From Nitrospirota bacterium (GTDB taxonomy: Bacteria > Nitrospirota > Thermodesulfovibrionia > Thermodesulfovibrionales > Dissulfurispiraceae), in the NCBI GenBank assembly GCA_040758355.1, contig JBFLWF010000002.1, positions 1 to 64,000 of the forward strand: 64,000 nucleotides of DNA, written 5' to 3'. Positions 1-64,000 of this stretch are shown piece after piece. A program made the position numbers and the translations under genes. How positions within the stretch are numbered: the first letter of the stretch is position 1; each line of letters opens with the position of its first letter. The notes beneath the pieces were generated by a model, which was not told the DNA's origin, searched no databases, and saw only the letters and a list, made by a program, of their open reading frames with translations.

Positions 1-99
1 TATTTTTTCCCATACGGTAATCATACGGATTTTCTCGCCCCTTTGAAAGCTCTTTCCCCATTATTTGAAGCCATGTTATACCGCTTCAAGTCCATCGGT

Positions 100-570
100 T
101 TACCCACTCTCTTCCACGATGAGCCTTATTTTATTTATTATCTCTGTTGTTGAAACGCCGCTAATATAGGGTAGGCTGTGAGTCTCCGGCACGATGTCAG
201 AGCCCACGATGTCCTCTTTCTTCCAGTCTCCGCCTTTTACAAGGACATCAGGCATTAGATGTTTGATTAGTTCATAAGGAGTATCTTCATTAAATATCGT
301 CACATAATCTACCATTTCGAGGGATGACAGGACTTCTGCCCTATGATTCTCTGCATTTATTGGTCTGCCGGGTTTGATTTTGCTTACAGATGAATCGGAG
401 TTTAAGCCGATAACCAATACATCGCCTAATTTTTTAGCCTCCCTTAGATACCTGACATGCCCGATATGTATTATGTCAAAACAGCCATTGGTGAAGACGA
501 TTTTTTTCCCATCGGTCTTGAGCCCGTCTATCACTGTTTTCAGGTTATTCCAGTTCAGTATCTGTCCCAT
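100..570 (-). CDS. hldC: D-glycero-beta-D-manno-heptose 1-phosphate adenylyltransferase (RfaE domain II)
   Basis: FTNGCFDIIHIGH cytidylyltransferase motif; GLNSDSSV; LVKGGDW; GVSTT. Confidence 0.92.
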   Translation of the reverse strand: MGQILNWNNLKTVIDGLKTDGKKIVFTNGCFDIIHIGHVRYLREAKKLGDVLVIGLNSDSSVSKIKPGRPINAENHRAEVLSSLEMVDYVTIFNEDTPYELIKHLMPDVLVKGGDWKKEDIVGSDIVPETHSLPYISGVSTTEIINKIRLIVEESG

Positions 571-1003
571 GAACTACCAATTTCTCCTTTGCCTTTTCCA
601 ATATCTCCCTGTCACTTCTGTATGATACCTGTTTTATTGCATCCTCTATGTCAAACCACCGTGCCTCGTCAACTTCCCAACAGTAATCTCCTATGTTCCC
701 GCTGATATATTCCAGCAGAAAGTATGAGACGGTTTTCCTGCATTTTATGTTTTCGTCTTTAAGATAAAACCAGTAGGACTTATCGCCGAGCGTGTCTATG
801 ATTCTGCCGGTGAGCCCAGTCTCTTCCCTTATTTCCCTTACTGCAGAGGTCTCTGGCTGCTCTCCCCTGTCTATTATGCCCTTGGGCAATGTCCATACGG
901 TTTTGTTTTTTGTGGAGATGAGGGCTACTTCAAACTCCCCCCCTTTTTTTCTGAATATAACGCCGCCTGCCGAATGCAAATGCTTTATTGTTGCCGGTCT
1001 CAT
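545..1003 (-). CDS. NUDIX hydrolase
   Basis: Nudix box G-IIDRG-E-QPETSAV-REIREETG; SAGGV and LPKG motifs. Confidence 0.9.
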   Translation of the reverse strand: MRPATIKHLHSAGGVIFRKKGGEFEVALISTKNKTVWTLPKGIIDRGEQPETSAVREIREETGLTGRIIDTLGDKSYWFYLKDENIKCRKTVSYFLLEYISGNIGDYCWEVDEARWFDIEDAIKQVSYRSDREILEKAKEKLVVHGTDTELE

Positions 1004-1008
1004 AGTCT

Positions 1009-1040
1009 AATGCGGATCTCGGAATTCGGAATTCGGAATG
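1009..1040. repeat. 7-nt tandem array (AATTCGG-type), downstream arm of an inverted pair around the four-helix-bundle gene
   Basis: aatgcgg atctcgg aattcgg aattcgg aatg; imperfect inverse complement of 1391-1422. Confidence 0.85.
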
Positions 1041-1046
1041 TAATTT

Positions 1047-1421
1047 TCATGCTTTGTTTTGCCTCGCTGTTTTGATTGATGAAACAGTAATAGCAATTAT
1101 CTCATTGAATTCCTGATATAGACGCAATGCTTTATCATTATTTGCAATACCAGTCTCAATAAGCAATTCCAGCCAAAATAATGACTCATCCGCCTCTTCT
1201 TCAACAATTCCCATTTTCGATATAAAATCAGACCTTGATTTAGCTCGGCAAGCTGACCGATAATTAGCAGCTACAGATGTAGCAGACCTCAAAAGCTGCC
1301 TACCGATTATATCGGCAGTTTTTGTTTTAGGCAACTCTTCGACTAATTGAATTGTTTCCATAGCTAAATGTTTTGTTCTTTCTTTTAAATCGTTCCGCAT
1401 TCCGCACTCTGCACTCCGCAT
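1047..1421 (-). CDS. Four-helix-bundle protein (23S rRNA IVS-protein / TIGR02436-like family)
   Basis: QLLRSATSVAANYRSA..A.S..DFISKMGIVEEEADESLFWLELL signature; the first 10 codons are the repeat arm. Confidence 0.9.
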   Translation of the reverse strand: MRSAECGMRNDLKERTKHLAMETIQLVEELPKTKTADIIGRQLLRSATSVAANYRSACRAKSRSDFISKMGIVEEEADESLFWLELLIETGIANNDKALRLYQEFNEIIAITVSSIKTARQNKA

Positions 1422-1422
1422 T
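1391..1422. repeat. 7-nt tandem array (TTCCGCA-type), upstream arm of the inverted pair
   Basis: cgttccgcattccgcactctgcactccgcatt; encodes MRSAECGMRN on the minus strand. Confidence 0.85.
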
Positions 1423-2491
1423 ACGGAAGTGGCTTCCCGCTGATTAATCTGAAGATGTCATTGTACATCGCAAATACCATAAGGGTAATTATCACTGCAA
1501 GTCCGATGCGCTGGGCTATCATTATGGCCTTTTCGCTCAAAGGCTTTTTCCTTATGGCCTCTATGCCCAGGAATAAGAGGTGTCCTCCGTCGAGGATCGG
1601 TATGGGCAGAAGATTCAGTACGCCAAGGTTTATGCTGATTACTGCTGCAAAGGTGAAGAAATTCAATGCCCCTGCCGTAGCCTGTTTTTCTGCAAGCTGG
1701 AAGATGAGGATGGGGCCTCCGATGGTATCTGCAGGGATTATACGCTGAATGAGCTTTATTATCCCGACGATTGTCAGGGCAGATATCTCCCACGTCCTCA
1801 GGAAGGCGTTCTTTACGGAATTGTATACATTCTCTTTTATCTTAATTGTCTCTCCTGAAGGCTTTACTCCGATGAGCCCGATCTCTTTCTCCTCTCCGAA
1901 TATATCTTTTACTTTTTTACTTTCAGGGGTAATGGATATATCGATTATTTCCGATCCCCTTTGAACCTTCAGATTGAGCGTCTTGTTTGCACTTCCATAG
2001 ATTATATCTGTCATTTCTCCCCAGTGTCTTATAGGCCTTCCGTCTATTGTCATAATCCTGTCGCTTTTTGACAGCCCTGCTTTTAATGCAGGTGTATCGG
2101 GCATTATCTCTCCTACAACAGGAAGGAGTGTCGGCACTCCTATCATAAACACGAAGAAGAAGATAACCACTGCTGTTAAAAGGTTGAATATGGGCCCTGC
2201 AAAGACTATGGATGCCCTTTTCAGTACAGGCTGGTTTTTATAAGACCTTTCTTTTTCCGAATTTTCCACTTCTTCTTCGGGCTCCTCTCCAAGCATCTTC
2301 ACATATCCTCCCAAAGGAACAGCCGATATGAGGTATTCTGTATCTCCTATCTTTTTGCCGATGACCTTTGGCCCGAAGCCGAGGGAAAACCTGAGGACCT
2401 TCACTCCGCTCATTTTTGCGAATATGAAATGTCCCAATTCATGGATGAATATGAGAAACCCGAACAAAAGTATGGCAGATAAAATGCTCAT
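1421..2491 (-). CDS. rseP: RIP metalloprotease RseP
   Basis: HELGH, PDZ domain, NLLPIPILDGG; downstream of dxr. Confidence 0.96.
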   Translation of the reverse strand: MSILSAILLFGFLIFIHELGHFIFAKMSGVKVLRFSLGFGPKVIGKKIGDTEYLISAVPLGGYVKMLGEEPEEEVENSEKERSYKNQPVLKRASIVFAGPIFNLLTAVVIFFFVFMIGVPTLLPVVGEIMPDTPALKAGLSKSDRIMTIDGRPIRHWGEMTDIIYGSANKTLNLKVQRGSEIIDISITPESKKVKDIFGEEKEIGLIGVKPSGETIKIKENVYNSVKNAFLRTWEISALTIVGIIKLIQRIIPADTIGGPILIFQLAEKQATAGALNFFTFAAVISINLGVLNLLPIPILDGGHLLFLGIEAIRKKPLSEKAIMIAQRIGLAVIITLMVFAMYNDIFRLISGKPLP

Positions 2492-2508
2492 GTATTTAAC
2501 TCCTCTAT

Positions 2509-2578
2509 TTAAGTTATTAAGTCAATAAGTCATTAAAAATTTCCAATCGCTCAATGACTCAATTACTTAATGACTTAA
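2509..2578. repeat. Inverted pair of 8-nt tandem arrays (AAGTCATT / AATGACTY) forming a hairpin between dxr and rseP
   Basis: ttaagttattaagtcaataagtcattaa ... tcaatgactcaattacttaatgacttaa. Confidence 0.75.
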
Positions 2579-3746
2579 TTTCTCCTAATGTTTCCTCCCT
2601 TGCCCACCTGTCTGCCTCTAAGATAACATCGATATCATCGGCAGGCTGCAGTTTGCCGATGGCTCGATTAGAGTGGGAGTCCATCACTTTTTTTATTATA
2701 ACAGGTATGCTGTTAAAACCGATAATGCCGTCAAGGAATGCTGCCACAGCAATCTCATTGGATGCATTAAGCACAGCAGGCAGTGTGCCGCCTGTCTTTA
2801 GTGCAGAATATGCGAGGGAGAGGCATGGAAATGTCTTGTGATCCGGTTTCTGGAAGGTCAGTCCTGAAAGGCTTTCCCAATCAATGGGCTCAATCGCATC
2901 ATATAGTCTTTCGGGGTATGATAGGGCATAAGCGATCGGACCTTTCATATCAGGCTTCGAAAGCTGGGCTATATAGCTTCCATCAATGAACTCCACGATT
3001 GAATGCACGATACTCTGGGGATGGATAAGGACATCTATCCTTTCCGGAGGAAGACCGAAGAGATAATGCGCCTCTATGACCTCAAGCCCCTTGTTCATGA
3101 GGGTTGCGGAGTCTATGGTTATCTTTCTGCCCATGTTCCAGTTGGGATGCCTGAGGGCGCTTTCAGGAGAAACTTTCTCCAGCTCCTCTATGGTTTTACC
3201 CACAAATGGGCCACCTGATGCCGTAAGTATTATCTTTTTTATGGAGCATTTTTCATATCCCCTTATGCATTGAAATATGGCGCTGTGTTCGCTGTCCACA
3301 GGTAAAAGGGTTGCACCGTACTCTTTAACCGATGACATTACAAGATCGCCTGCCATTACGAGCGTCTCTTTATTTGCAAGGGCTATGACCTTGCCTGCCT
3401 TTATTGCTGCAATGGTGGGCAGAAGTCCGGCAGAGCCTACTATTGCGGATATGACTGTATCGGCATCCGGCATTGCAGCCACACGGCTTATGCCTTCTGT
3501 ACCGAAAAGTATTTCTATATTTTGGGATTTAAGATTTAAGATTTGAGATTTGAGACTTTTGTATGTATTTTCATCGGAAACAGCAACTATTTCTGGCCTG
3601 AACTGTTCTATTTGTTTTATCAGCAGCGATATGTTCCTTCCCGCTGCCAGTCCGATTATCTTGAACCTGTCAGGAAATTTTGAAACAACATCCAATGCGC
3701 TTTTGCCTATGGAACCTGTAGAGCCGAGGATTACGATGTTTTTCAT
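2559..3746 (-). CDS. dxr: 1-deoxy-D-xylulose-5-phosphate reductoisomerase
   Basis: ILGSTGSIG, LANKE, PVDSEHSAIFQ, TASGGPF, NKGLEVIEA. Confidence 0.97.
   Translation of the reverse strand: MKNIVILGSTGSIGKSALDVVSKFPDRFKIIGLAAGRNISLLIKQIEQFRPEIVAVSDENTYKSLKSQILNLKSQNIEILFGTEGISRVAAMPDADTVISAIVGSAGLLPTIAAIKAGKVIALANKETLVMAGDLVMSSVKEYGATLLPVDSEHSAIFQCIRGYEKCSIKKIILTASGGPFVGKTIEELEKVSPESALRHPNWNMGRKITIDSATLMNKGLEVIEAHYLFGLPPERIDVLIHPQSIVHSIVEFIDGSYIAQLSKPDMKGPIAYALSYPERLYDAIEPIDWESLSGLTFQKPDHKTFPCLSLAYSALKTGGTLPAVLNASNEIAVAAFLDGIIGFNSIPVIIKKVMDSHSNRAIGKLQPADDIDVILEADRWAREETLGEIKSLSN
3521..3555. repeat. 7-nt tandem array (TTTRRGA)x5, in frame inside dxr
   Basis: tttggga tttaaga tttaaga tttgaga tttgaga; peptide LKSQILNLKSQ. 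Confidence 0.8.
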
Positions 3747-4540
3747 AAAATTAATGTTATCCAGTAAAGCACAGGCCCTGCAAAGAGGACACCGTCTATT
3801 TTGTCGAGGATGCCGCCGTGTCCGGGAATAAAAGAGCCGGAGTCCTTAACCCCTGCGTCTCTCTTGAACATGGATTCAACGAGGTCTCCCACAATTGTGA
3901 CAGAGCCTATTGCACCGCCCATTAAGAGTAAGGCAGGGATATTACCATGTTCAGGAATAAGCAGCAGCCTGCCCAGCAAGAGAGCGGAAAATATTCCTCC
4001 TGCTACCGAGCCGAATGCGCCTGCCACAGTCTTGTTCGGGCTTACCTCTTTATAGAGTTTTCTCTTCCCTATGCCCTTGCCTATGTAATATGCAAGACTG
4101 TCAGATGCCCACACGCAGCCGTATAAAAATAGTATCCATTCATGGCCCTGAAGCCTCAGATACCACTGGGTAAGCAGAAGGTTAGGAATGTACAGAAAAC
4201 CTGTGACAGCCGGAGATATATCTCTTAATGATGATGAAGGGTCTTTAATAAAAAAAAGACGGGCTGATGATATAAGGATGAATGAAAGTATAAAAAAGGC
4301 TGAAGGCTGAAGGCTAAAGGCTGAAGATATAAAATATAATATACCGCTGATTATTCCTGTAAAAGAGAGCCATCTTTTTGTTTTATACATTGCATGGAAC
4401 TCCATCTGTGCGAGAGCCGAGACCGCGGTTAAGAGAAAAAGGAAAAAAACAGGCGGTAATTTTGTTATGTAGAGATAAAAGATGGGCAGTGCAATGACAG
4501 CAACAATTATCCGCTTCAGGTTCTCTTGACTAAAAAGCAC
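3743..4540 (-). CDS. cdsA: Phosphatidate cytidylyltransferase
   Basis: SPNKT, GDLVESMFKRDAGVKDSG..PGHGGILDKIDG; between uppS and dxr. Confidence 0.96.
   Translation of the reverse strand: MLFSQENLKRIIVAVIALPIFYLYITKLPPVFFLFLLTAVSALAQMEFHAMYKTKRWLSFTGIISGILYFISSAFSLQPSAFFILSFILISSARLFFIKDPSSSLRDISPAVTGFLYIPNLLLTQWYLRLQGHEWILFLYGCVWASDSLAYYIGKGIGKRKLYKEVSPNKTVAGAFGSVAGGIFSALLLGRLLLIPEHGNIPALLLMGGAIGSVTIVGDLVESMFKRDAGVKDSGSFIPGHGGILDKIDGVLFAGPVLYWITLIL
4296..4326. repeat. 7-nt tandem array (AAGGCTG)x4, in frame inside cdsA
   Basis: aaggctg aaggctg aaggcta aaggctg aag; peptide [10 protein letters not shown]. Confidence 0.85.
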
Positions 4541-5300
4541 TCCGAACTCCGAATCCCGAACCCCCTGAACCTGCCAATGGGCCCGCCAATGAGCCTGAAG
4601 AATTAGAAACCTTTCCGAACCTTCTATCCCTCATCTGGTATTCGTGTATTGCCTCTAAAAGCTCTTCCTTTGTGAAGTCAGGCCATAATGTGCTGGTGAA
4701 ATAGAACTCGGAATAGGCTGATTGCCAGAGCAGAAAGTTACTCAATCTCTGCTCTCCGCTTGTCCGTATTATGAGATCGGGATCAGGCGTTCCTGCGGTA
4801 TCCAGAAGTCCGCCTATGTGATCTTCCGTAATATCTTCAGGAATTAACCCTTTGTTTATTGCCTTTCTCATTGCCCTTATTATTTCGTCCCTTCCGCCGT
4901 AACTGAGGGCGCATTGTAAAATCAGCCTGTTGTTCTTCTCTGTTGCCTGTTCCACGGTTTCGATAATTGACTTAATATTTTCGGGCAGCTTATCCCTGTT
5001 GCCGATGACCCTGAAGCGGATTCCCTCCTTTATGAAATTCAGGAACTCTCCTCTCAGGGATTCCTCAAGCAGTCCCATGATCACGGAAACCTCATCCTCG
5101 GGCCTCATCCAGTTTTCTATGGAAAAGGCATATAGTGATAAGACCTCTACCCCTATGCCGCTTGCCGCCTCTGTGATTTCTTTTACCCTTTGCACTCCCA
5201 TTTTGTGTCCTTCAAAACGAGGCAGGCCTCTCATCTCTGCCCATCGGCCGTTTCCGTCCATTATTATGCCGATATGTCGTGGAATAGTCCTTTTTTCCAA
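4530..5300 (-). CDS. uppS: Undecaprenyl diphosphate synthase with a repeat-derived C-terminal tail
   Basis: HIGIIMDGNGRW, AFSIENW, RTSGEQRLSNFLLWQ; tail SGSLAGPLAGSGGSGFGVRSAF encoded by 12-nt and 7-nt repeats at 4538-4598. Confidence 0.96.
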   Translation of the reverse strand: MEKRTIPRHIGIIMDGNGRWAEMRGLPRFEGHKMGVQRVKEITEAASGIGVEVLSLYAFSIENWMRPEDEVSVIMGLLEESLRGEFLNFIKEGIRFRVIGNRDKLPENIKSIIETVEQATEKNNRLILQCALSYGGRDEIIRAMRKAINKGLIPEDITEDHIGGLLDTAGTPDPDLIIRTSGEQRLSNFLLWQSAYSEFYFTSTLWPDFTKEELLEAIHEYQMRDRRFGKVSNSSGSLAGPLAGSGGSGFGVRSAF

Positions 5301-5313
5301 AGTAAAAACCTCC

Positions 5314-5346
5314 TATAATAAGTCCAATAAGACTTATAAGACCTAT
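5314..5346. repeat. 9-nt tandem array (ATAAGAC/ATAAGTC core) upstream of uppS
   Basis: taataagtc caataagac ttataagac ctatt. Confidence 0.65.
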
Positions 5347-7103
5347 TATCTTCCTTTCAGTGAAAATATATACAGCATAGTGCCGAATGGACTTTCGCCT
5401 TTCAGTATATTCTGAGCCCTTATGCCGAACAGGGGTTTTGAAAGTACTGCCAACCTGTCGCCCACAACAGCATAATCGAGGATTTCCCCGCCTATCTCCT
5501 CAAGCAATCCCCTTTCCTCAACTGTAATGCCGTTCCACCAGAAGCTCCGTATTTCCGAGGACTTGTATCCAAGACCCTTTGCTATGCCGAGCAAAGGCTT
5601 CCGTTTCGGTGCAAGGACTTCATTGCTTTTAACAAAGAGCCTGTCCTTTACAGACCAATCTCCCCTGTCGACCATCACTGTTGGGGATTCCCTTTTAAAT
5701 TTTGCTGAGAAACCTCCGAAATCCTCCCTGCTGATCCATATCCTTACCCCCTTCTCATTGTAAAGGTTAAGATAACCTTTTTCGTCCCATGATAGGATGG
5801 CCTGTTTTCCATCCGAGGAATTGACGGGCTGAAAATCATAGATATCTACACCTTCCGGCAGTTTGATAGTATCGCCTTTTTTGTATGTCCCGCCGGAATA
5901 TACGAACGAGAACACACTTCCATCATAACCGTTACTTTTAGTGTATCCCTGACCTGCAATTGTAATATTATTATCTACTCTGGCGAGCTTTCTTATGAAG
6001 GTATCCTTTACCTTGTAAAGTTGGACAAATCCTGAATCCTTTAATTCGTATATATATGAATTAACCTCTCCACCCTGTATGGATGTGACAACTATTTCGT
6101 CTCTCTTGTTCTTGTTAGCGTCAACAACATCGAGCCAGAGTACCTCACTGGTTGACGGCACTTTGAATTCCCATAACAGCTTCAAGTCAACACCGGGCTT
6201 GTAAACCCTTATGGCGTCTCCAGATGCAATGACTATATCCGGGTTCTCATCGCCGTCCATGTCTCCCACTGCAATGCGGCGAGCTCCAAAGGGAAGTTGG
6301 AAGGACAGGAGTACATCTCCTTCTCTGGGCCCGAAAAATCCTGATTTAAATCTCAGTTCTTTGACATAGGCGGTGTTCACCTGGACCTTTTTCCCCGAAA
6401 AATGTTTTGAATCGCTTGCCCAGAAGAGTTTTTGTGTCAGATTTATATGGTCTGTAAAGTCCTCTGCGTTCAGGACTAACACCGCCTCTGCGCCCTTTGC
6501 CTTTGCCTCAGAGACTATCTTCAGCATGTCATCGGTTTCGACCCCCGTATCCACCAATTCGAATCTTCCGCTGTCCTTGAGCATCTGGTAGTAGGCATCC
6601 CCCAAAAACCAGTCGACATTTCCCTGAAAGAATAATACCTTTATCTTTGTCCCGGGGATCTTGATCTTTGCATTTAAAAAATCCTCGGGTTTTCCTTTTG
6701 TGATTATGCCTGAAGCATCATTCGGCGTTGTTGCTGTGATTTCAATACTTCCAACGGGTATTTCAATCCTGCCCAGGGATTCTTTCGTAACAGGATGGAC
6801 GAAGCTCACACCCTCCTTGAAGGCATGAAGCCTCATTCCCGCCTTGACGGATTTTTGTGCTCCGACGTCTATTTTGACAGAGTTTCCATCAACGGAAATA
6901 ATCTTACCTGTAACAGGTTCGAAGTAAGAGAGGATTTCGTTTTTCAAGGCATTCAGGGATGCCTCTTGCCCTGCCTTCGATTCCTTTGTCTGGGCATTGA
7001 CAGGCTGCGTATTGAAATACAAAATGCAAAATGAAAAAATCAAAATTATGGAATACATTAATTTTGCATTTTGTATTTTGATTTTTGGTTTTATGGTTAT
7101 CAC
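5346..7103 (-). CDS. Exported protein with FG-GAP/VCBS-like repeats
   Basis: Signal-peptide-like N-terminus; AVGDMDGDENPDIV and DVVDANKNKRDEIVV motifs. Confidence 0.7.
   Translation of the reverse strand: MITIKPKIKIQNAKLMYSIILIFSFCILYFNTQPVNAQTKESKAGQEASLNALKNEILSYFEPVTGKIISVDGNSVKIDVGAQKSVKAGMRLHAFKEGVSFVHPVTKESLGRIEIPVGSIEITATTPNDASGIITKGKPEDFLNAKIKIPGTKIKVLFFQGNVDWFLGDAYYQMLKDSGRFELVDTGVETDDMLKIVSEAKAKGAEAVLVLNAEDFTDHINLTQKLFWASDSKHFSGKKVQVNTAYVKELRFKSGFFGPREGDVLLSFQLPFGARRIAVGDMDGDENPDIVIASGDAIRVYKPGVDLKLLWEFKVPSTSEVLWLDVVDANKNKRDEIVVTSIQGGEVNSYIYELKDSGFVQLYKVKDTFIRKLARVDNNITIAGQGYTKSNGYDGSVFSFVYSGGTYKKGDTIKLPEGVDIYDFQPVNSSDGKQAILSWDEKGYLNLYNEKGVRIWISREDFGGFSAKFKRESPTVMVDRGDWSVKDRLFVKSNEVLAPKRKPLLGIAKGLGYKSSEIRSFWWNGITVEERGLLEEIGGEILDYAVVGDRLAVLSKPLFGIRAQNILKGESPFGTMLYIFSLKGR
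7015..7085. repeat. Inverted pair of 7-nt arrays (CAAAATG / CATTTTG) within the signal-peptide coding region
   Basis: Perfect 18-bp inverted repeat aaatacaaaatgcaaaat (7015-7032) / attttgcattttgtattt (7061-7078). Confidence 0.85.
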
Positions 7104-7247
7104 CGAATTTATCCTCCTGCAATTAGTTCATGGTGCTTATGAACATGGACGATGAGCCAAGAACCATGTTAGACAGTTTAAAATATAGGTCGCCTATAAG
7201 TCAAAACCCCTTGACTAAAAAGGACGTTAAAGGTTTTAATAAACACT

Positions 7248-8033
7248 ATGAAAAAATGGCAAATGGCAAATGACAAATGGCTTTTTCTTTTCTTTGCTCT
7301 CTGCTCTCTGCTCTTTATTCTTACCTCATGCGGGGGCGGCAAGGCGGTGAAGAAGGAGGAGGGCTTTGATCCCGAAAGGTATCTGTCGCGGGCTGATATC
7401 CTTATTAATGACAAGGAATACGAGGAGGCGAGGAAAGTTCTCCTTGAAGTGAAAAACAGGGACAATACGAAAAAGCATGCACCGCAGGCACAGCTTAAGA
7501 TTGCCGAGTCCTACATAAGGGATGGCGACATAGACATCGGCATTGAGGAGTACAGGAAATTCATGGAGCTTTATCCGGATAATCAATATGCCTCATATGC
7601 CCAGTATCAGATCGGCATGGCATATTTTTCACAGATAGAATCTCCTGACAGGGGATCCGGGGCAGCACAGAAGGCACTGCTGGAATTTATAAGATTAAAG
7701 GAAATATATCCGAGAAATCCTTACAGGGAGGCATTGGAGCTCAGGATAGAGAAGTGCAGGAATGTGATTGCAGACGGCGAACTCATGGTCGGCGAGTTCT
7801 ACTATAAAAAGGAATCGTATAATGCAGCCATAAACAGGCTTGAAGGTCTGCTCAAACAATTCCCTGAATATAAAAGAGGTGATGAGGCATTGATTCTCCT
7901 GGCAAGGGCCTATAAGTCGGCTAAGATGGACGAGAAGGCCAGAGAGGCATTTAATAAATTAATCGAGAAATACCCTTCAAGCAGATTCGCCCCTGATGCA
8001 AAAAAAGAATTAGAGAAGTTTAAGGGCAAATAA
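7248..8033 (+). CDS. bamD: Outer membrane protein assembly factor BamD (lipoprotein, TPR)
   Basis: Lipobox LTSC; TPR-like repeats; YYKKESYNAAINR motif. Confidence 0.88.
   Translation: MKKWQMANDKWLFLFFALCSLLFILTSCGGGKAVKKEEGFDPERYLSRADILINDKEYEEARKVLLEVKNRDNTKKHAPQAQLKIAESYIRDGDIDIGIEEYRKFMELYPDNQYASYAQYQIGMAYFSQIESPDRGSGAAQKALLEFIRLKEIYPRNPYREALELRIEKCRNVIADGELMVGEFYYKKESYNAAINRLEGLLKQFPEYKRGDEALILLARAYKSAKMDEKAREAFNKLIEKYPSSRFAPDAKKELEKFKGK
7254..7316. repeat. Two 7-nt arrays, (AAATGGC)x4 and (TCTGCTC)x3, in the bamD signal sequence
   Basis: aaatggc aaatggc aaatgac aaatggc ... tttgctc tctgctc tctgctc. Confidence 0.8.
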
Positions 8034-8043
8034 CCGTTAACCG

Positions 8044-8667
8044 ATGACTAACTACTATCCTGCCTTCATAAATTTATGCGGAAAAAATTGCATTGTCGTT
8101 GGCGGAGGAAAGGTTGCTGAAAGGAAGATTGCAAGTCTTCTCGGTACAGAAGCCGAGGTTACTGTAATAAGCCCTGACCTTACCGATACCCTTGAAAAGC
8201 ATAAAAAGAATGGAAGGATAAAGCACGTAAAGAGGGATTATAAAAAGGGAGATCTGAAAAACGCATTTTTGGTTATTGCTGCTACATCCGACGAAAGAAT
8301 AAATAGCAAGGTATCAGGGGATGCCCCGTTTCTTGTCAATGTTGTTGACAGGCCTGAACTGGCGAATTTCATTGTTCCTTCTGTTGTGAGCAGGGGGCCT
8401 ATGACTATAGCAATTTCGACTTCGGGTGCAAGCCCGGCTATGGCAAAGGCAGTGAGAAAAGAGCTTGAACTCCTTTATAATAAAAACTTCGGGCACTTCC
8501 TTGCATTTTTAAGGCAATTACGAAAGAAGGCAATGAGAGACATTCCTGATAACAAAGAAAGGGAGAGGCTTTTAAAGGAAGCTGGTTCAAAGGAGATTTT
8601 GAGTATTTTGAGAAAGAATGGCTTTAAAGCGGCAAAAAATAAGGTTTTGGAGAAGATAAAGATTTAA
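8044..8667 (+). CDS. sirC: Precorrin-2 dehydrogenase / sirohydrochlorin ferrochelatase (CysG N-terminal type)
   Basis: VVGGGKVAERK, NVVDRP, ISTSGASP. Confidence 0.88.
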   Translation: MTNYYPAFINLCGKNCIVVGGGKVAERKIASLLGTEAEVTVISPDLTDTLEKHKKNGRIKHVKRDYKKGDLKNAFLVIAATSDERINSKVSGDAPFLVNVVDRPELANFIVPSVVSRGPMTIAISTSGASPAMAKAVRKELELLYNKNFGHFLAFLRQLRKKAMRDIPDNKERERLLKEAGSKEILSILRKNGFKAAKNKVLEKIKI

Positions 8668-8669
8668 AC

Positions 8670-9611
8670 ATGATAAATGTCGGTGTAATAGGCGTTGGGT
8701 ATCTGGGGCAGCATCATGCCCGTATTTATTCAGAGCTTGGTTCCGAGCTGGGCAGTGTCAGGCTTGTGGGCATTGTTGACACGGACAGGAACAGGGCCGG
8801 GGAAATATCGGATAAATATGGGTGTGAGGTGTTCGGCGATTACAGGGACATCCTCGGAAGGGTTGATGCATTGAGCATTGTTACTCCCACGACAATGCAT
8901 TATCAGACAGCTCTGGACTGCATAAAGGCTGGCAAGGATATCCTTATCGAAAAGCCCATTACCGCAACCGTTGAAGAAGCGGATGAGTTGATAGATGCAG
9001 CCGATAAGGCAGGGACAATAATTCAGGTTGGACATCTCGAACGGTTTAATCCGGTGTTCCCTGCTGCTCGTTCGCTTGTGGATAAACCGGTGTTTATCGA
9101 GACAGAGAGGTTATCCCCTTTTCTTGGTAGGGGGATAGATGTGGATATAACCCTTGATCTGATGATACATGACATTGATATAATCCTTGCTATTTTAAAG
9201 GGCAGTGATTCCGGAATACCCGATGTAAAGGATATGAAGGTAACAGGAGCAAAGGTACTGACCGACAATATCGACATTGCCATGGCATGGCTTGAATTCA
9301 GCAACGGCGTGCAGGCCTTAATGAAGGCGAGCAGGGTCTCGTTTGAAAAATCCAGAAAACTGAAGATCTTTCAAAAGGACTCGTACCTGCTCGTGGATTA
9401 CCAGAATATGGAGATGAAGAGGTTTTATAAAAAGGGGTCAAATGAAATTATTCAGGAGACCATAAATATCGAGAAAAAGGAGCCTCTGAAGGAAGAGCTA
9501 AAGGATTTTGCTGATTGTGTTATTTCAAGACGCAGGCCTGTGGTTTCTGCAACTGAGGGCAGGGATGCACTAAAAATTGCACTACAGATAGGAGAAAAAA
9601 TAAAGAAATGA
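8670..9611 (+). CDS. Gfo/Idh/MocA oxidoreductase, probable UDP-GlcNAc 3-dehydrogenase (GnnA-like)
   Basis: GVGYLG, EKP, GHLERFNP, DLMIHDID; upstream of a DegT aminotransferase and lpxB. Confidence 0.8.
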   Translation: MINVGVIGVGYLGQHHARIYSELGSELGSVRLVGIVDTDRNRAGEISDKYGCEVFGDYRDILGRVDALSIVTPTTMHYQTALDCIKAGKDILIEKPITATVEEADELIDAADKAGTIIQVGHLERFNPVFPAARSLVDKPVFIETERLSPFLGRGIDVDITLDLMIHDIDIILAILKGSDSGIPDVKDMKVTGAKVLTDNIDIAMAWLEFSNGVQALMKASRVSFEKSRKLKIFQKDSYLLVDYQNMEMKRFYKKGSNEIIQETINIEKKEPLKEELKDFADCVISRRRPVVSATEGRDALKIALQIGEKIKK

Positions 9612-10705
9612 AGCCGATGATCGACCTTAAAAAACAATACATGGAAATCAAGGACGAAGTCCTTTCAATGCTGAATGAAGTACTGGAGAGTTCCCAGTAC
9701 GTACTCGGCAAAAGGGTCATGGAACTCGAAGATCATATTAAGAAATATCACGGGGTGCAGGAGGCCATAGGCGTTGCATCCGGAACGGATGCACTGCATC
9801 TCTCTTTAAAGGCGCTGGGCATAGGAGAAGGGGATGAGGTTATAACCACGCCTTTTACATTCTTTGCCACGGTAGAGGCTATTTTGTATACGGGTGCAAA
9901 ACCGGTTTTTGTCGATATAGAGCCGGACACATACAATATTGATGTATCTCTTATCGAACAGAGGATAACAGAGAGAACGAAGGCACTACTTCCTGTTCAT
10001 ATATTCGGCCATCCGGCTGATATGAAGAATATTATGGATATTGCAGCGAAATATAATCTCAAGGTGATAGAGGACTGCGCACAGTCTTTCGGTGCATATT
10101 TGAATGGAAAGAAGACAGGAAGTTTTGGCGATGCCGGATGCTTCAGCTTTTATCCGAGCAAGAATTTAGGGGCATACGGCGACGGCGGCATGATTACGCT
10201 GAACGACCTCCAAGCTGCCGATGAGATAAGGAAATTAAGAAACCATGGCTCCAAAGGCGGATACAGGCATGAATGTCTCGGATATAACAGCAGGCTCGAC
10301 GAGATACAGGCCGGGATACTTCTTGTCAAGCTCAAGAGGATCGATGCATACAACAAGAAGAGGCGTGAGAATGCCTCGCTGTACAACAGCCTGCTTTTAG
10401 ATGTGGTTGGTTGTCCTGAGGAGAAGGAAGGTGCTTATCACGTTTATCACCAATACACTATTAGAAGCAACAAAAGGGACTTTATACAGCAATGTCTGAA
10501 GGAACATGGCATACCATCGGTTGTTTATTATCCTATCCCCCTTCATCTGCAGGAGGCTACTCGATTTTTGGGGCACAGAGAGGGAGATTTTCCGGTGACA
10601 GAACAGGTCTCACAGGAGGTTCTTTCCCTGCCGATCTACCCCGAGCTGGGGAAGGAAGATATTCGCTTTACCTCTGAAATAATCCACAAATGCTTGAAAG
10701 GTTAA
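9608..10705 (+). CDS. DegT/DnrJ/EryC1/StrS aminotransferase (GnnB-like)
   Basis: ASGTDAL, IEDCAQS, SFYPSKNLGAYGDGG, NSRLDEIQA. Confidence 0.85.
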   Translation: MKPMIDLKKQYMEIKDEVLSMLNEVLESSQYVLGKRVMELEDHIKKYHGVQEAIGVASGTDALHLSLKALGIGEGDEVITTPFTFFATVEAILYTGAKPVFVDIEPDTYNIDVSLIEQRITERTKALLPVHIFGHPADMKNIMDIAAKYNLKVIEDCAQSFGAYLNGKKTGSFGDAGCFSFYPSKNLGAYGDGGMITLNDLQAADEIRKLRNHGSKGGYRHECLGYNSRLDEIQAGILLVKLKRIDAYNKKRRENASLYNSLLLDVVGCPEEKEGAYHVYHQYTIRSNKRDFIQQCLKEHGIPSVVYYPIPLHLQEATRFLGHREGDFPVTEQVSQEVLSLPIYPELGKEDIRFTSEIIHKCLKG

Positions 10706-11943
10706 TGATAGTCTCAGGGGAGAGCTCCGGAGAGCTCTATGGCGCCTTACTCGCGAAGACACTGAAGGATAGAAATCCCGATATAACCATTATCGGCGTC
10801 GGAGGGGATAGGATGCAAACCGCAGGAGTTAATCTTATCTCGAGGATATCCAGTTCATTTGGCATTACAGAAGCGATAAAGACTTACAGTGAGATCAAGA
10901 GGACATTTAAGAAGGTCGTATCTGCCCTTAAATCTTTCAATCCACAGGTCATCGTCTTAATAGATTATCCTGATTTCAATATGAAGGTTGCGAGGGAGGC
11001 TAAAAAGCTCGGGATAAAGGTGCTTTATTATGTGAGTCCACAGGTATGGGCATGGAGAAAGGGAAGGGTAAACACCCTCGGTAAATTGGTTGATAAAATG
11101 GCCGTGATATTGCCGTTTGAAGAGGAAATATACAGAAATGCCGATATCCCATGCGAATTTGTCGGGCATCCTGTTCTGGATGAAATAAGGGAGGTTATTA
11201 ATGGTTCAGGATTCAGGATTCAGGATATAGAAACCGAAGAGCTAAAAGCAGCGGTCAGGAAAGAGCTTGGACTCATACCTGACAGGCCTGTGATGACACT
11301 CATGCCTGGCAGCAGGGCGCATGAGATTAAAAAGCTTCTCCCTGTAATGTCTGATGTTATCAGGGAAATGAAGGAACGCTATCCTGACTACCAGTTTGTG
11401 ATGCCTATTGCGCCGAATTTAAGTCATGATGCATTATCCGGAATGAATGAATTAGAGAAGAATACCCATCACGCATTACGCTTCACGCATCACGCAATAA
11501 AGACCCTTATCGCATCGGACCTTGCGGTTATTGCATCAGGGACATCTGCCCTGCAGGCTGCCCTCGTGGGAGTTTCCACTGTGGTTGTATATAAGCTTTC
11601 GCCGCTGACGTATTTCATAGGCAGGCTCATTGTGAAGGTGAAACATATATCCCTTGTGAACATCCTGCTCGATTATATAGAGGGTCAAGGGTCAAATCGA
11701 AGACCCATGGGGGTCAAGGGCCAAGGGGAATTTTTCCATGGCCTCCGCATTAAAGAACTATTGCAAAAAGAGGCCCATAAAGAGAATATTATAATGGAAC
11801 TGGATAAAATTATGTACGATGCAGACTACAGGAATGAGATGGCATCACAGATGAAAAGAGTGAGGAAGTTGTTCCTGGACAGAGAGGCATCTTCAAGGGC
11901 TGCGGGTATTGTAGAGGAACTGGGGGCCTATAGCAATGTTTAA
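10690..11943 (+). CDS. lpxB: Lipid-A-disaccharide synthase
   Basis: GESSG, IDYPDFN, YVSPQVWAWR, FVGHP, MPGSR, SGT; three repeat-derived insertions. Confidence 0.95.
   Translation: MLERLMIVSGESSGELYGALLAKTLKDRNPDITIIGVGGDRMQTAGVNLISRISSSFGITEAIKTYSEIKRTFKKVVSALKSFNPQVIVLIDYPDFNMKVAREAKKLGIKVLYYVSPQVWAWRKGRVNTLGKLVDKMAVILPFEEEIYRNADIPCEFVGHPVLDEIREVINGSGFRIQDIETEELKAAVRKELGLIPDRPVMTLMPGSRAHEIKKLLPVMSDVIREMKERYPDYQFVMPIAPNLSHDALSGMNELEKNTHHALRFTHHAIKTLIASDLAVIASGTSALQAALVGVSTVVVYKLSPLTYFIGRLIVKVKHISLVNILLDYIEGQGSNRRPMGVKGQGEFFHGLRIKELLQKEAHKENIIMELDKIMYDADYRNEMASQMKRVRKLFLDREASSRAAGIVEELGAYSNV
11205..11728 (+). repeat. Three separate 7-nt arrays in frame in lpxB: (TTCAGGA)x3 11205-11226, (CATCACG)x4 11465-11496, AGGGTCA-type 11681-11728
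   Basis: Peptides GFRIQD, HHALRFTHHA and GQGSNRRPMGVKGQG. Confidence 0.8.
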
Positions 11944-13660
11944 AAGGATACTGCTCCTCGTAAAGCCATATTGGGGCAGGGTAGCCCTTGCTGCTGTTAT
12001 AAGTCTCCTGATTTCGGGTATGAACGGCGGTCTGGCTTGGCTTGTGAAACCCGCACTCGATGGAATTTTTCTTAAAAAGGATGCAACCCTTTTGGCGCTT
12101 TTGCCTTTTGCGATTCTTGCCTTGTATTTGCTGAGGGGAATTTTCTTTTTTTTCCAGGCGTATTTGATGAAGTCAACCGGTCAAAAAATTGTAAGAGATA
12201 TAAGAATCAGACTGTACGAACACCTGCTCTTTTTGCCTATCCATGACTTTAAGAAGGAATCCACCGGAGGAGTGCTGTCACGGGCTATGAATGACGCTGG
12301 ACAGTTGCAGAGCCTTCTTGCAGGTGCGGTTAAAGAAATCTTTGTGGAGGGTACAACAGTCATAGTTTTGGTTTCTATTGCACTTTACCGGAGATGGGAT
12401 CTTACGCTTATAGCGCTTACTGTTCTTCCTGCTGCTTTTTACGGCACTCAGCGGCTTGGAAAACGATTGAAAAAGGTGAGCAAGGAGGGACAGAGAAAGA
12501 TTTCTGCGATAACGGAATTCCTTGCGGAGACATTCTCAGGAATAAAGATTATAAAGGTTTTTGGCCGCGAAGCTGCTCTATCAAAAATATTCAGAGACAG
12601 AACCCAGGATCATTATCGAGAAATAATGCGTTCTGCGAGGATTGTCGAGTTCAGTTCACTAATGATGGATATCGTCGGAGGGGTTGGTATCGCATTTGTT
12701 CTATGGTATGGGGGCAGGCTTGTTATAAGGAATATTATTACGCCGGGCGAATTTTTTTCCTTTCTGACCGCTATTTTCATGATATACACACCAGCAAAAA
12801 GGCTTGCAGGGGCGAATAACGGTATTCAGCAGGCAAAGGCAGCCCTCGAAAGGCTCGATGAACTCTTTGATAAGGAGCGGGAATCCGAGGGAAAGGGCGA
12901 TATAAAGCCCATGAACGGCTACATAGAATTCAAGAATGTATCCTTTAAATATCCAACATCAAAACATTATATTCTCGATGACATAAATCTCACCGTTAAA
13001 AAAGGGGAGATTATCGCTATTGTGGGAAGGAGCGGTGCAGGAAAGACAAGCCTTGTTGATTTGATACCGAGGTTTTACGACCCTGTAAGCGGTGCTATTT
13101 ATATAGACGGAGTAAATATTGCAGATGTCAATCTTAAGTCATTAAGGCAGCAGATAGGGCTCGTCAGCCAGGACGTCATCCTCTTTAATGACACGGTAAG
13201 GGCAAACATAACCTTTGGCAATCCGGATGCCTCAGAGGATGATATAATCAGGGCTGCAAAGGCAGCGTATGCCCATGACTTTATCCTTGAAATGCCCAGG
13301 GGTTATGACACAGTAATAGGGGAGAGGGGAATTATGATTTCAGGCGGCCAGAGACAGAGGCTCTCCATAGCGCGCGCAATACTCAAAAACCCATCCATAT
13401 TGATCCTTGATGAGGCAACATCAGCCCTCGATACAGAGTCTGAAGCAATGGTTCAGAAGGCACTGGATACCCTTATGGAAAACAGGACTACCTTTGTTAT
13501 TGCACACAGGCTTTCCACAGTGCAGAAGGCAGACAGGATTATAGTACTGGAAAAAGGCGGAATATTGGAGATGGGAACGCATGAGGAGCTTTTAAAGAAT
13601 GGCGGTATTTATAGGAAACTTTACGACCTCCAGATTTCATCATCAGGACATGCTATTTAA
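11936..13660 (+). CDS. msbA: Lipid A export ABC transporter MsbA
   Basis: TM domain plus NBD (GRSGAGKT, ISGGQRQR, ILDEATSALD); lipid A gene cluster. Confidence 0.9.
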   Translation: MFKRILLLVKPYWGRVALAAVISLLISGMNGGLAWLVKPALDGIFLKKDATLLALLPFAILALYLLRGIFFFFQAYLMKSTGQKIVRDIRIRLYEHLLFLPIHDFKKESTGGVLSRAMNDAGQLQSLLAGAVKEIFVEGTTVIVLVSIALYRRWDLTLIALTVLPAAFYGTQRLGKRLKKVSKEGQRKISAITEFLAETFSGIKIIKVFGREAALSKIFRDRTQDHYREIMRSARIVEFSSLMMDIVGGVGIAFVLWYGGRLVIRNIITPGEFFSFLTAIFMIYTPAKRLAGANNGIQQAKAALERLDELFDKERESEGKGDIKPMNGYIEFKNVSFKYPTSKHYILDDINLTVKKGEIIAIVGRSGAGKTSLVDLIPRFYDPVSGAIYIDGVNIADVNLKSLRQQIGLVSQDVILFNDTVRANITFGNPDASEDDIIRAAKAAYAHDFILEMPRGYDTVIGERGIMISGGQRQRLSIARAILKNPSILILDEATSALDTESEAMVQKALDTLMENRTTFVIAHRLSTVQKADRIIVLEKGGILEMGTHEELLKNGGIYRKLYDLQISSSGHAI

Positions 13661-13664
13661 CCTA

Positions 13665-13870
13665 AATTGAGCGATTTTATATGTCAGGCACGGCTCAAAG
13701 ACTTTAAAAAGTGCTTTTTCAAGTGTATTATAGAAGATTATAAGTGCATTATCCAAACAAGTATCCAATGTAGTAGATGACGGATACAAGATAAATGTTA
13801 ATACAAGTGCGGAGTTTAAAGTCTTTTCGTCGCACCTGACATATATTTTCTAAATTAGAATCGCCTAATT
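13665..13870. mobile_element. MITE-like non-coding element with long imperfect terminal inverted repeats
   Basis: tatatgtcagg (13678-88)/cctgacatata (13835-45) and aaagactttaaa (13697-708)/tttaaagtcttt (13815-26), plus outer aattgagcgatt/aatcgcctaatt. Confidence 0.6.
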
Positions 13871-13880
13871 GGTGTTAAAA

Positions 13881-15173
13881 ATGTATCTGGCATATAGCAT
13901 ACTGTATCTGATAGCCCTTCTTTTTTTATTTCCGTTTGAATATCTGAAACGGCCGAAGGAATTGCGCAAGAGATGGATCAGGGAGAGATCGGGCTTTTTG
14001 AGTTTACCTATTCACCCATTCACCCATCCACCAATTCACCACATATGGATTCATGCAGTCTCTGTCGGAGAGGTAATAGCAGCAGTGCCGTTAATAAAGA
14101 AAATAAAGGAAAGACATTATGCCGCAGAGGTTATCGTTTCAACTGTTACGGATACAGGACAGAAGGTTGCAAGGGAAAGGATCGGCGATATTGCAAGAAT
14201 TGTTTATGTCCCTTTCGATCTCCCATTCACTATAAACAGTGCGTTTAAAAAAATCAAACCGTCTCTTTTTATCATCATGGAAACTGAATTATGGCCGAAT
14301 GTAATCGGGATTTTGGGCAGGAGCGGTGTTCCTGTGTTATTGATGAATGGAAGGATATCCGGAAAGTCATTTGGCGGGTATAAGAAACTAAGGTTTTTTA
14401 TAAAGGATGTCATGAAGAATGTGAGCATCTTCTGCATGCAGAATGAATTATACGCAGAAAGGATTAAGGAATTAGGTGCAGAACCCGATAAAATCAAGGC
14501 AATCGGCAATTTTAAGTTCGATACAAGGCCGTCTTCTACTGTTCCTGAATGGACAAAGATAGTGAAGGGTGAAGGGTCAAGGGTGAAGGGTCAAGGGTTT
14601 ACAATAATTGCCGGTAGTACGCATAGAACAGAAGAGGATTTGATAATCGATGCATACATTAAATTAAGAGCAGATTTCCCGCAGCTCAATCTTATCGTTG
14701 CACCACGGCATCCGGAAAGATTCAGAGAAGTTGAGGAAGTGCTGAAAAAGAAAGGTCTGGAATATGTAAAACGTTCAGAGATTATAGACCCCATTACTCC
14801 ATCACTCCATTACTCCGGTGTTATTATTCTCCTCGACGTTATTGGAGAGCTTTCATCTGTTTACAGTGCGTGTGATGTGGCAATAATGGGAGGGAGTTTT
14901 ATTGAGCATGGCGGGCAGAATCCACTTGAGCCTGCATATTGGGGAAAGGCCATTATCTGCGGCCCGCACATGGAGAACTTCCCTTTTATTGATGATTTTT
15001 ACAGAGGTGGAGGGGCATTAAAAGTGGATTCGGATAATCTGTACGAATCATTAAAGAGCCTCCTTACTTCACCGGAAAAGATATCATTCATGGGAAAGAT
15101 TGCAAAGGGGTTCTATGAGAAGAATTCAGGCGCAACAGACAGGGCAATGGAGATAATAGGGAAATATCTATGA
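13881..15173 (+). CDS. waaA: 3-deoxy-D-manno-octulosonic acid transferase
   Basis: WIHAVSVGE, ETELWPN, GNFKFD, APRHPER, GGQNPLEPA; ATG at 13881 preferred to TTG 13869. Confidence 0.96.
   Translation: MYLAYSILYLIALLFLFPFEYLKRPKELRKRWIRERSGFLSLPIHPFTHPPIHHIWIHAVSVGEVIAAVPLIKKIKERHYAAEVIVSTVTDTGQKVARERIGDIARIVYVPFDLPFTINSAFKKIKPSLFIIMETELWPNVIGILGRSGVPVLLMNGRISGKSFGGYKKLRFFIKDVMKNVSIFCMQNELYAERIKELGAEPDKIKAIGNFKFDTRPSSTVPEWTKIVKGEGSRVKGQGFTIIAGSTHRTEEDLIIDAYIKLRADFPQLNLIVAPRHPERFREVEEVLKKKGLEYVKRSEIIDPITPSLHYSGVIILLDVIGELSSVYSACDVAIMGGSFIEHGGQNPLEPAYWGKAIICGPHMENFPFIDDFYRGGGALKVDSDNLYESLKSLLTSPEKISFMGKIAKGFYEKNSGATDRAMEIIGKYL
14003..14816 (+). repeat. Three separate arrays in frame in waaA: 8-nt (TTCACCCA) 14003-14040, 7-nt (GTSAAGG)x5 14562-14598, 8-nt (CCATYACT)x3 14791-14816
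   Basis: Peptides LPIHPFTHPPIH, VKGEGSRVKGQG, PITPSLHYS. Confidence 0.85.
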
Positions 15174-16234
15174 TGCTATTGGAATTTTTTTACTACATCG
15201 GCTATTCTCTCGACAAGCGCTACAAGCTTAAACGACAGAAGCGCCTTTCTCATCCTGTTATCAGCATAGGCAATATAACAGTTGGCGGTACAGGCAAGAC
15301 ACCAGCAACTATTGCCATTGCAGAGGAGGCAAAAAGGAGGGGCTTCAGTCCAATAATATTGACAAGGGGATATAAGGGAAGGGCAAAAGGGCCGTGCTTT
15401 GTAGACGTGTCAGGCGTCAGGCGTCAGGCGTTGAGCGTCAAGCGCATCACGCACGGCTCTCGACGCACGGCTCTCGACGCTTCACGCTTTTATGGCGATG
15501 AGCCTGTATTAATGGCTGAGAGATTGAAAGATGTCCCAATTGTAAAATGTTCTGATAGATATGAGGGAGGAATGTTTGCACTTCAGCACTTATCTACCAA
15601 TTCACCCATTCTTTTCATCCTCGATGACGGGTTCCAGCACCGGAGGCTTTACAGGGATATGGATATTGTTTTAATAGACGGCTTGAATCCCTTTGGAAAC
15701 AGGAGAATGCTTCCGATGGGCCCGATGAGAGAGCCGTTAAAGGAATTAAAAAGGGCGGGTATATTTGTAGTGACAAAAATAAAAAATAAGGCATTGTCAG
15801 ACGAGCTTAGAGATATTAATCCCGAAGCGCCTGTTTATTTTTCCGAGTACAGGATACATAAGGTCAGAGATATGGATGGCAATGAAAATCCGATTGAAAT
15901 GCTAAAGGACAAAAAGGTTTACGCCTTCTGCGGCATAGCAAATCCAGATTCATTCAGGCAAACGGTTTTATCCATGACAGAAGAGGCAAGGGGATTCAGG
16001 GCATACAGAGACCATTATAAATATACAAAAACCGATATGGATTATTTGAAAAAACAGTGCAAAGATCTAACTTGTGACTTCTTGATTACAACAGAGAAAG
16101 ATATGGTGAAACTAAAGGAGTTAAATCTCCCAGAAAAAATTTTATGCATTGAAATTGGATTTTTTATAGATAAGGCTTTTTTCGATTATATTTTTGATTG
16201 TTTAATTGAAAATTTTGATATAATTGCAACATGA
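15170..16234 (+). CDS. lpxK: Tetraacyldisaccharide 4'-kinase
   Basis: SIGNITVGGTGKTP, RGY, GDEP, ILDDGFQH, PMGPMRE, TTEKD. Confidence 0.96.
   Translation: MMLLEFFYYIGYSLDKRYKLKRQKRLSHPVISIGNITVGGTGKTPATIAIAEEAKRRGFSPIILTRGYKGRAKGPCFVDVSGVRRQALSVKRITHGSRRTALDASRFYGDEPVLMAERLKDVPIVKCSDRYEGGMFALQHLSTNSPILFILDDGFQHRRLYRDMDIVLIDGLNPFGNRRMLPMGPMREPLKELKRAGIFVVTKIKNKALSDELRDINPEAPVYFSEYRIHKVRDMDGNENPIEMLKDKKVYAFCGIANPDSFRQTVLSMTEEARGFRAYRDHYKYTKTDMDYLKKQCKDLTCDFLITTEKDMVKLKELNLPEKILCIEIGFFIDKAFFDYIFDCLIENFDIIAT
15404..15488 (+). repeat. Inverted pair of 7-nt arrays in frame in lpxK: (CAGGCGT)n followed by (ACGC-containing)n
   Basis: caggcgt caggcgt caggcgt tgagcgt caagcgc atcacgc acggctc tcgacgc acggctc tcgacgc ttcacgc. 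Confidence 0.85.
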
Positions 16235-16995
16235 CCAGATGGGGAGAATACAGGCTTGAATGGTTGATTGTAGCGGCCGGATTGCTGGCATTTGTTATAT
16301 TCGCATCCTTTTTTCTTACCGATAAAAAGACTGCAAAGGAGTCCAAAGAAGTAACATCCACGGATAATATCTCTGAAAAAGAGCAGGAGGAATATGTTGT
16401 TAAAAAGAGGCATTCGCAAGAAAGACATGCAAGACTAAAAATGGAAGAGCCGCATGAGGCAGGGAAGGTTGAAGATCAGCATGTCAAAATCACAGTGGAA
16501 CAGGCGGATAATAAGACCGAAATAATAAGGCATGAAGACACCGCTAAGAAAATCGCTGAAGAAAACATCGTTGTGGACAGGTATGAAAAGATAGTTTATT
16601 TGGGAGGATTGACCTTACATCACATATTCGAAGAAAAGGCCAACGGCATGACTGTCCATAAGGCATTTTTGGATGTTTATCCGAATATTTCTGTCAGCGA
16701 GACGCTGTATGCTAAGATGCAGCAGATTAAAAAGGAGGCATCAAAGTATGCAAAGGGCACGACAACTAATATAGAAACCGAGGTGCTTTCGCTTTTAAAT
16801 AAAGAATTAAACAGACTCTTTCAGAATGGACAGATGAGAAGGCTGCCCACTCCCGATGGCCGCATTGTTGTTGGGATTAAGGTTGTAGCCGGAGGGGACG
16901 GTCATGAGCATCTGTATTTCGGGTTTAATAATGGACAGTGGTTTCCAATCAGCGATGAATTTCTTGTTAAACTCATCCATTCTGCTCCTCTGTAA
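16231..16995 (+). CDS. Hypothetical membrane-anchored protein
   Basis: 254-aa ORF overlapping the lpxK stop (ATGA); single N-terminal hydrophobic helix followed by a charged linker. Confidence 0.65.
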   Translation: MTRWGEYRLEWLIVAAGLLAFVIFASFFLTDKKTAKESKEVTSTDNISEKEQEEYVVKKRHSQERHARLKMEEPHEAGKVEDQHVKITVEQADNKTEIIRHEDTAKKIAEENIVVDRYEKIVYLGGLTLHHIFEEKANGMTVHKAFLDVYPNISVSETLYAKMQQIKKEASKYAKGTTTNIETEVLSLLNKELNRLFQNGQMRRLPTPDGRIVVGIKVVAGGDGHEHLYFGFNNGQWFPISDEFLVKLIHSAPL

Positions 16996-16998
16996 TAT

Positions 16999-17592
16999 TC
17001 ATCTTTTAGGCGGTACATACCACAATGGAGGCGGAGGATAATAATCCCTCCACCATGGGTCATACCAGTAGGGGTAAGGGGATGGATAGGGATACTGATA
17101 AGGGTAATAATAAGGCGGATATGGCGGGGTCAAATAATAGGCCTTTTTCTCTTCCCATAAATAGAGATCTTTAATCTCAAAAACCGGATAGGCGTACTCC
17201 ATGTCGCCTATCTTGCCGGTTTGTGTTTCTATAAATTCTCCTGCAATGGTTATCTCCCTGCCCTCCTTGTAAATAAGGGGATCCAAGATTCCTCTATCCT
17301 TTGGATAGATTGCCAGGAACCTGCCATTTGTGGGCCTGACGTCCTTTAAGTAGCCTCTTGTATCTGCAGAGATGTAAACTGCCTCAATAAGAGAGCCTCT
17401 TTCTGTGAGTTTTGTGCTAACAATTAATCCGCCGAGAATGAAAACCTTTCCTCTGTAAAGGTCTGGATGTTGCCTGATGCTGGAGAATTGTACATCCACT
17501 GTGGCTTTCTCAATGATTTCCTGCCTCAGGACAGGAGCGCAGGAGACAAGTGTTATTAAAATGATAAGAATTATTAAGGGAAACCACTTCAT
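16999..17592 (-). CDS. Slp family outer membrane lipoprotein
   Basis: Lipobox LVSC; GRFLA..LDPLIY..GREITIAGE..YAYPV; Pro/Tyr/Trp-rich tail; ATG 17592 preferred. Confidence 0.85.
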   Translation of the reverse strand: MKWFPLIILIILITLVSCAPVLRQEIIEKATVDVQFSSIRQHPDLYRGKVFILGGLIVSTKLTERGSLIEAVYISADTRGYLKDVRPTNGRFLAIYPKDRGILDPLIYKEGREITIAGEFIETQTGKIGDMEYAYPVFEIKDLYLWEEKKAYYLTPPYPPYYYPYQYPYPSPYPYWYDPWWRDYYPPPPLWYVPPKR

Positions 17593-17630
17593 AAAAAAAT
17601 TTTGACACTGTGCAGCAAATCTTGTCAAGG

Positions 17631-20387
17631 TTAATAATATTCCTTTAAGTATTGTCCGGTGTATGAACCTTCTGCCCTTTTCAATTCTTCAGTGGTGCCC
17701 TCGAATATTATATTCCCGCCTTTATCGCCACCCTCGGGTCCAAGGTCTATAACCCAGTCAGCCTGACTTATCACATCGAGATTGTGCTCGATGATGACCA
17801 CTGTGTTCCCGGATTCAATTAGCTTTCTTATAATCTTCATGAACTTCAAAACGTCATTGTGATGTAGACCTACGGTCGGCTCATCGAGTATGTAAAGCGT
17901 ATTTTTTGTCCTTCTTTCGCCCAATTCTGCACATATCTTCAATCTCTGTGCCTCTCCACCTGAAAGGGTTGTGGCAGGCTGTCCGAGTCTGAGATAGCCG
18001 AGACCGATGTCTTTCATTAATGCGAGTTTTGAACCTATTTCGGATACTCCTGAAAAGAAGTCGAATGCCTCGTCCACTGTCATCTCGAGTATATCGCTTA
18101 TATTTTTGCCTTTATAGGTGACCCTTAGCGCCTCTTCTTTGTATCTCCTTCCTTTGCAATCCTCGCACCTCACAAATATATCCTCAAAAAAATACATCTC
18201 CATTTTTTGATAACCTTCTCCCTTGCATGTCTCGCATCTCCCGCCAGGGATATTGAACGAGAAAAAGCCGGGGGCATAACCGTGTGCCCTTGCCTCCATC
18301 TGCTGCGCAAAAAGCTTTCTAATGGGATCGAATATCTTGAGGTATGTCAATGGATTCGATCTCGGGGTCTTACCGATGGGGGTCTGGTCGATGAGCCTGA
18401 CCCCTTTGATCTTTTTGAGTCCGTCGATGCTTTTGTATGGCAGCGGATGCTCAGGCTCAATCCTGAAATGTCTTGCCATGGCAAGGTACAGGGTCTCGAC
18501 AATGAGACTGCTCTTTCCCGAGCCTGATACCCCTGTGACAACAGTGAGGGTTTCGAGGGGAATTTTCAGGGTTACATTTTTGAGGTTGTTTCCTGACGCA
18601 CCATGCACTGTTAAATAATCAATAGTTCTCGGTCTGAAATCTTTAGTTTTATGTTTCATGGCTGCTGCCTGTTGATTGGCGATGCCCTTTATATATTTAG
18701 CAGTAAGAGTATCGGTTTTTAAAAATTCTTCCATCTGTCCCGAAAACACGATCTCTCCTCCGAGGTGTCCTCCTCCAGGTCCCATCTCCACAACCCAGTC
18801 GCTAAGAGATATAATGTCCCTGTCGTGCTCCACAACGATTATGGTGTTGCCGAGGGAAGACAGCTCCCGCATTATTTCCGCAATCCTCCTCGTATCCCTC
18901 GGGTGAAGCCCGATGGTCGGCTCGTCAAGGACATAGAGGGTCCCTGTAAGTGCAGACGCCAACTGGTTGGATAGATTTACCCTCTGGTATTCACCGCCTG
19001 ACAGGGTCTTTGCCTGTCTGCTCAGCGTGAGATAATCAAGGCCAACCCTTTCAAGGAACTTGAGCTTTATGATAATCTGCCTCACAGCCTCTTTCGAAAT
19101 TTCCTTTTGCATGGGCGATAGTTGAAGTGTCTTAAACCATTGTAGAATTCTGGATACAGGCATATTGGAGAGTTCGGCTATGTCGATGCCGTCTATCCTG
19201 TATGCGAGGGCATTTTCGCAGAGCCTTCTGCCCTTGCATTTCGGACATGTTACCGGACTTCTGTATCTGCTCAGAAATACCCTCACATGGAGCTTGTATC
19301 TCTTGCTCTCCAGTTCTTCAAAGAAGTCATTGATGCCGTAAAAGTGCTGGTTCCCCCTGAAGATAGCGTCCTTTTCTTCCTTTGTCAGTTCGCTGTAGGG
19401 CTTGTTTATATCTATGCCGCTTTTTTTGGCCCCTTTTATCATCTGGTCTTTCCACCATCTGGCTACAGGCTTTTCCCACATTTCGATGGCGCCTTCAGAC
19501 AGAGATACATATTTGTCCGGCACCATAATATCCTCGTCATAAATGAGGACATTTCCGAACCCCTTGCATTCAGGACATGCGCATACAGGATGGTTGAACG
19601 AAAAGAGGATTGGAGTCGGCTCAGGCAGTTCTATGTTGCAGTCATCGCAGGAATTTTTAGAAGAAAAATTTAATGCCTCTTTACCTGTTTCTTTAAATAT
19701 GACTATTTTCAGCCTCTCTTTACCCTCTTTCCATGCCATCTCTATGGAGTCAGACAAACGCGGCTCGTCTCTTATAACAAGCCGATCAAGGACGACATTA
19801 TAAGGAGGCTGAAGGCTGAAGGCTGAAGGCTGAAGGCTGAAATCCGGAATATCTTTAATCTCGTCATCATGCCATATCCTGTAAAACCCCCTCTGTTTGA
19901 GGCCTTCCATGGATTCCCCCGTCTCGAATAAGATAACCGCTTTTCCATCCCGATATTTTTCCAAAAGCTCAGAGACTATCTGTGACGGGTCCCATTTCCT
20001 TATCTCTTTGCCGCAATTTGGACAGTGGGGAATGGCGACTCTCGAATATAAAACCCTTAACAGATCATAAATCTCTGTTAATGTCCCGACAGTGGAACGG
20101 GAGCCTTTTACAGGGTTTTTCTGTTCGAGGGCAATGGCAGGTCTGATATTATGGATTGCATCAACATCGGGCCTGTCGAGTTTTTCAAGGAAAAGACGTG
20201 CATAGGTTGACAGCGATTCTATGAATCTCCACTGGCCTTCAGCAAAGATGGTGTCAAATGCAAGGGAAGATTTTCCAGAGCCCGAAACACCAGTGATTGC
20301 AATGACTTTGTTGTGCGGCAGCCTGAGGGAGATGTTTTTGAGGTTATTCTGTCGAGCTCCTTCGATTATTAATTCACGGTTTGACAT
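17631..20387 (-). CDS. uvrA: Excinuclease ABC subunit A
   Basis: Two ABC ATPase domains (GVSGSGKSS x2, LSGGE, LDEPT), Zn fingers. Confidence 0.95.
19806..19840. repeat. Perfect (AGGCTGA)x5, in frame inside uvrA
   Basis: aggctgaaggctgaaggctgaaggctgaaggctga; peptide [12 protein letters not shown]. Confidence 0.95.
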
Positions 20388-20430
20388 CCAAATATTTTAA
20401 CATTTTAGCATCTTTGTTTTATAATGATAA

Positions 20431-21618
20431 ATGCTCGATTCCATAAGGAATAAAGTCCTTTCAGGACAGAGGCTGACAAAGGAAGATGCCATTGCATTAT
20501 TTCAAAGCGATGACATCTTCGACATTGGCAGGCTTGCATCCCATGTAGCAGAAAAGAAGAACGGTAAAAATGCATATTTCATAGTAAACAGGCATATCAA
20601 TCCAACCAATATCTGTGTCAACAGGTGTAAATTCTGCGCCTTCAGCCGCTCAAAGGGCGAAGAGGGCGCTTATGAATTGACAGTTGAAGAGATTATAAAA
20701 AAACTTAAGCCATCAGCCATCAGCCATCAGCCATTTTCAGAAGTCCACATTGTTGGAGGACTTCATCCTGACTGGCCATTTGAATATTACATTAACATGC
20801 TTTTAACAATAAAAAAGGAATTCCCATTCATTGCTGTTAAGGCATTTACAGCAGTCGAGATTGATTATATGTCGAAAATCAGTGGTCTGAGTCTTGAAGT
20901 TACTTTATTGAAACTTAAGAAGAGCGGCCTTGATCTCATGCCGGGCGGCGGCGCAGAGATATTCGCAAAAGGCATAAGAAACAAGCTCTGTCCCGAAAAG
21001 ATCTCCGGTGACAGATGGCTTAAGGTAATGGAGATTGCACACAGGGTTGGAATAAAGACTAATGCAACAATGCTTTACGGCCATCTCGAAGGCATCGGGG
21101 ACAGAATTGACCATCTCTTGAAGCTCAGGAACTTGCAGGACAGGACAGGAGGCTTTCAGGCATTTATCCCTCTTGCATATCATCCGAAAAATACAGAAAT
21201 AGGCGGATTTTATTCTTCGGGAATAGATGACTTAAAGACCATTGCAGTAAGCAGGCTTGTGCTCGACAACTTCGATCATATCAAGGCTTACTGGATAATG
21301 CTTGGCGAAAAGGTCTCTCAGGTTGCCCTTTTATTTGGTGCAGACGACATTGACGGGACAATCATAGAGGAAAAGATAACACACTCCGCAGGTGCAATGT
21401 CAGAAGAGGGAATGACGAGGGAAGAGTTGATACATCTTATAAAAAAGGCAGGTAATATCCCTGTGCAAAGGGATGCGTTTTATAATGCGATAGGAAATAA
21501 AAATCTTATAAAATCATACGAAGAAGGTTACATAAAGCATCCTGAAAAACGATCCGAGATTAAGGCTATCGAAAAAGCCTCTGTTAAAAGATTAGGCGAG
21601 GAAGATTGGGATTTATAA
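20431..21618 (+). CDS. mqnE: Aminofutalosine synthase (radical SAM, CofH-like) with a foreign C-terminal extension
   Basis: NRHINPTNICVNRCKFCAF, HIVGGLHP, NATMLYGH, HIKAYWIMLG; 7-nt array (CAGCCAT) at 20707-20734. Confidence 0.88.
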   Translation: MLDSIRNKVLSGQRLTKEDAIALFQSDDIFDIGRLASHVAEKKNGKNAYFIVNRHINPTNICVNRCKFCAFSRSKGEEGAYELTVEEIIKKLKPSAISHQPFSEVHIVGGLHPDWPFEYYINMLLTIKKEFPFIAVKAFTAVEIDYMSKISGLSLEVTLLKLKKSGLDLMPGGGAEIFAKGIRNKLCPEKISGDRWLKVMEIAHRVGIKTNATMLYGHLEGIGDRIDHLLKLRNLQDRTGGFQAFIPLAYHPKNTEIGGFYSSGIDDLKTIAVSRLVLDNFDHIKAYWIMLGEKVSQVALLFGADDIDGTIIEEKITHSAGAMSEEGMTREELIHLIKKAGNIPVQRDAFYNAIGNKNLIKSYEEGYIKHPEKRSEIKAIEKASVKRLGEEDWDL

Positions 21619-21686
21619 AGAGAAGTTAAAGAATGCTCGTTTTTGTGTCAAATGTATTACAATGTCCATTAGGAGAAAAGGAAAAG

Positions 21687-21797
21687 ATGCGTAAAAAAAT
21701 AGAAGCCGCTTACTGCGAGGCAGCAAAAGAGGATTACGAAACCTATCAGGAATGGGAAGACACGCTAAAGGACGGAATAGAAGATGATATTGCGTGA
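21687..21797 (+). pseudogene. 36-aa ORF resembling the C-terminal half of a CopG/MazE-type antitoxin
   Basis: MRKKIEAAYCEAAKEDYETYQEWEDTLKDGIEDDIA; AGGAGA upstream; no DNA-binding N-terminus or toxin gene. Confidence 0.45.
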
Positions 21798-21808
21798 TGC
21801 TATAAATT

Positions 21809-23713
21809 ATGCCTGAATCATTAATTGAACAACTGCCGAGGATTGTTTCCGAGGGCAAGAAAGAAGTAGAGCGGATACTTGAAAGGCTGTCTGGGCATAA
21901 CAGGCTGACCTTGCAGACCAACGAATATGTTCTTCCCTCTAAAGACAAGACTGGTCTTTATCGTGGGCAGTTAAAGCAGATTACAGAGCAGGAATGGCAT
22001 AACAGGCTTATCTACGGCGACAATCTGCTTGTGATGCAGGCGCTGCTTACAGGCGACCCCGAAACTGGCTTGCCTTCCATGCGCGGCAAGATTGACCTGA
22101 TTTACATAGACCCGCCATTTGACAGCAAAGCGGATTACAGGACGAAGATCACCCTGCCGGGCGCAACCATTGAGCAAAAGCCTACAGTCCTTGAACAATT
22201 CGCCTATTCAGACACATGGAAGGACGGCACTGTCAGCTATTTGCAGATGATATATCCGCGCCTCGTGCTGATGCGTGAACTCCTGAGCGAACAGGGCAGC
22301 ATCTATGTCCATCTCGACTGGCATGTGGGGCACTATGTGAAGGTGCTGATGGATGAGGTGTTTGGGAAAGATCGTTTGGTTAATGAAATAATTTGGCACT
22401 ATCGCAGGTGGAGTAATGTATCCGATACTTTTCAAAAAATGCACGACACCCTCTTTCTCTACTCGAAATTGCCAAACTACCATATACAAATACCGTTTCA
22501 GGATTATGCAAATCCAGACTGGATTGAAGACACAGTGCGAGGAGTAGTTGACGGAAAACTCGTGAGGCTAAAAGATGAATCTGGAAATTACATCAAACGT
22601 GAGAAAGAAAATAAAGGTGTTCCCATGCATGACGTATGGGAAGATATAAATTTTGTTGCGCCAACGGCAGCAGAGAGAACTGATTATGGAACTCAAAAGC
22701 CAGAAAAGTTACTAAAACGAATTATTGAAGCGTCATGTCCAGAGAATGGAATTGTCGCCGATTTCTTCATGGGCTCCGGCACTACCGGCGCGGTAGCCGA
22801 GCGGCTTGGCAGGCGATGGATAATGTCCGACATAGGCAAGCCTGCAATCATGATCACCCGCAAGCGGTTGATAGATCAGGAGGCAAAGCCATTCCTTTAT
22901 CAGTCCATCGGAGATTATCAGAAAGAGGCATTTGCCTCAAGCCGCATGTTCAGGCGCATAGGCGACCTATCGCAGGTGGTTGTCAACCTCTACGGAGCAT
23001 TGCCTTTTCCTGAAGAGCAGAATCCTAACCGCAATCTTGGCTACATAAAAGATTCGCGGACGCTTGTTATGGTGGATTCGCCTTCAAAGCTCACAGGCTA
23101 TGCCACACTTAAAAAGGCACAGGAGTTAAGAGAGTCTTTCCTCGGCGGCTGGAACAAGGTCGTAGTCCTCGGCTGGAATTTTATCTTTGACATTGCAACC
23201 ATTATCAGAAGCCTCAATGACGATAAGCTTGAAGTCCTCGTTATCCCTCCAGACCTGCTGGATAAGCTCAAGACCAAATCAAGCTATGAGAGCCTTTTGA
23301 AGAGCGGAAAGATTCGTTTTTCATCACTTCAATATCTTTCAATCAAAAAGCCTGTGGTCAAAAGTTACTCATCCGATGTTGACGAGATAACGGTTGAACT
23401 TGACAACTACATCTTGCTTTCACCTGATGCCCTGCCGCTTGATGAGGCAAACAAGGAAAAGCTTCAAAACATCATTGCAAAAGACCCGCTTGCCCTTATT
23501 GAATACTGGAGCATTGACCCCGACTATGATGGAGATACCTTCCGCAGCAAGTGGCAGGACTACCGAGGCAATGTTGAAAACGACGCTGACCCTCACAGGG
23601 TTGTAAAGACCGCAACCTTCTTCGTTCCGGCAGTCAACGGCAAACGCAAAATCTGCGTAAAGGCCGTTGATGTCTTCGGTTTTGAGAGTGTGGTAGTGGA
23701 GGAGGTGGGGTGA
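21809..23713 (+). CDS. Type III-like RM methyltransferase (Mod, beta-class N6/N4 MTase)
   Basis: [14 protein letters not shown] (motif IV) before DFFMGSGTT (motif I); TQKPEKLL. Confidence 0.9.
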
Positions 23714-24894
23714 TGGGGCAGACAAAGAATTTTTTCAAAGAGAAAAGATCGTGGTCTATCGTTAAAGACAGGGTTCTTGATTACTACCTAAAACCTTATA
23801 TATCAAAGGTGATCAGAACTGGCAAGCCGATTATCATTTGCGATTGCTTTGCAGGAAAGGGAAAATTTGATGATGGCGAAAATGGCTCTCCGCTGTTAAT
23901 CGCCGAGCAAATAAAAAGCTATTTAGTGAGACAGCCTGACATTGACAATAAAATTCAAGGTGTCTTTATAGAAAAGAAATATCATGATGAACTAAAAACT
24001 AGCCTTTCAGGTTATGCAAATGTAACGGTTTATTCTGGTAGTTATGAAGATAATCTGAAAGAAATTCTGGCATTTGATAACAATAATAATCTTTTTATTT
24101 ACATTGACCCGTATGGTATTAAAAGCCTTGACCTATCCAGCTTTGCTCAGATTAAAAACAGAGGCTTCAATTCAGTAGAAATGCTTATGAATTTCAATTC
24201 TGCAGGTTTTTTGCGAGAAGGCTGTCGCCTGCTGACATACGAAGATGCGTTTAAAGACGAGGATTTAACGGATTATGAAATTGACGATGATATAAACACA
24301 AAAGAAAAGATGAACTCTATTGCCGGCGGGGATTACTGGCAGGAAATTCTCAAGATTTATTATAACGGTCAAATTAATATCTATACTGCTGAAGAACAGT
24401 TTTTTGCGGAATATAGCAAGAGAGTGAATCAGATTTTTAAATACACAGTAAATATTCCGATAAAACTCAAATCAACTAATCTTCCCAAATATCGGCTTAT
24501 CTTCGGATCAAACCATGAAGACGGTCTTATTCTCATGGCAGATAACATGAATAAAAAATGGAATGAAATTGTAGAAATCCAAAGAAGAGGGCAGCAGGCT
24601 CTTTTTGAATACGAATTTCCTGACATGACTCGGCAGCAGGGTTTTGATTTGCAGAATGATATCCTGAGATTGGTTTCAGCAAAGAGTGAAGGCATTTTGC
24701 TAAAAAACTTGATAGTCGTCCTTATTCAAAAATATGGCATATCCTTTCCTGTGAAACATTACAATGATAAAATTGTTGAAATGGAGAAAAAAGGAATAGT
24801 GCGAATTGAAAGATACCCGCCTGTAACAAAGACAAGCAAGCCTGTAAGGTCTATGAACTATGACGACTATAAAATAACAGTGAGGATACGATGA
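23710..24894 (+). CDS. Three-Cys-motif partner protein (TcmP-like, Rossmann/MTase-like fold)
   Basis: K..VLDYYL, DCFAGKG, GSPL, FIE, YIDPYG motifs; adjacent to a three-Cys radical-SAM-like gene. Confidence 0.75.
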
Positions 24895-25709
24895 CAAAGA
24901 GGAAGCTGTTGTCTATTCGCCGAAAAACTCTTCTTTACAAAACCGGCGTTGAATACGGCGATTATACAATCAATCATATTGAGGGCTGCTCGCATGGCTG
25001 TATGTATCCATGTTACGCAATGCTCATGGCACGGCGCTTTGGCAGAGTGAAAAGCTATGACGAATGGATTAAGCCTAAAATCGTTTCAAATGCCGCCGAA
25101 CTGCTGGCAAAGGAAATTCCGAAACATAAGGATAAAATAAAATTTGTCCACTTGTGTTTCAGCACCGATCCGTTTATGTATGGCTATGAAGAAATAGCGT
25201 CAATGAGCTTACGGCTTATCGAACTGCTTAATGAGGCTGGAATCAAATGCACTGCGCTTACAAAAGGTAATCTGCCTCTCAAGCTTGCAGAGTTCAGCAA
25301 AGATAATGAATATGGCATTACGCTTGTTTCGCTGAGTGAAGTTTTTAGAAAGGAATATGAGCCTTACGCTGCACCTTATGAGGAGCGAATAAGAAGCCTT
25401 TACGAGTTGCACAAGAAAGGCTTTAAGACTTGGGTGAGCATAGAACCATATCCGACTCCGAATATAGTAAAGCAGGATTTCGGCAAGATTCTTAAAGCGA
25501 TTTCATTCGCGGATAAAATCATTTTCGGACGATTGAACTATAACGCCGTTGCCTCTGAATATCATGACCACAAGGGTTTTTATAATTATCTAAGTAGGCA
25601 GGTCATAGAATTCTGTGAGAAGAAAAAGAAGGATTATCACATCAAGGACGGCACTATATCAGGGTGTGAGACAAAGACTGGAACCCGAGAAAAACGAATA
25701 TTATTCTAA
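24891..25709 (+). CDS. Radical SAM-like protein (SPL-like / DUF5131-related) with CX3CX3C motif
   Basis: GCSHGCMYPCYA, STDPF, LTK, WVSIEP. Confidence 0.75.
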   Translation: MTKRKLLSIRRKTLLYKTGVEYGDYTINHIEGCSHGCMYPCYAMLMARRFGRVKSYDEWIKPKIVSNAAELLAKEIPKHKDKIKFVHLCFSTDPFMYGYEEIASMSLRLIELLNEAGIKCTALTKGNLPLKLAEFSKDNEYGITLVSLSEVFRKEYEPYAAPYEERIRSLYELHKKGFKTWVSIEPYPTPNIVKQDFGKILKAISFADKIIFGRLNYNAVASEYHDHKGFYNYLSRQVIEFCEKKKKDYHIKDGTISGCETKTGTREKRILF

Positions 25710-25861
25710 AAGTCGTAACAATTTAGTTGACGGGTAGTTGTCTGGACAGACTATGTTTGAGGGCTGAAAATGAGAAAACTCTTTAAAATCAATGCAATAA
25801 GAATTAGTTTTTAGTTGACTGGTAGTTGATTGGAAATGCACGAACAAAAACAGGACATAAT

Positions 25862-28819
25862 ATGACCACACCCCTTAACACAGGCACACGGGAGATTCCC
25901 CTGATGTTTGCGGGCGAGCTTTCTGCGCTGGTAAACAGCGAATGGGAGAGCGGAAATTTCATCGGCAAGGTCTCGCCTGTAACGCAGGATCTGCTCAGGT
26001 TCTGGTTTTCAGAGCCGTTCTGCGACGCGCGCTCCATTAATTTCCATGAAGGACAGCGGCAGGCGATTTTAAACATAATTTATGTCCATGAGATTTTAAA
26101 ACCAGAGTCTGTTTTTGATATGTATTCAGTAGTAGAAAATCCCCCCTCTCCCCCCTTTGACAAAGGGGGGATGGGGGGATTTCTGGCTCAAATGGATTTG
26201 ACATATCTCAAAAAAGACAAATTCAGCCACCCGAAATACTGCGTTAAGATGGCTACAGGCACAGGCAAGACATGGGCGCTCAATGCGCTTTTGATATGGC
26301 AGTATTTGAACGCAAAATTAGAGGAGACGCTGGGCGGCTTGTATTCAAAAAGGTTTTTAATTGTTGCGCCGGGGTTGATAGTCTATGAGCGGCTGCTTGA
26401 CGCCTATCTCGGCAAGGAGTCAATAGGCGGTAAAAGGGATTTCAATACATCTGATTTCAAAAAATATGAGGAACTTTTTATACCCCCAGCCTATAAAGAG
26501 CTTATTTTCGGTTTTGTTCAGTCAAATGTGGTTTTAAAAAACGAGATAGGCAGAAAGATAACCGGCGACGGCATGATAGCCATTACAAACTGGCATTTGC
26601 TTGCAGGTGTTGATGATGAAGAAGCAGAGACAGAGGCATCGCCTCTTGAGAACCCATCTAATGCTGTAAAGGAGTTGCTGCCGATAACCCCCGGCACATC
26701 AGCCGGTCATTCCCTTGAAACGCTTGACAATCAATATTTAAGCGGAGGCGAGATAGAATATCTTTCAGGGCTTGAAAACATGGTGGTATTCAACGATGAG
26801 GCGCATCATATACATGAGACAAAAAAGGCCGGCATTGTCTCGGAAGTAGAATGGCAGAAGTCCCTCAATAAAATCGCCGAGGGCAAAGGCAGGCGGTTTA
26901 TTCAGATAGATTTTTCAGCAACGCCTTATGATGTTACCGGAAGCGGACAGAAGCGGACAAAACATTTCTTCCCTCATATTGTAGTTGATTTTGACCTCAA
27001 GACCGCTATTCATCAAGGGCTTGTTAAGACAATCACCCTTGATAAGCGCAAGGAAATAGCGGCTATGGAGCTTGATTTCAAGGCTGTTCGTGAGGGTAAC
27101 ACTGTTATAGGACTTTCCGACGGACAGAAGCTTATGCTCAGGGCAGGTTTGCAAAAGCTCAGGATATTGGAAGAACAATTTGTCGTTTTAACAAGAGATA
27201 AAGAAGGGATTTCCGACAAACATCCCAAGATGCTTGTTATATGCGAGGATACAAAGGTCTCGCCTTATGTAACGCAATTCCTTATTGACAGCGAAGGGCT
27301 TAATGAAGAAGATGTCGTGCAGATAGATTCGGACAAGAAAGGCTCTATCCCGGCAAAAGAATGGGACGGCGCTAAACAGCGTCTCTTTAATATTGACAGC
27401 CATGCGAGCCCCAAGGTTATAGTCTCTGTATTAATGCTCCGTGAGGGCTTTGATGTCAACAATATCTGCGTTATCGTCCCGCTTCGTTCATCGCAGGCGC
27501 CAATACTCCTTGAACAGATAATCGGCAGAGGGCTTCGCCTTATGTGGCGCGAGCCTGAATACCATGATGTAAAGACAGAAAATAGAATCAAGCTCCTTCA
27601 CAAAAAACAGGAGCCGTCCAATTATCTTGATATTCTAAGCATTGTAGAGCATCCGGCATTTATAGAGTTTTATGACGAACTGATTAGAGAGGGCGCTGTT
27701 GGCGAGGCTCATGAACTTCCTGAAAGCCGCGAGGGTATTTTAGGGGATATTATCAAGGTTGCTCTGAAGCGGGATTATCAGGATTACGACCTTTATTGGC
27801 CTGTTATTGTTCAAGATAAAGAAGAACTATTGCAGGTAATGGAACCATCGGCGCACTATTTTGCAGGGGTTGACTGGTATTCGCTGGATAAGCTCAAAGG
27901 CATGGCGGCTAAAGAGGAAGTCTTTGTGTCCGAGGAAATAACAGTCAAGACCAGATTTGGCGATTATAAGGTGACAGGCGACCTCTTTACTGCCAAGAGT
28001 TATAACGAACTTCTTTCAAAACTGGTCAAATCAATAACCAGCGCCTTTGTAAAAATCGGGCAGCGCAGTGTCAAAGATTATCCTGTAATGCAGATAAACA
28101 ATGCGGCATTGATCGGGCTGATTGACAACTTTATCCGCAACAGGTTGTTTAATCAGCCATTTGATCCGTTTGAAGGTAATAATTGGCGGGTGCTTTTGTT
28201 GTCTCAGGCAGGGATAACCCAGCATATTGTCAAAGAACTGAGCAAGATTATTTATGAAATGCAAAACAATATTGATGTGCAGGATGCTATAGTAATTAAA
28301 AAATACTTCTCAGAAGTTTCAGAGCTTAAAATGAGGGAGAATTATTCGCTTAATATAACTAAGACTATTTATGAAAGGCTGCCGTATCCTTCAAATAAGG
28401 GCGAACTTGAAAAGAATTTTATGCTCTTTTGCGACAGCGATTCAGAGGTTGACAGCTTCCTAAAGATAAATGAGCATTACCACGGCTTTGCCCATTTGAA
28501 CTATATCCGCACAGACGGCATGTTGTCGGTATATTATCCTGACTTTATCGTAAAGGCAGGCTCATCTGTTTATCTTGTTGAGACAAAGTCTGTAAAAGAT
28601 ATAAATGATCCGAATGTCAGGCAGAAAGAGCTTGCGGCGTTAGACTGGCTGAAGAAAATCAACGAATTGAATCCCGGTGGCCGCATGGATTCTGAGTGGA
28701 GCTATGTCCTGCTCGGAGAAAATACCTTTTACAGCATGAGAGACAAAGGCGCATCGGTTAAAGAGATTATGGAGTTTGCCAAATTAACAAAACAAAAAGT
28801 ATCAAAGACATTATTTTAG
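25862..28819 (+). CDS. Type III-like restriction subunit (SF2 helicase plus C-terminal PD-(D/E)XK nuclease)
   Basis: KMATGTGKT, NDEAHH, FSATP, LREGFDV, QIIGRGLR, YYPDFIV..LVETKS; start uncertain (25826-25903). Confidence 0.9.
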   Translation: MTTPLNTGTREIPLMFAGELSALVNSEWESGNFIGKVSPVTQDLLRFWFSEPFCDARSINFHEGQRQAILNIIYVHEILKPESVFDMYSVVENPPSPPFDKGGMGGFLAQMDLTYLKKDKFSHPKYCVKMATGTGKTWALNALLIWQYLNAKLEETLGGLYSKRFLIVAPGLIVYERLLDAYLGKESIGGKRDFNTSDFKKYEELFIPPAYKELIFGFVQSNVVLKNEIGRKITGDGMIAITNWHLLAGVDDEEAETEASPLENPSNAVKELLPITPGTSAGHSLETLDNQYLSGGEIEYLSGLENMVVFNDEAHHIHETKKAGIVSEVEWQKSLNKIAEGKGRRFIQIDFSATPYDVTGSGQKRTKHFFPHIVVDFDLKTAIHQGLVKTITLDKRKEIAAMELDFKAVREGNTVIGLSDGQKLMLRAGLQKLRILEEQFVVLTRDKEGISDKHPKMLVICEDTKVSPYVTQFLIDSEGLNEEDVVQIDSDKKGSIPAKEWDGAKQRLFNIDSHASPKVIVSVLMLREGFDVNNICVIVPLRSSQAPILLEQIIGRGLRLMWREPEYHDVKTENRIKLLHKKQEPSNYLDILSIVEHPAFIEFYDELIREGAVGEAHELPESREGILGDIIKVALKRDYQDYDLYWPVIVQDKEELLQVMEPSAHYFAGVDWYSLDKLKGMAAKEEVFVSEEITVKTRFGDYKVTGDLFTAKSYNELLSKLVKSITSAFVKIGQRSVKDYPVMQINNAALIGLIDNFIRNRLFNQPFDPFEGNNWRVLLLSQAGITQHIVKELSKIIYEMQNNIDVQDAIVIKKYFSEVSELKMRENYSLNITKTIYERLPYPSNKGELEKNFMLFCDSDSEVDSFLKINEHYHGFAHLNYIRTDGMLSVYYPDFIVKAGSSVYLVETKSVKDINDPNVRQKELAALDWLKKINELNPGGRMDSEWSYVLLGENTFYSMRDKGASVKEIMEFAKLTKQKVSKTLF
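26137..26182. repeat. REP-like GC-rich palindrome in frame within the Res gene
   Basis: aaatcccccctctcccccctttg-a-caaagggggg-at-ggggggattt; peptide NPPSPPFDKGGMGGF. Confidence 0.85.
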
Positions 28820-28832
28820 GAATAGGGGTGTT

Positions 28833-31800
28833 ATGCAAATCCTCGAATATAATGATATCGACTATTTAAAGGTAAGGCGTCAATACGAAAAGGTTGTTGG
28901 CTGCATCGAGAGAGAAGACTTCCGCTCTGCAGACGTCAAAAAGCTTACCGAACACGGATTATACAGCGCAAGGCTCGATGATTCCAATCGCCTGTTGTTT
29001 AAGCTCGTCAAGCACCAAGGTAAGACCTATGCCCTGATGCTTGAGGTAGTGCTCAATCACGCTTATGACAAGTCAAAATTTCTGCGGGGGGCAAAGATTG
29101 ATGAAGCAAAAATCCCTCCAATTTCTGACAGGCCAGAGATAAAAGAAGAGACACTGCCGTCAGTTGTTTATATTAATCCCGGCAATAAGCGATTTCATTT
29201 TCTTGACAAGGTTATCTCCTTTGACCCCGAGCAGCAGGATATATATAGGGCGCACCCGCCGATTATTATTATCGGCCCGGCAGGAAGCGGCAAGACAGCG
29301 CTTACGCTTGAAAAGATGAAGCGATTTCACGGAAACGGCATTTATGTTACCCTTTCGCCTTATCTTTCCGAAAATGCGAGGAATCTCTATTACAGCCATC
29401 ACTATGAGAATGACGACCAGGAGATCTCTTTTCTCTCTTTCAGGGAATTCCTTGAGACAATGCAGGTGCCCGAGGGCAGAGAGATAAGATACAATGCCTT
29501 TGCCCATTGGCTGCTCAGGTTTCCGCGGCAGCAGCGAGTTGCAGACGCTCATCGCCTGTATGAGGAATTCCGCGGCGTGATAACAGGCTCTATTGTTGAC
29601 AAACCGTATCTCAGCCGCGATGAACACCTGAATCTCGGCGTCAGGCAGTCTATCTATCTGGATAATGAGCGGGAAATGGTTTATACCCTTTTTGAGAAAT
29701 ATCTCACTTTCCTCAAGGAAAACGGCTTTTATGATCCGAATATCCTTGCCCACGGCTATCTGAAAAATGTCCGGCAGGTTTATGATTTCGTGGTTGTTGA
29801 TGAGGTGCAGGACATTACAAACATTCAACTCCAGATTGTTCTTAGAAGCCTTAAAAATCCGGACAATTTCATCCTCTGCGGAGATTCAAATCAGATAGTG
29901 CATCCCAATTTCTTTTCATGGAGCGGACTGAAGTCCATGCTCTACAATAGCGCATCATTTGAGACAAAAAAGGTGACCAGAATCTTGCAGTCAAACTTCC
30001 GCAACTCAAGGTCAATAACAGAGCTTTCAAACAGACTTATAAGGATTAAACAAAAACGTTTTGGCTCTATAGACAGGGAAAGCACATATCTAATGAACAG
30101 CCTATCAGAGGACGCAGGGGAGATAGTATTTTTAAAAGATACTGACAGGGTTAAAAGCGAGATAAACAAAAATATAAGGCGCTCCACAAAATTTGCCCTG
30201 ATAGTTATGCGCGACGAAGAAAAGGCATTGGCGCGCAAATCCTTCGACACTCCGCTTTTGTTCAGCATCCATGAGGCCAAGGGGCTTGAGTATGAAAATG
30301 CGATACTCCTGAATTTTGTCTCTGGCGAGCGCCAGAGCTTTCAGGAGATAATCAAAGGAGTCGGCGAAGAAGACCTCGAAGGAGAAATCCGCTATATGCG
30401 GGCATCCGACAAGACTGATAAGTCTCTTGAGGTCTATAAATTTTTCATAAACTCTCTTTATGTGGCTGTTACCCGCGCAGTAAAAAGGCTTTATATAATA
30501 GAGGGCGATATAGGGCATCCCCTCCTTCAGATGCTTGGACTGCGCAATGCCCTTGAGAGCGTATCATTACATGCAGGACAATCAACAAATGAAGAATGGC
30601 AGGCAGAGGCACGCAGGCTTGAGCTTCAGGGCAAACAGGAGCAGGCGGATGAGATACGGCGCTCTATATTAAAGATGCAGCCCGTGCCGTGGGATATTAT
30701 TACGCCGCAAAAGGCTATTGCGATGGCGAATCAGATACGCACTGCAAAAGATAATCCGCAAAGACCGAGGAAATTCCTTTTTGATTATGCCCTATTTTAT
30801 GATAGTCCAAAGATCATCGAGTTTCTGAGCACGTACAATTTTGACAAGGCGAGACAGATCCATTTAATACGGCATGGAGAGCCATTTTTCAACTACTCGC
30901 TGTATGAGCAGCAAAAGACAAACCTTGCGGCAAGGAGTCTTCAGAAGTACTCAAGCGGTTTTTATACGGAGGTTATCAGGCATTGCGAGATTTACGGCGT
31001 TGACCACCGCACGGAATTCAATGCGACCCCTCTGATGCTCGCTGCAAGGGCGGGCAATATCGCCCTGATTAAAGAACTGCTGTCTGCCGGAGCAGATATG
31101 GACCTGACAGATAACTGCGGCCTGACTGCATGGCAGGCCGCGCTTCAGAAGGCAATTCTGGATAAGAAATTTGCGTCATCCGTATTTCCCCAGATAAATG
31201 AACTGCTTGCGCCGTCAAGCGTGAGTTTAAAGGTTGAAGACAGGCTTATCAAGCTTGGCAGTAGTCAGGGAGAGTTTATGCTCTTTCATATCTTTTTTGC
31301 GCTGCTGCCTCACAGGTTTAACCATCTATCAGCGCATGCTATTCCTCTTACCGCTGTTCAACTATCTGAGATAGCCGCGCTGCTTCCCGACATCGTAATT
31401 GCGGAATACAGAAAGAAGCGGCAGTACATATCAGGACTTCTTTCCAAAAACGAGACAGACAGCACAAATCCTTACTCGAGGAAAATCTTTAAGCGAAAAC
31501 GAACAGGCTATTATATCCTGAATCCAGCTATCCAGATACGGCAGAAGGATGAATGGCTGGATATTTATAAATTTGCCGGAATCGAGCTCATTGGCCGCAT
31601 TGTTTCGGATGATGAAAGTTCATATCAATCGTTCTTGCTTTATCTGACGGCAGGCATTTCAGAAGAAATAATACCTAAAAAGAGAAAGCCAGCGCAGCAG
31701 GGAAAATGCCAAACAGACGGAAATCGAGTCGTGCCAATAGAGTCGATTAAAAAATCAGAGGCATTGGCAAGATTGGCATTGGAGCTTGCTAAACAAGAGC

Positions 31801-31859
31801 GCTTGAAACAGCAGCAATTGAACATGGAGATAGGCGAGGATAAAAATGAACAGACTTGA
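28833..31859 (+). CDS. SF1 (UvrD/Rep-like) helicase with N-terminal RelE-like domain and C-terminal ankyrin repeats
   Basis: GPAGSGKT, VVVDEVQD, GDSNQ, NFRNS, HEAKGLEY, LYVAVTRA; ankyrin TPLMLAARAGNIALIKELLSAGAD. Confidence 0.82.
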   Translation: MQILEYNDIDYLKVRRQYEKVVGCIEREDFRSADVKKLTEHGLYSARLDDSNRLLFKLVKHQGKTYALMLEVVLNHAYDKSKFLRGAKIDEAKIPPISDRPEIKEETLPSVVYINPGNKRFHFLDKVISFDPEQQDIYRAHPPIIIIGPAGSGKTALTLEKMKRFHGNGIYVTLSPYLSENARNLYYSHHYENDDQEISFLSFREFLETMQVPEGREIRYNAFAHWLLRFPRQQRVADAHRLYEEFRGVITGSIVDKPYLSRDEHLNLGVRQSIYLDNEREMVYTLFEKYLTFLKENGFYDPNILAHGYLKNVRQVYDFVVVDEVQDITNIQLQIVLRSLKNPDNFILCGDSNQIVHPNFFSWSGLKSMLYNSASFETKKVTRILQSNFRNSRSITELSNRLIRIKQKRFGSIDRESTYLMNSLSEDAGEIVFLKDTDRVKSEINKNIRRSTKFALIVMRDEEKALARKSFDTPLLFSIHEAKGLEYENAILLNFVSGERQSFQEIIKGVGEEDLEGEIRYMRASDKTDKSLEVYKFFINSLYVAVTRAVKRLYIIEGDIGHPLLQMLGLRNALESVSLHAGQSTNEEWQAEARRLELQGKQEQADEIRRSILKMQPVPWDIITPQKAIAMANQIRTAKDNPQRPRKFLFDYALFYDSPKIIEFLSTYNFDKARQIHLIRHGEPFFNYSLYEQQKTNLAARSLQKYSSGFYTEVIRHCEIYGVDHRTEFNATPLMLAARAGNIALIKELLSAGADMDLTDNCGLTAWQAALQKAILDKKFASSVFPQINELLAPSSVSLKVEDRLIKLGSSQGEFMLFHIFFALLPHRFNHLSAHAIPLTAVQLSEIAALLPDIVIAEYRKKRQYISGLLSKNETDSTNPYSRKIFKRKRTGYYILNPAIQIRQKDEWLDIYKFAGIELIGRIVSDDESSYQSFLLYLTAGISEEIIPKKRKPAQQGKCQTDGNRVVPIESIKKSEALARLALELAKQERLKQQQLNMEIGEDKNEQT

Positions 31860-32958
31860 TAAACAAACCGCATTAAAGCTTCTTAAATCCTCCGACCTTC
31901 TTGGGCTTGGAGAGCGTGCTGATAATATCAGGAAAAATCTCCATCCCGAGGGTATTGTCACATTCATTGTTGACAGGAATATCAATTACACAAATGTCTG
32001 CATTAATAAATGCAGGTTCTGTGCATTTTACCGTGATGTGGAAAGCCCTGATGCTTACCTTCTCAGCATGGATGATCTCTTTAAAAAAATAGACGAGACC
32101 GTTTCCCTCGGCGGTACGCAGATTCTTCTTCAGGGAGGGATACATCCTGAGCTTGGGTTGGATTACTATACTAATCTCCTGAAATCCATTAAGGACAGGT
32201 ATTCTATAAACATACACGGCTTCTCACCACCAGAAGTAAACTACCTTGCAGAAAGGCATGACATTACAATCAGAGAGACCTTGCTGATATTGAGACAGGC
32301 AGGGCTGGATTCGATACCGGGAGGCGGAGCAGAGATACTTTCAGACAGAGTGCGAGAAGTCTTAAGCCCGAAAAAGATAAAATCATCTCAATGGCTGAAT
32401 GTCATGGAAGAAGCCCATAAAATAGGGATGAGGACAACAGCGACCATGATGTTCGGCAGCGTTGAAGAACCTGAAGATATAATCGAGCACCTCGATGCAA
32501 TAAGGACTCTTCAGGACAAAACAGGAGGCTTTACCGCATTTATCCCGTGGTCTTTCCAGCCTAAGAATACTGAAATAGGGTCAAGGGTCAACAGTCAACG
32601 GTCAAAGGGGACTGTCCCAGATTTACGGACTGAGCGAAGCGAAGTCGTAGAATCGGGACTGTCCCCGTGGGGTGCTACTGCTGTGGATTATTTAAGAGTG
32701 CTTTCACTATCGAGGATATATCTCGATAATGTGAGAAACATTCAGGCATCATGGGTTACGCAGGGACTGAAGCTTGCACAGGTTGCATTGAGATTTGGAG
32801 CCAATGATTTCGGCTCTACAATGATAGAGGAGAATGTTGTCAGGGCAGCAGGCGTGAGTTACCGTGTATCGAAAGAGGACATAATACAGGCAATAAAAAG
32901 CGCAGGATTCAAGGCTGCGCAGAGGGATACGTATTATAATCTAATAAAGGAATTTTAG
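31846..32958 (+). CDS. mqnC: Cyclic dehypoxanthinyl futalosine synthase (radical SAM)
   Basis: DRNINYTNVCINKCRFCAFYR, LLQGGIHP, ATMMFG, FIPWSFQ, QASWVTQG, GSTMIEENVV. Confidence 0.92.
   Translation: MNRLDKQTALKLLKSSDLLGLGERADNIRKNLHPEGIVTFIVDRNINYTNVCINKCRFCAFYRDVESPDAYLLSMDDLFKKIDETVSLGGTQILLQGGIHPELGLDYYTNLLKSIKDRYSINIHGFSPPEVNYLAERHDITIRETLLILRQAGLDSIPGGGAEILSDRVREVLSPKKIKSSQWLNVMEEAHKIGMRTTATMMFGSVEEPEDIIEHLDAIRTLQDKTGGFTAFIPWSFQPKNTEIGSRVNSQRSKGTVPDLRTERSEVVESGLSPWGATAVDYLRVLSLSRIYLDNVRNIQASWVTQGLKLAQVALRFGANDFGSTMIEENVVRAAGVSYRVSKEDIIQAIKSAGFKAAQRDTYYNLIKEF
32577..32666 (+). repeat. Composite in-frame insertion in mqnC: 7-nt array (AGGGTCA-type x4) followed by a 60-bp REP-like hairpin
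   Basis: agggtca agggtca acagtca acggtca aa + ggggactgtccc...gagcgaagcga...gggactgtcccc (32607-32666). Confidence 0.85.
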
Positions 32959-32966
32959 GAGGTCTT

Positions 32967-33908
32967 ATGTCGGAGTTATATGATGTAGTTATAATCGGCG
33001 GCGGCCCTGGTGGCCTTAGCGCTGCCCAGTATGCATCGAGGGCAAAGCTTAAGACAGTTGTTATTGATAAATCTGCAACTGCAGGCGCACTTGCATTTGC
33101 AAGCCTGATAGAGAATTATCCGGGCCTCGAAAGGCCTGTAACAGGCAAGGAATTGCTCGATATATTCCGCAAGCAGTCCATTGATTTCGGTGCAGAGTAT
33201 GTTGAGGCGCAGGTCATAGGCGTTTCGCTTGAAGGAGAGACAAAACAGGTCTTTACAATGGATAAAACGTATGAAGGGAAGACCGTTATTATTGCTACAG
33301 GTTCTATGGGAAGGAAGCCTACTATTAAAGGCGAGGCTGATTTTCTTGGCAGGGGCGTAAGCTACTGCGCTGTCTGCGATGCCGCATTTTTTAAGAGTAA
33401 GACCGTATGCGTTTTAGGCGATTCCGAAGAGGCCGCCAAAGAGGCAGCGTATTTGTCGAAGTTCGCAGAGACGGTTTATCTCATATCGCCGTCTAAGAAA
33501 TTGAAGGTGGATGACGACTATCCTGCATTAAAGATTCCGAATTTAAAAGTTATTTTAGGCAACACGGTAACATCAATAGAAGGAGATGAGCTTGTTGAGA
33601 GGATAAGGCTGAAAGATGCAGAAGGAAGTGAAAGAGCTATCGAGCTTTCAGGAGTATTTGTCTATCTTCATGGAAGCAAGCCTGTAATCGATTTTCTTCA
33701 GGGTGCAGTAGAGGTCTCGGAGGAGGAGTGCGTGTCCACAAACAAGATGATGGAGACAAATATCCCGGGTGTGTTCAGTGCAGGGGATGTGACATGTACG
33801 GAGGTGAGGCAGGTTGTGGTTGCAGCAGCGCATGGGTGTATTGCTGCGCTTTCGGCGGAGAAGTATATCTTCCACAGGAAGAGGAGAAGGTACGACTGGC
33901 ATGGATAA
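32967..33908 (+). CDS. trxB: Thioredoxin reductase
   Basis: GGGPGG, ENYPG, IATG, GVSYCAVCD, AGDV. Confidence 0.88.
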   Translation: MSELYDVVIIGGGPGGLSAAQYASRAKLKTVVIDKSATAGALAFASLIENYPGLERPVTGKELLDIFRKQSIDFGAEYVEAQVIGVSLEGETKQVFTMDKTYEGKTVIIATGSMGRKPTIKGEADFLGRGVSYCAVCDAAFFKSKTVCVLGDSEEAAKEAAYLSKFAETVYLISPSKKLKVDDDYPALKIPNLKVILGNTVTSIEGDELVERIRLKDAEGSERAIELSGVFVYLHGSKPVIDFLQGAVEVSEEECVSTNKMMETNIPGVFSAGDVTCTEVRQVVVAAAHGCIAALSAEKYIFHRKRRRYDWHG

Positions 33909-34281
33909 TGAATTAAAGGCAATGGTTCTGGATTACATGGAAAAAGGGTTTCTTGAGAACATCATCGATATGTTCAGGCATGATGAAAGCCTTTTCCCAA
34001 TGATAATCGATATGATGAAGGACGAAAGGGTGCGTGTGAGGCTTGGGGCTACTGCCCTCGTGGAGGAGTTGATAAAGCTTAAGCCAGAGCCGCTCATAAG
34101 GATGATTCCAGATATTGCGGAACTCCTGAAGGATGAAAATCCGACTGTCCGGGGCGACGGGGCAAATCTTCTTGACATTATAAAACATCAGGATGCACTT
34201 CCTTTTCTTTTAATTGCCGGAAACGATGCTGATTCAAATGTGAGAGAAATCGTCAAAGACGCAATTCAGAATATCCAGTAA
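33901..34281 (+). CDS. HEAT-repeat protein
   Basis: LLKDENPTVRGDGA and DADSNVRE HEAT motifs; ATG at 33901 overlapping the trxB end. Confidence 0.8.
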   Translation: MDNELKAMVLDYMEKGFLENIIDMFRHDESLFPMIIDMMKDERVRVRLGATALVEELIKLKPEPLIRMIPDIAELLKDENPTVRGDGANLLDIIKHQDALPFLLIAGNDADSNVREIVKDAIQNIQ

Positions 34282-34372
34282 TCTTTGTTTAATTTTTATT
34301 TAATGGCAGGTTGATTTTTTGTAGGCGAATGTGCCATTATAAATACGGAGTTTCAGAAGTTTTTGAACTGGT

Positions 34373-34408
34373 AAGGCCACAAAGACTTTTAGCTTTGTGG
34401 CCTTTTTT
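34373..34408 (+). terminator. Intrinsic terminator-like hairpin upstream of the csp gene
   Basis: aaggccacaaag / ctttgtggcctt followed by a T run. Confidence 0.7.
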
Positions 34409-34460
34409 ATTAAGGTAACAGTTTCTGGGGCTTTAGTTTGTAAGTAAGGAGGTAAAAGAA

Positions 34461-34661
34461 ATGGCTAATGGAACAGTGAAGTGGTTCAATGAATCCAAGG
34501 GTTTTGGCTTTATAACAAGCGAAGACGGCAGTGATGTCTTTGTCCACTATTCTTCCATCCAGAGCAATGGATTCAAGTCCCTTGCCGAGGGTGACTCAGT
34601 CAGCTTTGATACTGAAAAGGGACCGAAAGGCCCCAAGGCGATCAATGTAGTGAAGCTGTAA
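34461..34661 (+). CDS. Cold-shock protein (CspA family)
   Basis: GTVKWFN..KGFGFI (RNP1), DVFVHYS (RNP2); AGGAGG SD. Confidence 0.97.
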
Positions 34662-34669
34662 TTGACAAT

Positions 34670-34708
34670 ATCCCCCTTGCTACTGCACTGCAGGGGGGAT
34701 TTTATTTT
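34670..34708 (+). terminator. Intrinsic terminator after csp
   Basis: atcccccttgc / gcaggggggat + tttatttt. Confidence 0.7.
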
Positions 34709-34718
34709 AGAGGAGATA

Positions 34719-35099
34719 ATGACTAATAGAAATAATTATGCTGCAAAGATGGCATTAAAAAGGCAGAGCAGGTCTGCTGCCGGTCTTGTTTCAGAACGGT
34801 TCCCTCAGGTTTTAGACATTGTAATCCATATGACCTATTATCAAAAGGGACCAAATCCGGTTCTTATGCTGCGTACTGTAAATATCTTTCCTGCCTCTTA
34901 TGCCTATTTTAAGATGGATTGTGTGATAAAAGGCTGTGACGGGGGCGGTTTTGACCTGACATCTGTAGTTGACGACATGGTTAAAACCCATAAGAGGGTG
35001 AAAAAGGGGGCTCTTGTTTGTCGTGGAAAAACCGATACTCATTCTCCTGACCATGCAAGTATCGAGTATGACATCGCGATAAAGTATAACAAAGCTTAG
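34719..35099 (+). CDS. Hypothetical protein with Cys motifs (C-x3-C..GGFDL..C)
   Basis: AGGAG SD before ATG 34719. Confidence 0.7.
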   Translation: MTNRNNYAAKMALKRQSRSAAGLVSERFPQVLDIVIHMTYYQKGPNPVLMLRTVNIFPASYAYFKMDCVIKGCDGGGFDLTSVVDDMVKTHKRVKKGALVCRGKTDTHSPDHASIEYDIAIKYNKA

Positions 35100-35136
35100 A
35101 CAAGCATAAAGACGAATTTCACTGAGAGGAGGACCC

Positions 35137-35286
35137 TTGGCAAGAGCCGGAGCATATAAGAGCGAGAAGAGAAAAAAGGAATTATTGAGGCAGAAAAAAC
35201 AGGAAGAGAAGAGACAGCGGCGATTAAAAAAGGACTCGACAACAGACGAAAAAGATGAACAGAAGACTATCGAAGAAAAAGAGTAA
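35137..35286 (+). CDS. Small basic hypothetical protein (49 aa, not in the ORF track)
   Basis: AGGAGG SD then TTG; MARAGAYKSEKRKKELLRQKKQEEKRQRRLKK... Confidence 0.65.
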   Translation: MARAGAYKSEKRKKELLRQKKQEEKRQRRLKKDSTTDEKDEQKTIEEKE

Positions 35287-35316
35287 CAGCCAGGCCCCTG
35301 AGTAACACTCCTTAAT

Positions 35317-36213
35317 TTAAATCCTTGCCTTTGCCGATTTTACGGTATTCTCAAGAAGCATTGCGATAGTTACAGGTCCTACACCGCCGGGCACAGGCGT
35401 AATCAGGGACGCCTTTTTCGATACGCTATCGAAATCTATATCACCAACCACACGGCTGTTTTCGAGGACATTTATTCCTATATCAACAACAACGACGCCG
35501 TCTTTTACCATGTCACCAGTGATGAGATTCGGCCTTCCTGCAGCAACGCATAAAATATCTGCCTGCCGCGTCATCTCTGCAAGATTCTTTGTCTCCCTGT
35601 GGCAGACAGTGACAGTTGCCTCTTTTGTCAAAAGCATGAGGGACAGGGGTTTTCCCACCGCGAGGCTCTTTCCTATTACAACAGCATGCTTTCCTTTTAT
35701 TTCCACATTATAATATTCAAGCAGCCTTATTACACCAAATGGCGTACACGGCAAGAAACCCAGATGTTGTGTTATTGCCGGATCGTACTGTTTTGAGTAA
35801 AGCTGGAGCGTTGATTCCTCAGCAGCAAACTTTCCTATTGGAATTGAGCCGAGGCCGTCAACATCCTTTTCAGGAAGTATTGAGTTTACGATTTTCCTGC
35901 TGTTTATCCTTCTCGGAAGGGGAAAGAACACGAGCAGCCCGTGAATGCGTTCATCGTTATTTATAGCATGTACAGAATTTAATAGTTCGTTCATGCTGAC
36001 CGATTCTGGAAACCTGTATTCGTAAGGTGTTATGCCTGTGCTTTTGCATGCCTTTAAGGTGGCAGAAAGATATTGCTTTGATGATAGGTTATCCCCTACG
36101 AGCATTAATGCGAGTCCTACATCAATGCCCATGCCGTCGAGCATCTCGACTTTCTGCTTTACATTGTTTTTTATCTCCTCTGCAAGTCCCTTTCCTTCCA
36201 TTATCTTTGCCAT
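35317..36213 (-). CDS. folD: Methylenetetrahydrofolate dehydrogenase/cyclohydrolase
   Basis: KDVDG, PCTP, VGKPL, TPVPGGVGPVT. Confidence 0.93.
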   Translation of the reverse strand: MAKIMEGKGLAEEIKNNVKQKVEMLDGMGIDVGLALMLVGDNLSSKQYLSATLKACKSTGITPYEYRFPESVSMNELLNSVHAINNDERIHGLLVFFPLPRRINSRKIVNSILPEKDVDGLGSIPIGKFAAEESTLQLYSKQYDPAITQHLGFLPCTPFGVIRLLEYYNVEIKGKHAVVIGKSLAVGKPLSLMLLTKEATVTVCHRETKNLAEMTRQADILCVAAGRPNLITGDMVKDGVVVVDIGINVLENSRVVGDIDFDSVSKKASLITPVPGGVGPVTIAMLLENTVKSAKARI

Positions 36214-36214
36214 G

Positions 36215-36898
36215 CTATACCCCTTTTATTGCCTTTAAAAAGGCATCTGTATCTGAAAGGTCTTTCATTACCAAATCTGCGCCGGCTTCCACAAGGCTGC
36301 TGACAGAATAAGGCCCGGTGGCAACTGCAATGCAGGATGCACCGTATGGCTTTGCACAATGGACATCCCGTGGCGTATCGCCGACTATTATGCAGTCGTT
36401 GAAATTTATTTCTTTGCCGGAAATGCCTTTAAACCTTTCTAATGCGATTGGAAGCAGTTTATTTCTGTCCTCGTCATCATTGCCGAATGCGCCTGAAGGG
36501 AAATAGCTGTTCAATCCGAAAGGATCGAGCTTTATCCGCGCCCCCTGTTCGATATTTCCTGTAAGAAGTCCGAGTTGGTAATTGCCATTTCCGGATGTAA
36601 GCATTTTTAAAGCCTCTTTAATGCCGGGTTTGACATGCTTTTTGTCATTATTTATCTCTATGACGAGATTTTTTATGTATGTATTGATAATCTCGGGAAG
36701 TATTCCGTTTTCTGACGGCAGATTGTGTTTGGCAACGCCCTCCTTCATTATCTGGATATCCGTCTTTCCTGCCATGCTGATGCCTTCGAAGGCATTGTCA
36801 ACAGAAAAAAGTTCCTTGAATGCAAGGTCTAAAGAGCGTGTTCCTGCACCTCCTGAATCGATGAGCGTGCCGTCAATATCGAACAGTATGAGCTTCAT
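36215..36898 (-). CDS. HAD family hydrolase
   Basis: LFDIDGTL, LLTGN, VGDTPRD; ATG 36898 preferred. Confidence 0.9.
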   Translation of the reverse strand: MKLILFDIDGTLIDSGGAGTRSLDLAFKELFSVDNAFEGISMAGKTDIQIMKEGVAKHNLPSENGILPEIINTYIKNLVIEINNDKKHVKPGIKEALKMLTSGNGNYQLGLLTGNIEQGARIKLDPFGLNSYFPSGAFGNDDEDRNKLLPIALERFKGISGKEINFNDCIIVGDTPRDVHCAKPYGASCIAVATGPYSVSSLVEAGADLVMKDLSDTDAFLKAIKGV

Positions 36899-36983
36899 GT
36901 GTTTACAATAATCGGTTTTCTTTCTGTAAGTCAACGGATATGCGAAGATGTTATAATAGTGCCTGAATTCGACAGGAGGTTTT

Positions 36984-37559
36984 ATGAGGGACAGACTTAT
37001 ACGATTAATTTACGAAAGGGCATTTAAATACAGCGAAGAACCGATATTCAAGCTGGTTTCGGGTCGCATGAGCAATTATTATTTCAACTGCAAGATGGTA
37101 ACGCTTAATCCCGAGGGGATGTATCTCATAGGCAATATCGTATTTGATATGATAAAAGACATGAAAGTTAAAGGCATCGGAGGCCTCACCCTCGGTGCAG
37201 ACCCGATAGCGGATGCTGTTGCCTATACGTCATATCTCAAAGAAAAACCAATCGAGGCATTTGTCGTCAGAAAGAGTGCAAAGTCCCACGGAACAATGCA
37301 GTGGATAGAAGGCGATGTAAAGGCAGGGGATGGAATTGTTATTGTTGACGATGTAATTACCACAGGCAAATCAACGATTGAGGCAATAACAAGGGCAAAG
37401 GAGGCAGGGCTTGAGATTGTTAAGGTAATTGCCCTTGTTGACAGGCAGGAAGGCGGATACGAAAACATAATGGAGCAATTGAAGGATATCAAGGTTGACT
37501 ATAAGCTTGTGGAAGCGGTTGTAACGAGGGATGATGTGATGAGATTATATAAAAAATGA
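36984..37559 (+). CDS. pyrE: Orotate phosphoribosyltransferase
   Basis: FKLVSG, GLTLGADP, VRK..K.HG, IVDDVITTG. Confidence 0.94.
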   Translation: MRDRLIRLIYERAFKYSEEPIFKLVSGRMSNYYFNCKMVTLNPEGMYLIGNIVFDMIKDMKVKGIGGLTLGADPIADAVAYTSYLKEKPIEAFVVRKSAKSHGTMQWIEGDVKAGDGIVIVDDVITTGKSTIEAITRAKEAGLEIVKVIALVDRQEGGYENIMEQLKDIKVDYKLVEAVVTRDDVMRLYKK

Positions 37560-37572
37560 CAATGATTTGCTG

Positions 37573-37736
37573 ACAGCAGGGTGGGGCTGACTTGAAGCAA
37601 AATTTCTGGGTTCTCTAAGGGGCAAAGTAACGACTGCCCCCTACTTTTGCACTGAATAGAATATTTATATTCTGTTTTAGCTTAGATAAAGCACAAAGGA
37701 TTAATAATTTTGCGAAAGTCAGTCCTACCCTGCTGT
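37573..37736. mobile_element. MITE-like element with ~21-32 bp terminal inverted repeats between convergent pyrE and mqnB
   Basis: acagcagggtggggctgactt (37573-93) vs aagtcagtcctaccctgctgt (37716-36), 19/21 match, extended by gcaaaatt/aattttgc. Confidence 0.65.
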
Positions 37737-38410
37737 TAAGGTGCGATTTCTAAAAAGAATCTCTGCGCATTCCCCGCTGCTTTGATAATGGTTGCTTTAT
37801 TGAGCGGCTCTGCTGTCCTATCCTCGATAATATTGCTTATACCTCTTATCTCTGCCACAGGAATACCTGATAATGCACATATATTGGCGATTGCAGCACC
37901 TTCCATATTTTCGCAAATTGCATTGAATCTTTTTTCTATCTCTTTCCCCTTTTCCAATGTGCCAGTGCATGTTGACACAGTAACAAAGTTACCCTTTACC
38001 ATGGAGTTACTCAATTTTTCTGGAACGAACATGGGAAAATCGTTTTCAGTATATCCGAGAATCTCTTTTATGGTGAAAAAGCCATTCTTCGCCATTAATC
38101 CTTCGTCGCCGTAAATCTCTTTTTTCGCAATGACTACATCTCCGATTTTTAATCCCGATGACGGATATGCTCCTGCAATGCCGATGTTCCACACAAAATC
38201 GGGCTTGAATCTTTCTATTAGGAGTGCTGTCCCGTGAGCGGCGTTAGTCTTGCCTATACCGCATATGCAAATAACTGCATGAATATTTTTACCTAACGAA
38301 CCTTTATAGAAGTACTTTCCCTGTATAGAGATCTCTTCTTTTTCTGAAAGCTGTTTTATGACTAAATCAGCTTCTATTTGTGTTGATGCAATAATTCCTG
38401 AGAGCATCAA
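37736..38410 (-). CDS. mqnB: Futalosine hydrolase (MTA/SAH nucleosidase family)
   Basis: GIGKTNAA, GIAGAY, TVSTCTG, ENMEGAA, EIRGISN.IEDR. Confidence 0.85.
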   Translation of the reverse strand: MMLSGIIASTQIEADLVIKQLSEKEEISIQGKYFYKGSLGKNIHAVICICGIGKTNAAHGTALLIERFKPDFVWNIGIAGAYPSSGLKIGDVVIAKKEIYGDEGLMAKNGFFTIKEILGYTENDFPMFVPEKLSNSMVKGNFVTVSTCTGTLEKGKEIEKRFNAICENMEGAAIANICALSGIPVAEIRGISNIIEDRTAEPLNKATIIKAAGNAQRFFLEIAP

Positions 38411-38892
38411 TCGCTTATCTCTTTTGCCGGCTCTTTTTCTTCGAGGATGTATTTCACCTTTACATCCATATCCTTCCTCAGAGAGTTATAAACAGAGCAG
38501 TACTTTTTGTGGGAAAGCGATATTGCACGCTCAACCTTTTTGTGGTCTAAGTTTTTCCCTGCAATGTTTAATATCATCTCAACTGCCTTGAAATATTGTG
38601 GAGGGGTTGGATTTCTCTCTCCAATAATATCCATCTTAAAATTGGCTATTTCTGCCTTCATCTTTTGAAGGAACATCACCACATCGATTCCCATGCACCC
38701 TGCAAGGCTCAGGAGTAATGCGTCTGTTGGTTTGCATCCCCACTGCACATGGGCATCGAACTCTATCTCATATCCCTCATTGGTTCTGCCTACAAATATA
38801 AGATCTCTATCCCACGATAATGTGGCTTTTACAACCGGACTGATCTTTTCTTTATATCCTTTCAGGGATTCTTCGAGTTTTTCCTCTGACAT
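38407..38892 (-). CDS. OsmC/YhfA family protein
   Basis: P..LLLSLAGCMGIDV and LS..KYCSV. Confidence 0.9.
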   Translation of the reverse strand: MSEEKLEESLKGYKEKISPVVKATLSWDRDLIFVGRTNEGYEIEFDAHVQWGCKPTDALLLSLAGCMGIDVVMFLQKMKAEIANFKMDIIGERNPTPPQYFKAVEMILNIAGKNLDHKKVERAISLSHKKYCSVYNSLRKDMDVKVKYILEEKEPAKEISD

Positions 38893-39046
38893 CTTAAAAT
38901 CCTCCTCCGATATAATTTCATGGATTTTATTTAAACCGGCAATACGTAGTCAAGATGCACTTTAATTCCTTAATGTTCTATGATAAATTATCACATCTGC
39001 TTTTACGGAAAATAATAACATTACACATATATTGCGGAGGGGAGAG

Positions 39047-39370
39047 ATGAAGATTTTGGCAGGCCGGATTTTGACTATAGTGCTGATAATGTTTTTTCTT
39101 GTTGGTGTTGCTACGGCGGTTCCGATTGGAAGGGTTCTGGAATGGAAGACAGGAATAAGCACGGTTGTTTTCGACGGCGGCATCCATGCTCAAAAAGGTT
39201 TTAAGTGCAGCGACTGCCATCCCGACCCGTTCATGATGAAAAAGGGATATGCAAAAATGAAGATGGTTGAGATCATTAAGGGGAAATACTGCGGCAAATG
39301 CCATGACGGCGAAAAGGCATTTGCTTCAAATAAGGCAGAATTTTGTGCACGGTGCCATAAGAAGATGTAA
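39047..39370 (+). CDS. Periplasmic c7-type triheme cytochrome c
   Basis: Signal peptide; three CxxCH (CSDCH, CGKCH, CARCH), GKYCGKCHDG..AF motif. Confidence 0.88.
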   Translation: MKILAGRILTIVLIMFFLVGVATAVPIGRVLEWKTGISTVVFDGGIHAQKGFKCSDCHPDPFMMKKGYAKMKMVEIIKGKYCGKCHDGEKAFASNKAEFCARCHKKM

Positions 39371-39395
39371 TTAAAAGGAGCAGGCAGGCGATAAA

Positions 39396-40934
39396 ATGCA
39401 AACCATCGATACAGATTTCCTTGTCATCGGCAGCGGCGTTGCAGGGCTCAGGGCAGCTATAGAGCTTGCCCGGCACGGCAGGGTTACTGTTGTCACTAAA
39501 GACATCCCCACAGAAAGCAGCACAGAGTATGCACAGGGAGGGGTAGCAGTTGCATTAAGCGATGAAGACGAAGTAGGCATTCACTTCGAAGACACCATAA
39601 AGGCAGGCGACGGCCTCTGCAGGGAAAATGCAGTGAAGGTGCTTGTGGAAGAAGGGCCTGCAAGAATCCTTGAGCTTATAGAGTGGGGCGCGGAGTTCGA
39701 CAAGGAAGGGACAAAGCTTTCCTTTACCATAGAGGCAGCCCATTCAAGGAGGAGGATACTCCATGCCCACGGAGACTCAACAGGCAAGGAACTGGAAAGG
39801 GTGCTCATAAATAAGGTCAAAACATTCAAAAATATACAGAGACTTCAATTTTGCACGTCAATCGACCTCATTGTTGAAGATGAAAGATGTCTCGGGACAT
39901 ATGCGTTAAAAGACGGCGATATTATTGCTGTTCATGCGAAGGCAACATTGCTGGCAACAGGCGGCGCAGGGCAGGTGTTTTCGAGGACAACAAATCCTGC
40001 TGTTGCGACTGGTGACGGCATGGCCATTGCGTACAGGGCAGGAGCTATTCTCGAGGATATGGAGTTTGTGCAGTTTCATCCCACCGTGCTCTTTGCACCG
40101 GCTGCCCCGCAGTTTCTATTGAGCGAGGCAATGAGGGGAGAAGGAGCAATTCTGAGAAATATATTTAAAGAGCCGTTTATGAAGAACTATCATCCTGATG
40201 CAGAGCTTGCACCGAGGGATGTAGTCTCAAGGGCGATTATATCGGAGATGGTGAGGACAAACAGCAGCAATGTATATCTCGATCTCACGCATCGGGATTC
40301 GGAATTTGTTAAGAAAAGATTTCCGAGGATTTATTCCACATGCCTTCAGTATGACCTGAACATAACAAGGGAATTGATACCTGTATCGCCTGCAGCTCAT
40401 TACATGATGGGAGGTGTAAAAACAGACCTCAATGGTGCAACGAATATAGATGGCTTGTATGCAGCAGGAGAGGTTGCATGTACAGGTGTTCACGGCGCCA
40501 ACAGGCTTGCAAGCAACAGCCTCCTTGAAGGGCTTGTGTATGGGTACAGGGCAGGAGTTGCCGCTGCGCAGCAAGGAGGTCAAGGGCCAAGGGTCAAGGG
40601 TCAAGAAAGAAAAACCTCTGATATATCCGCGCCTGATTTTGATCTGGAAGAGGTGAGGACATCACTCAGAAGACTCATGTGGGAAAAGGTCGGGATAATA
40701 AGGTGCGGCGTTTCTCTTAATGAAGCAATGGAGAAATTATCGGAGTGGAAGCATATACTCGAAATGGATTTTAATACGAGGCGCGGGCTTGAGTTAAAGA
40801 ACATGCTTACCGTGGGATTTTTGATAACCGGGACAGCATTGGAGAGGAAAGGCAGTGTCGGTGCTCATTACAGATCTGACTTTAAAGAGCGAGGCGAAAA
40901 CTGGCAGAGGCATATAAGTGTGAGCAGGGAATAA
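39396..40934 (+). CDS. nadB: L-aspartate oxidase
   Basis: GSGVAG, AQGG, EAAHS, QFHPT, SEAMRGEG, HGANRLASNSLLE; (GGTCAAG)x4 array at 40578-40605. Confidence 0.95.
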   Translation: MQTIDTDFLVIGSGVAGLRAAIELARHGRVTVVTKDIPTESSTEYAQGGVAVALSDEDEVGIHFEDTIKAGDGLCRENAVKVLVEEGPARILELIEWGAEFDKEGTKLSFTIEAAHSRRRILHAHGDSTGKELERVLINKVKTFKNIQRLQFCTSIDLIVEDERCLGTYALKDGDIIAVHAKATLLATGGAGQVFSRTTNPAVATGDGMAIAYRAGAILEDMEFVQFHPTVLFAPAAPQFLLSEAMRGEGAILRNIFKEPFMKNYHPDAELAPRDVVSRAIISEMVRTNSSNVYLDLTHRDSEFVKKRFPRIYSTCLQYDLNITRELIPVSPAAHYMMGGVKTDLNGATNIDGLYAAGEVACTGVHGANRLASNSLLEGLVYGYRAGVAAAQQGGQGPRVKGQERKTSDISAPDFDLEEVRTSLRRLMWEKVGIIRCGVSLNEAMEKLSEWKHILEMDFNTRRGLELKNMLTVGFLITGTALERKGSVGAHYRSDFKERGENWQRHISVSRE

Positions 40935-41002
40935 ATACAATTAACTGAACCGCTGACTTTTTGTGATATACTGTATAAAGTAAGTTGGTTGGAGGGTTTT
41001 GT

Positions 41003-41254
41003 ATGTTAACAGAATATATTGAAGAGGCCCTAAAAAGGGCTCGTTATGAGATTATAGACGACGAAGAGCCTTATTACGGGGAAATAGACGAACTTAAAGG
41101 TGTATGGGCTTCAGGGAAGACCCTTGAAGAATGCAGAAATAATCTTAAAGAAGTTGTAGAGGGCTGGATACTTTTGAGTATTAAAAGGGGGCTTCCAATT
41201 CCGCCTTTAGGAAAAGTCGAAATAAAAGAAATACCCGAAGAAGCCCTTGCTTAG
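41003..41254 (+). CDS. hicB: HicB family antitoxin
   Basis: YYGEI..L.GV.A.G.TLEEC..NL.E; ATG 41003. Confidence 0.88.
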   Translation: MLTEYIEEALKRARYEIIDDEEPYYGEIDELKGVWASGKTLEECRNNLKEVVEGWILLSIKRGLPIPPLGKVEIKEIPEEALA

Positions 41255-41479
41255 ATGTCTAAACTGAAGCCTGTCTATCATAATGAACTTATAAAAAGAC
41301 TCAGAGAACTCGGGTTTAAAGGCCCATTCAGCGGCGGTAAACATCTATACATGATTAAAGATACTTTAAGACTTACCATTCCCAATCCACATAAACAGGT
41401 CATCGGAATTGATCTTTTAACAAGAATCCTCAAGCAGGCGGGCATTGCAAGAAATGAATGGATAAGAGAAGAAGAGTAA
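41255..41479 (+). CDS. hicA: HicA family toxin
   Basis: L..LGF.GP.SGGKH..M....LTIPNPH....LL.RILKQAG. Confidence 0.9.
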   Translation: MSKLKPVYHNELIKRLRELGFKGPFSGGKHLYMIKDTLRLTIPNPHKQVIGIDLLTRILKQAGIARNEWIREEE

Positions 41480-41501
41480 AAAACTCTCTCGGAGTGATTA
41501 T

Positions 41502-42911
41502 ATGAGAAAAGCAAAAATCGTCTGCACGATAGGCCCTGCATCCGGCAGCAGGAAGGTAATCAGCGAATTGATTAAAAGCGGCATGGATGTTGCCCGCTTG
41601 AACTTTTCCCACGGAGATCATGAAACCCATCAAAAAGTTGCATCCATTGTCCGTGAGGAATCATCAAAACAGAACAGAATCGTATCTATCCTTCAGGATT
41701 TGCAGGGCATAAAGATAAGGCTGGGCGATATAGAGGGCGGGGGTATGACTCTGAAAACAGGAGATGAGGTCTTTCTCCGTCCGGGAAAGGAAACAAGCGA
41801 TAAAAAGAATTTGTTCATTACTTATCCAGCTCTGTTAAAGGATGTGAAGGCCGGCGACAGGATACTCATAGATGACGGACTCATAAAGCTCGGTGTGGCA
41901 GGCAGGGCAAGGGATGCCTTATTTGCAAAGGTTCTGGAGGGAGGGGCAGTAAAATCGAGGAAGGGCGTTAACCTGCCGACTTCAAAGACAACACTGCCTG
42001 CATTTACAGAAAAGGACAGGAGAGACCTCGAATTCGGACTTAAGATGTGTGTCGATTATGTTGCAATATCATTTGTGAGAACGGCAGAGGATATAAAGCT
42101 TGTACTGGATTGGGCAAAAAGGAAGGGAGTAAAGCTGCCACCCATAATAGCCAAGATAGAAAAACCGGAGGCTCTGGATAATATCAACGAGATTATGGAC
42201 ATGGTTGACGGTATCATGGTTGCGAGGGGTGACCTCGGCGTGGAAATGCCCACAGAGAAGGTCCCCATGATCCAGAAGATGCTCATAGACCTTGCAAACA
42301 AAAAGGGCAAGCTCGTCATAACAGCCACGCAGATGCTTGAGTCCATGACGCAGCATACACGGCCCACAAGGGCTGAGGCAACGGATGTTGCAAATGCTGT
42401 TTTAGACGGCACGGATGCATTGATGCTTTCAGCAGAAACAACAGTTGGTAAGTACCCTGTTGAGTCTGTGAGGATGATGGATATGATAATAAAATACACA
42501 GAGGCAAGTTTCACACGCAGGGCTGTGTCTCCATATGAGATAGGAAATACATTTCCTGAGGCCATTGCCGATAGTGCGTGCGAAGCTGCACACGATATCG
42601 GTGCAAAGGCTATTGTTGTTTTTACCGGTTCCGGATTTACCGCAAAATTAATCTCAAAACTCAGGCCGGATGTGCCAGTAATAGCCTTTACTCCGGATGA
42701 AACGGTTTTGAGGAGAATTTCGCTTTATTGGGGGACATCTGCAAAATTGATAAGGCGCAGCGATATGGAAATCCTCGATGCGAAGTTTATGTCAGAGATA
42801 GAAAAATCCCTGATAAAGGAGCGATTGGTCAAAAAAGGCGACAGCATTGTATTCGTCGCAAGCTCTCCATTTTTAGGCAAGCCGAATATCATAAGGCTGC
42901 ACAGGCTTTAA
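41502..42911 (+). CDS. pyk: Pyruvate kinase
   Basis: KIVCTIGPA, RLNFSHG, AKIE, MVARGDLGVE, ATQMLESM. Confidence 0.97.
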   Translation: MRKAKIVCTIGPASGSRKVISELIKSGMDVARLNFSHGDHETHQKVASIVREESSKQNRIVSILQDLQGIKIRLGDIEGGGMTLKTGDEVFLRPGKETSDKKNLFITYPALLKDVKAGDRILIDDGLIKLGVAGRARDALFAKVLEGGAVKSRKGVNLPTSKTTLPAFTEKDRRDLEFGLKMCVDYVAISFVRTAEDIKLVLDWAKRKGVKLPPIIAKIEKPEALDNINEIMDMVDGIMVARGDLGVEMPTEKVPMIQKMLIDLANKKGKLVITATQMLESMTQHTRPTRAEATDVANAVLDGTDALMLSAETTVGKYPVESVRMMDMIIKYTEASFTRRAVSPYEIGNTFPEAIADSACEAAHDIGAKAIVVFTGSGFTAKLISKLRPDVPVIAFTPDETVLRRISLYWGTSAKLIRRSDMEILDAKFMSEIEKSLIKERLVKKGDSIVFVASSPFLGKPNIIRLHRL

Positions 42912-42952
42912 GCATTGAAAAATCAGCATATATTGCTGTATCATTAAAAACT

Positions 42953-44056
42953 ATGTCCGAGAACAAAGAGATAAACGCCAGCCTCGAAAAACTCAGGGAA
43001 GAGATAGACGGAATCGATGCGGGTATACTCGAGCTTTTAAATAAAAGGGCTAATATAGCCATAGATATAGCCAATATAAAGAGAAAGGCAAGCCTCAAAT
43101 TTTATTCCCCTGAACGCGAGAGGGCAATCCTTGAGCGCATCACTGAATTAAATAAGGGACCGTTCCCCAACGATGCATTGAAGGTCATTTTCAGGGAAAT
43201 AATGTCGGCATCGCTCTCCCTCGAAGAACCCCTCAAAGTGGCATACCTCGGGCCCGAAGGGACATTTACCAACCTTGCTGCAATGAGGCATTTTGGTTCT
43301 TCTGCCAGGTATATCCCTGTTGACAGCATAAAGGCTGTGTTTGACGAGACAGAGAGCGGGATGGTGAATTATGGAGTCGTTCCCATCGAAAACTCAAATG
43401 AAGGCGTTGTCAGCTATACCCTCGACATGTTCATGGATTATGACCTGAAGATATCGGCAGAAGTGCTTCTGGAGGTTTCGCACAACCTCCTGTCAAAAAG
43501 CGGTGAAAGGGAAAAGGTGAAAAAGATATATTCACATCCACAGGCTACTGCCCAGTGCAGGGTTTGGCTTGAGGCAAGTATGCCAAACATCCCGATACTC
43601 GAATCCACGAGCACTGCGAGGGCAGCAGAGATTGCTTCGCAGGACGAAGAGGCCGCTGCTATTGCGAGCGAGCTTGCTTCAAGGGTCTATGACCTGCAGT
43701 TTGTGGAGAGGCATATAGAGGACAATAAAAACAACTATACAAGGTTTCTGGTGATATCAAAGGATTACCCTTCAAAATCGGGTAAGGATAAGACATCCAT
43801 ACTGTTTTCTGTGAAGGACAGGCCCGGGGCCCTTTATGATGTGCTGCTTCCATTCAGAAAATCGAAGATAAACCTCACGAAAATAGAATCGAGGCCTTCA
43901 AAGAGGAGGGCATGGGAGTACATCTTCTTTGTTGATATGGAAGGCCATATGGAAGACAAGAAGGTCAGAAAGGCAGTAGAAGGAATAAAGGAGATATGCC
44001 TTTATTTAAAACACCTCGGTTCGTATCCCATCGACGAGAGAACCGAGAGGGAATAG
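42953..44056 (+). CDS. pheA: Chorismate mutase / prephenate dehydratase
   Basis: LREEIDGID (CM domain), LGPEGTFT, PIENS, NYTRF, ESRP; ATG 42953. Confidence 0.95.
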   Translation: MSENKEINASLEKLREEIDGIDAGILELLNKRANIAIDIANIKRKASLKFYSPERERAILERITELNKGPFPNDALKVIFREIMSASLSLEEPLKVAYLGPEGTFTNLAAMRHFGSSARYIPVDSIKAVFDETESGMVNYGVVPIENSNEGVVSYTLDMFMDYDLKISAEVLLEVSHNLLSKSGEREKVKKIYSHPQATAQCRVWLEASMPNIPILESTSTARAAEIASQDEEAAAIASELASRVYDLQFVERHIEDNKNNYTRFLVISKDYPSKSGKDKTSILFSVKDRPGALYDVLLPFRKSKINLTKIESRPSKRRAWEYIFFVDMEGHMEDKKVRKAVEGIKEICLYLKHLGSYPIDERTERE

Positions 44057-44060
44057 CATT

Positions 44061-45191
44061 GTGCCAAAAAATAAGCCAAAGAATAAGCCAAAAAATAAGA
44101 TAATGCCTCTGGAGTATGTATCCGCGATAAAGCCTTATGTGCCCGGAAAGCCTGTTAAGGAGCTTGAGCGTGAACTTGGTATAAAGGACAGCATAAAGCT
44201 TGCATCCAACGAGAATCCTCTCGGCCCGTCTCAAAAGGCACTAAAGGCATTGCGGGACTTCCTTCACAACGGCAGCGAGCTGAGCCGTTATCCTGACGGA
44301 GAAGGTTATTACCTGAAAAGCGCCATTTCCGAAAAACTAAGTGCAGGGACGGACGAGATAATTCTTGGCAACGGCTCCAATGAGCTGATAGATATAGCTG
44401 TCAGGACATTTATGGGGACTGGGGATGAGGCTATTATGGCAGCGCCGTCGTTTGTTGTCTATTCCATGGCGACAAGTTCTGTTGGGGCTAAATCATTGGA
44501 GATACCTCTTACAGATTACAGGCATGATCTGGCGGCAATGGCTGATGCGATTACAGAGAAGACAAAGATTGTCTTTATCGCAAACCCAAACAATCCAACA
44601 GGCACAATAAATAAAAGGGACGAATTCGAGAGGTTTATGGATAAGGTTCCCGATGGTGTGCTTGTTATTATCGATGAGGCATACTACGAGTATGTGGCGG
44701 ATTCCGAATATCCCGATACCATTAAATATTTTATGGATGGAAGGGATATCCTTATTCTCAGGACATTCTCAAAGGCTTATGGACTTGCAGGGCTGAGAAT
44801 AGGCTACGGCATGGCCAGAAAAGATATAGCAGCAGAGATGAACAAGATCAGGAATCCCTTTAACGCAAATACACTGGCGCAACTGGCTGCAATGAATGCA
44901 TTAACGGATGACGAGCATCTGAGAAAATCGGTTGAAATTAATGGGCAAGGAAAGGAATTCCTCTATAGGGAGCTTGATTCCATGGGAATCACGTATGTTC
45001 CTACAGAGGCGAATTTTATATACATGCCCTTGCATGTGGAATCAAAGATCATGTATGACGCCCTTTTGAGAATGGGCGTGATTGTAAGACCTGTGGGGCC
45101 GAGGGAAATAAGGGTTACCATAGGACTGCCCGAGGAAAACAAGCGCTTCATTGAAGCATTAAAAATAGTCATAAAATCGTTGAGTAATTAA
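44061..45191 (+). CDS. hisC: Histidinol-phosphate aminotransferase
   Basis: KLASNENP, NPNNPTG, DEAY, RTFSKAYGLAGLRIG; start could be ATG 44103 after a 12-bp x3 repeat. Confidence 0.93.
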   Translation: MPKNKPKNKPKNKIMPLEYVSAIKPYVPGKPVKELERELGIKDSIKLASNENPLGPSQKALKALRDFLHNGSELSRYPDGEGYYLKSAISEKLSAGTDEIILGNGSNELIDIAVRTFMGTGDEAIMAAPSFVVYSMATSSVGAKSLEIPLTDYRHDLAAMADAITEKTKIVFIANPNNPTGTINKRDEFERFMDKVPDGVLVIIDEAYYEYVADSEYPDTIKYFMDGRDILILRTFSKAYGLAGLRIGYGMARKDIAAEMNKIRNPFNANTLAQLAAMNALTDDEHLRKSVEINGQGKEFLYRELDSMGITYVPTEANFIYMPLHVESKIMYDALLRMGVIVRPVGPREIRVTIGLPEENKRFIEALKIVIKSLSN

Positions 45192-45209
45192 ATAATAGAG
45201 GAGGAAGTT

Positions 45210-46235
45210 ATGGATATCATAGTGCTGAGCCCGGATACGCCTGAAGAGGATGTAAGGCATGTCCTTAAAAAGCTTGAGAGCAAAGGACTGAAGGCAACCG
45301 TATCCCAAGGGACAGAGAGGACTATCATCGGCGTAATTGGAGATACATCAAAGGTTACGGAAGAGGAAGAAGATGCCATCCGCGCAATGACCGGCGTTGA
45401 GAATGTGGTGAGGATTCTCAAGCCTTACAAGCTCGCAAGCCGTGAATTCAAGAAGGAAAATTCAGAGATAAATGTGAGGGGAAATATTATCGGAGGCAAA
45501 AAGATTCCTGTGATGGCAGGGCCTTGCGCCGTGGAGAATAAGACCATACTCATGAACATAGCAGAGAAGGTGAAAGATGGCGGGGCAACATTCCTCAGAG
45601 GCGGGGCTTATAAGCCGAGGACGTCTCCATACTCATTCCAGGGGCTCGGTGAGGAGGGTCTAAGATACCTCGCAGAGGCAAGGGAAAGGACAGGGCTCCC
45701 CATCATTACAGAAATAATGGACCCGAGGGATATGGATGTAATCGTTGAGTATGCGGACATCATTCAGATAGGCGCAAGGAACATGCAGAACTTTAGACTG
45801 CTTCTCGAAGTCGGCTCTGTTGACAAGCCCGTACTCCTTAAGCGCGGGCTTTCCGCAACCATAAAGGAATGGCTTATGTCCGCAGAATACATAATGTCCA
45901 GGGGAAACCAGGATGTCATGCTGTGCGAAAGGGGCATAAGGACATTCGAGACAGCAACAAGGAATACCCTCGACCTCAGCGCAGTGCCTGTACTTAAGAA
46001 GCTGACCCATCTCCCTGTAGTAGTTGATCCGAGCCATGGCGTCGGCAAATGGGATCTGGTTGCGCCGATGGCAAAGGCTGCAGTTGCAGCAGGCGCAGAT
46101 GCGCTTATTATAGAGGTTCACTCAAATCCTGAAGAGGCGCTTTCCGACGGCGAACAGTCATTAAAGCCTGATATGTTTGTACAGCTTATGAAGGAGCTCA
46201 AGCCCATAGCACAGGCAGTTGGAAGGGAAATGTAA
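45210..46235 (+). CDS. aroF: DAHP synthase (type I-beta)
   Basis: [35 protein letters not shown]. Confidence 0.95.
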
Positions 46236-46239
46236 AGAC

Positions 46240-46274
46240 AGTGAAAAGTGGATAGTGAATAGTGAATAGTGAAA
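46240..46274 (+). repeat. 7-nt array (AGTGAAT)x5 overlapping the tyrA start
   Basis: agtgaaa agtggat agtgaat agtgaat agtgaaa. Confidence 0.85.
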
Positions 46275-47128
46275 AAAATATATTTTTTAATAAAGTATCC
46301 ATCATCGGCGTTGGCCTCCTTGGCGCATCTTTTGCCCTTGCATTAAGAGAAAAAGGTTTATGCAAAACTATAATTGGCTATGGCAGGAGCGAGGAGAATC
46401 TAAAAAGGGCAAAGGAAAGGGGGATAATAGACGACTACAGCCTTGATGTGAGGAAGGCCTGCGAAGATTCCGACCTTATACTCCTTTCGACACCTGTCGG
46501 CGCATTCAGAGAGATTGCCGAAAGGATAAAAGATACTTTAAAGCAAGACGCCCTCATAACAGACGTGGGAAGCGTAAAAGGCAGACTCGTCCATGAATTA
46601 GAGTCATTAATGCCGGATAGGGCGCATTATATCGGCTCGCATCCCATAGCAGGCAGCGACAAACCAGGCATTGACGATGCGAGGGCTGATTTATTTAATA
46701 ATGCAAGGTGTATTGTTACGCCTACCGAAAAATCAGATGAACCGGCTAAAGAAAAAATCATATCGCTATGGGAGGCAGTCGGCGCAAAAGTAGAGGTGAT
46801 TGACCCGTTTACTCATGATGAGATATATGCGGCAGTAAGCCACTTCCCGCATATTATTGCCTACTCCATCGTGAATACAGTCGGAGACGTCGATTCAAAG
46901 TATATAGGATACGCCGGAAAGGGTTTTAAAGACACAACGAGGATTGCCCTCAGTTCTCCAGAGATGTGGAGGGACATATCCATATTCAATAAAGAGAATC
47001 TCATCAGGATGATGGATGTTTTCAGGGAAAACCTCGATAAGATAACAAAATGCCTCATGGAAAATAATGCCTCCGGGATCGAAGAGGAGTTTTTAAGGGC
47101 ACAGACATTAAGGAAAAAGCTGAAATAG
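46262..47128 (+). CDS. tyrA: Prephenate dehydrogenase
   Basis: GVGLLG, DVGSVK, HPIAG, HD..A.VSH.PH, DTTRIA.S.PEMW. Confidence 0.95.
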   Translation: MNSEKNIFFNKVSIIGVGLLGASFALALREKGLCKTIIGYGRSEENLKRAKERGIIDDYSLDVRKACEDSDLILLSTPVGAFREIAERIKDTLKQDALITDVGSVKGRLVHELESLMPDRAHYIGSHPIAGSDKPGIDDARADLFNNARCIVTPTEKSDEPAKEKIISLWEAVGAKVEVIDPFTHDEIYAAVSHFPHIIAYSIVNTVGDVDSKYIGYAGKGFKDTTRIALSSPEMWRDISIFNKENLIRMMDVFRENLDKITKCLMENNASGIEEEFLRAQTLRKKLK

Positions 47129-47131
47129 TGA

Positions 47132-48436
47132 ATGGAAATCGTAGAATTAACAAAGGCAAAATCCTTAAAAGGCGAGATAACCCCTCCACCTGACAAATCC
47201 ATTTCCCACAGGGCAGTGATGTTTGCCTCCATTGCAGATGGCAAAAGCATTGTCAAAAATTTTCTCAGGGCAGAAGACCCCATAAGCACCATGAATGCAT
47301 TCAGGATGATGGGAATCGAGATAGAAGAGAAAGCTGGCAATGAGCTTGTTATTCATGGCAAAGGACTATATGGTTTAAGAGAGCCATTTGATGTTATAGA
47401 CTGCGGAAATTCAGGAACGACTGTGAGACTCATATCAGGGATACTCTCAGGGAATCCATTCTTCTCTGTTCTTACAGGAGATGATTCCTTAAAACAGAGA
47501 CCCATGGCAAGGGTCATAAATCCATTAAAAGAGATGGGAGCAGAAATCTCTGCAAGAGATAACGACAGATACCTTCCAATTGCAATTAAGGGCAAAACAC
47601 TCAAGTCTATAGATTACACAATGCCTGTGGCATCTGCACAGGTAAAATCATGCCTTATTCTCGCTGGGCTTTATGCAGAGGGCATAACAACGATCCATGA
47701 GCCACAAAAGTCCCGTGACCACACAGAGAGGATGCTAAAGGCAATGGGTGCGGAGATCAAGGTTGAAGGTCTTACAATAAAGGTAAAGGGTGAAGGGTCA
47801 AGGGTCAAGGGATTGCAGCCAATTGATATAACAATTCCATCTGATTTCTCATCTGCTGCGTTTTTTATTGCAGGCGCTTTAATCGTCCCTGATTCACAAA
47901 TCTTAATCAGAAACGTCTGTGTAAATCCAACAAGAACGGGCTTGCTTGAAGTGATTAAAAATATGGGCGGAGATGTAAGGGTCGAAAATACGAGGGATGT
48001 CTCCGGAGAGCCTGTTGCAGATATATATTGCAAAAGTGCAGGCAGTTTAAAGGCAGTAAAAATCAGCGGTGATATTATGCCTTCCCTGATAGATGAATTC
48101 CCTATCCTGTGTGTTCTCGCTACACAGGCAGATGGAATTACCGAGATAAGAGGCGCAGAGGAGTTAAGAGTCAAGGAGTCGGATAGAATTAAGGCAATGG
48201 CAACGGAACTGAAAAAATTAGGCGTTGAGCTTGAAGAATATCCTGACGGCATTTCAATTAAAGGCAAGACATCTTTAAAAGGCGCTACAGTAGAGAGTTA
48301 TCACGACCATAGAATCGCCATGTCCCTCGCAATTGCTGCACTTGTTGCAGAAGGCACAATAACCATCAATAACCCATCCTGCGTAGACATATCATTCCCG
48401 GGATTTTTTGAAGAATTGAAGAGGATAGCGCGCTGA
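47132..48436 (+). CDS. aroA: EPSP synthase
   Basis: DKSISHR, GNSGTT, ASAQVKS, RDHTE, ELRVKESDR, DHRIAM; (AGGGTCA)-type array at 47780-47812. Confidence 0.97.
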   Translation: MEIVELTKAKSLKGEITPPPDKSISHRAVMFASIADGKSIVKNFLRAEDPISTMNAFRMMGIEIEEKAGNELVIHGKGLYGLREPFDVIDCGNSGTTVRLISGILSGNPFFSVLTGDDSLKQRPMARVINPLKEMGAEISARDNDRYLPIAIKGKTLKSIDYTMPVASAQVKSCLILAGLYAEGITTIHEPQKSRDHTERMLKAMGAEIKVEGLTIKVKGEGSRVKGLQPIDITIPSDFSSAAFFIAGALIVPDSQILIRNVCVNPTRTGLLEVIKNMGGDVRVENTRDVSGEPVADIYCKSAGSLKAVKISGDIMPSLIDEFPILCVLATQADGITEIRGAEELRVKESDRIKAMATELKKLGVELEEYPDGISIKGKTSLKGATVESYHDHRIAMSLAIAALVAEGTITINNPSCVDISFPGFFEELKRIAR

Positions 48437-48689
48437 GGTTTTTTTAACTTACCCTTTACACAGGTAAAGAAATTGTCTGCAATTTACCTGTATAGAGGTA
48501 CAAAATGCGGGATGTGGAGATAGTATATAATAGCGGGAAAGGATTGCGAAATGGGATGCGATTATTAGACCGCATTTTTCTTGTTTGAAAAATAAGGATA
48601 ATTTAGGGGTATAATAAAAAAATTATTAAGCTGCTCGATTATTTTAAAAGAAAATCCATACAGATTATTTGAAGTATAAAAAATATATC

Positions 48690-48718
48690 TTGACAAACGT
48701 ATTCAGTTATTGTATGCT
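48690..48718 (+). promoter_or_regulatory. Sigma70-type promoter
   Basis: TTGACA-17 nt-TATGCT with an AT-rich upstream region. Confidence 0.65.
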
Positions 48719-48745
48719 TTTCCCATGAAGCATATTAAATCATTC

Positions 48746-48784
48746 AAAAAAAAGGCTCTGTGCCGCAAACACAGAGCCTTTTTT
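48746..48784. terminator. Bidirectional intrinsic terminator
   Basis: A8-ggctctgtg-ccgcaaa-cacagagcc-T6. Confidence 0.85.
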
Positions 48785-48825
48785 GTCCACTCGGGCTGAG
48801 AGCCGGAGCGACCGTGGTTAAGTCT
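48746..48825 (-). ncRNA. Predicted ~80-nt antisense small RNA
   Basis: Lies between a strong minus-strand promoter and a U8 terminator; no ORF of note. Confidence 0.5.
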
Positions 48826-48831
48826 ATTCGT

Positions 48832-48860
48832 AGAATATCAGTATCGAGTCCTCCTGTCAA
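48832..48860 (-). promoter_or_regulatory. Sigma70-type promoter, minus strand, with extended -10
   Basis: TTGACA (48860-55), 17 nt ending in TGA, TATTCT (48837-32). Confidence 0.65.
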
Positions 48861-48983
48861 TAAGCTCAGCCGCAGAAAAAAGGAGGTGATGCCCTGATAG
48901 CCCTTACTGACTGGGCACGCCAAAAGAGTTTCTTTGAAACCTTCGGCGGCTGAGAACGAGAAGTTTTAGGAGGACGTAAAGGT

Positions 48984-49280
48984 ATGGCTTCAATACCGCA
49001 AGTGATTCAGGAAATGGATGACCATATTAAAAACAATGGTGGGGGATATTCATCATGGTACGCAGGCATTGCCTCTGATCCTCGCAAGCGGCTGTTCAAC
49101 GATCATAGTGTTCAGGAAAAAGGTGACGCCTGGATATACCGCGACTGCGGATCGGACATAGCCGCAAGACAAGTCGAAGAACATTTTCTCAAGAAGGGTT
49201 GCGACGGCGATACGGGTGGAGGCGATGCAACGACAAAGTACGCATATGCCTACAAAAGGAATAGCCACACCAATCCTTAG
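48984..49280 (+). CDS. Small hypothetical protein, GIY-YIG-like
   Basis: WYAGIASDPRKRLFNDH resembles YxGxTxDxxRRLxxH; later ARQVEEHF helix; AGGAGG SD. Confidence 0.6.
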   Translation: MASIPQVIQEMDDHIKNNGGGYSSWYAGIASDPRKRLFNDHSVQEKGDAWIYRDCGSDIAARQVEEHFLKKGCDGDTGGGDATTKYAYAYKRNSHTNP

Positions 49281-49292
49281 TCGGTAGTTTGA

Positions 49293-49325
49293 AGAGGCCG
49301 TCTTATATGATAGGCGGCCTCTCTT
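49293..49325 (+). terminator. Hairpin after the 98-aa gene
   Basis: agaggccgtct / aggcggcctct; weak U tail. Confidence 0.5.
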
Positions 49326-49341
49326 AAAAAATAGAGGGGTT

Positions 49342-49935
49342 ATGAAAAAGAAAATAACAGAAATAGCGGATATTCAGCTTGGGTATCAGTTCAGGAAAAA
49401 GATTGAGCCTGCCGGCGATGGCACTAACCGTGTAATCCAGATTCGGGACTTTGATGAAAATCATATACTTAACAAAGCGGGTCTCGCATCTGTTACACTT
49501 GATAAACCGATGGATAAGTATCTAATTAACAAAGGCGATGTTCTGTTTCTTTCACGCGGGCATCGCAATTGGGCAGCCCCAATTATATATGATTTGAAAG
49601 ATACGGTGGCTGTAAGCCACTTCTTTGTAATCAAGCCCAAGCAGAATAATATTTTGTCGGAGTATCTTGCCTGGTATATCAATCAGACCCCGGCGCAGGA
49701 ATACCTTCACAACATAGCCAAGCGCGGCACTCATATGCCGCTAATCCCCCTGTCAGCTTTCAAGGGGCTTGCAATAGAAATCCCGGATATAAAGACTCAG
49801 GAAAAAATTGTTGAATTGAGCAAGCTGATGGAAAAAGAAAAAAAGCTTCTCGCTGAACTTCAGGTGAAGAAATCACTTCTTATTAACGCAGTATGTTTAA
49901 AGGCATCCAAGAGCAAAAAGGAGAAGATAAAATGA
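49342..49935 (+). CDS. Half-size type I RM specificity subunit (single TRD)
   Basis: KGDVLF.SRG, EYLAWYIN, IEIPD...QEKIV; ATGA overlap with hsdM. Confidence 0.8.
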   Translation: MKKKITEIADIQLGYQFRKKIEPAGDGTNRVIQIRDFDENHILNKAGLASVTLDKPMDKYLINKGDVLFLSRGHRNWAAPIIYDLKDTVAVSHFFVIKPKQNNILSEYLAWYINQTPAQEYLHNIAKRGTHMPLIPLSAFKGLAIEIPDIKTQEKIVELSKLMEKEKKLLAELQVKKSLLINAVCLKASKSKKEKIK

Positions 49936-51491
49936 CAACGAAAGTATCTCAGGACGAAATCAATAATGTTGCGTGGGCGGCATGCGATACCTTCCGCGGT
50001 CCAGTTGACCCTGCACAGTACAAGGACTATATCCTTGTGATGCTGTTTTTAAAGTATATCTCCGATGTGTGGAAAGATCATTATGAAGAATACCAAAAGC
50101 AATACGGCAATAATGAAGAACGTATCAGACGGAAACTCGAACGGGAGCGTTTTACACTGCCTTATATAGATTATGAAGACAAAGACACAAAGCAGAAAGA
50201 AAAATTTCATGCGGATTTTTACAGCCTTTATGAGCGGAGAACCAGAGCGAATATAGGCGAACTCATTAATATTGTTCTGGATGCCATTGAAGAATCAAAC
50301 AAGGCCAAGCTCGAAGGCGTGTTCCGCAACATTGATTTCAACAGCGAGGCAAATCTTGGAAAGACCAAAGACCGTAACCGCCTCCTGAAACATCTTCTCG
50401 AAGATTTCAATAAACCTCAGCTCGATATGCGGCCAAGTCGTGTATCCGAAGATGTAATCGGGAATACTTACATTTATCTTATTGAACGCTTTGCCTCTGA
50501 TGCCGGCAAAAAGGCCGGAGAGTTTTATACGCCTCACAAGGTCTCGGAACTGCTTGCAAAACTTGTCCAGCCGAAAAAGGGTGACCGCATATGCGATCCG
50601 GCTTGCGGTTCGGGTGGCCTTTTGATTGAGGCAGCTAAAGAAATAGGCAGCAGCGATTTTGCCTTGTTTGGCATGGAAGTGAATGGGAGCACATGGGCGC
50701 TGGCAAGGATGAACATGTTCCTGCACGGCATGGACGCCGCGCGCATAGAATGGTGCAATGCGCTGACAAATCCTGCATTGGTTGAGAAAGACCGTCTCAT
50801 GAGATTCAATATCGTTGTCGCTAATCCACCTTTTTCTCTCGACAAATGGGGTGCAACAGAGGCAGAACATGACCGCTTTAACCGCTTCTGGCGCGGCATG
50901 CCGCCAAAAAGCAAAGGCGATTATGCCTTTATCAGCCATATGATAGAAGCGGCCATTGAAAAAGAAGGCCGGGTAGCAGTGGTTGTACCGCACGGCGTAC
51001 TTTTCCGTGGAGGAGCCGAGGGGCGCATCCGTCAAAAACTAATTGAAGATAATCTGCTTGATGCAGTTGTGGGACTTCCAGCTAATCTCTTTCCCACAAC
51101 ATCAATTCCAGTTGCAATTCTCATCTTCGACTGTTCGCGAGAAAAAGGCGGGATAAATGAAAAGCGTAAAGATATACTTTTCATTGACGCAAGCAGGGAT
51201 TATCAGTCAGCAAAGACCCGGAATCTTCTGCTCGAAGAACATATCGAGAAGATTGTTGCCGCATACAAAACCCGCAAAGATGTTGATAAATACGCCCACG
51301 TCGTAACATTTGATGAGATAAAAGAAAATGATTTCAACCTCAACATCCCGCGTTATGTGGATACCTTTGAGGAAGAGGCGGAAATAGATGTTGCAGCAGT
51401 GCAGAAAGAGATTGAGCAGTTAGAAGCGGAGTTGGTAGAAGTGAGGGGGAAGATGAAGCAATACTTAGAGGAGCTTGGACAGCATGCTTAA
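49932..51491 (+). CDS. hsdM: Type I RM methyltransferase subunit
   Basis: GEFYTP, DPACGSGG, NPPF, PHGVLFRG, NLNIPRYVD; ATG 49932. Confidence 0.96.
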   Translation: MTTKVSQDEINNVAWAACDTFRGPVDPAQYKDYILVMLFLKYISDVWKDHYEEYQKQYGNNEERIRRKLERERFTLPYIDYEDKDTKQKEKFHADFYSLYERRTRANIGELINIVLDAIEESNKAKLEGVFRNIDFNSEANLGKTKDRNRLLKHLLEDFNKPQLDMRPSRVSEDVIGNTYIYLIERFASDAGKKAGEFYTPHKVSELLAKLVQPKKGDRICDPACGSGGLLIEAAKEIGSSDFALFGMEVNGSTWALARMNMFLHGMDAARIEWCNALTNPALVEKDRLMRFNIVVANPPFSLDKWGATEAEHDRFNRFWRGMPPKSKGDYAFISHMIEAAIEKEGRVAVVVPHGVLFRGGAEGRIRQKLIEDNLLDAVVGLPANLFPTTSIPVAILIFDCSREKGGINEKRKDILFIDASRDYQSAKTRNLLLEEHIEKIVAAYKTRKDVDKYAHVVTFDEIKENDFNLNIPRYVDTFEEEAEIDVAAVQKEIEQLEAELVEVRGKMKQYLEELGQHA

Positions 51492-52668
51492 GTATGGTCA
51501 TATCCTTGCTGATGGTTGGCAATGGAAGAAACTTTCAAAAATTGCACAGATTAACCCTCCCCCGCAAAAGGCAGAAGATGAAAGCGAAGTCACATTTTTG
51601 GGTATGGCGGATGTGTCAGAAGCAGGGAAGATCATTAACGCGCAGATACGGAAATTTAGAGAGGTCTCGTTAGGATTTACTTCGTTTAAAGGAAATGACG
51701 TTCTCATTGCGAAAATTACTCCATGTTTTGAAAATGGAAAAGGTTGTCTTGCTGAAGGCCTAAAAAACAATGTAGGGTTTGGAAGTACAGAATTTCATGT
51801 ATTGCGTCCAACACCTGAAGTATTGCCGCGATATCTTCATTTATTAACAGTAACTCATCATTTTCGTGGTATTGGTGAAATTTATATGACAGGTAGTGCA
51901 GGGCAAAAAAGAGTACCCGCAGATTTTTTGAGAGATTATATTATCCCATTGCCCCCAATTGCCGAACAAGAAAGAATAATAGACATAATTTTAAGCTGGA
52001 GCCACGCCATCGAAAAAACAGAAAAGCTGATTGAGGCGAAAAGATCATGGCATGTTGCTCTTGCAAATAAGCTGCTCAGCAGAAAATCCAGTGCAGTCCC
52101 GCTAAAGAAAATTCTTAAATTGACCCTGCGAGATGTTGCAAAACCAGACAAGCCATATTGGGCTTTGGGAATCAGGAGTCACGGCAAAGGCACATTCCGG
52201 CGTTTTATAGAAAATCCGGCGTCCGTTGCAATGGACACTCTTTATCGTGTAAGGCATGATGACCTTATCGTAAATATCACATTTGCTTGGGAAGGCGCTA
52301 TAGCATTCGTTGACAAGGCAGATGAAGATTGTTTGGTTTCGCACAGATTTCCGACATTTGAGATTGATATTAATAAAGCTTTGCCTGCTTATCTGCGGCA
52401 TGTAATAGTTCAAAAAAGATTTGTCCGAAATCTCGCTTTAATATCACCCGGTGGCGCAGGGAGAAACCGCGTGTTGAACAAAACTGATTTTCTTAACTTG
52501 AAAATAGCTCTGCCTGAAATTAAGGAACAGGAGAAAATCGGCGATGTCTTAAACACATCGCTTCGGGAGATATCTCTCCTCGAAGCAAAACTCGAATTGC
52601 TGAAAAAGCAAAAGCGCGGCTTGATGCAGAAACTGTTGACCGGCGAGTGGCGGGTGAAGGTAGAGTGA
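51484..52668 (+). CDS. hsdS: Type I RM specificity subunit (two TRDs)
   Basis: AKITPCFENGK, LPPIAEQERI, LPEIKEQEKI, KRGLMQKLLTG. Confidence 0.93.
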   Translation: MLKYGHILADGWQWKKLSKIAQINPPPQKAEDESEVTFLGMADVSEAGKIINAQIRKFREVSLGFTSFKGNDVLIAKITPCFENGKGCLAEGLKNNVGFGSTEFHVLRPTPEVLPRYLHLLTVTHHFRGIGEIYMTGSAGQKRVPADFLRDYIIPLPPIAEQERIIDIILSWSHAIEKTEKLIEAKRSWHVALANKLLSRKSSAVPLKKILKLTLRDVAKPDKPYWALGIRSHGKGTFRRFIENPASVAMDTLYRVRHDDLIVNITFAWEGAIAFVDKADEDCLVSHRFPTFEIDINKALPAYLRHVIVQKRFVRNLALISPGGAGRNRVLNKTDFLNLKIALPEIKEQEKIGDVLNTSLREISLLEAKLELLKKQKRGLMQKLLTGEWRVKVE

Positions 52669-52678
52669 GGAAAAAACC

Positions 52679-52716
52679 AATGGACAGCGTGGACTGAATG
52701 GACAACGGAATGGACA
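52679..52716. repeat. 9-nt array (TGGACnnnn)x4, upstream arm of an inverted pair
   Basis: tggacagcg tggactgaa tggacaacggaa tggaca. Confidence 0.8.
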
Positions 52717-52740
52717 AACAACTAAAGAAAGGATTTTGAA

Positions 52741-53343
52741 ATGCTTGAAAATGAAGGTCTGATTCCAAAGCATGGCGGCTACCGCAAGCTGAAGAGCTAT
52801 CAGATTGCTCAGCTTGTTTATGATGTGACAGTGCGGTTTTGCAACAACTACATAGACCGCAAATCGCGCACGCACGACCAGATGGTTCAGGCAGCGCGAA
52901 GCGGGGTTCAAAACATTGCCGAAGGCAGTCAGGCATCCGGCACATCGAAAAAGACCGAACTGAAACTTACTAATGTTGCACGCGCCAGTCTTGAAGAACT
53001 GCGTCTTGATTATGAAGATTATTTGCGGCAGCGGCGCCTGCCGCTCTGGAATCGTGAAGACCCTCGCCGTGCGGAGCTAATTGAGCGGAGGTTCACGACT
53101 GCTGATGCGGTTGAGGAATGGGTGAAAGAAAAGGCAGAGAAGTCCACAATGTCCACTTCGTCCACGCAGTCCACAAGTTCTTCTCTCTCTGAAATCGCGG
53201 CTAATGCTGCGCTGGTGTTGATTACGGTTGCCTGCAGTTTATTGGATCGCCAATTGGCTGCGCAGGCTGCTGCATTTGAAAAAGAAGGCGGCTTTACAGA
53301 AAGATTGTATCGCACGCGCAGCCAGACAAGGAAACGCACATGA
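52741..53343 (+). CDS. Four-helix-bundle protein with suffix domain (TIGR02436/TIGR04258-like)
   Basis: GGYRKL, DQMVQAARSGVQNIAEGS, VARASLEELRLDYED; suffix EIAANAAL..LLDRQ..FEKEGGFTERLY. Confidence 0.9.
   Translation: MLENEGLIPKHGGYRKLKSYQIAQLVYDVTVRFCNNYIDRKSRTHDQMVQAARSGVQNIAEGSQASGTSKKTELKLTNVARASLEELRLDYEDYLRQRRLPLWNREDPRRAELIERRFTTADAVEEWVKEKAEKSTMSTSSTQSTSSSLSEIAANAALVLITVACSLLDRQLAAQAAAFEKEGGFTERLYRTRSQTRKRT
53142..53177. repeat. 9-nt array (GTCCACnnn)x4, downstream arm, in frame in the four-helix gene
   Basis: gtccacaat gtccacttc gtccacgca gtccacaag; peptide STMSTSSTQSTS. Confidence 0.85.
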
Positions 53344-56300
53344 AAAGCTTCAGGTTCAATGAAAAATATTTATCACAAATCCCTGCATTGCAGCAGCTCA
53401 TAAATCTTGGGTTCAACTACCTTACACCTGAGCAGGCACTAACAGAGCGTCAGGGCAGATTTGGAAATGTTTTGCTTGAGGGAATACTGCGGAAGCAACT
53501 TAAGTCCATTAACCGCATTCAGCACAGAGGGCAGGAATATCTTTTCAGCGAAGAGAATATCCAGTCTGCAATCCAGAAACTTAAGAATGTTAAATGGGAT
53601 GGGCTGCAAAAGACTAATGAGGCTGTTTATGACATGCTCACTCTGGGGACATCGCTGGAGCAGACCATTGAAGGGGATACAAGGAGCTATACACTGAGAT
53701 ATATTGACTGGGGTGATTGGAAGAACAACATTTATCATGTTACTGCGGAATTCAGTGTCGAGCGAACCAGAAGCGATGAGACTACCCGGCCCGATATTGT
53801 ACTTTTCGTAAACGGCATTCCCTTTGCAGTGATAGAATGCAAGTCGCCGAAGGAGGACATAAATAAGGCAGTCGAACAGACTATCCGCAACCAGCAGGAT
53901 GAATTTATCCCCAGACTCTATTCATACTCGCAGCTTGTCATAGGAATAAACAAAAACGCTGCCGTTTATGCTACTGCAGGTACTGCGAGGAGGTTCTGGA
54001 GCAGTTGGCAGGAACTTCGGTACAAAGATAAAGATGTCGAGGTAAGCGTTAAAAGACATCTTAAGCCTGAGATAAAGGATGAACTTTTTTCAGGTGACTT
54101 CGGTCATGCGCGAAAATTCTTTGATGATATGGAAAAAGAAGGCGGCCGTGAAATTACAGAGCAGGACAGAGCTGTCTTCAGCCTCTGCAAGCCGGAGCGA
54201 TTGTTGGAGCTTGCCCATAAATTCACTATCTTTGACGGTGGCATCAAAAAGATAGCCCGCTATCAACAATACTTCGTTGTCAAATCAACGATTGACAGGG
54301 TGAAGCAGTTCGATTCGGAAGGACGGCGCAAGGGCGGAATAATCTGGCATACACAGGGATCTGGAAAATCTCTCACAATGATATGGCTTGCGAGAAACCT
54401 TGCCCTTGACCCTGACATCTCGAATCCACGGATTGTTCTTGTAACAGACCGCGTTGATCTTGACAGGCAGCTCAGCAATACCTTTGCCGCCTGTGGACTT
54501 GATAAGCACCGGGCAAAAACAGGACGGGACCTTCTTGACCTTGTTTCTGAGAAAAAGGCTGCTATTGTAACAACCTTGGTTCACAAGTTTGACAAGGCTC
54601 TTAATGTCAAAAAATATCAGGATGAATCCATAGATATCTTTATGCTTGTTGACGAGGCTCACCGGACTCAATTTAAAAACCTTCACGCGCGTATGCGCCA
54701 GATGTTTCCAAGAGCCTGTTATCTGGGGTTTACCGGAACTCCGCTTATGAAGAAGGAGAAAAACAACTTCATTAAGTTCGGCGGTTTGATTGAACCTCAC
54801 TATTCGATAAAACAGGCTGTAAAGGATAAACAGGTTGTGCCGCTTCTGTATGAAGGACGCTATGTGGAAATGGAGCAGGACAAGGCAGCAATAGACCTGT
54901 GGTTTGAAAGGCATACTCAGGGGCTTACGCCTGAACAAAGGGCTGACTTGAAAAAGAAATATGCACGTGCAGAGATGTTGAACAAGGCGGATAAGGTTAT
55001 CTATATGAGAGCCTTTGATATCAGCGAACACTACAGACAGAACTGGCAGAATACGCCGTTTAAGGCGCAACTCGTAGCTCCAAGTAAACTGGCTGCACTT
55101 AAGTATCATGAATTTTTGAACGAGTTTGGTCATGTGACCTCTGAGGTAATTATCTCTCCTCCTGATCAGCGCGAGGGTTATGAAGAGGTTGAGGAAGGAC
55201 CAGTTGATGAGGTTGTGAAATTCTGGCAGAAGATGATGAAGCGATACGGTTCAGAGGAAGAATACAATAAACAGATTACGAGTCAGTTTTTGTATGCAGA
55301 AGAACCTGAAATCCTGATTGTGGTGGATAAACTACTGACGGGTTTCGACGCACCGAGAAACACAGTCATGTATCTTTGCCGCACTTTGCGAGAGCATACG
55401 CTGCTTCAGGCCATTGCCCGCGTGAACAGACTATATGAAGATGAAGCGCATAATCCAAAGGAGTACGGTTATATAGTTGATCATGCCAGCATTTTAGGCG
55501 AGTTGGATAAGGCCTTGACGATGTATGCCGATGCAGGGCTCGAAGATTTTGATGAGGAGGATTTGGAAGGCACGCTCACTTCGATTCATCGGGAAGTGGC
55601 CAAATTGCCGCAGGCTTATTCCGACCTCTGGGATATTTTTAAGGAAGTCAGAAACCGTTATGATGAGGAGGTATACGAGTTACTGCTTGGCGACGAAGCT
55701 CTGCGGGAGGAGTTCTATCAGCGACTGGCAGAGTACAGTAAGATTCTTGCAATGGCTCTTTCAACTGAGCAGTTTATAATAAATACCCCCGACGAAAAGC
55801 TGATGCAATATAAGAATGCGCTTAAGCGATTCCATAACCTGAAGGCGTCTGTTAAGCTTCGTTATGCAGAGACCATTGACTACCGTGATTATGAACCGAA
55901 GATCAAGAAGCTGCTTGATACCCATATTCAGGCGAATCAGGTTATCCAGCTCAATGAGCCGGTGAATATTTTTGACGATAAGATGTTCTGGCAGGTGAAA
56001 GAGGAGCAGGGCGTCTATGTCACAAAAACAACGGCATCAAGAGCGGATGCCATCGCACATGCCGTAAAGAAAGTAATAACTGAAAAGATGGAGGAGGACC
56101 CTGCCTTTTATGAAAAATTCTCAAAACTGATTCAGCAAGCAATTGACGCATACAGGGCTAAGCGAATCTCCGACATAGAATACTTAAAGAGGGTCACTGA
56201 AATTCGCGACAAGGTGGTAACCCGCGAGCATGATGATATTCCTGCGAAGCTGAATAAGAACGAGGATGCTCAGGCATTTTACGGCGTTCTGAAACCGATC

Positions 56301-56561
56301 TTTGATGGGCAACAGTTTGATGCACAGACATGTGAAGATGTGTCAGCGGATGCCGCCTTAGCTATTCAGAATATTCTGAAATGTAACTGGAAGGTTCATT
56401 TTTGGAATGATGCAGACGCTCAGAAGAAGGCTATTAATGATATTGACGATTTCCTTTATGACGAGATAAAGGGCAGGCGGGGTATTCCGCTTTCTACCGA
56501 GCAGATGGACGAGATTATTGAGCGGGTAATGCATCTTGCTCAACGCAGGATGTCATTATGA
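53340..56561 (+). CDS. hsdR: Type I restriction endonuclease subunit R
   Basis: RPDIVLFVNGIP..IECK, WHTQGSGKS, DEAHR, FTGTP, LLTGFDAP, QAIARVNR. Confidence 0.96.
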   Translation: MKSFRFNEKYLSQIPALQQLINLGFNYLTPEQALTERQGRFGNVLLEGILRKQLKSINRIQHRGQEYLFSEENIQSAIQKLKNVKWDGLQKTNEAVYDMLTLGTSLEQTIEGDTRSYTLRYIDWGDWKNNIYHVTAEFSVERTRSDETTRPDIVLFVNGIPFAVIECKSPKEDINKAVEQTIRNQQDEFIPRLYSYSQLVIGINKNAAVYATAGTARRFWSSWQELRYKDKDVEVSVKRHLKPEIKDELFSGDFGHARKFFDDMEKEGGREITEQDRAVFSLCKPERLLELAHKFTIFDGGIKKIARYQQYFVVKSTIDRVKQFDSEGRRKGGIIWHTQGSGKSLTMIWLARNLALDPDISNPRIVLVTDRVDLDRQLSNTFAACGLDKHRAKTGRDLLDLVSEKKAAIVTTLVHKFDKALNVKKYQDESIDIFMLVDEAHRTQFKNLHARMRQMFPRACYLGFTGTPLMKKEKNNFIKFGGLIEPHYSIKQAVKDKQVVPLLYEGRYVEMEQDKAAIDLWFERHTQGLTPEQRADLKKKYARAEMLNKADKVIYMRAFDISEHYRQNWQNTPFKAQLVAPSKLAALKYHEFLNEFGHVTSEVIISPPDQREGYEEVEEGPVDEVVKFWQKMMKRYGSEEEYNKQITSQFLYAEEPEILIVVDKLLTGFDAPRNTVMYLCRTLREHTLLQAIARVNRLYEDEAHNPKEYGYIVDHASILGELDKALTMYADAGLEDFDEEDLEGTLTSIHREVAKLPQAYSDLWDIFKEVRNRYDEEVYELLLGDEALREEFYQRLAEYSKILAMALSTEQFIINTPDEKLMQYKNALKRFHNLKASVKLRYAETIDYRDYEPKIKKLLDTHIQANQVIQLNEPVNIFDDKMFWQVKEEQGVYVTKTTASRADAIAHAVKKVITEKMEEDPAFYEKFSKLIQQAIDAYRAKRISDIEYLKRVTEIRDKVVTREHDDIPAKLNKNEDAQAFYGVLKPIFDGQQFDAQTCEDVSADAALAIQNILKCNWKVHFWNDADAQKKAINDIDDFLYDEIKGRRGIPLSTEQMDEIIERVMHLAQRRMSL

Positions 56562-57271
56562 GAAGTTACAGAAGCAGTATTAAATATGGAAAAGAGAAAA
56601 TAACCTTTGATGTTTCACACGCAGACCGGAAAACCATGGAGATAGGCGTGCATCCGGACATTCGGGTGATAGTAAAAGCGCCGGAGGGTGTAGCGCCGGA
56701 AGTTGTTAAGAAACGTGTCGCAAGGCGGGCCAGATGGATAAAGAAGCAAATAGACTATTTTAGAAAGTTTGAGCCGCGCACTCCTGATAGATGTTATGTC
56801 GGGGGCGAAACACACCTGTTCCTCGGTCGGCAATATAGATTGAAGATAAGAAAGCATAACAGTTGTGAAGTGAAGCTTAAGGGTGGATATTTTTATGTAA
56901 CGACTTCCGCTCCTAATAATACTCAGAAGATCAGGGATATGCTCTTTGATTGGTATAAGTCTCGCGCTATTGTTATATTCTCCAGACGTCTTGAAGTTTG
57001 TTATGAAGCGGCTAAAAAATTGGATATCGGGTTTCCAAAACTGCGCGTTAAAAAGATGTCTAAAAGGTGGGGTAGTTGCGGTAAATCTGGTGATATTATT
57101 TTGAATACCGAACTTGTTAAAGCGCCTATATATTGTATTGATTACGTAATCATGCATGAGCTTTGTCATCTGAGAGTGCACACGCATAATAATGAATACT
57201 ATCGGCTTTTGTCGAAATATATGCCTGATTGGGAGAAGAGGAAAGATAGACTGGAGAAGGTTTTTTTATGA
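56558..57271 (+). CDS. YgjP/DUF45 (M48/SprT-like) zinc metallohydrolase
   Basis: RWGSC, YVIMHELCHL, H...Y..L..YMPDW; usual position after hsdR. Confidence 0.9.
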   Translation: MRSYRSSIKYGKEKITFDVSHADRKTMEIGVHPDIRVIVKAPEGVAPEVVKKRVARRARWIKKQIDYFRKFEPRTPDRCYVGGETHLFLGRQYRLKIRKHNSCEVKLKGGYFYVTTSAPNNTQKIRDMLFDWYKSRAIVIFSRRLEVCYEAAKKLDIGFPKLRVKKMSKRWGSCGKSGDIILNTELVKAPIYCIDYVIMHELCHLRVHTHNNEYYRLLSKYMPDWEKRKDRLEKVFL

Positions 57272-57310
57272 AACAGCGTGATTATTATATGTGTGGGAGG
57301 TGTAAATAGT

Positions 57311-57868
57311 ATGGGGATGTTTGACACTATCTATTTTGATAAACCATATCTTTGTCCGAAGTGCAGGGCAAAGATAGCCTCTACCCAGACAAAGGCCTTT
57401 GAGCAGGCATTGATTAATTTTCATGTGAAGGACTGTGCAGCCCATGCAGAGGAAATAAGAATCATTAAAGAAGAACTATTTTGTAATAAGTGTTCAAGAT
57501 TTACTGGGCAACATGTTTACATTGCCATATTCAGAGGCATTCTTGCGGGCGTGGCTGATTCATTGCAAGAAGCTAAGGACATGGTTGATGACATGAATTT
57601 TGAGAAATTGATTCTGTGGTATCACGATTTATATAAGGAATACGACAGGACAGTTAGAGAAAAAGAGGGTGTCATTAGGTTTCTGGGAAGTGTGGTCGAA
57701 TGGTTCGAACAAGGCCGCCATAAAAAGAAAAAGGATAAGGCGGGAGGTATCGGCGATATCCTTTTCCTTTTTGATAGGGAATACCTGAAGGGAGCGAAAG
57801 ACCCTCTTGAGGCGATAAAGAGATTTCTGGCAGCGAAACAAAAAGAGAAAAAGAACGGGACATATTAG
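57311..57868 (+). CDS. Hypothetical protein with Zn-ribbon-like cysteines
   Basis: GGAGG SD before ATG 57311; MGMFD, CPKC, QTK, CNKC. Confidence 0.75.
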   Translation: MGMFDTIYFDKPYLCPKCRAKIASTQTKAFEQALINFHVKDCAAHAEEIRIIKEELFCNKCSRFTGQHVYIAIFRGILAGVADSLQEAKDMVDDMNFEKLILWYHDLYKEYDRTVREKEGVIRFLGSVVEWFEQGRHKKKKDKAGGIGDILFLFDREYLKGAKDPLEAIKRFLAAKQKEKKNGTY

Positions 57869-57869
57869 A

Positions 57870-58460
57870 ATGACCAAAACTGAAACCGAGAAAGTATTTT
57901 TCAAGGATATAATTCGCTACTGCACCTTTAAAAAAGTAAAAGATGCCTTGCTGGAACTTTATCCCGACCAAAAGAAAGTAGTAAAAGGATACAAATATGT
58001 TTTTGAAACCTTAAAGCTTATGAGACTCAGATACAGTAAAGACGGGATGGTTATTGATATACGAAGAGTCGGCAGAGGCAGGAATGCATATTTCTCTGTC
58101 AGCGGTGTTTGTAGTCAGGATGGAGTGAAACAGTCGTATGCCATTGAATATATGCCCTGGTCGAAGTGGCTCGGATGTGAAGTGGATAGAAAAGTTTTAA
58201 GGAAAATGACGAGGGAAGAAATAGCAGCTCATTGCCTATGGGAGATGACCTTTGCCGGCTTTACTCAGGACAGGATCAGGCGTGAGATAAATAAATTGAG
58301 AAAGCGGGTAGAGGATCTTAAAGCAGGCAGGGTGAAGACTATTCCCCACGAAGAAGTAATGAAAATGCTTAAAGATAAATTAGGTAATATCAACAACCGA
58401 CAGCTCATGGCTCTGATGGAGGATAGGCAAATCTTTGCCTATCCCCAGTTTATTTATTAG
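57870..58460 (+). CDS. Hypothetical protein (DUF6557-like)
   Basis: YAIEYMPWSKWLG and AHCLWEMTFAGF motifs. Confidence 0.65.
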   Translation: MTKTETEKVFFKDIIRYCTFKKVKDALLELYPDQKKVVKGYKYVFETLKLMRLRYSKDGMVIDIRRVGRGRNAYFSVSGVCSQDGVKQSYAIEYMPWSKWLGCEVDRKVLRKMTREEIAAHCLWEMTFAGFTQDRIRREINKLRKRVEDLKAGRVKTIPHEEVMKMLKDKLGNINNRQLMALMEDRQIFAYPQFIY

Positions 58461-58615
58461 TTGAAACCGATGGGCTTAGGTCTGTTCCTTGACATTTCAC
58501 TATTTATTAGAAACTCGGCAACATTTGTACACCAGCATTTTCAAGTCAACAAATAAATAAAGTTATTGCGGGAAACCTGACTTAGCTGATCATTGCAGGG
58601 TAAAAGTCTTTCCCA

Positions 58616-58893
58616 TTACGCCCTCAGAATCCGCTGTTGTAAAAGCTCTTCGCAGTTGCGCCGGACGTCAAGCACGGCGTGGATGAAAACGGTTTTGCCA
58701 CTGACTTCATATATGATGCGATAGGGTTTGAAAAATATTTCCCTGAAATCGAGTATTCCCAACCGCTGCATCTCAGGCGGGTGATTGCCTCGGGCAGGCA
58801 TTGTTTCAAGGGAAGTCATTGCCTTTTGTATGTTGTCAAGCAGATGCTCTGCCTTCCGCGGAGAGTCGTTATTCGCTACATACCTGTAGATTG
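58616..58893 (-). pseudogene. 5'-truncated duplicate of the RelE/ParE toxin gene
   Basis: 58615-58893 is nearly identical to 59451-59729 but lacks the first ~16 codons. Confidence 0.85.
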
Positions 58894-59020
58894 TCAACAA
58901 TGACTGGGGTCAGGTCTTGCTTCTTGCCATTTCATCATTTATTAAAAACTCGGCTTGGCAGAGTCTTGCTGAAGCACTCAAACAGTGCAATAGAGCAGAA
59001 GCGCGGAAGGGGAATTTAAA

Positions 59021-59236
59021 TTACTGAGCGTGTAATGCGAGGTCTTCGAGTGTAACTTTCTTGAACACGTCCTTTGTCCCAAAACGCTTCACTGCATCTA
59101 ATATCTCAATGCCTGCTATTTTACCTTCGGCATCGTAATCCACTGCGATCCCTTCAGCAACATGCTTGGTTGTTACTGTTGTCTCTATGAAACGGATGTA
59201 CAGAGCATCAACCTCAGAGTCATATGTTATTCTCAC
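59021..59236 (-). CDS. DUF2283 family protein (putative antitoxin)
   Basis: MRITYDSEVDALYIRF...DYDAEGKIAGIEILDA. Confidence 0.88.
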   Translation of the reverse strand: MRITYDSEVDALYIRFIETTVTTKHVAEGIAVDYDAEGKIAGIEILDAVKRFGTKDVFKKVTLEDLALHAQ

Positions 59237-59251
59237 CCTTATCCCTCCTTC

Positions 59252-59305
59252 TCAAATGAAAATAAGTTGTTCTTTTGCATGTCCTGATAACCTTATTGGT
59301 TTCAT
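59252..59305 (-). pseudogene. Internally deleted DUF4258-like toxin remnant
   Basis: MKPIRLSGHAKEQLIFI* directly upstream of DUF2283; matches the DUF4258 N-terminal SxHA motif. Confidence 0.55.
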
Positions 59306-59451
59306 TGTAAGCACATTTTATACTAAACGCGTCAATTTTTCAGCACTAATCTTTGCCTTCTTCAATCTCATCACAGTGTTTGGTGTTTGGGATCAGCTTT
59401 TGATTTTATATTTACATAATTTTTTAGAAACCCAGCTTGTCGATACTTGAA

Positions 59452-59778
59452 TTACGCCCTCAGAATCCGCTGTTGTAAGAGGTCTTCGCAGTTGCGCCGG
59501 CCGTCAAGCACGGCGTGGATGAAAACGGTTTTGCCCTTGATTTCATATATGATATGATAGGGTTTGAAGAATATTTCTCTGAAATCGAGTATTCCCAATC
59601 GCTGCATCTCAGGCGGGTGATTGCTCCGTGCAGGCATTGTTTCAAGGGAAGTCATTGCCTTTTGTATGTTGTCAATCAGATGCTCTGCCTTCCGCGGAGA
59701 GTCGTTATTCGCTACATACCTGTAGATTGCGTAAAGGTCGCCTGACGCTACATTATCTATGCGGACTTCGTATTTCAT
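59452..59778 (-). CDS. RelE/ParE family toxin
   Basis: DL..IY.Y.A..DSP..A, L...P.R, FREI..KPY.IIYE, VLDGRR. Confidence 0.9.
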   Translation of the reverse strand: MKYEVRIDNVASGDLYAIYRYVANNDSPRKAEHLIDNIQKAMTSLETMPARSNHPPEMQRLGILDFREIFFKPYHIIYEIKGKTVFIHAVLDGRRNCEDLLQQRILRA

Positions 59779-60059
59779 GCCTTCCCGGCAGAGCGTATTT
59801 TCTTTTTCAATTCTCCGAATGCCTGATGAAGGGGTTTATGCCTGCCTTCAAGCATATCTTTTCTTCCCATTGCCAGGATCTTCAGCATAGCCATGCTTTC
59901 GCGGTCTTTTTCATATTCCTTTATGTCCTGAATTATTGCCCGCGCCTCTCCGTTTACGGTTACGACAACTGGATTGCCGGTTTCGGATATTTCTCCGATT
60001 ATTTCCGACGCGTGAGATTTAATATGGCTTATGGGTTTGACGGCTGCGCTCAGTTTCAT
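59775..60059 (-). CDS. Phd/YefM family antitoxin
   Basis: KPIS.IKSHASEII....ETGNPVVVTVNGEA; overlaps the toxin start. Confidence 0.9.
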   Translation of the reverse strand: MKLSAAVKPISHIKSHASEIIGEISETGNPVVVTVNGEARAIIQDIKEYEKDRESMAMLKILAMGRKDMLEGRHKPLHQAFGELKKKIRSAGKA

Positions 60060-60220
60060 CTCTTCCTCCTTAAATGACTAAAATTAAGTCTTTATTCAGT
60101 CTATCAAATTTTAATGAGAAATTAAAGCATTTTTTGAGCGCAGGGACCTGTCCGAGGCTCACTGAAGCATGCCTGCCTTACATAAATCTCTCAATTTAAG
60201 TTAGAATAGCACCAATCTAT

Positions 60221-60871
60221 ATGGGTAAGGTAATCGCCATAGATGGGCCATCAGGCGCAGGAAAAAGCACAATATCAAGGCTTGTTGCTGAGAAGCTGGG
60301 TTTTCAGTTTCTCGATACAGGCGCATTGTATCGCGCCACGGCGCTGCATTTAAGGAGAAAGGCAATTGAGCCGGAAAGCCATGACAGCGAAATCCTTAAT
60401 GCGCTTAACGGCGTCACCATAAACTTTAAAAATGGCTGTGTCTTCTTAAACGGCGAGGATGTCTCAGAGGAGATAAGGACAACCGAGGCAGGCCATTATG
60501 CATCCGTCTTTTCGGCTAAGAAAGCTGTAAGAGATTTCCTGCTCCAGATCCAGCGTGATGCTGCTATTGAAAACGATATTGTGGCAGAGGGCAGGGATAT
60601 GACGACTGTCGTATTTCCCTCTGCATGGAAGAAGTTTTTCCTCGATGCCTCTGAGGAAGGAAGGGCAAGAAGGCGTTATCTTCAGTTAAAGGAAAAAGGC
60701 ATGGGTATAACAATGGAAGAGGCATTGAGGGACGTGCAGGAGAGGGACAAAAGGGACAGCAGCAGGGATATTGCTCCGCTTAAAAGGGCTGATGATGCCA
60801 TTTATATAGACACCACTGATTTGAATCTCGAAGAGGTTCTAAAAAAGGTATTGGAGGCAATAGGCAATTAA
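60221..60871 (+). CDS. cmk: Cytidylate kinase
   Basis: IAIDGPSGAGKST, LDTGALYRA, EGRD, RD..DSSR..APL. Confidence 0.97.
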   Translation: MGKVIAIDGPSGAGKSTISRLVAEKLGFQFLDTGALYRATALHLRRKAIEPESHDSEILNALNGVTINFKNGCVFLNGEDVSEEIRTTEAGHYASVFSAKKAVRDFLLQIQRDAAIENDIVAEGRDMTTVVFPSAWKKFFLDASEEGRARRRYLQLKEKGMGITMEEALRDVQERDKRDSSRDIAPLKRADDAIYIDTTDLNLEEVLKKVLEAIGN

Positions 60872-61472
60872 AATCCTTCATCTTCTTATCCGGCCTGTAG
60901 CCTATCTCTTGTTCAAGGTATTTTTCGGGCTCAAGGTTTACGGCCCGGAATTTATTCCTGAAAAGGGCGGTGTGATAATCGCTGCCAATCATGTAAGCTT
61001 CCTCGACCCTCCTCTTCTTGGGGTAGTTTTAAAGAGAAGGGCGACCTTTATCGCAAAAAGGTATCTCTTTTCTGTGCCGATCATAGGGCATATAGTGAAG
61101 CTTTATTCCATTCCTGTTGATGCTGGCAGGACACGGCCTTCAACCATAAAGGAGGCGGTGAAGAGGCTTAAGATGGGAGAATTGGTCGTTATATTTCCTG
61201 AAGGGGGAATAAACCTGAATGGAAGTTTTATCGACGCAAAGAGGGGGATAGGACTGATTGCTGCTATGAGCGGCGCCTACATAGTCCCCGCCTTTATTGA
61301 CGGTACGCAGAGGGCGCTGCCTGTTGGTTCGAAGTTTTTGCGGCCAGCGAAAATAGAGTTGCATTTCGGGCATCCTTTAAAATTAGAAGAAAACGAGGAT
61401 GCAAAGGAGTTTGAGGAAAGGATATGCATGGATATAATGGGCAAAATAAAGGCATTGTCCTCTTGCCTATAG
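60867..61472 (+). CDS. plsC: 1-acyl-sn-glycerol-3-phosphate acyltransferase
   Basis: NHVSFLDP, FIAK, FPEG; start uncertain (ATT 60867 or TTG 60909). Confidence 0.88.
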   Translation: MKILHLLIRPVAYLLFKVFFGLKVYGPEFIPEKGGVIIAANHVSFLDPPLLGVVLKRRATFIAKRYLFSVPIIGHIVKLYSIPVDAGRTRPSTIKEAVKRLKMGELVVIFPEGGINLNGSFIDAKRGIGLIAAMSGAYIVPAFIDGTQRALPVGSKFLRPAKIELHFGHPLKLEENEDAKEFEERICMDIMGKIKALSSCL

Positions 61473-61508
61473 CCTGTTCAATCCTGTATCCTATATCTGG
61501 ATTGTATT

Positions 61509-62384
61509 ATGGGTACCGGTCTTAAAATAATTACCGCGAAACGGGCAGGCTTCTGCTTCGGTGTAAAAAGGGCTGTTGACATGGCCTTTGATGCTGCCCA
61601 TAAAAACGGCCAAAAAGATGATAAAGAATGCTGCGATGTATATACCCTCGGCCCCGTCATCCACAACCCTCAGGTGATAGAGAAACTGAAGTCAGAAGGC
61701 GTACAGCCCACAGACGATATAGACAACCCAAAGATAAAAACCATTATAATAAGGACTCACGGCGTCCAGCAGGAAGTATCGGACAAACTGTCCAAAAAGG
61801 GATATAAAGTGGTGGATGCCACATGTCCCTTTGTTAAAAAGGCGCAGCAATATGCTAAACTCCTGAAGGAAGACGGCTATCAGGTTATTATCATTGGAGA
61901 TAAGGATCATCCGGAGGTCAAGGGCTTGATGAGCTATGCGGGTGAAGATGTGGTCGTTGTTAATAAAGACGACGGCTTGCCTCATCTTAAAAGCAGGGTC
62001 GGGTTTGTCGTGCAGACAACGCAGCCTCTGAGCGTCCTGAAGAAATTTATATCCGAGGCAGTAGAGCAGGTAAAGGAGATGAAGGTGTTCAATACCATTT
62101 GCAATTCCACCGCACTGAGGCTTAAAGAGACCAAGGAGATGGCAGGGAAGGTGGATGTGATGATCGTTGTGGGCGGCAAAAACAGCGCCAACACAACCCA
62201 GCTTGCCCAGTTATGTAATTCCATGTCTATTCCAGCGTACCATATAGAGACGGCTTCGGAGATAAAGGACGAATGGTTTTCAAATGCAGATAAAGTCGGA
62301 ATAACTGCAGGGGCATCGACCCCTGATTGGATCATAAAAGATGTGGAAAAAAGAATTAGGGATATAGGAGGAGAGGGATCGTAA
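61509..62384 (+). CDS. ispH: 4-hydroxy-3-methylbut-2-enyl diphosphate reductase
   Basis: GFCFGVKRA, IHN, RTHG, DATCPFV, HPEV, TICN, GITAGASTP. Confidence 0.97.
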   Translation: MGTGLKIITAKRAGFCFGVKRAVDMAFDAAHKNGQKDDKECCDVYTLGPVIHNPQVIEKLKSEGVQPTDDIDNPKIKTIIIRTHGVQQEVSDKLSKKGYKVVDATCPFVKKAQQYAKLLKEDGYQVIIIGDKDHPEVKGLMSYAGEDVVVVNKDDGLPHLKSRVGFVVQTTQPLSVLKKFISEAVEQVKEMKVFNTICNSTALRLKETKEMAGKVDVMIVVGGKNSANTTQLAQLCNSMSIPAYHIETASEIKDEWFSNADKVGITAGASTPDWIIKDVEKRIRDIGGEGS

Positions 62385-63997
62385 TGGAAACACAAACAAA
62401 GGAAGAAACAAAAGACCTTGAGAAGCTCTATGCCGAGACGCTGCATAGAGTAGAAAGGGGAGGCATCACAAAGGGCAAAATCATTGCGGTGAAGAGCGAT
62501 GTCGTGGTGGTGGATGTGGGGTACAAGTCAGAGGGGATAATTCCTGTTGCCGAGTTTACCGAAGATGAGCTTTCGAACTTAAAAGAGGGCGATAACGTAG
62601 AGGTATTTGTAGAAAGGATAAACGACCAGGAAGGTGTTGTAATTCTTTCCAGGGACAGGGCATCAAAGATAAGGACATGGGAGATGTTGACCGAGGCGCA
62701 CAGCAGCAATGTCAGGGTGGAAGGAAGAGTGGTTGGAAAGACAAAAGGAGGATTGTTTGTTGATATAAAGGGCATAAAGGCATTTCTTCCGTCTTCGCAG
62801 ATAGATATCAAGGCGGTTAAAGACATAGATTCTTATATAGGACAAACTATGGCCGTGAGAATACTCAAGATAACGCCGCCGAGGGGGTATGCCAATGTTC
62901 TCAGTAATCAGGCATCGGTGATTGTATCCCGGAGGGCTGTGATGGAGGAAGAGAGGCATGTAAGAAAGGAAGAGACGCTTAAACTGCTGAAAGAGGGTGC
63001 TCTACTGAAAGGCATTGTAAAAAATATTACCGATTACGGCGTATTTGTCGACCTCGGCGGCATCGACGGTCTTCTTCATATATCGGACATATCATGGAGA
63101 AGGGTTAATCACCCTTCGGAATTCTTCTCTGTAGGCGACGAGAGGGAGTTTGTTGTACTTAAATACGACGAGGGTACTGAGAAGGTTACACTCGGGTACA
63201 AGCAGAAAAAGCAGGATCCGTGGATTTCTGTGGAAGATAAGTATAAAGCCGGGATGAAGCTCAAAGGGAAGGTTGTAAGCATAACGGATTATGGTGTTTT
63301 TGTTGAGATAGAGGAAGGACTCGAAGGCCTTATCCATGTATCGGAACTGGATTGGGCCCCGAGGCCAAAGCATCCTTCAAAATATGTCTCCGGCGGAGAC
63401 GAGGTAGAGGCAGCAGTTATCAATGTCAATAAGGACGAGAGAAAATTATCCCTTACCATCAAGCAGTTGAAGCCCAGGCCGTGGGACCTTGTAGGCCAAA
63501 ATTACAAGGTCGGACAGAGGATAACCGGAAAGGTAAAGACTGTCACCGATTTCGGCGCCTTTGTGAGGCTCCCGGAGGGTGTTGACGGGCTTATACATAT
63601 TTCGGACCTGTCATGGATAAAGCACATAAAGCATCCGTCAGAGGTATTGAAAAAGGGCCAGAAGATCGATGCTGTCATCCTCGGCCTTGAGCCTGATAAA
63701 GAAAGGATGGCCCTTGGAATAAAACAGATGACCCCGGACCCATGGCAGAGCGAAATCCCGGCAAAATTCAGGCTCGGGGATGAGTTCAAGGGAAAGGTGT
63801 TAAGGATTACTGACTTTGGGATTTTTGTAGAGCTTGAAGGAGGAGTGGAAGGACTCGTTTATTCGTCAGAGGTGGATGCCTCCATGGAAATTAAAGAGGG
63901 CGATGAAATATGGGTGAGGATTATAAAGGTGAATGTGGAGGAAAGAAAAATAGGTCTCAGTATGAAGAACCTGAAAAGTGCAGCAGTGGAGCGATGA
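62384..63997 (+). CDS. rpsA: 30S ribosomal protein S1
   Basis: Six S1 domains (KSEG, AFLPSSQ, DGLLHISD, EGLIHVSE); cmk-plsC-ispH-rpsA order. Confidence 0.96.
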   Translation: METQTKEETKDLEKLYAETLHRVERGGITKGKIIAVKSDVVVVDVGYKSEGIIPVAEFTEDELSNLKEGDNVEVFVERINDQEGVVILSRDRASKIRTWEMLTEAHSSNVRVEGRVVGKTKGGLFVDIKGIKAFLPSSQIDIKAVKDIDSYIGQTMAVRILKITPPRGYANVLSNQASVIVSRRAVMEEERHVRKEETLKLLKEGALLKGIVKNITDYGVFVDLGGIDGLLHISDISWRRVNHPSEFFSVGDEREFVVLKYDEGTEKVTLGYKQKKQDPWISVEDKYKAGMKLKGKVVSITDYGVFVEIEEGLEGLIHVSELDWAPRPKHPSKYVSGGDEVEAAVINVNKDERKLSLTIKQLKPRPWDLVGQNYKVGQRITGKVKTVTDFGAFVRLPEGVDGLIHISDLSWIKHIKHPSEVLKKGQKIDAVILGLEPDKERMALGIKQMTPDPWQSEIPAKFRLGDEFKGKVLRITDFGIFVELEGGVEGLVYSSEVDASMEIKEGDEIWVRIIKVNVEERKIGLSMKNLKSAAVER

Positions 63998-64000
63998 GTA

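Follow-up and report, generated by a model that had tools for sequence, protein, structure and literature searches.

The window and its features

The window, that is, the whole stretch of 64,000 nucleotides that was analysed from a Nitrospirota MAG, carries two cassettes in which a four-helix-bundle gene is accompanied by short periodic arms, together with empty hairpins and solo arrays in and between core genes. The features are as follows (G001 to G004 are congeners).

1003..1427, minus strand, full cassette 1 at the rseP/NUDIX stop-start overlap, no target duplication seen (genome comparison)
1391..1425, minus strand, 5' arm of cassette 1, purine-rich 7-nt units of the GCGGAAT type, holding the start codon(s) (same unit in homologues)
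1047..1421, minus strand, four-helix-bundle protein of cassette 1, TIGR02436/PF05635, the second ATG (1400) being the likelier start (profile, model)
1009..1043, minus strand, 3' arm of cassette 1, reverse complement of the 5' arm (arm scan)
2501..2579, unstranded, empty hairpin of 8-nt units in the dxr-rseP gap, loop in common with the hairpin C4:89391
3521..3555, minus strand, solo in-frame array in dxr, beginning on ancestral LK(S) residues
4296..4326, minus strand, solo in-frame array in cdsA
4538..4564, minus strand, array at the uppS end
5314..5346, unstranded, 9-nt array upstream of uppS, G001 and G004 having other units there (Tandem Repeats Finder)
7015..7092, minus strand, empty hairpin in the N-terminal region of a 585-aa ORF, loop in common with C32:3781
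7254..7314, plus strand, BamD N-terminus coded by two arrays of different units
11205..11226, plus strand, solo in-frame array in lpxB, length equal to the array-free orthologue, unit different in G003 and G016
11465..11496, plus strand, second solo in-frame array in lpxB
11681..11725, plus strand, short degenerate array in lpxB (Tandem Repeats Finder)
14003..14041, plus strand, solo array of 8-nt units in waaA, G001, G003, G004 and G017 carrying different units
14562..14598, plus strand, solo array in waaA, another unit in G002-G004, none in G001, G007 and G017
14791..14816, plus strand, solo array of 8-nt units in waaA, congeners carrying different units
15404..15480, plus strand, in-frame double array in lpxK, occupants differing in each of four congeners
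19806..19841, minus strand, perfect 5-unit array in uvrA, the site having four unit types among six array-rich genomes
20707..20734, plus strand, solo array in mqnE, another unit in 4/4 congeners
32577..32605, plus strand, solo array in mqnC
40578..40605, plus strand, solo array in nadB, units differing in G002, G003 and G019
46240..46273, plus strand, array at the DAHP synthase/prephenate dehydrogenase junction
47780..47811, plus strand, solo array in aroA, beginning on ancestral KVKG-like residues
52679..53343, plus strand, cassette 2, with a 9-nt 5' arm (52679-52713), a four-helix protein (52741-53343) and an inverted arm (53142-53173)

Arrays were scored by periodicity, and at a score of at least 12 the window holds 16 period-7 and 3 period-8 arrays, compared with none in 10 order-5 Markov simulations. 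In the genome, 283, 111 and 18 arrays of periods 7, 8 and 9 were counted against 0, 1 and 1 in one simulated genome; the heptamers comprise 91 unit types and the octamers 36. Chance or low complexity was thus ruled out as their source by the simulations of window and genome, and the array phenomenon is confirmed as real and as extending far beyond the window. Of about 30 window arrays in the first-pass annotation, 23 of the 31 listed starts exceeded the periodicity threshold and four more (5314, 11681, 15447, 52679) were recovered by Tandem Repeats Finder, while 8031, 15593, 53142 and 61481 are degenerate traces only; the supposed pair 7254/7293 consists of two different units and did not score as a hairpin. 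The host genes it had named (dxr, cdsA, lpxB, waaA, lpxK, uvrA, mqnE, mqnC, nadB, aroA) are correct and the in-frame placement holds. Its impression that restriction genes are spared was also borne out, since the 21.7 kb of restriction/defence islands contain not one of 23 arrays (binomial p 9e-5). At least 12 non-periodic flanking bases are common to an array and another locus in only 27 of 412 cases, some of them via imperfect masking. The unit of the window cassette was found in the genome only at that cassette's own arms.

Anatomy, states and mobility of the cassettes

Cassette 1 is absent in all four congeners (G001-G004) and in a run X3 contig whose rseP differs at 9 of 1,064 bases, and in G005 the rseP/NUDIX junction has an empty hairpin built of a different unit. 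A transposase-less element with full and empty states had been proposed from the window; full and empty states of one junction in different genomes, and mobility without a transposase in the cassette, are supported by the gain and loss observed among congeners and near-identical strains. The site at 2501..2579 likewise has no hairpin in G001/G002 and other units in G003-G005. By eye, neither target-site duplication nor fixed ends were seen at cassette 1 or at aligned in-gene sites. Cassette 2 interrupts the type I RM operon, with hsdS on one side and hsdR on the other, and encodes a four-helix protein with a TIGR04258 suffix; it had been described as an ORF between inverted arms, and the inverted arm is present, but this 3' arm of 9-nt units falls inside the ORF.

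The suggested link between arrays and four-helix genes holds throughout the genome. Inverted periodic arms occur at 5 of its 6,020 small ORFs, namely at 4/4 full TIGR02436 genes but at only 1 of 6,016 others, and all six TIGR02436 loci have them; four cassettes are complete and an internally deleted intermediate lies at C20:34614. No other small-gene family with arms emerged beyond chance-like cases in a strict scan of 6,020 own and 4,140 relatives' ORFs, a scan that is not exhaustive, as it missed a GxxExxY gene with 9-nt arms that is present. Phage carriage had no confirmed match in IMG/VR or INPHARED (one query each).

RNA-strand selection on the hairpins gave no signal: the sense strand is more stable in 37 of 66 (G-U 176 vs 151, p 0.2), which shows no preference for the transcribed strand. 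Loops are shared by a few hairpins at unrelated loci. Full, empty and deleted intermediate states support part of the life cycle proposed earlier, but a single series from full through empty to solo is not supported. The largest array family has 41 members, none of them paired; 40 are located in genes, and every one is oriented so as to be free of stops; an in-frame hairpin is not a possible precursor of this family because the opposite strand carries TGA. To judge from these sequences, solo arrays cannot all be decayed hairpins. The assembly contains no cassette cognate to the 41-member family.

The four-helix protein

Profile scores for the TIGR02436/PF05635 family exceed the curated cut-offs (85.2 bits vs 24 and 61.4 vs 33.8), and Q42, R45, S49, N53 and E79 are invariant residues. 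The predicted model of the cassette 1 protein (pLDDT 92) has 2RLD, 2GSC and Avd as nearest folds, with 35% identity and TM 0.8 to 2RLD, and the kinship to Avd asserted at first reading is supported by a TM of about 0.7 to 4DWL and 8UB7. An ESM Atlas search returned PF05635 clusters only. The 2RLD and 2GSC entries contain five chains each, and by homology the cassette protein is predicted to be a pentamer. In Avd, all five protomers bind one RNA stem-loop, whose flipped-out bases sit in the inter-protomer crevices.

The arm unit follows the protein clade

Homologous loci in several phyla have inverted arms in 203 of 221 cases. In samples taken with one query protein and covering one clade each, arms were found at 73/80 GTDB loci, against 102/1,115 control ORFs, and at 72/75 metagenome loci. 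Arm similarity is 0.44 between close proteins in different hosts (18 pairs) and 0.16 between different proteins in one host (39 pairs), and a Mantel test of arm against protein gave 0 of 2,000 permutations. By sequence comparison, the arm unit tracks the protein clade and not the host. The core unit of the window clade is present in 5/5 named homologues from Cyanobacteria, Chloroflexota and Bacteroidota (54-62% identity) and absent in two at 39-44% identity. Furthermore, the two arms co-vary at free positions (44/63, shuffled 23.7), and some homologues have the arm order reversed or a whole hairpin on each side. An Azospirillum homologue within a 23S rRNA IVS has full inverted heptamer arms, and Xcc0516, a solved pentamer, has a 4-unit array of the dominant Xanthomonas heptamer at its start codon. 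Arm-protein co-variation is also expected from co-inheritance, and kin are not independent.

Solo arrays and gene content

Array density correlated with four-helix gene number, a comparison suggested at first reading: 121 arrays were counted in 851 kb from genomes with the gene and 8 in 540 kb from genomes lacking it. Of 27 genomes with a four-helix gene, 14 have the commonest family, as do 2 of 14 without; G015, G018, G025, G031 and G035 have 2-5 such genes and no array in the 18-40 kb sampled from each, and G017 (66% complete) has 3 arrays and no gene. Only 26 of 394 arrays have units that match an arm of one of the four complete cassettes in the genome, while 148 of 394 match foreign-cassette arms (51 shuffled). 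The earlier idea that arrays are binding sites of resident proteins or tag RNA was weakened by these counts and the strand-neutral hairpins; a resident RNA-tagging network is unlikely because so few arrays match a resident cassette. Since the window unit is confined to its own arms and the 41-array family is without a cognate cassette, a footprint origin of the arrays has to assume a time lag.

Five units are found in 211 of 360 heptamer arrays and six in 26, an eight-fold drop seen outside genes as well, and among 8-nt arrays 72 have 4 units and 51 have 5. The proposal of one unit per pentamer protomer agrees with the heptamer mode and less well with the 8-nt peak, as a length ruler explains the 8-nt mode of 4 more readily than a count of five units does. 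Solo arrays replace resident sequence, the length difference at in-gene sites being a multiple of 3 in 42 of 45, and 13 of 31 unshared sites are re-occupied by other units (2% expected by chance). Solos of one-strand-stop families number 155 internal to genes and 33 intergenic, a gene share near the coding share of the genome; replication-strand skew is not informative because stop codons fix array orientation in genes.

For dxr and aroA, an origin as ancestral peptides was rejected by the comparison with orthologues that the first reading had suggested: the array is lacking in 14/14 genomes without the gene and 19/25 with it at dxr, and in 13/13 and 21/23 at aroA. At the dxr site, every lineage homogenises its own unit variant. 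Peptide-level selection could account for the dxr and aroA seeds.

Proposed mechanism and alternatives

On balance we lean towards a selfish, transposase-free cassette whose Avd-like pentamer would recognise its own repeat and leave footprints of ~35 nt, of which we infer the binding and the writing. Such a cassette would consist of a purine-rich arm of 3-5 short units, a four-helix (S23/IVP, Avd-like) gene and a complementary arm, with no recognisable transposase or RT. It would enter at gene junctions or rRNA helices, where paired arms may make insertion tolerable, the ORF-bearing 23S rRNA IVS representing presumably one case of such entry, and would spread among relatives through homologous recombination of flanking genes. 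Internal deletion would give the empty hairpin, the states having been observed and their order proposed. The protein, a pentamer by homology, would recognise its own clade's unit, as the co-variation suggests, and dispersed arrays would be footprints of many cassettes, past and present. During writing, a pentamer-sized repeat piece of ~35 nt may be placed at a short local unit match with replacement of neighbouring bases, either through a protected single-stranded patch or through protein-guided slippage. Slippage may later homogenise the written array, selection would retain arrays that keep the frame, lack stops and fall in loops or signal peptides, and later units may re-write occupied sites. 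A broader and distinctly more tentative proposal is a protein-encoded repeat code, in which each clade of Avd-like pentamers (and in parallel GxxExxY with 9-nt arms) would specify a unit and write pentamer-length chromosomal arrays without transposase or RT, as a common source of heptamer repeats, IVS stems and a continuous remodelling of the surface loops and signal peptides of essential proteins.

Alternatively, the arms may be passive, kept and co-inherited as a stem that makes insertion harmless through RNase III removal or translational coupling, with dispersed arrays arising by generic heptamer slippage and gene conversion with arms and no protein recognition. PMC4990558 agrees with this, as the Coxiella IVS is cut by RNase III at the first heptamer and its ORF is decaying and probably not expressed. 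Most arrays also lack a resident cognate protein, and the lineage-wise variants at dxr are as slippage would give. However, any complementary sequence would do for a stem, whereas these short non-coding arms, though variable in copy number and at their free positions, retain a clade-specific core across several phyla and 35-45% divergence of the protein; with the eight-fold fall from 5 to 6 units, also outside genes, and hairpin folding indifferent to the transcribed strand, this explanation is unlikely.

A regulatory network, in which the protein binds mRNA arrays as selected sites and so marks them to be processed or controlled in translation, would suit the RNA binding of Avd, the placement in core genes and gene junctions and never in islands, and the 155 internal against 33 intergenic solos, taken to exceed random insertion with purifying selection. 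It becomes quite improbable when resident cassettes match so few arrays, units at one site differ between close relatives, stop codons explain orientation in genes, and near-identical strains gain and lose cassettes. Equally hard to credit is a non-autonomous element moved in trans by a host HUH/Y1 transposase (as in REPIN-RAYT) or RT (as in DGRs) with the four-helix protein as adaptor, for although the full/doublet/singlet anatomy resembles REPINs, a few same-loop hairpins stand at unrelated loci, the genome has two Y1 transposase genes and Avd partners with an RT, those Y1 genes are bounded by non-periodic inverted ends of their own, RVT_1 (PF00078) has 0 matches in a 99% complete genome, resolved sites lack fixed ends or target duplication, and flank sharing is confined to the 27 of 412 arrays.

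The self-writing cassette would join three loose ends, namely the abundant yet patchy heptamer repeats, the role of S23/IVP four-helix proteins and the origin of rRNA IVS, and would give the seven-letter repeats found in many bacterial genomes an origin open to testing. The clade-to-unit map lends itself to a direct binding experiment with negative controls built in. If the protein writes its own repeat, sequence could be inserted without a transposase or an RT, and essential enzymes would have their loops and N-termini reshaped on short timescales. Even on the conservative view of a generalised IVS cassette whose arms are co-inherited, the element would be a widespread one missed by annotation.

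Comparison with known systems

The 23S rRNA IVS of Coxiella and Leptospira (S23p/PF05635) has the protein family and terminal stem in common with the window cassette, and the Coxiella ORF, according to PMC4990558, has tandem heptamers ahead of its start codon and is enclosed by a terminal stem. The window cassettes lie outside 23S rRNA, with no Rfam match in the window; unlike the IVS, cassettes here stand in or between protein-coding genes in many phyla, with a clade-specific unit and hundreds of dispersed arrays. Cyanobacterial STRRs are dispersed heptamer repeats. Such bacterial repeats resemble the present ones in short arrays, a preference for about four units, inverted pairs and neighbours without functional bias. 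The origin of the Xanthomonas GGGAATC (PMC4692102) and Beggiatoaceae TAACTGA heptamers (PMC4679880) is unexplained in print; these papers describe one unit per genome, whereas 91 heptamer and 36 octamer types, mostly in frame, occur here. The four-helix link is absent from both main texts, Xcc0516 stands in the Xanthomonas supplement, and the Beggiatoaceae supplement has no four-helix term. A link between heptamer arrays and the four-helix family was not found in searches of an open-access library.

Avd, the DGR accessory protein, has the same fold and is a pentamer reading an RNA stem-loop, but the reverse transcriptase profile PF00078 had 0 matches in this genome (G000). In REPIN-RAYT, a gene is flanked by inverted repeats with dispersed doublets and singlets. 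The enclosed ORFs here are PF05635 and not the HUH (Y1) transposase of REPIN-RAYT or IS200-605, Y1 genes standing elsewhere without periodic arms, and the arms are tandem arrays rather than palindromes, with most copies in coding sequence. MITEs and DDE insertion sequences have target-site duplications and fixed ends, neither seen here by eye, and phase-variable simple sequence repeats switch the frames of surface genes through changes in unit number, while 42 of 45 length differences here are multiples of 3 and the hosts are core enzymes. In conclusion, as membership tests failed for every known system considered, and based on the open-access search, the cassette-array system appears new in kind.

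Periodic arrays in the window and the genome

The window holds 16 arrays of period 7 and 3 of period 8, against none in 10 simulations. Of the 31 array starts listed by the first-pass annotation, 23 pass the periodicity threshold, 4 more are recovered by TRF and 4 are degenerate traces. The genome-wide tandem-repeat scan that it had proposed yielded 283 period-7, 111 period-8 and 18 period-9 arrays (0, 1 and 1 simulated) in an assembly of 2.77 Mb that is 99% complete; their units fall into 91 heptamer and 36 octamer types. Heptamer arrays consist of 3 (28 arrays), 4 (85), 5 (211), 6 (26) or 7 (7) units, and octamer arrays peak at 4-5 units. Anatomy and length mode are evident. The heptamer mode of 5 supports the four- or five-unit arrays of the annotation, and one unit may correspond to one protomer. 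An inverted partner lies within 100 nt of 102 of 560 arrays, and in 55 of 60 inverted pairs (at most 700 nt apart) the purine arm leads, matching the cassette order. Array orientation inside genes tracks stop codons; the in-gene and edge classes are approximate because genes were called genome-wide with our own longest-ORF caller.

Gene-start arm pairs at window 7254-7314 and 7015-7092, and on source-genome contigs at C1:188694, C7:8928 and C40:1210, encode a basic and then a hydrophobic stretch; such pairs can supply signal-peptide-like N-termini. Two islands of the window are array-free: 21809-31859 (methylase, TcmP, radical SAM, restriction endonuclease, UvrD-ankyrin protein) and 48984-60059 (type I RM with YgjP, DUF6557, ParE/Phd pair).

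The armed cassette and its breadth

Six TIGR02436 (four-helix) loci were found in the genome. In four of them a full gene is bracketed at the start by a purine-rich arm and at the stop by its complement, the unit differing per gene; an internally deleted gene at C20:34614 retains both arms, and the suffix-domain form in the window has 9-nt arms, the second within the ORF.

1003..1427, minus strand: cassette 1, at the rseP/NUDIX junction
52679..53343, plus strand: cassette 2, suffix-domain form
Source genome (G000) C7:41242-41586: gene of the GxxExxY family (TIGR04256), inverted arms of 9-nt units

The association with four-helix genes suggested by the annotation was borne out by a blind genome scan, in which inverted periodic arms occurred at 5 of 6,020 small ORFs, 4 of them the full TIGR02436 genes. 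The sole GxxExxY gene of the genome likewise carries inverted arms, and this is a second protein family sharing the cassette anatomy. Two further GxxExxY genes with inverted 9-nt arms occur at Patescibacteria loci L165 and L192.

Among GTDB loci, mostly Patescibacteria, inverted arms score at least 12 at 73/80 (direct orientation 9/80; other ORFs from these loci, as controls, 102/1,115), and among metagenome loci at 72/75 (direct 21/75), after 5 of 80 were removed as duplicates, lacking a plus-strand match or too close to an end. With all distinct proteins pooled, 203/221 pass the inverted-arm test. On cyanobacterial plasmids, CRISPR-Cas operons enclose or adjoin the four-helix genes L298 and L368, one standing between cas10 and cmr3 and the other ahead of cas1.

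Presence, absence and movement

The cassette is mobile. Cassette 1 is missing from 4/4 congeners, where rseP overlaps the NUDIX gene, and from the near-identical strain in sequencing run X3; in the relative G005 the same junction holds an empty hairpin of a different unit. A cassette of relative G006 occupies the site of an empty hairpin in the source genome, and two cassettes of congener G003, whose 3' arms encode the N-terminus of the downstream gene, stand at sites where the source genome has no insertion at all. ComEC is encoded in the genome and identity to X3 falls on one side of cassette 1 (33 differences in 869 nt vs 9 in 1,064), which would fit cassette spread by recombination of flanks. 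Pseudogenes are common among four-helix genes with intact arms, as several (G003 L054, L055 and L061; G006 L070) have one internal stop. Whole hairpins or direct arm copies flank the four-helix gene on both sides at L364 (a Chlorohelix plasmid), L363 and L181, the arrangement that circle integration into a pre-existing hairpin would leave.

Unit and protein clade

Homologues that are 55-67% identical to the window protein have its heptamer family in both arms; the query contained arm-coded residues, a possible ranking bias, and the 3' arm lay outside it. A seed peptide of those residues was matched by none of these loci. When the arm-coded residues were omitted, the clade core was found in 5/5 named homologues (54-62% identity, three phyla), degenerate in Bernardetia and reversed or doubled in three of the five, and was absent from 2 more distant homologues. 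Units of the Patescibacteria clade have a TAG core. Arm similarity grows with protein identity among 67 proteins, comprising all 57 diverse armed proteins and 5 per large group (Mantel 0/2,000), with a value of 0.44 where proteins are close but their hosts differ vs 0.16 within one host. The free positions of a locus's two arms match each other above shuffled expectation. These comparisons show clade-specific units. In the Xanthomonas repeat table (PMC4692102 supplement), a four-unit array spans the start codon of XCC0516. This protein is the solved pentamer 2GSC.

Dispersed arrays

Among dispersed units, 148/394 resemble foreign cassette arms (51 shuffled) and only 26/394 resemble those of the four resident cassettes; the cassette 1 unit occurs only at its own arms. 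At 56 sites resolved against congener G002 (about 90% identical; 480 kb compared), 21 have the same unit, 4 a near one, 13 a different one and 18 none or a decayed one, the chance that a random window contains an array being 2%. Arrays substitute for resident bases instead of merely adding, since lpxB length is unchanged and the 30-nt dxr array brings a net gain of 6 nt over the nearest array-free orthologues. The dxr and aroA arrays start on ancestral residues that fit the unit. Passive co-inheritance of arms with the gene, plus slippage, is a distinctly less probable account than recognition by the protein with arrays left as footprints.

The full, empty and solo states had been read as a life cycle, which is not supported as a single series: members of the largest family are solo and near-perfect, and the family is strongly expanded in this genome (74 pattern matches; congeners 2-16), so solo arrays were probably written directly. 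The proposed comparison of array density with four-helix gene number gave a correlation in 39 relatives (rho 0.49, p 0.0015; control periods 0.11), sampled over 9-46 kb each around dxr and aroA with G020 left out, with clear exceptions, non-independent kin and an N-run as 1 of 8 arrays in the gene-less group.

Other elements

A separate dispersed, MITE-like element of about 210 nt lies between msbA and waaA (window 13656-13875); it folds as a long imperfect hairpin, with 50 BLAST matches over 120 nt in the genome and numerous congener copies. A 30-40 nt palindromic element (G000 C24:8696, C22:9353, C13:2217, C36:6974, C45:9584, C54:3181, C15:24108) is in some copies nested in heptamer arrays, and one array-plus-element block occurs at two loci. 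Y1 (IS200/RAYT-like) transposase genes lie at G000 C10:9258 and C21:13013, one with stops, each with non-periodic inverted ends.

Proposed mechanism

The window protein is predicted to be a four-helix bundle whose nearest folds are BT0352, Xcc0516 and Avd, and five polar residues are invariant or near-invariant in the family. In a preprint, all five Avd protomers hold an RNA stem-loop, with flipped-out bases read in inter-protomer crevices (bioRxiv 10.1101/2023.10.23.563531), a geometry that would suit a periodic stem. The four-helix protein, presumably a pentamer, may bind the unit, and a writing step may lay the arrays down. We somewhat favor the reading that it recognizes its repeat unit and leaves arrays as footprints. 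In Acinetobacter, single-stranded fragments have reportedly been seen to replace short patches at microhomologies. That the arrays are part of a regulatory network seems improbable, and movement of the element by a helper enzyme equally so.

Comparison with known systems

No paper joining the family to dispersed repeats was found in the open-access literature searched on the four-helix/S23 family, heptamers, intervening sequences and Avd, and passages of bioRxiv 2024.02.27.582315, PMC8700078 and PMC10053308 contain no such link. For one Coxiella locus, PMC4990558 describes tandem heptamers upstream of the S23p ORF, the first of which holds the RNase III site. The comparative basis is strong for a real, widespread and apparently undescribed system, the mechanism being a proposal. 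Among 12 plasmid-borne copies, inverted arms are visible by eye in most, with the 3' arm alone in some, and the Azospirillum lipoferum copy is situated within a 23S rRNA gene; this ORF-bearing intervening sequence is identical in anatomy to the cassette.
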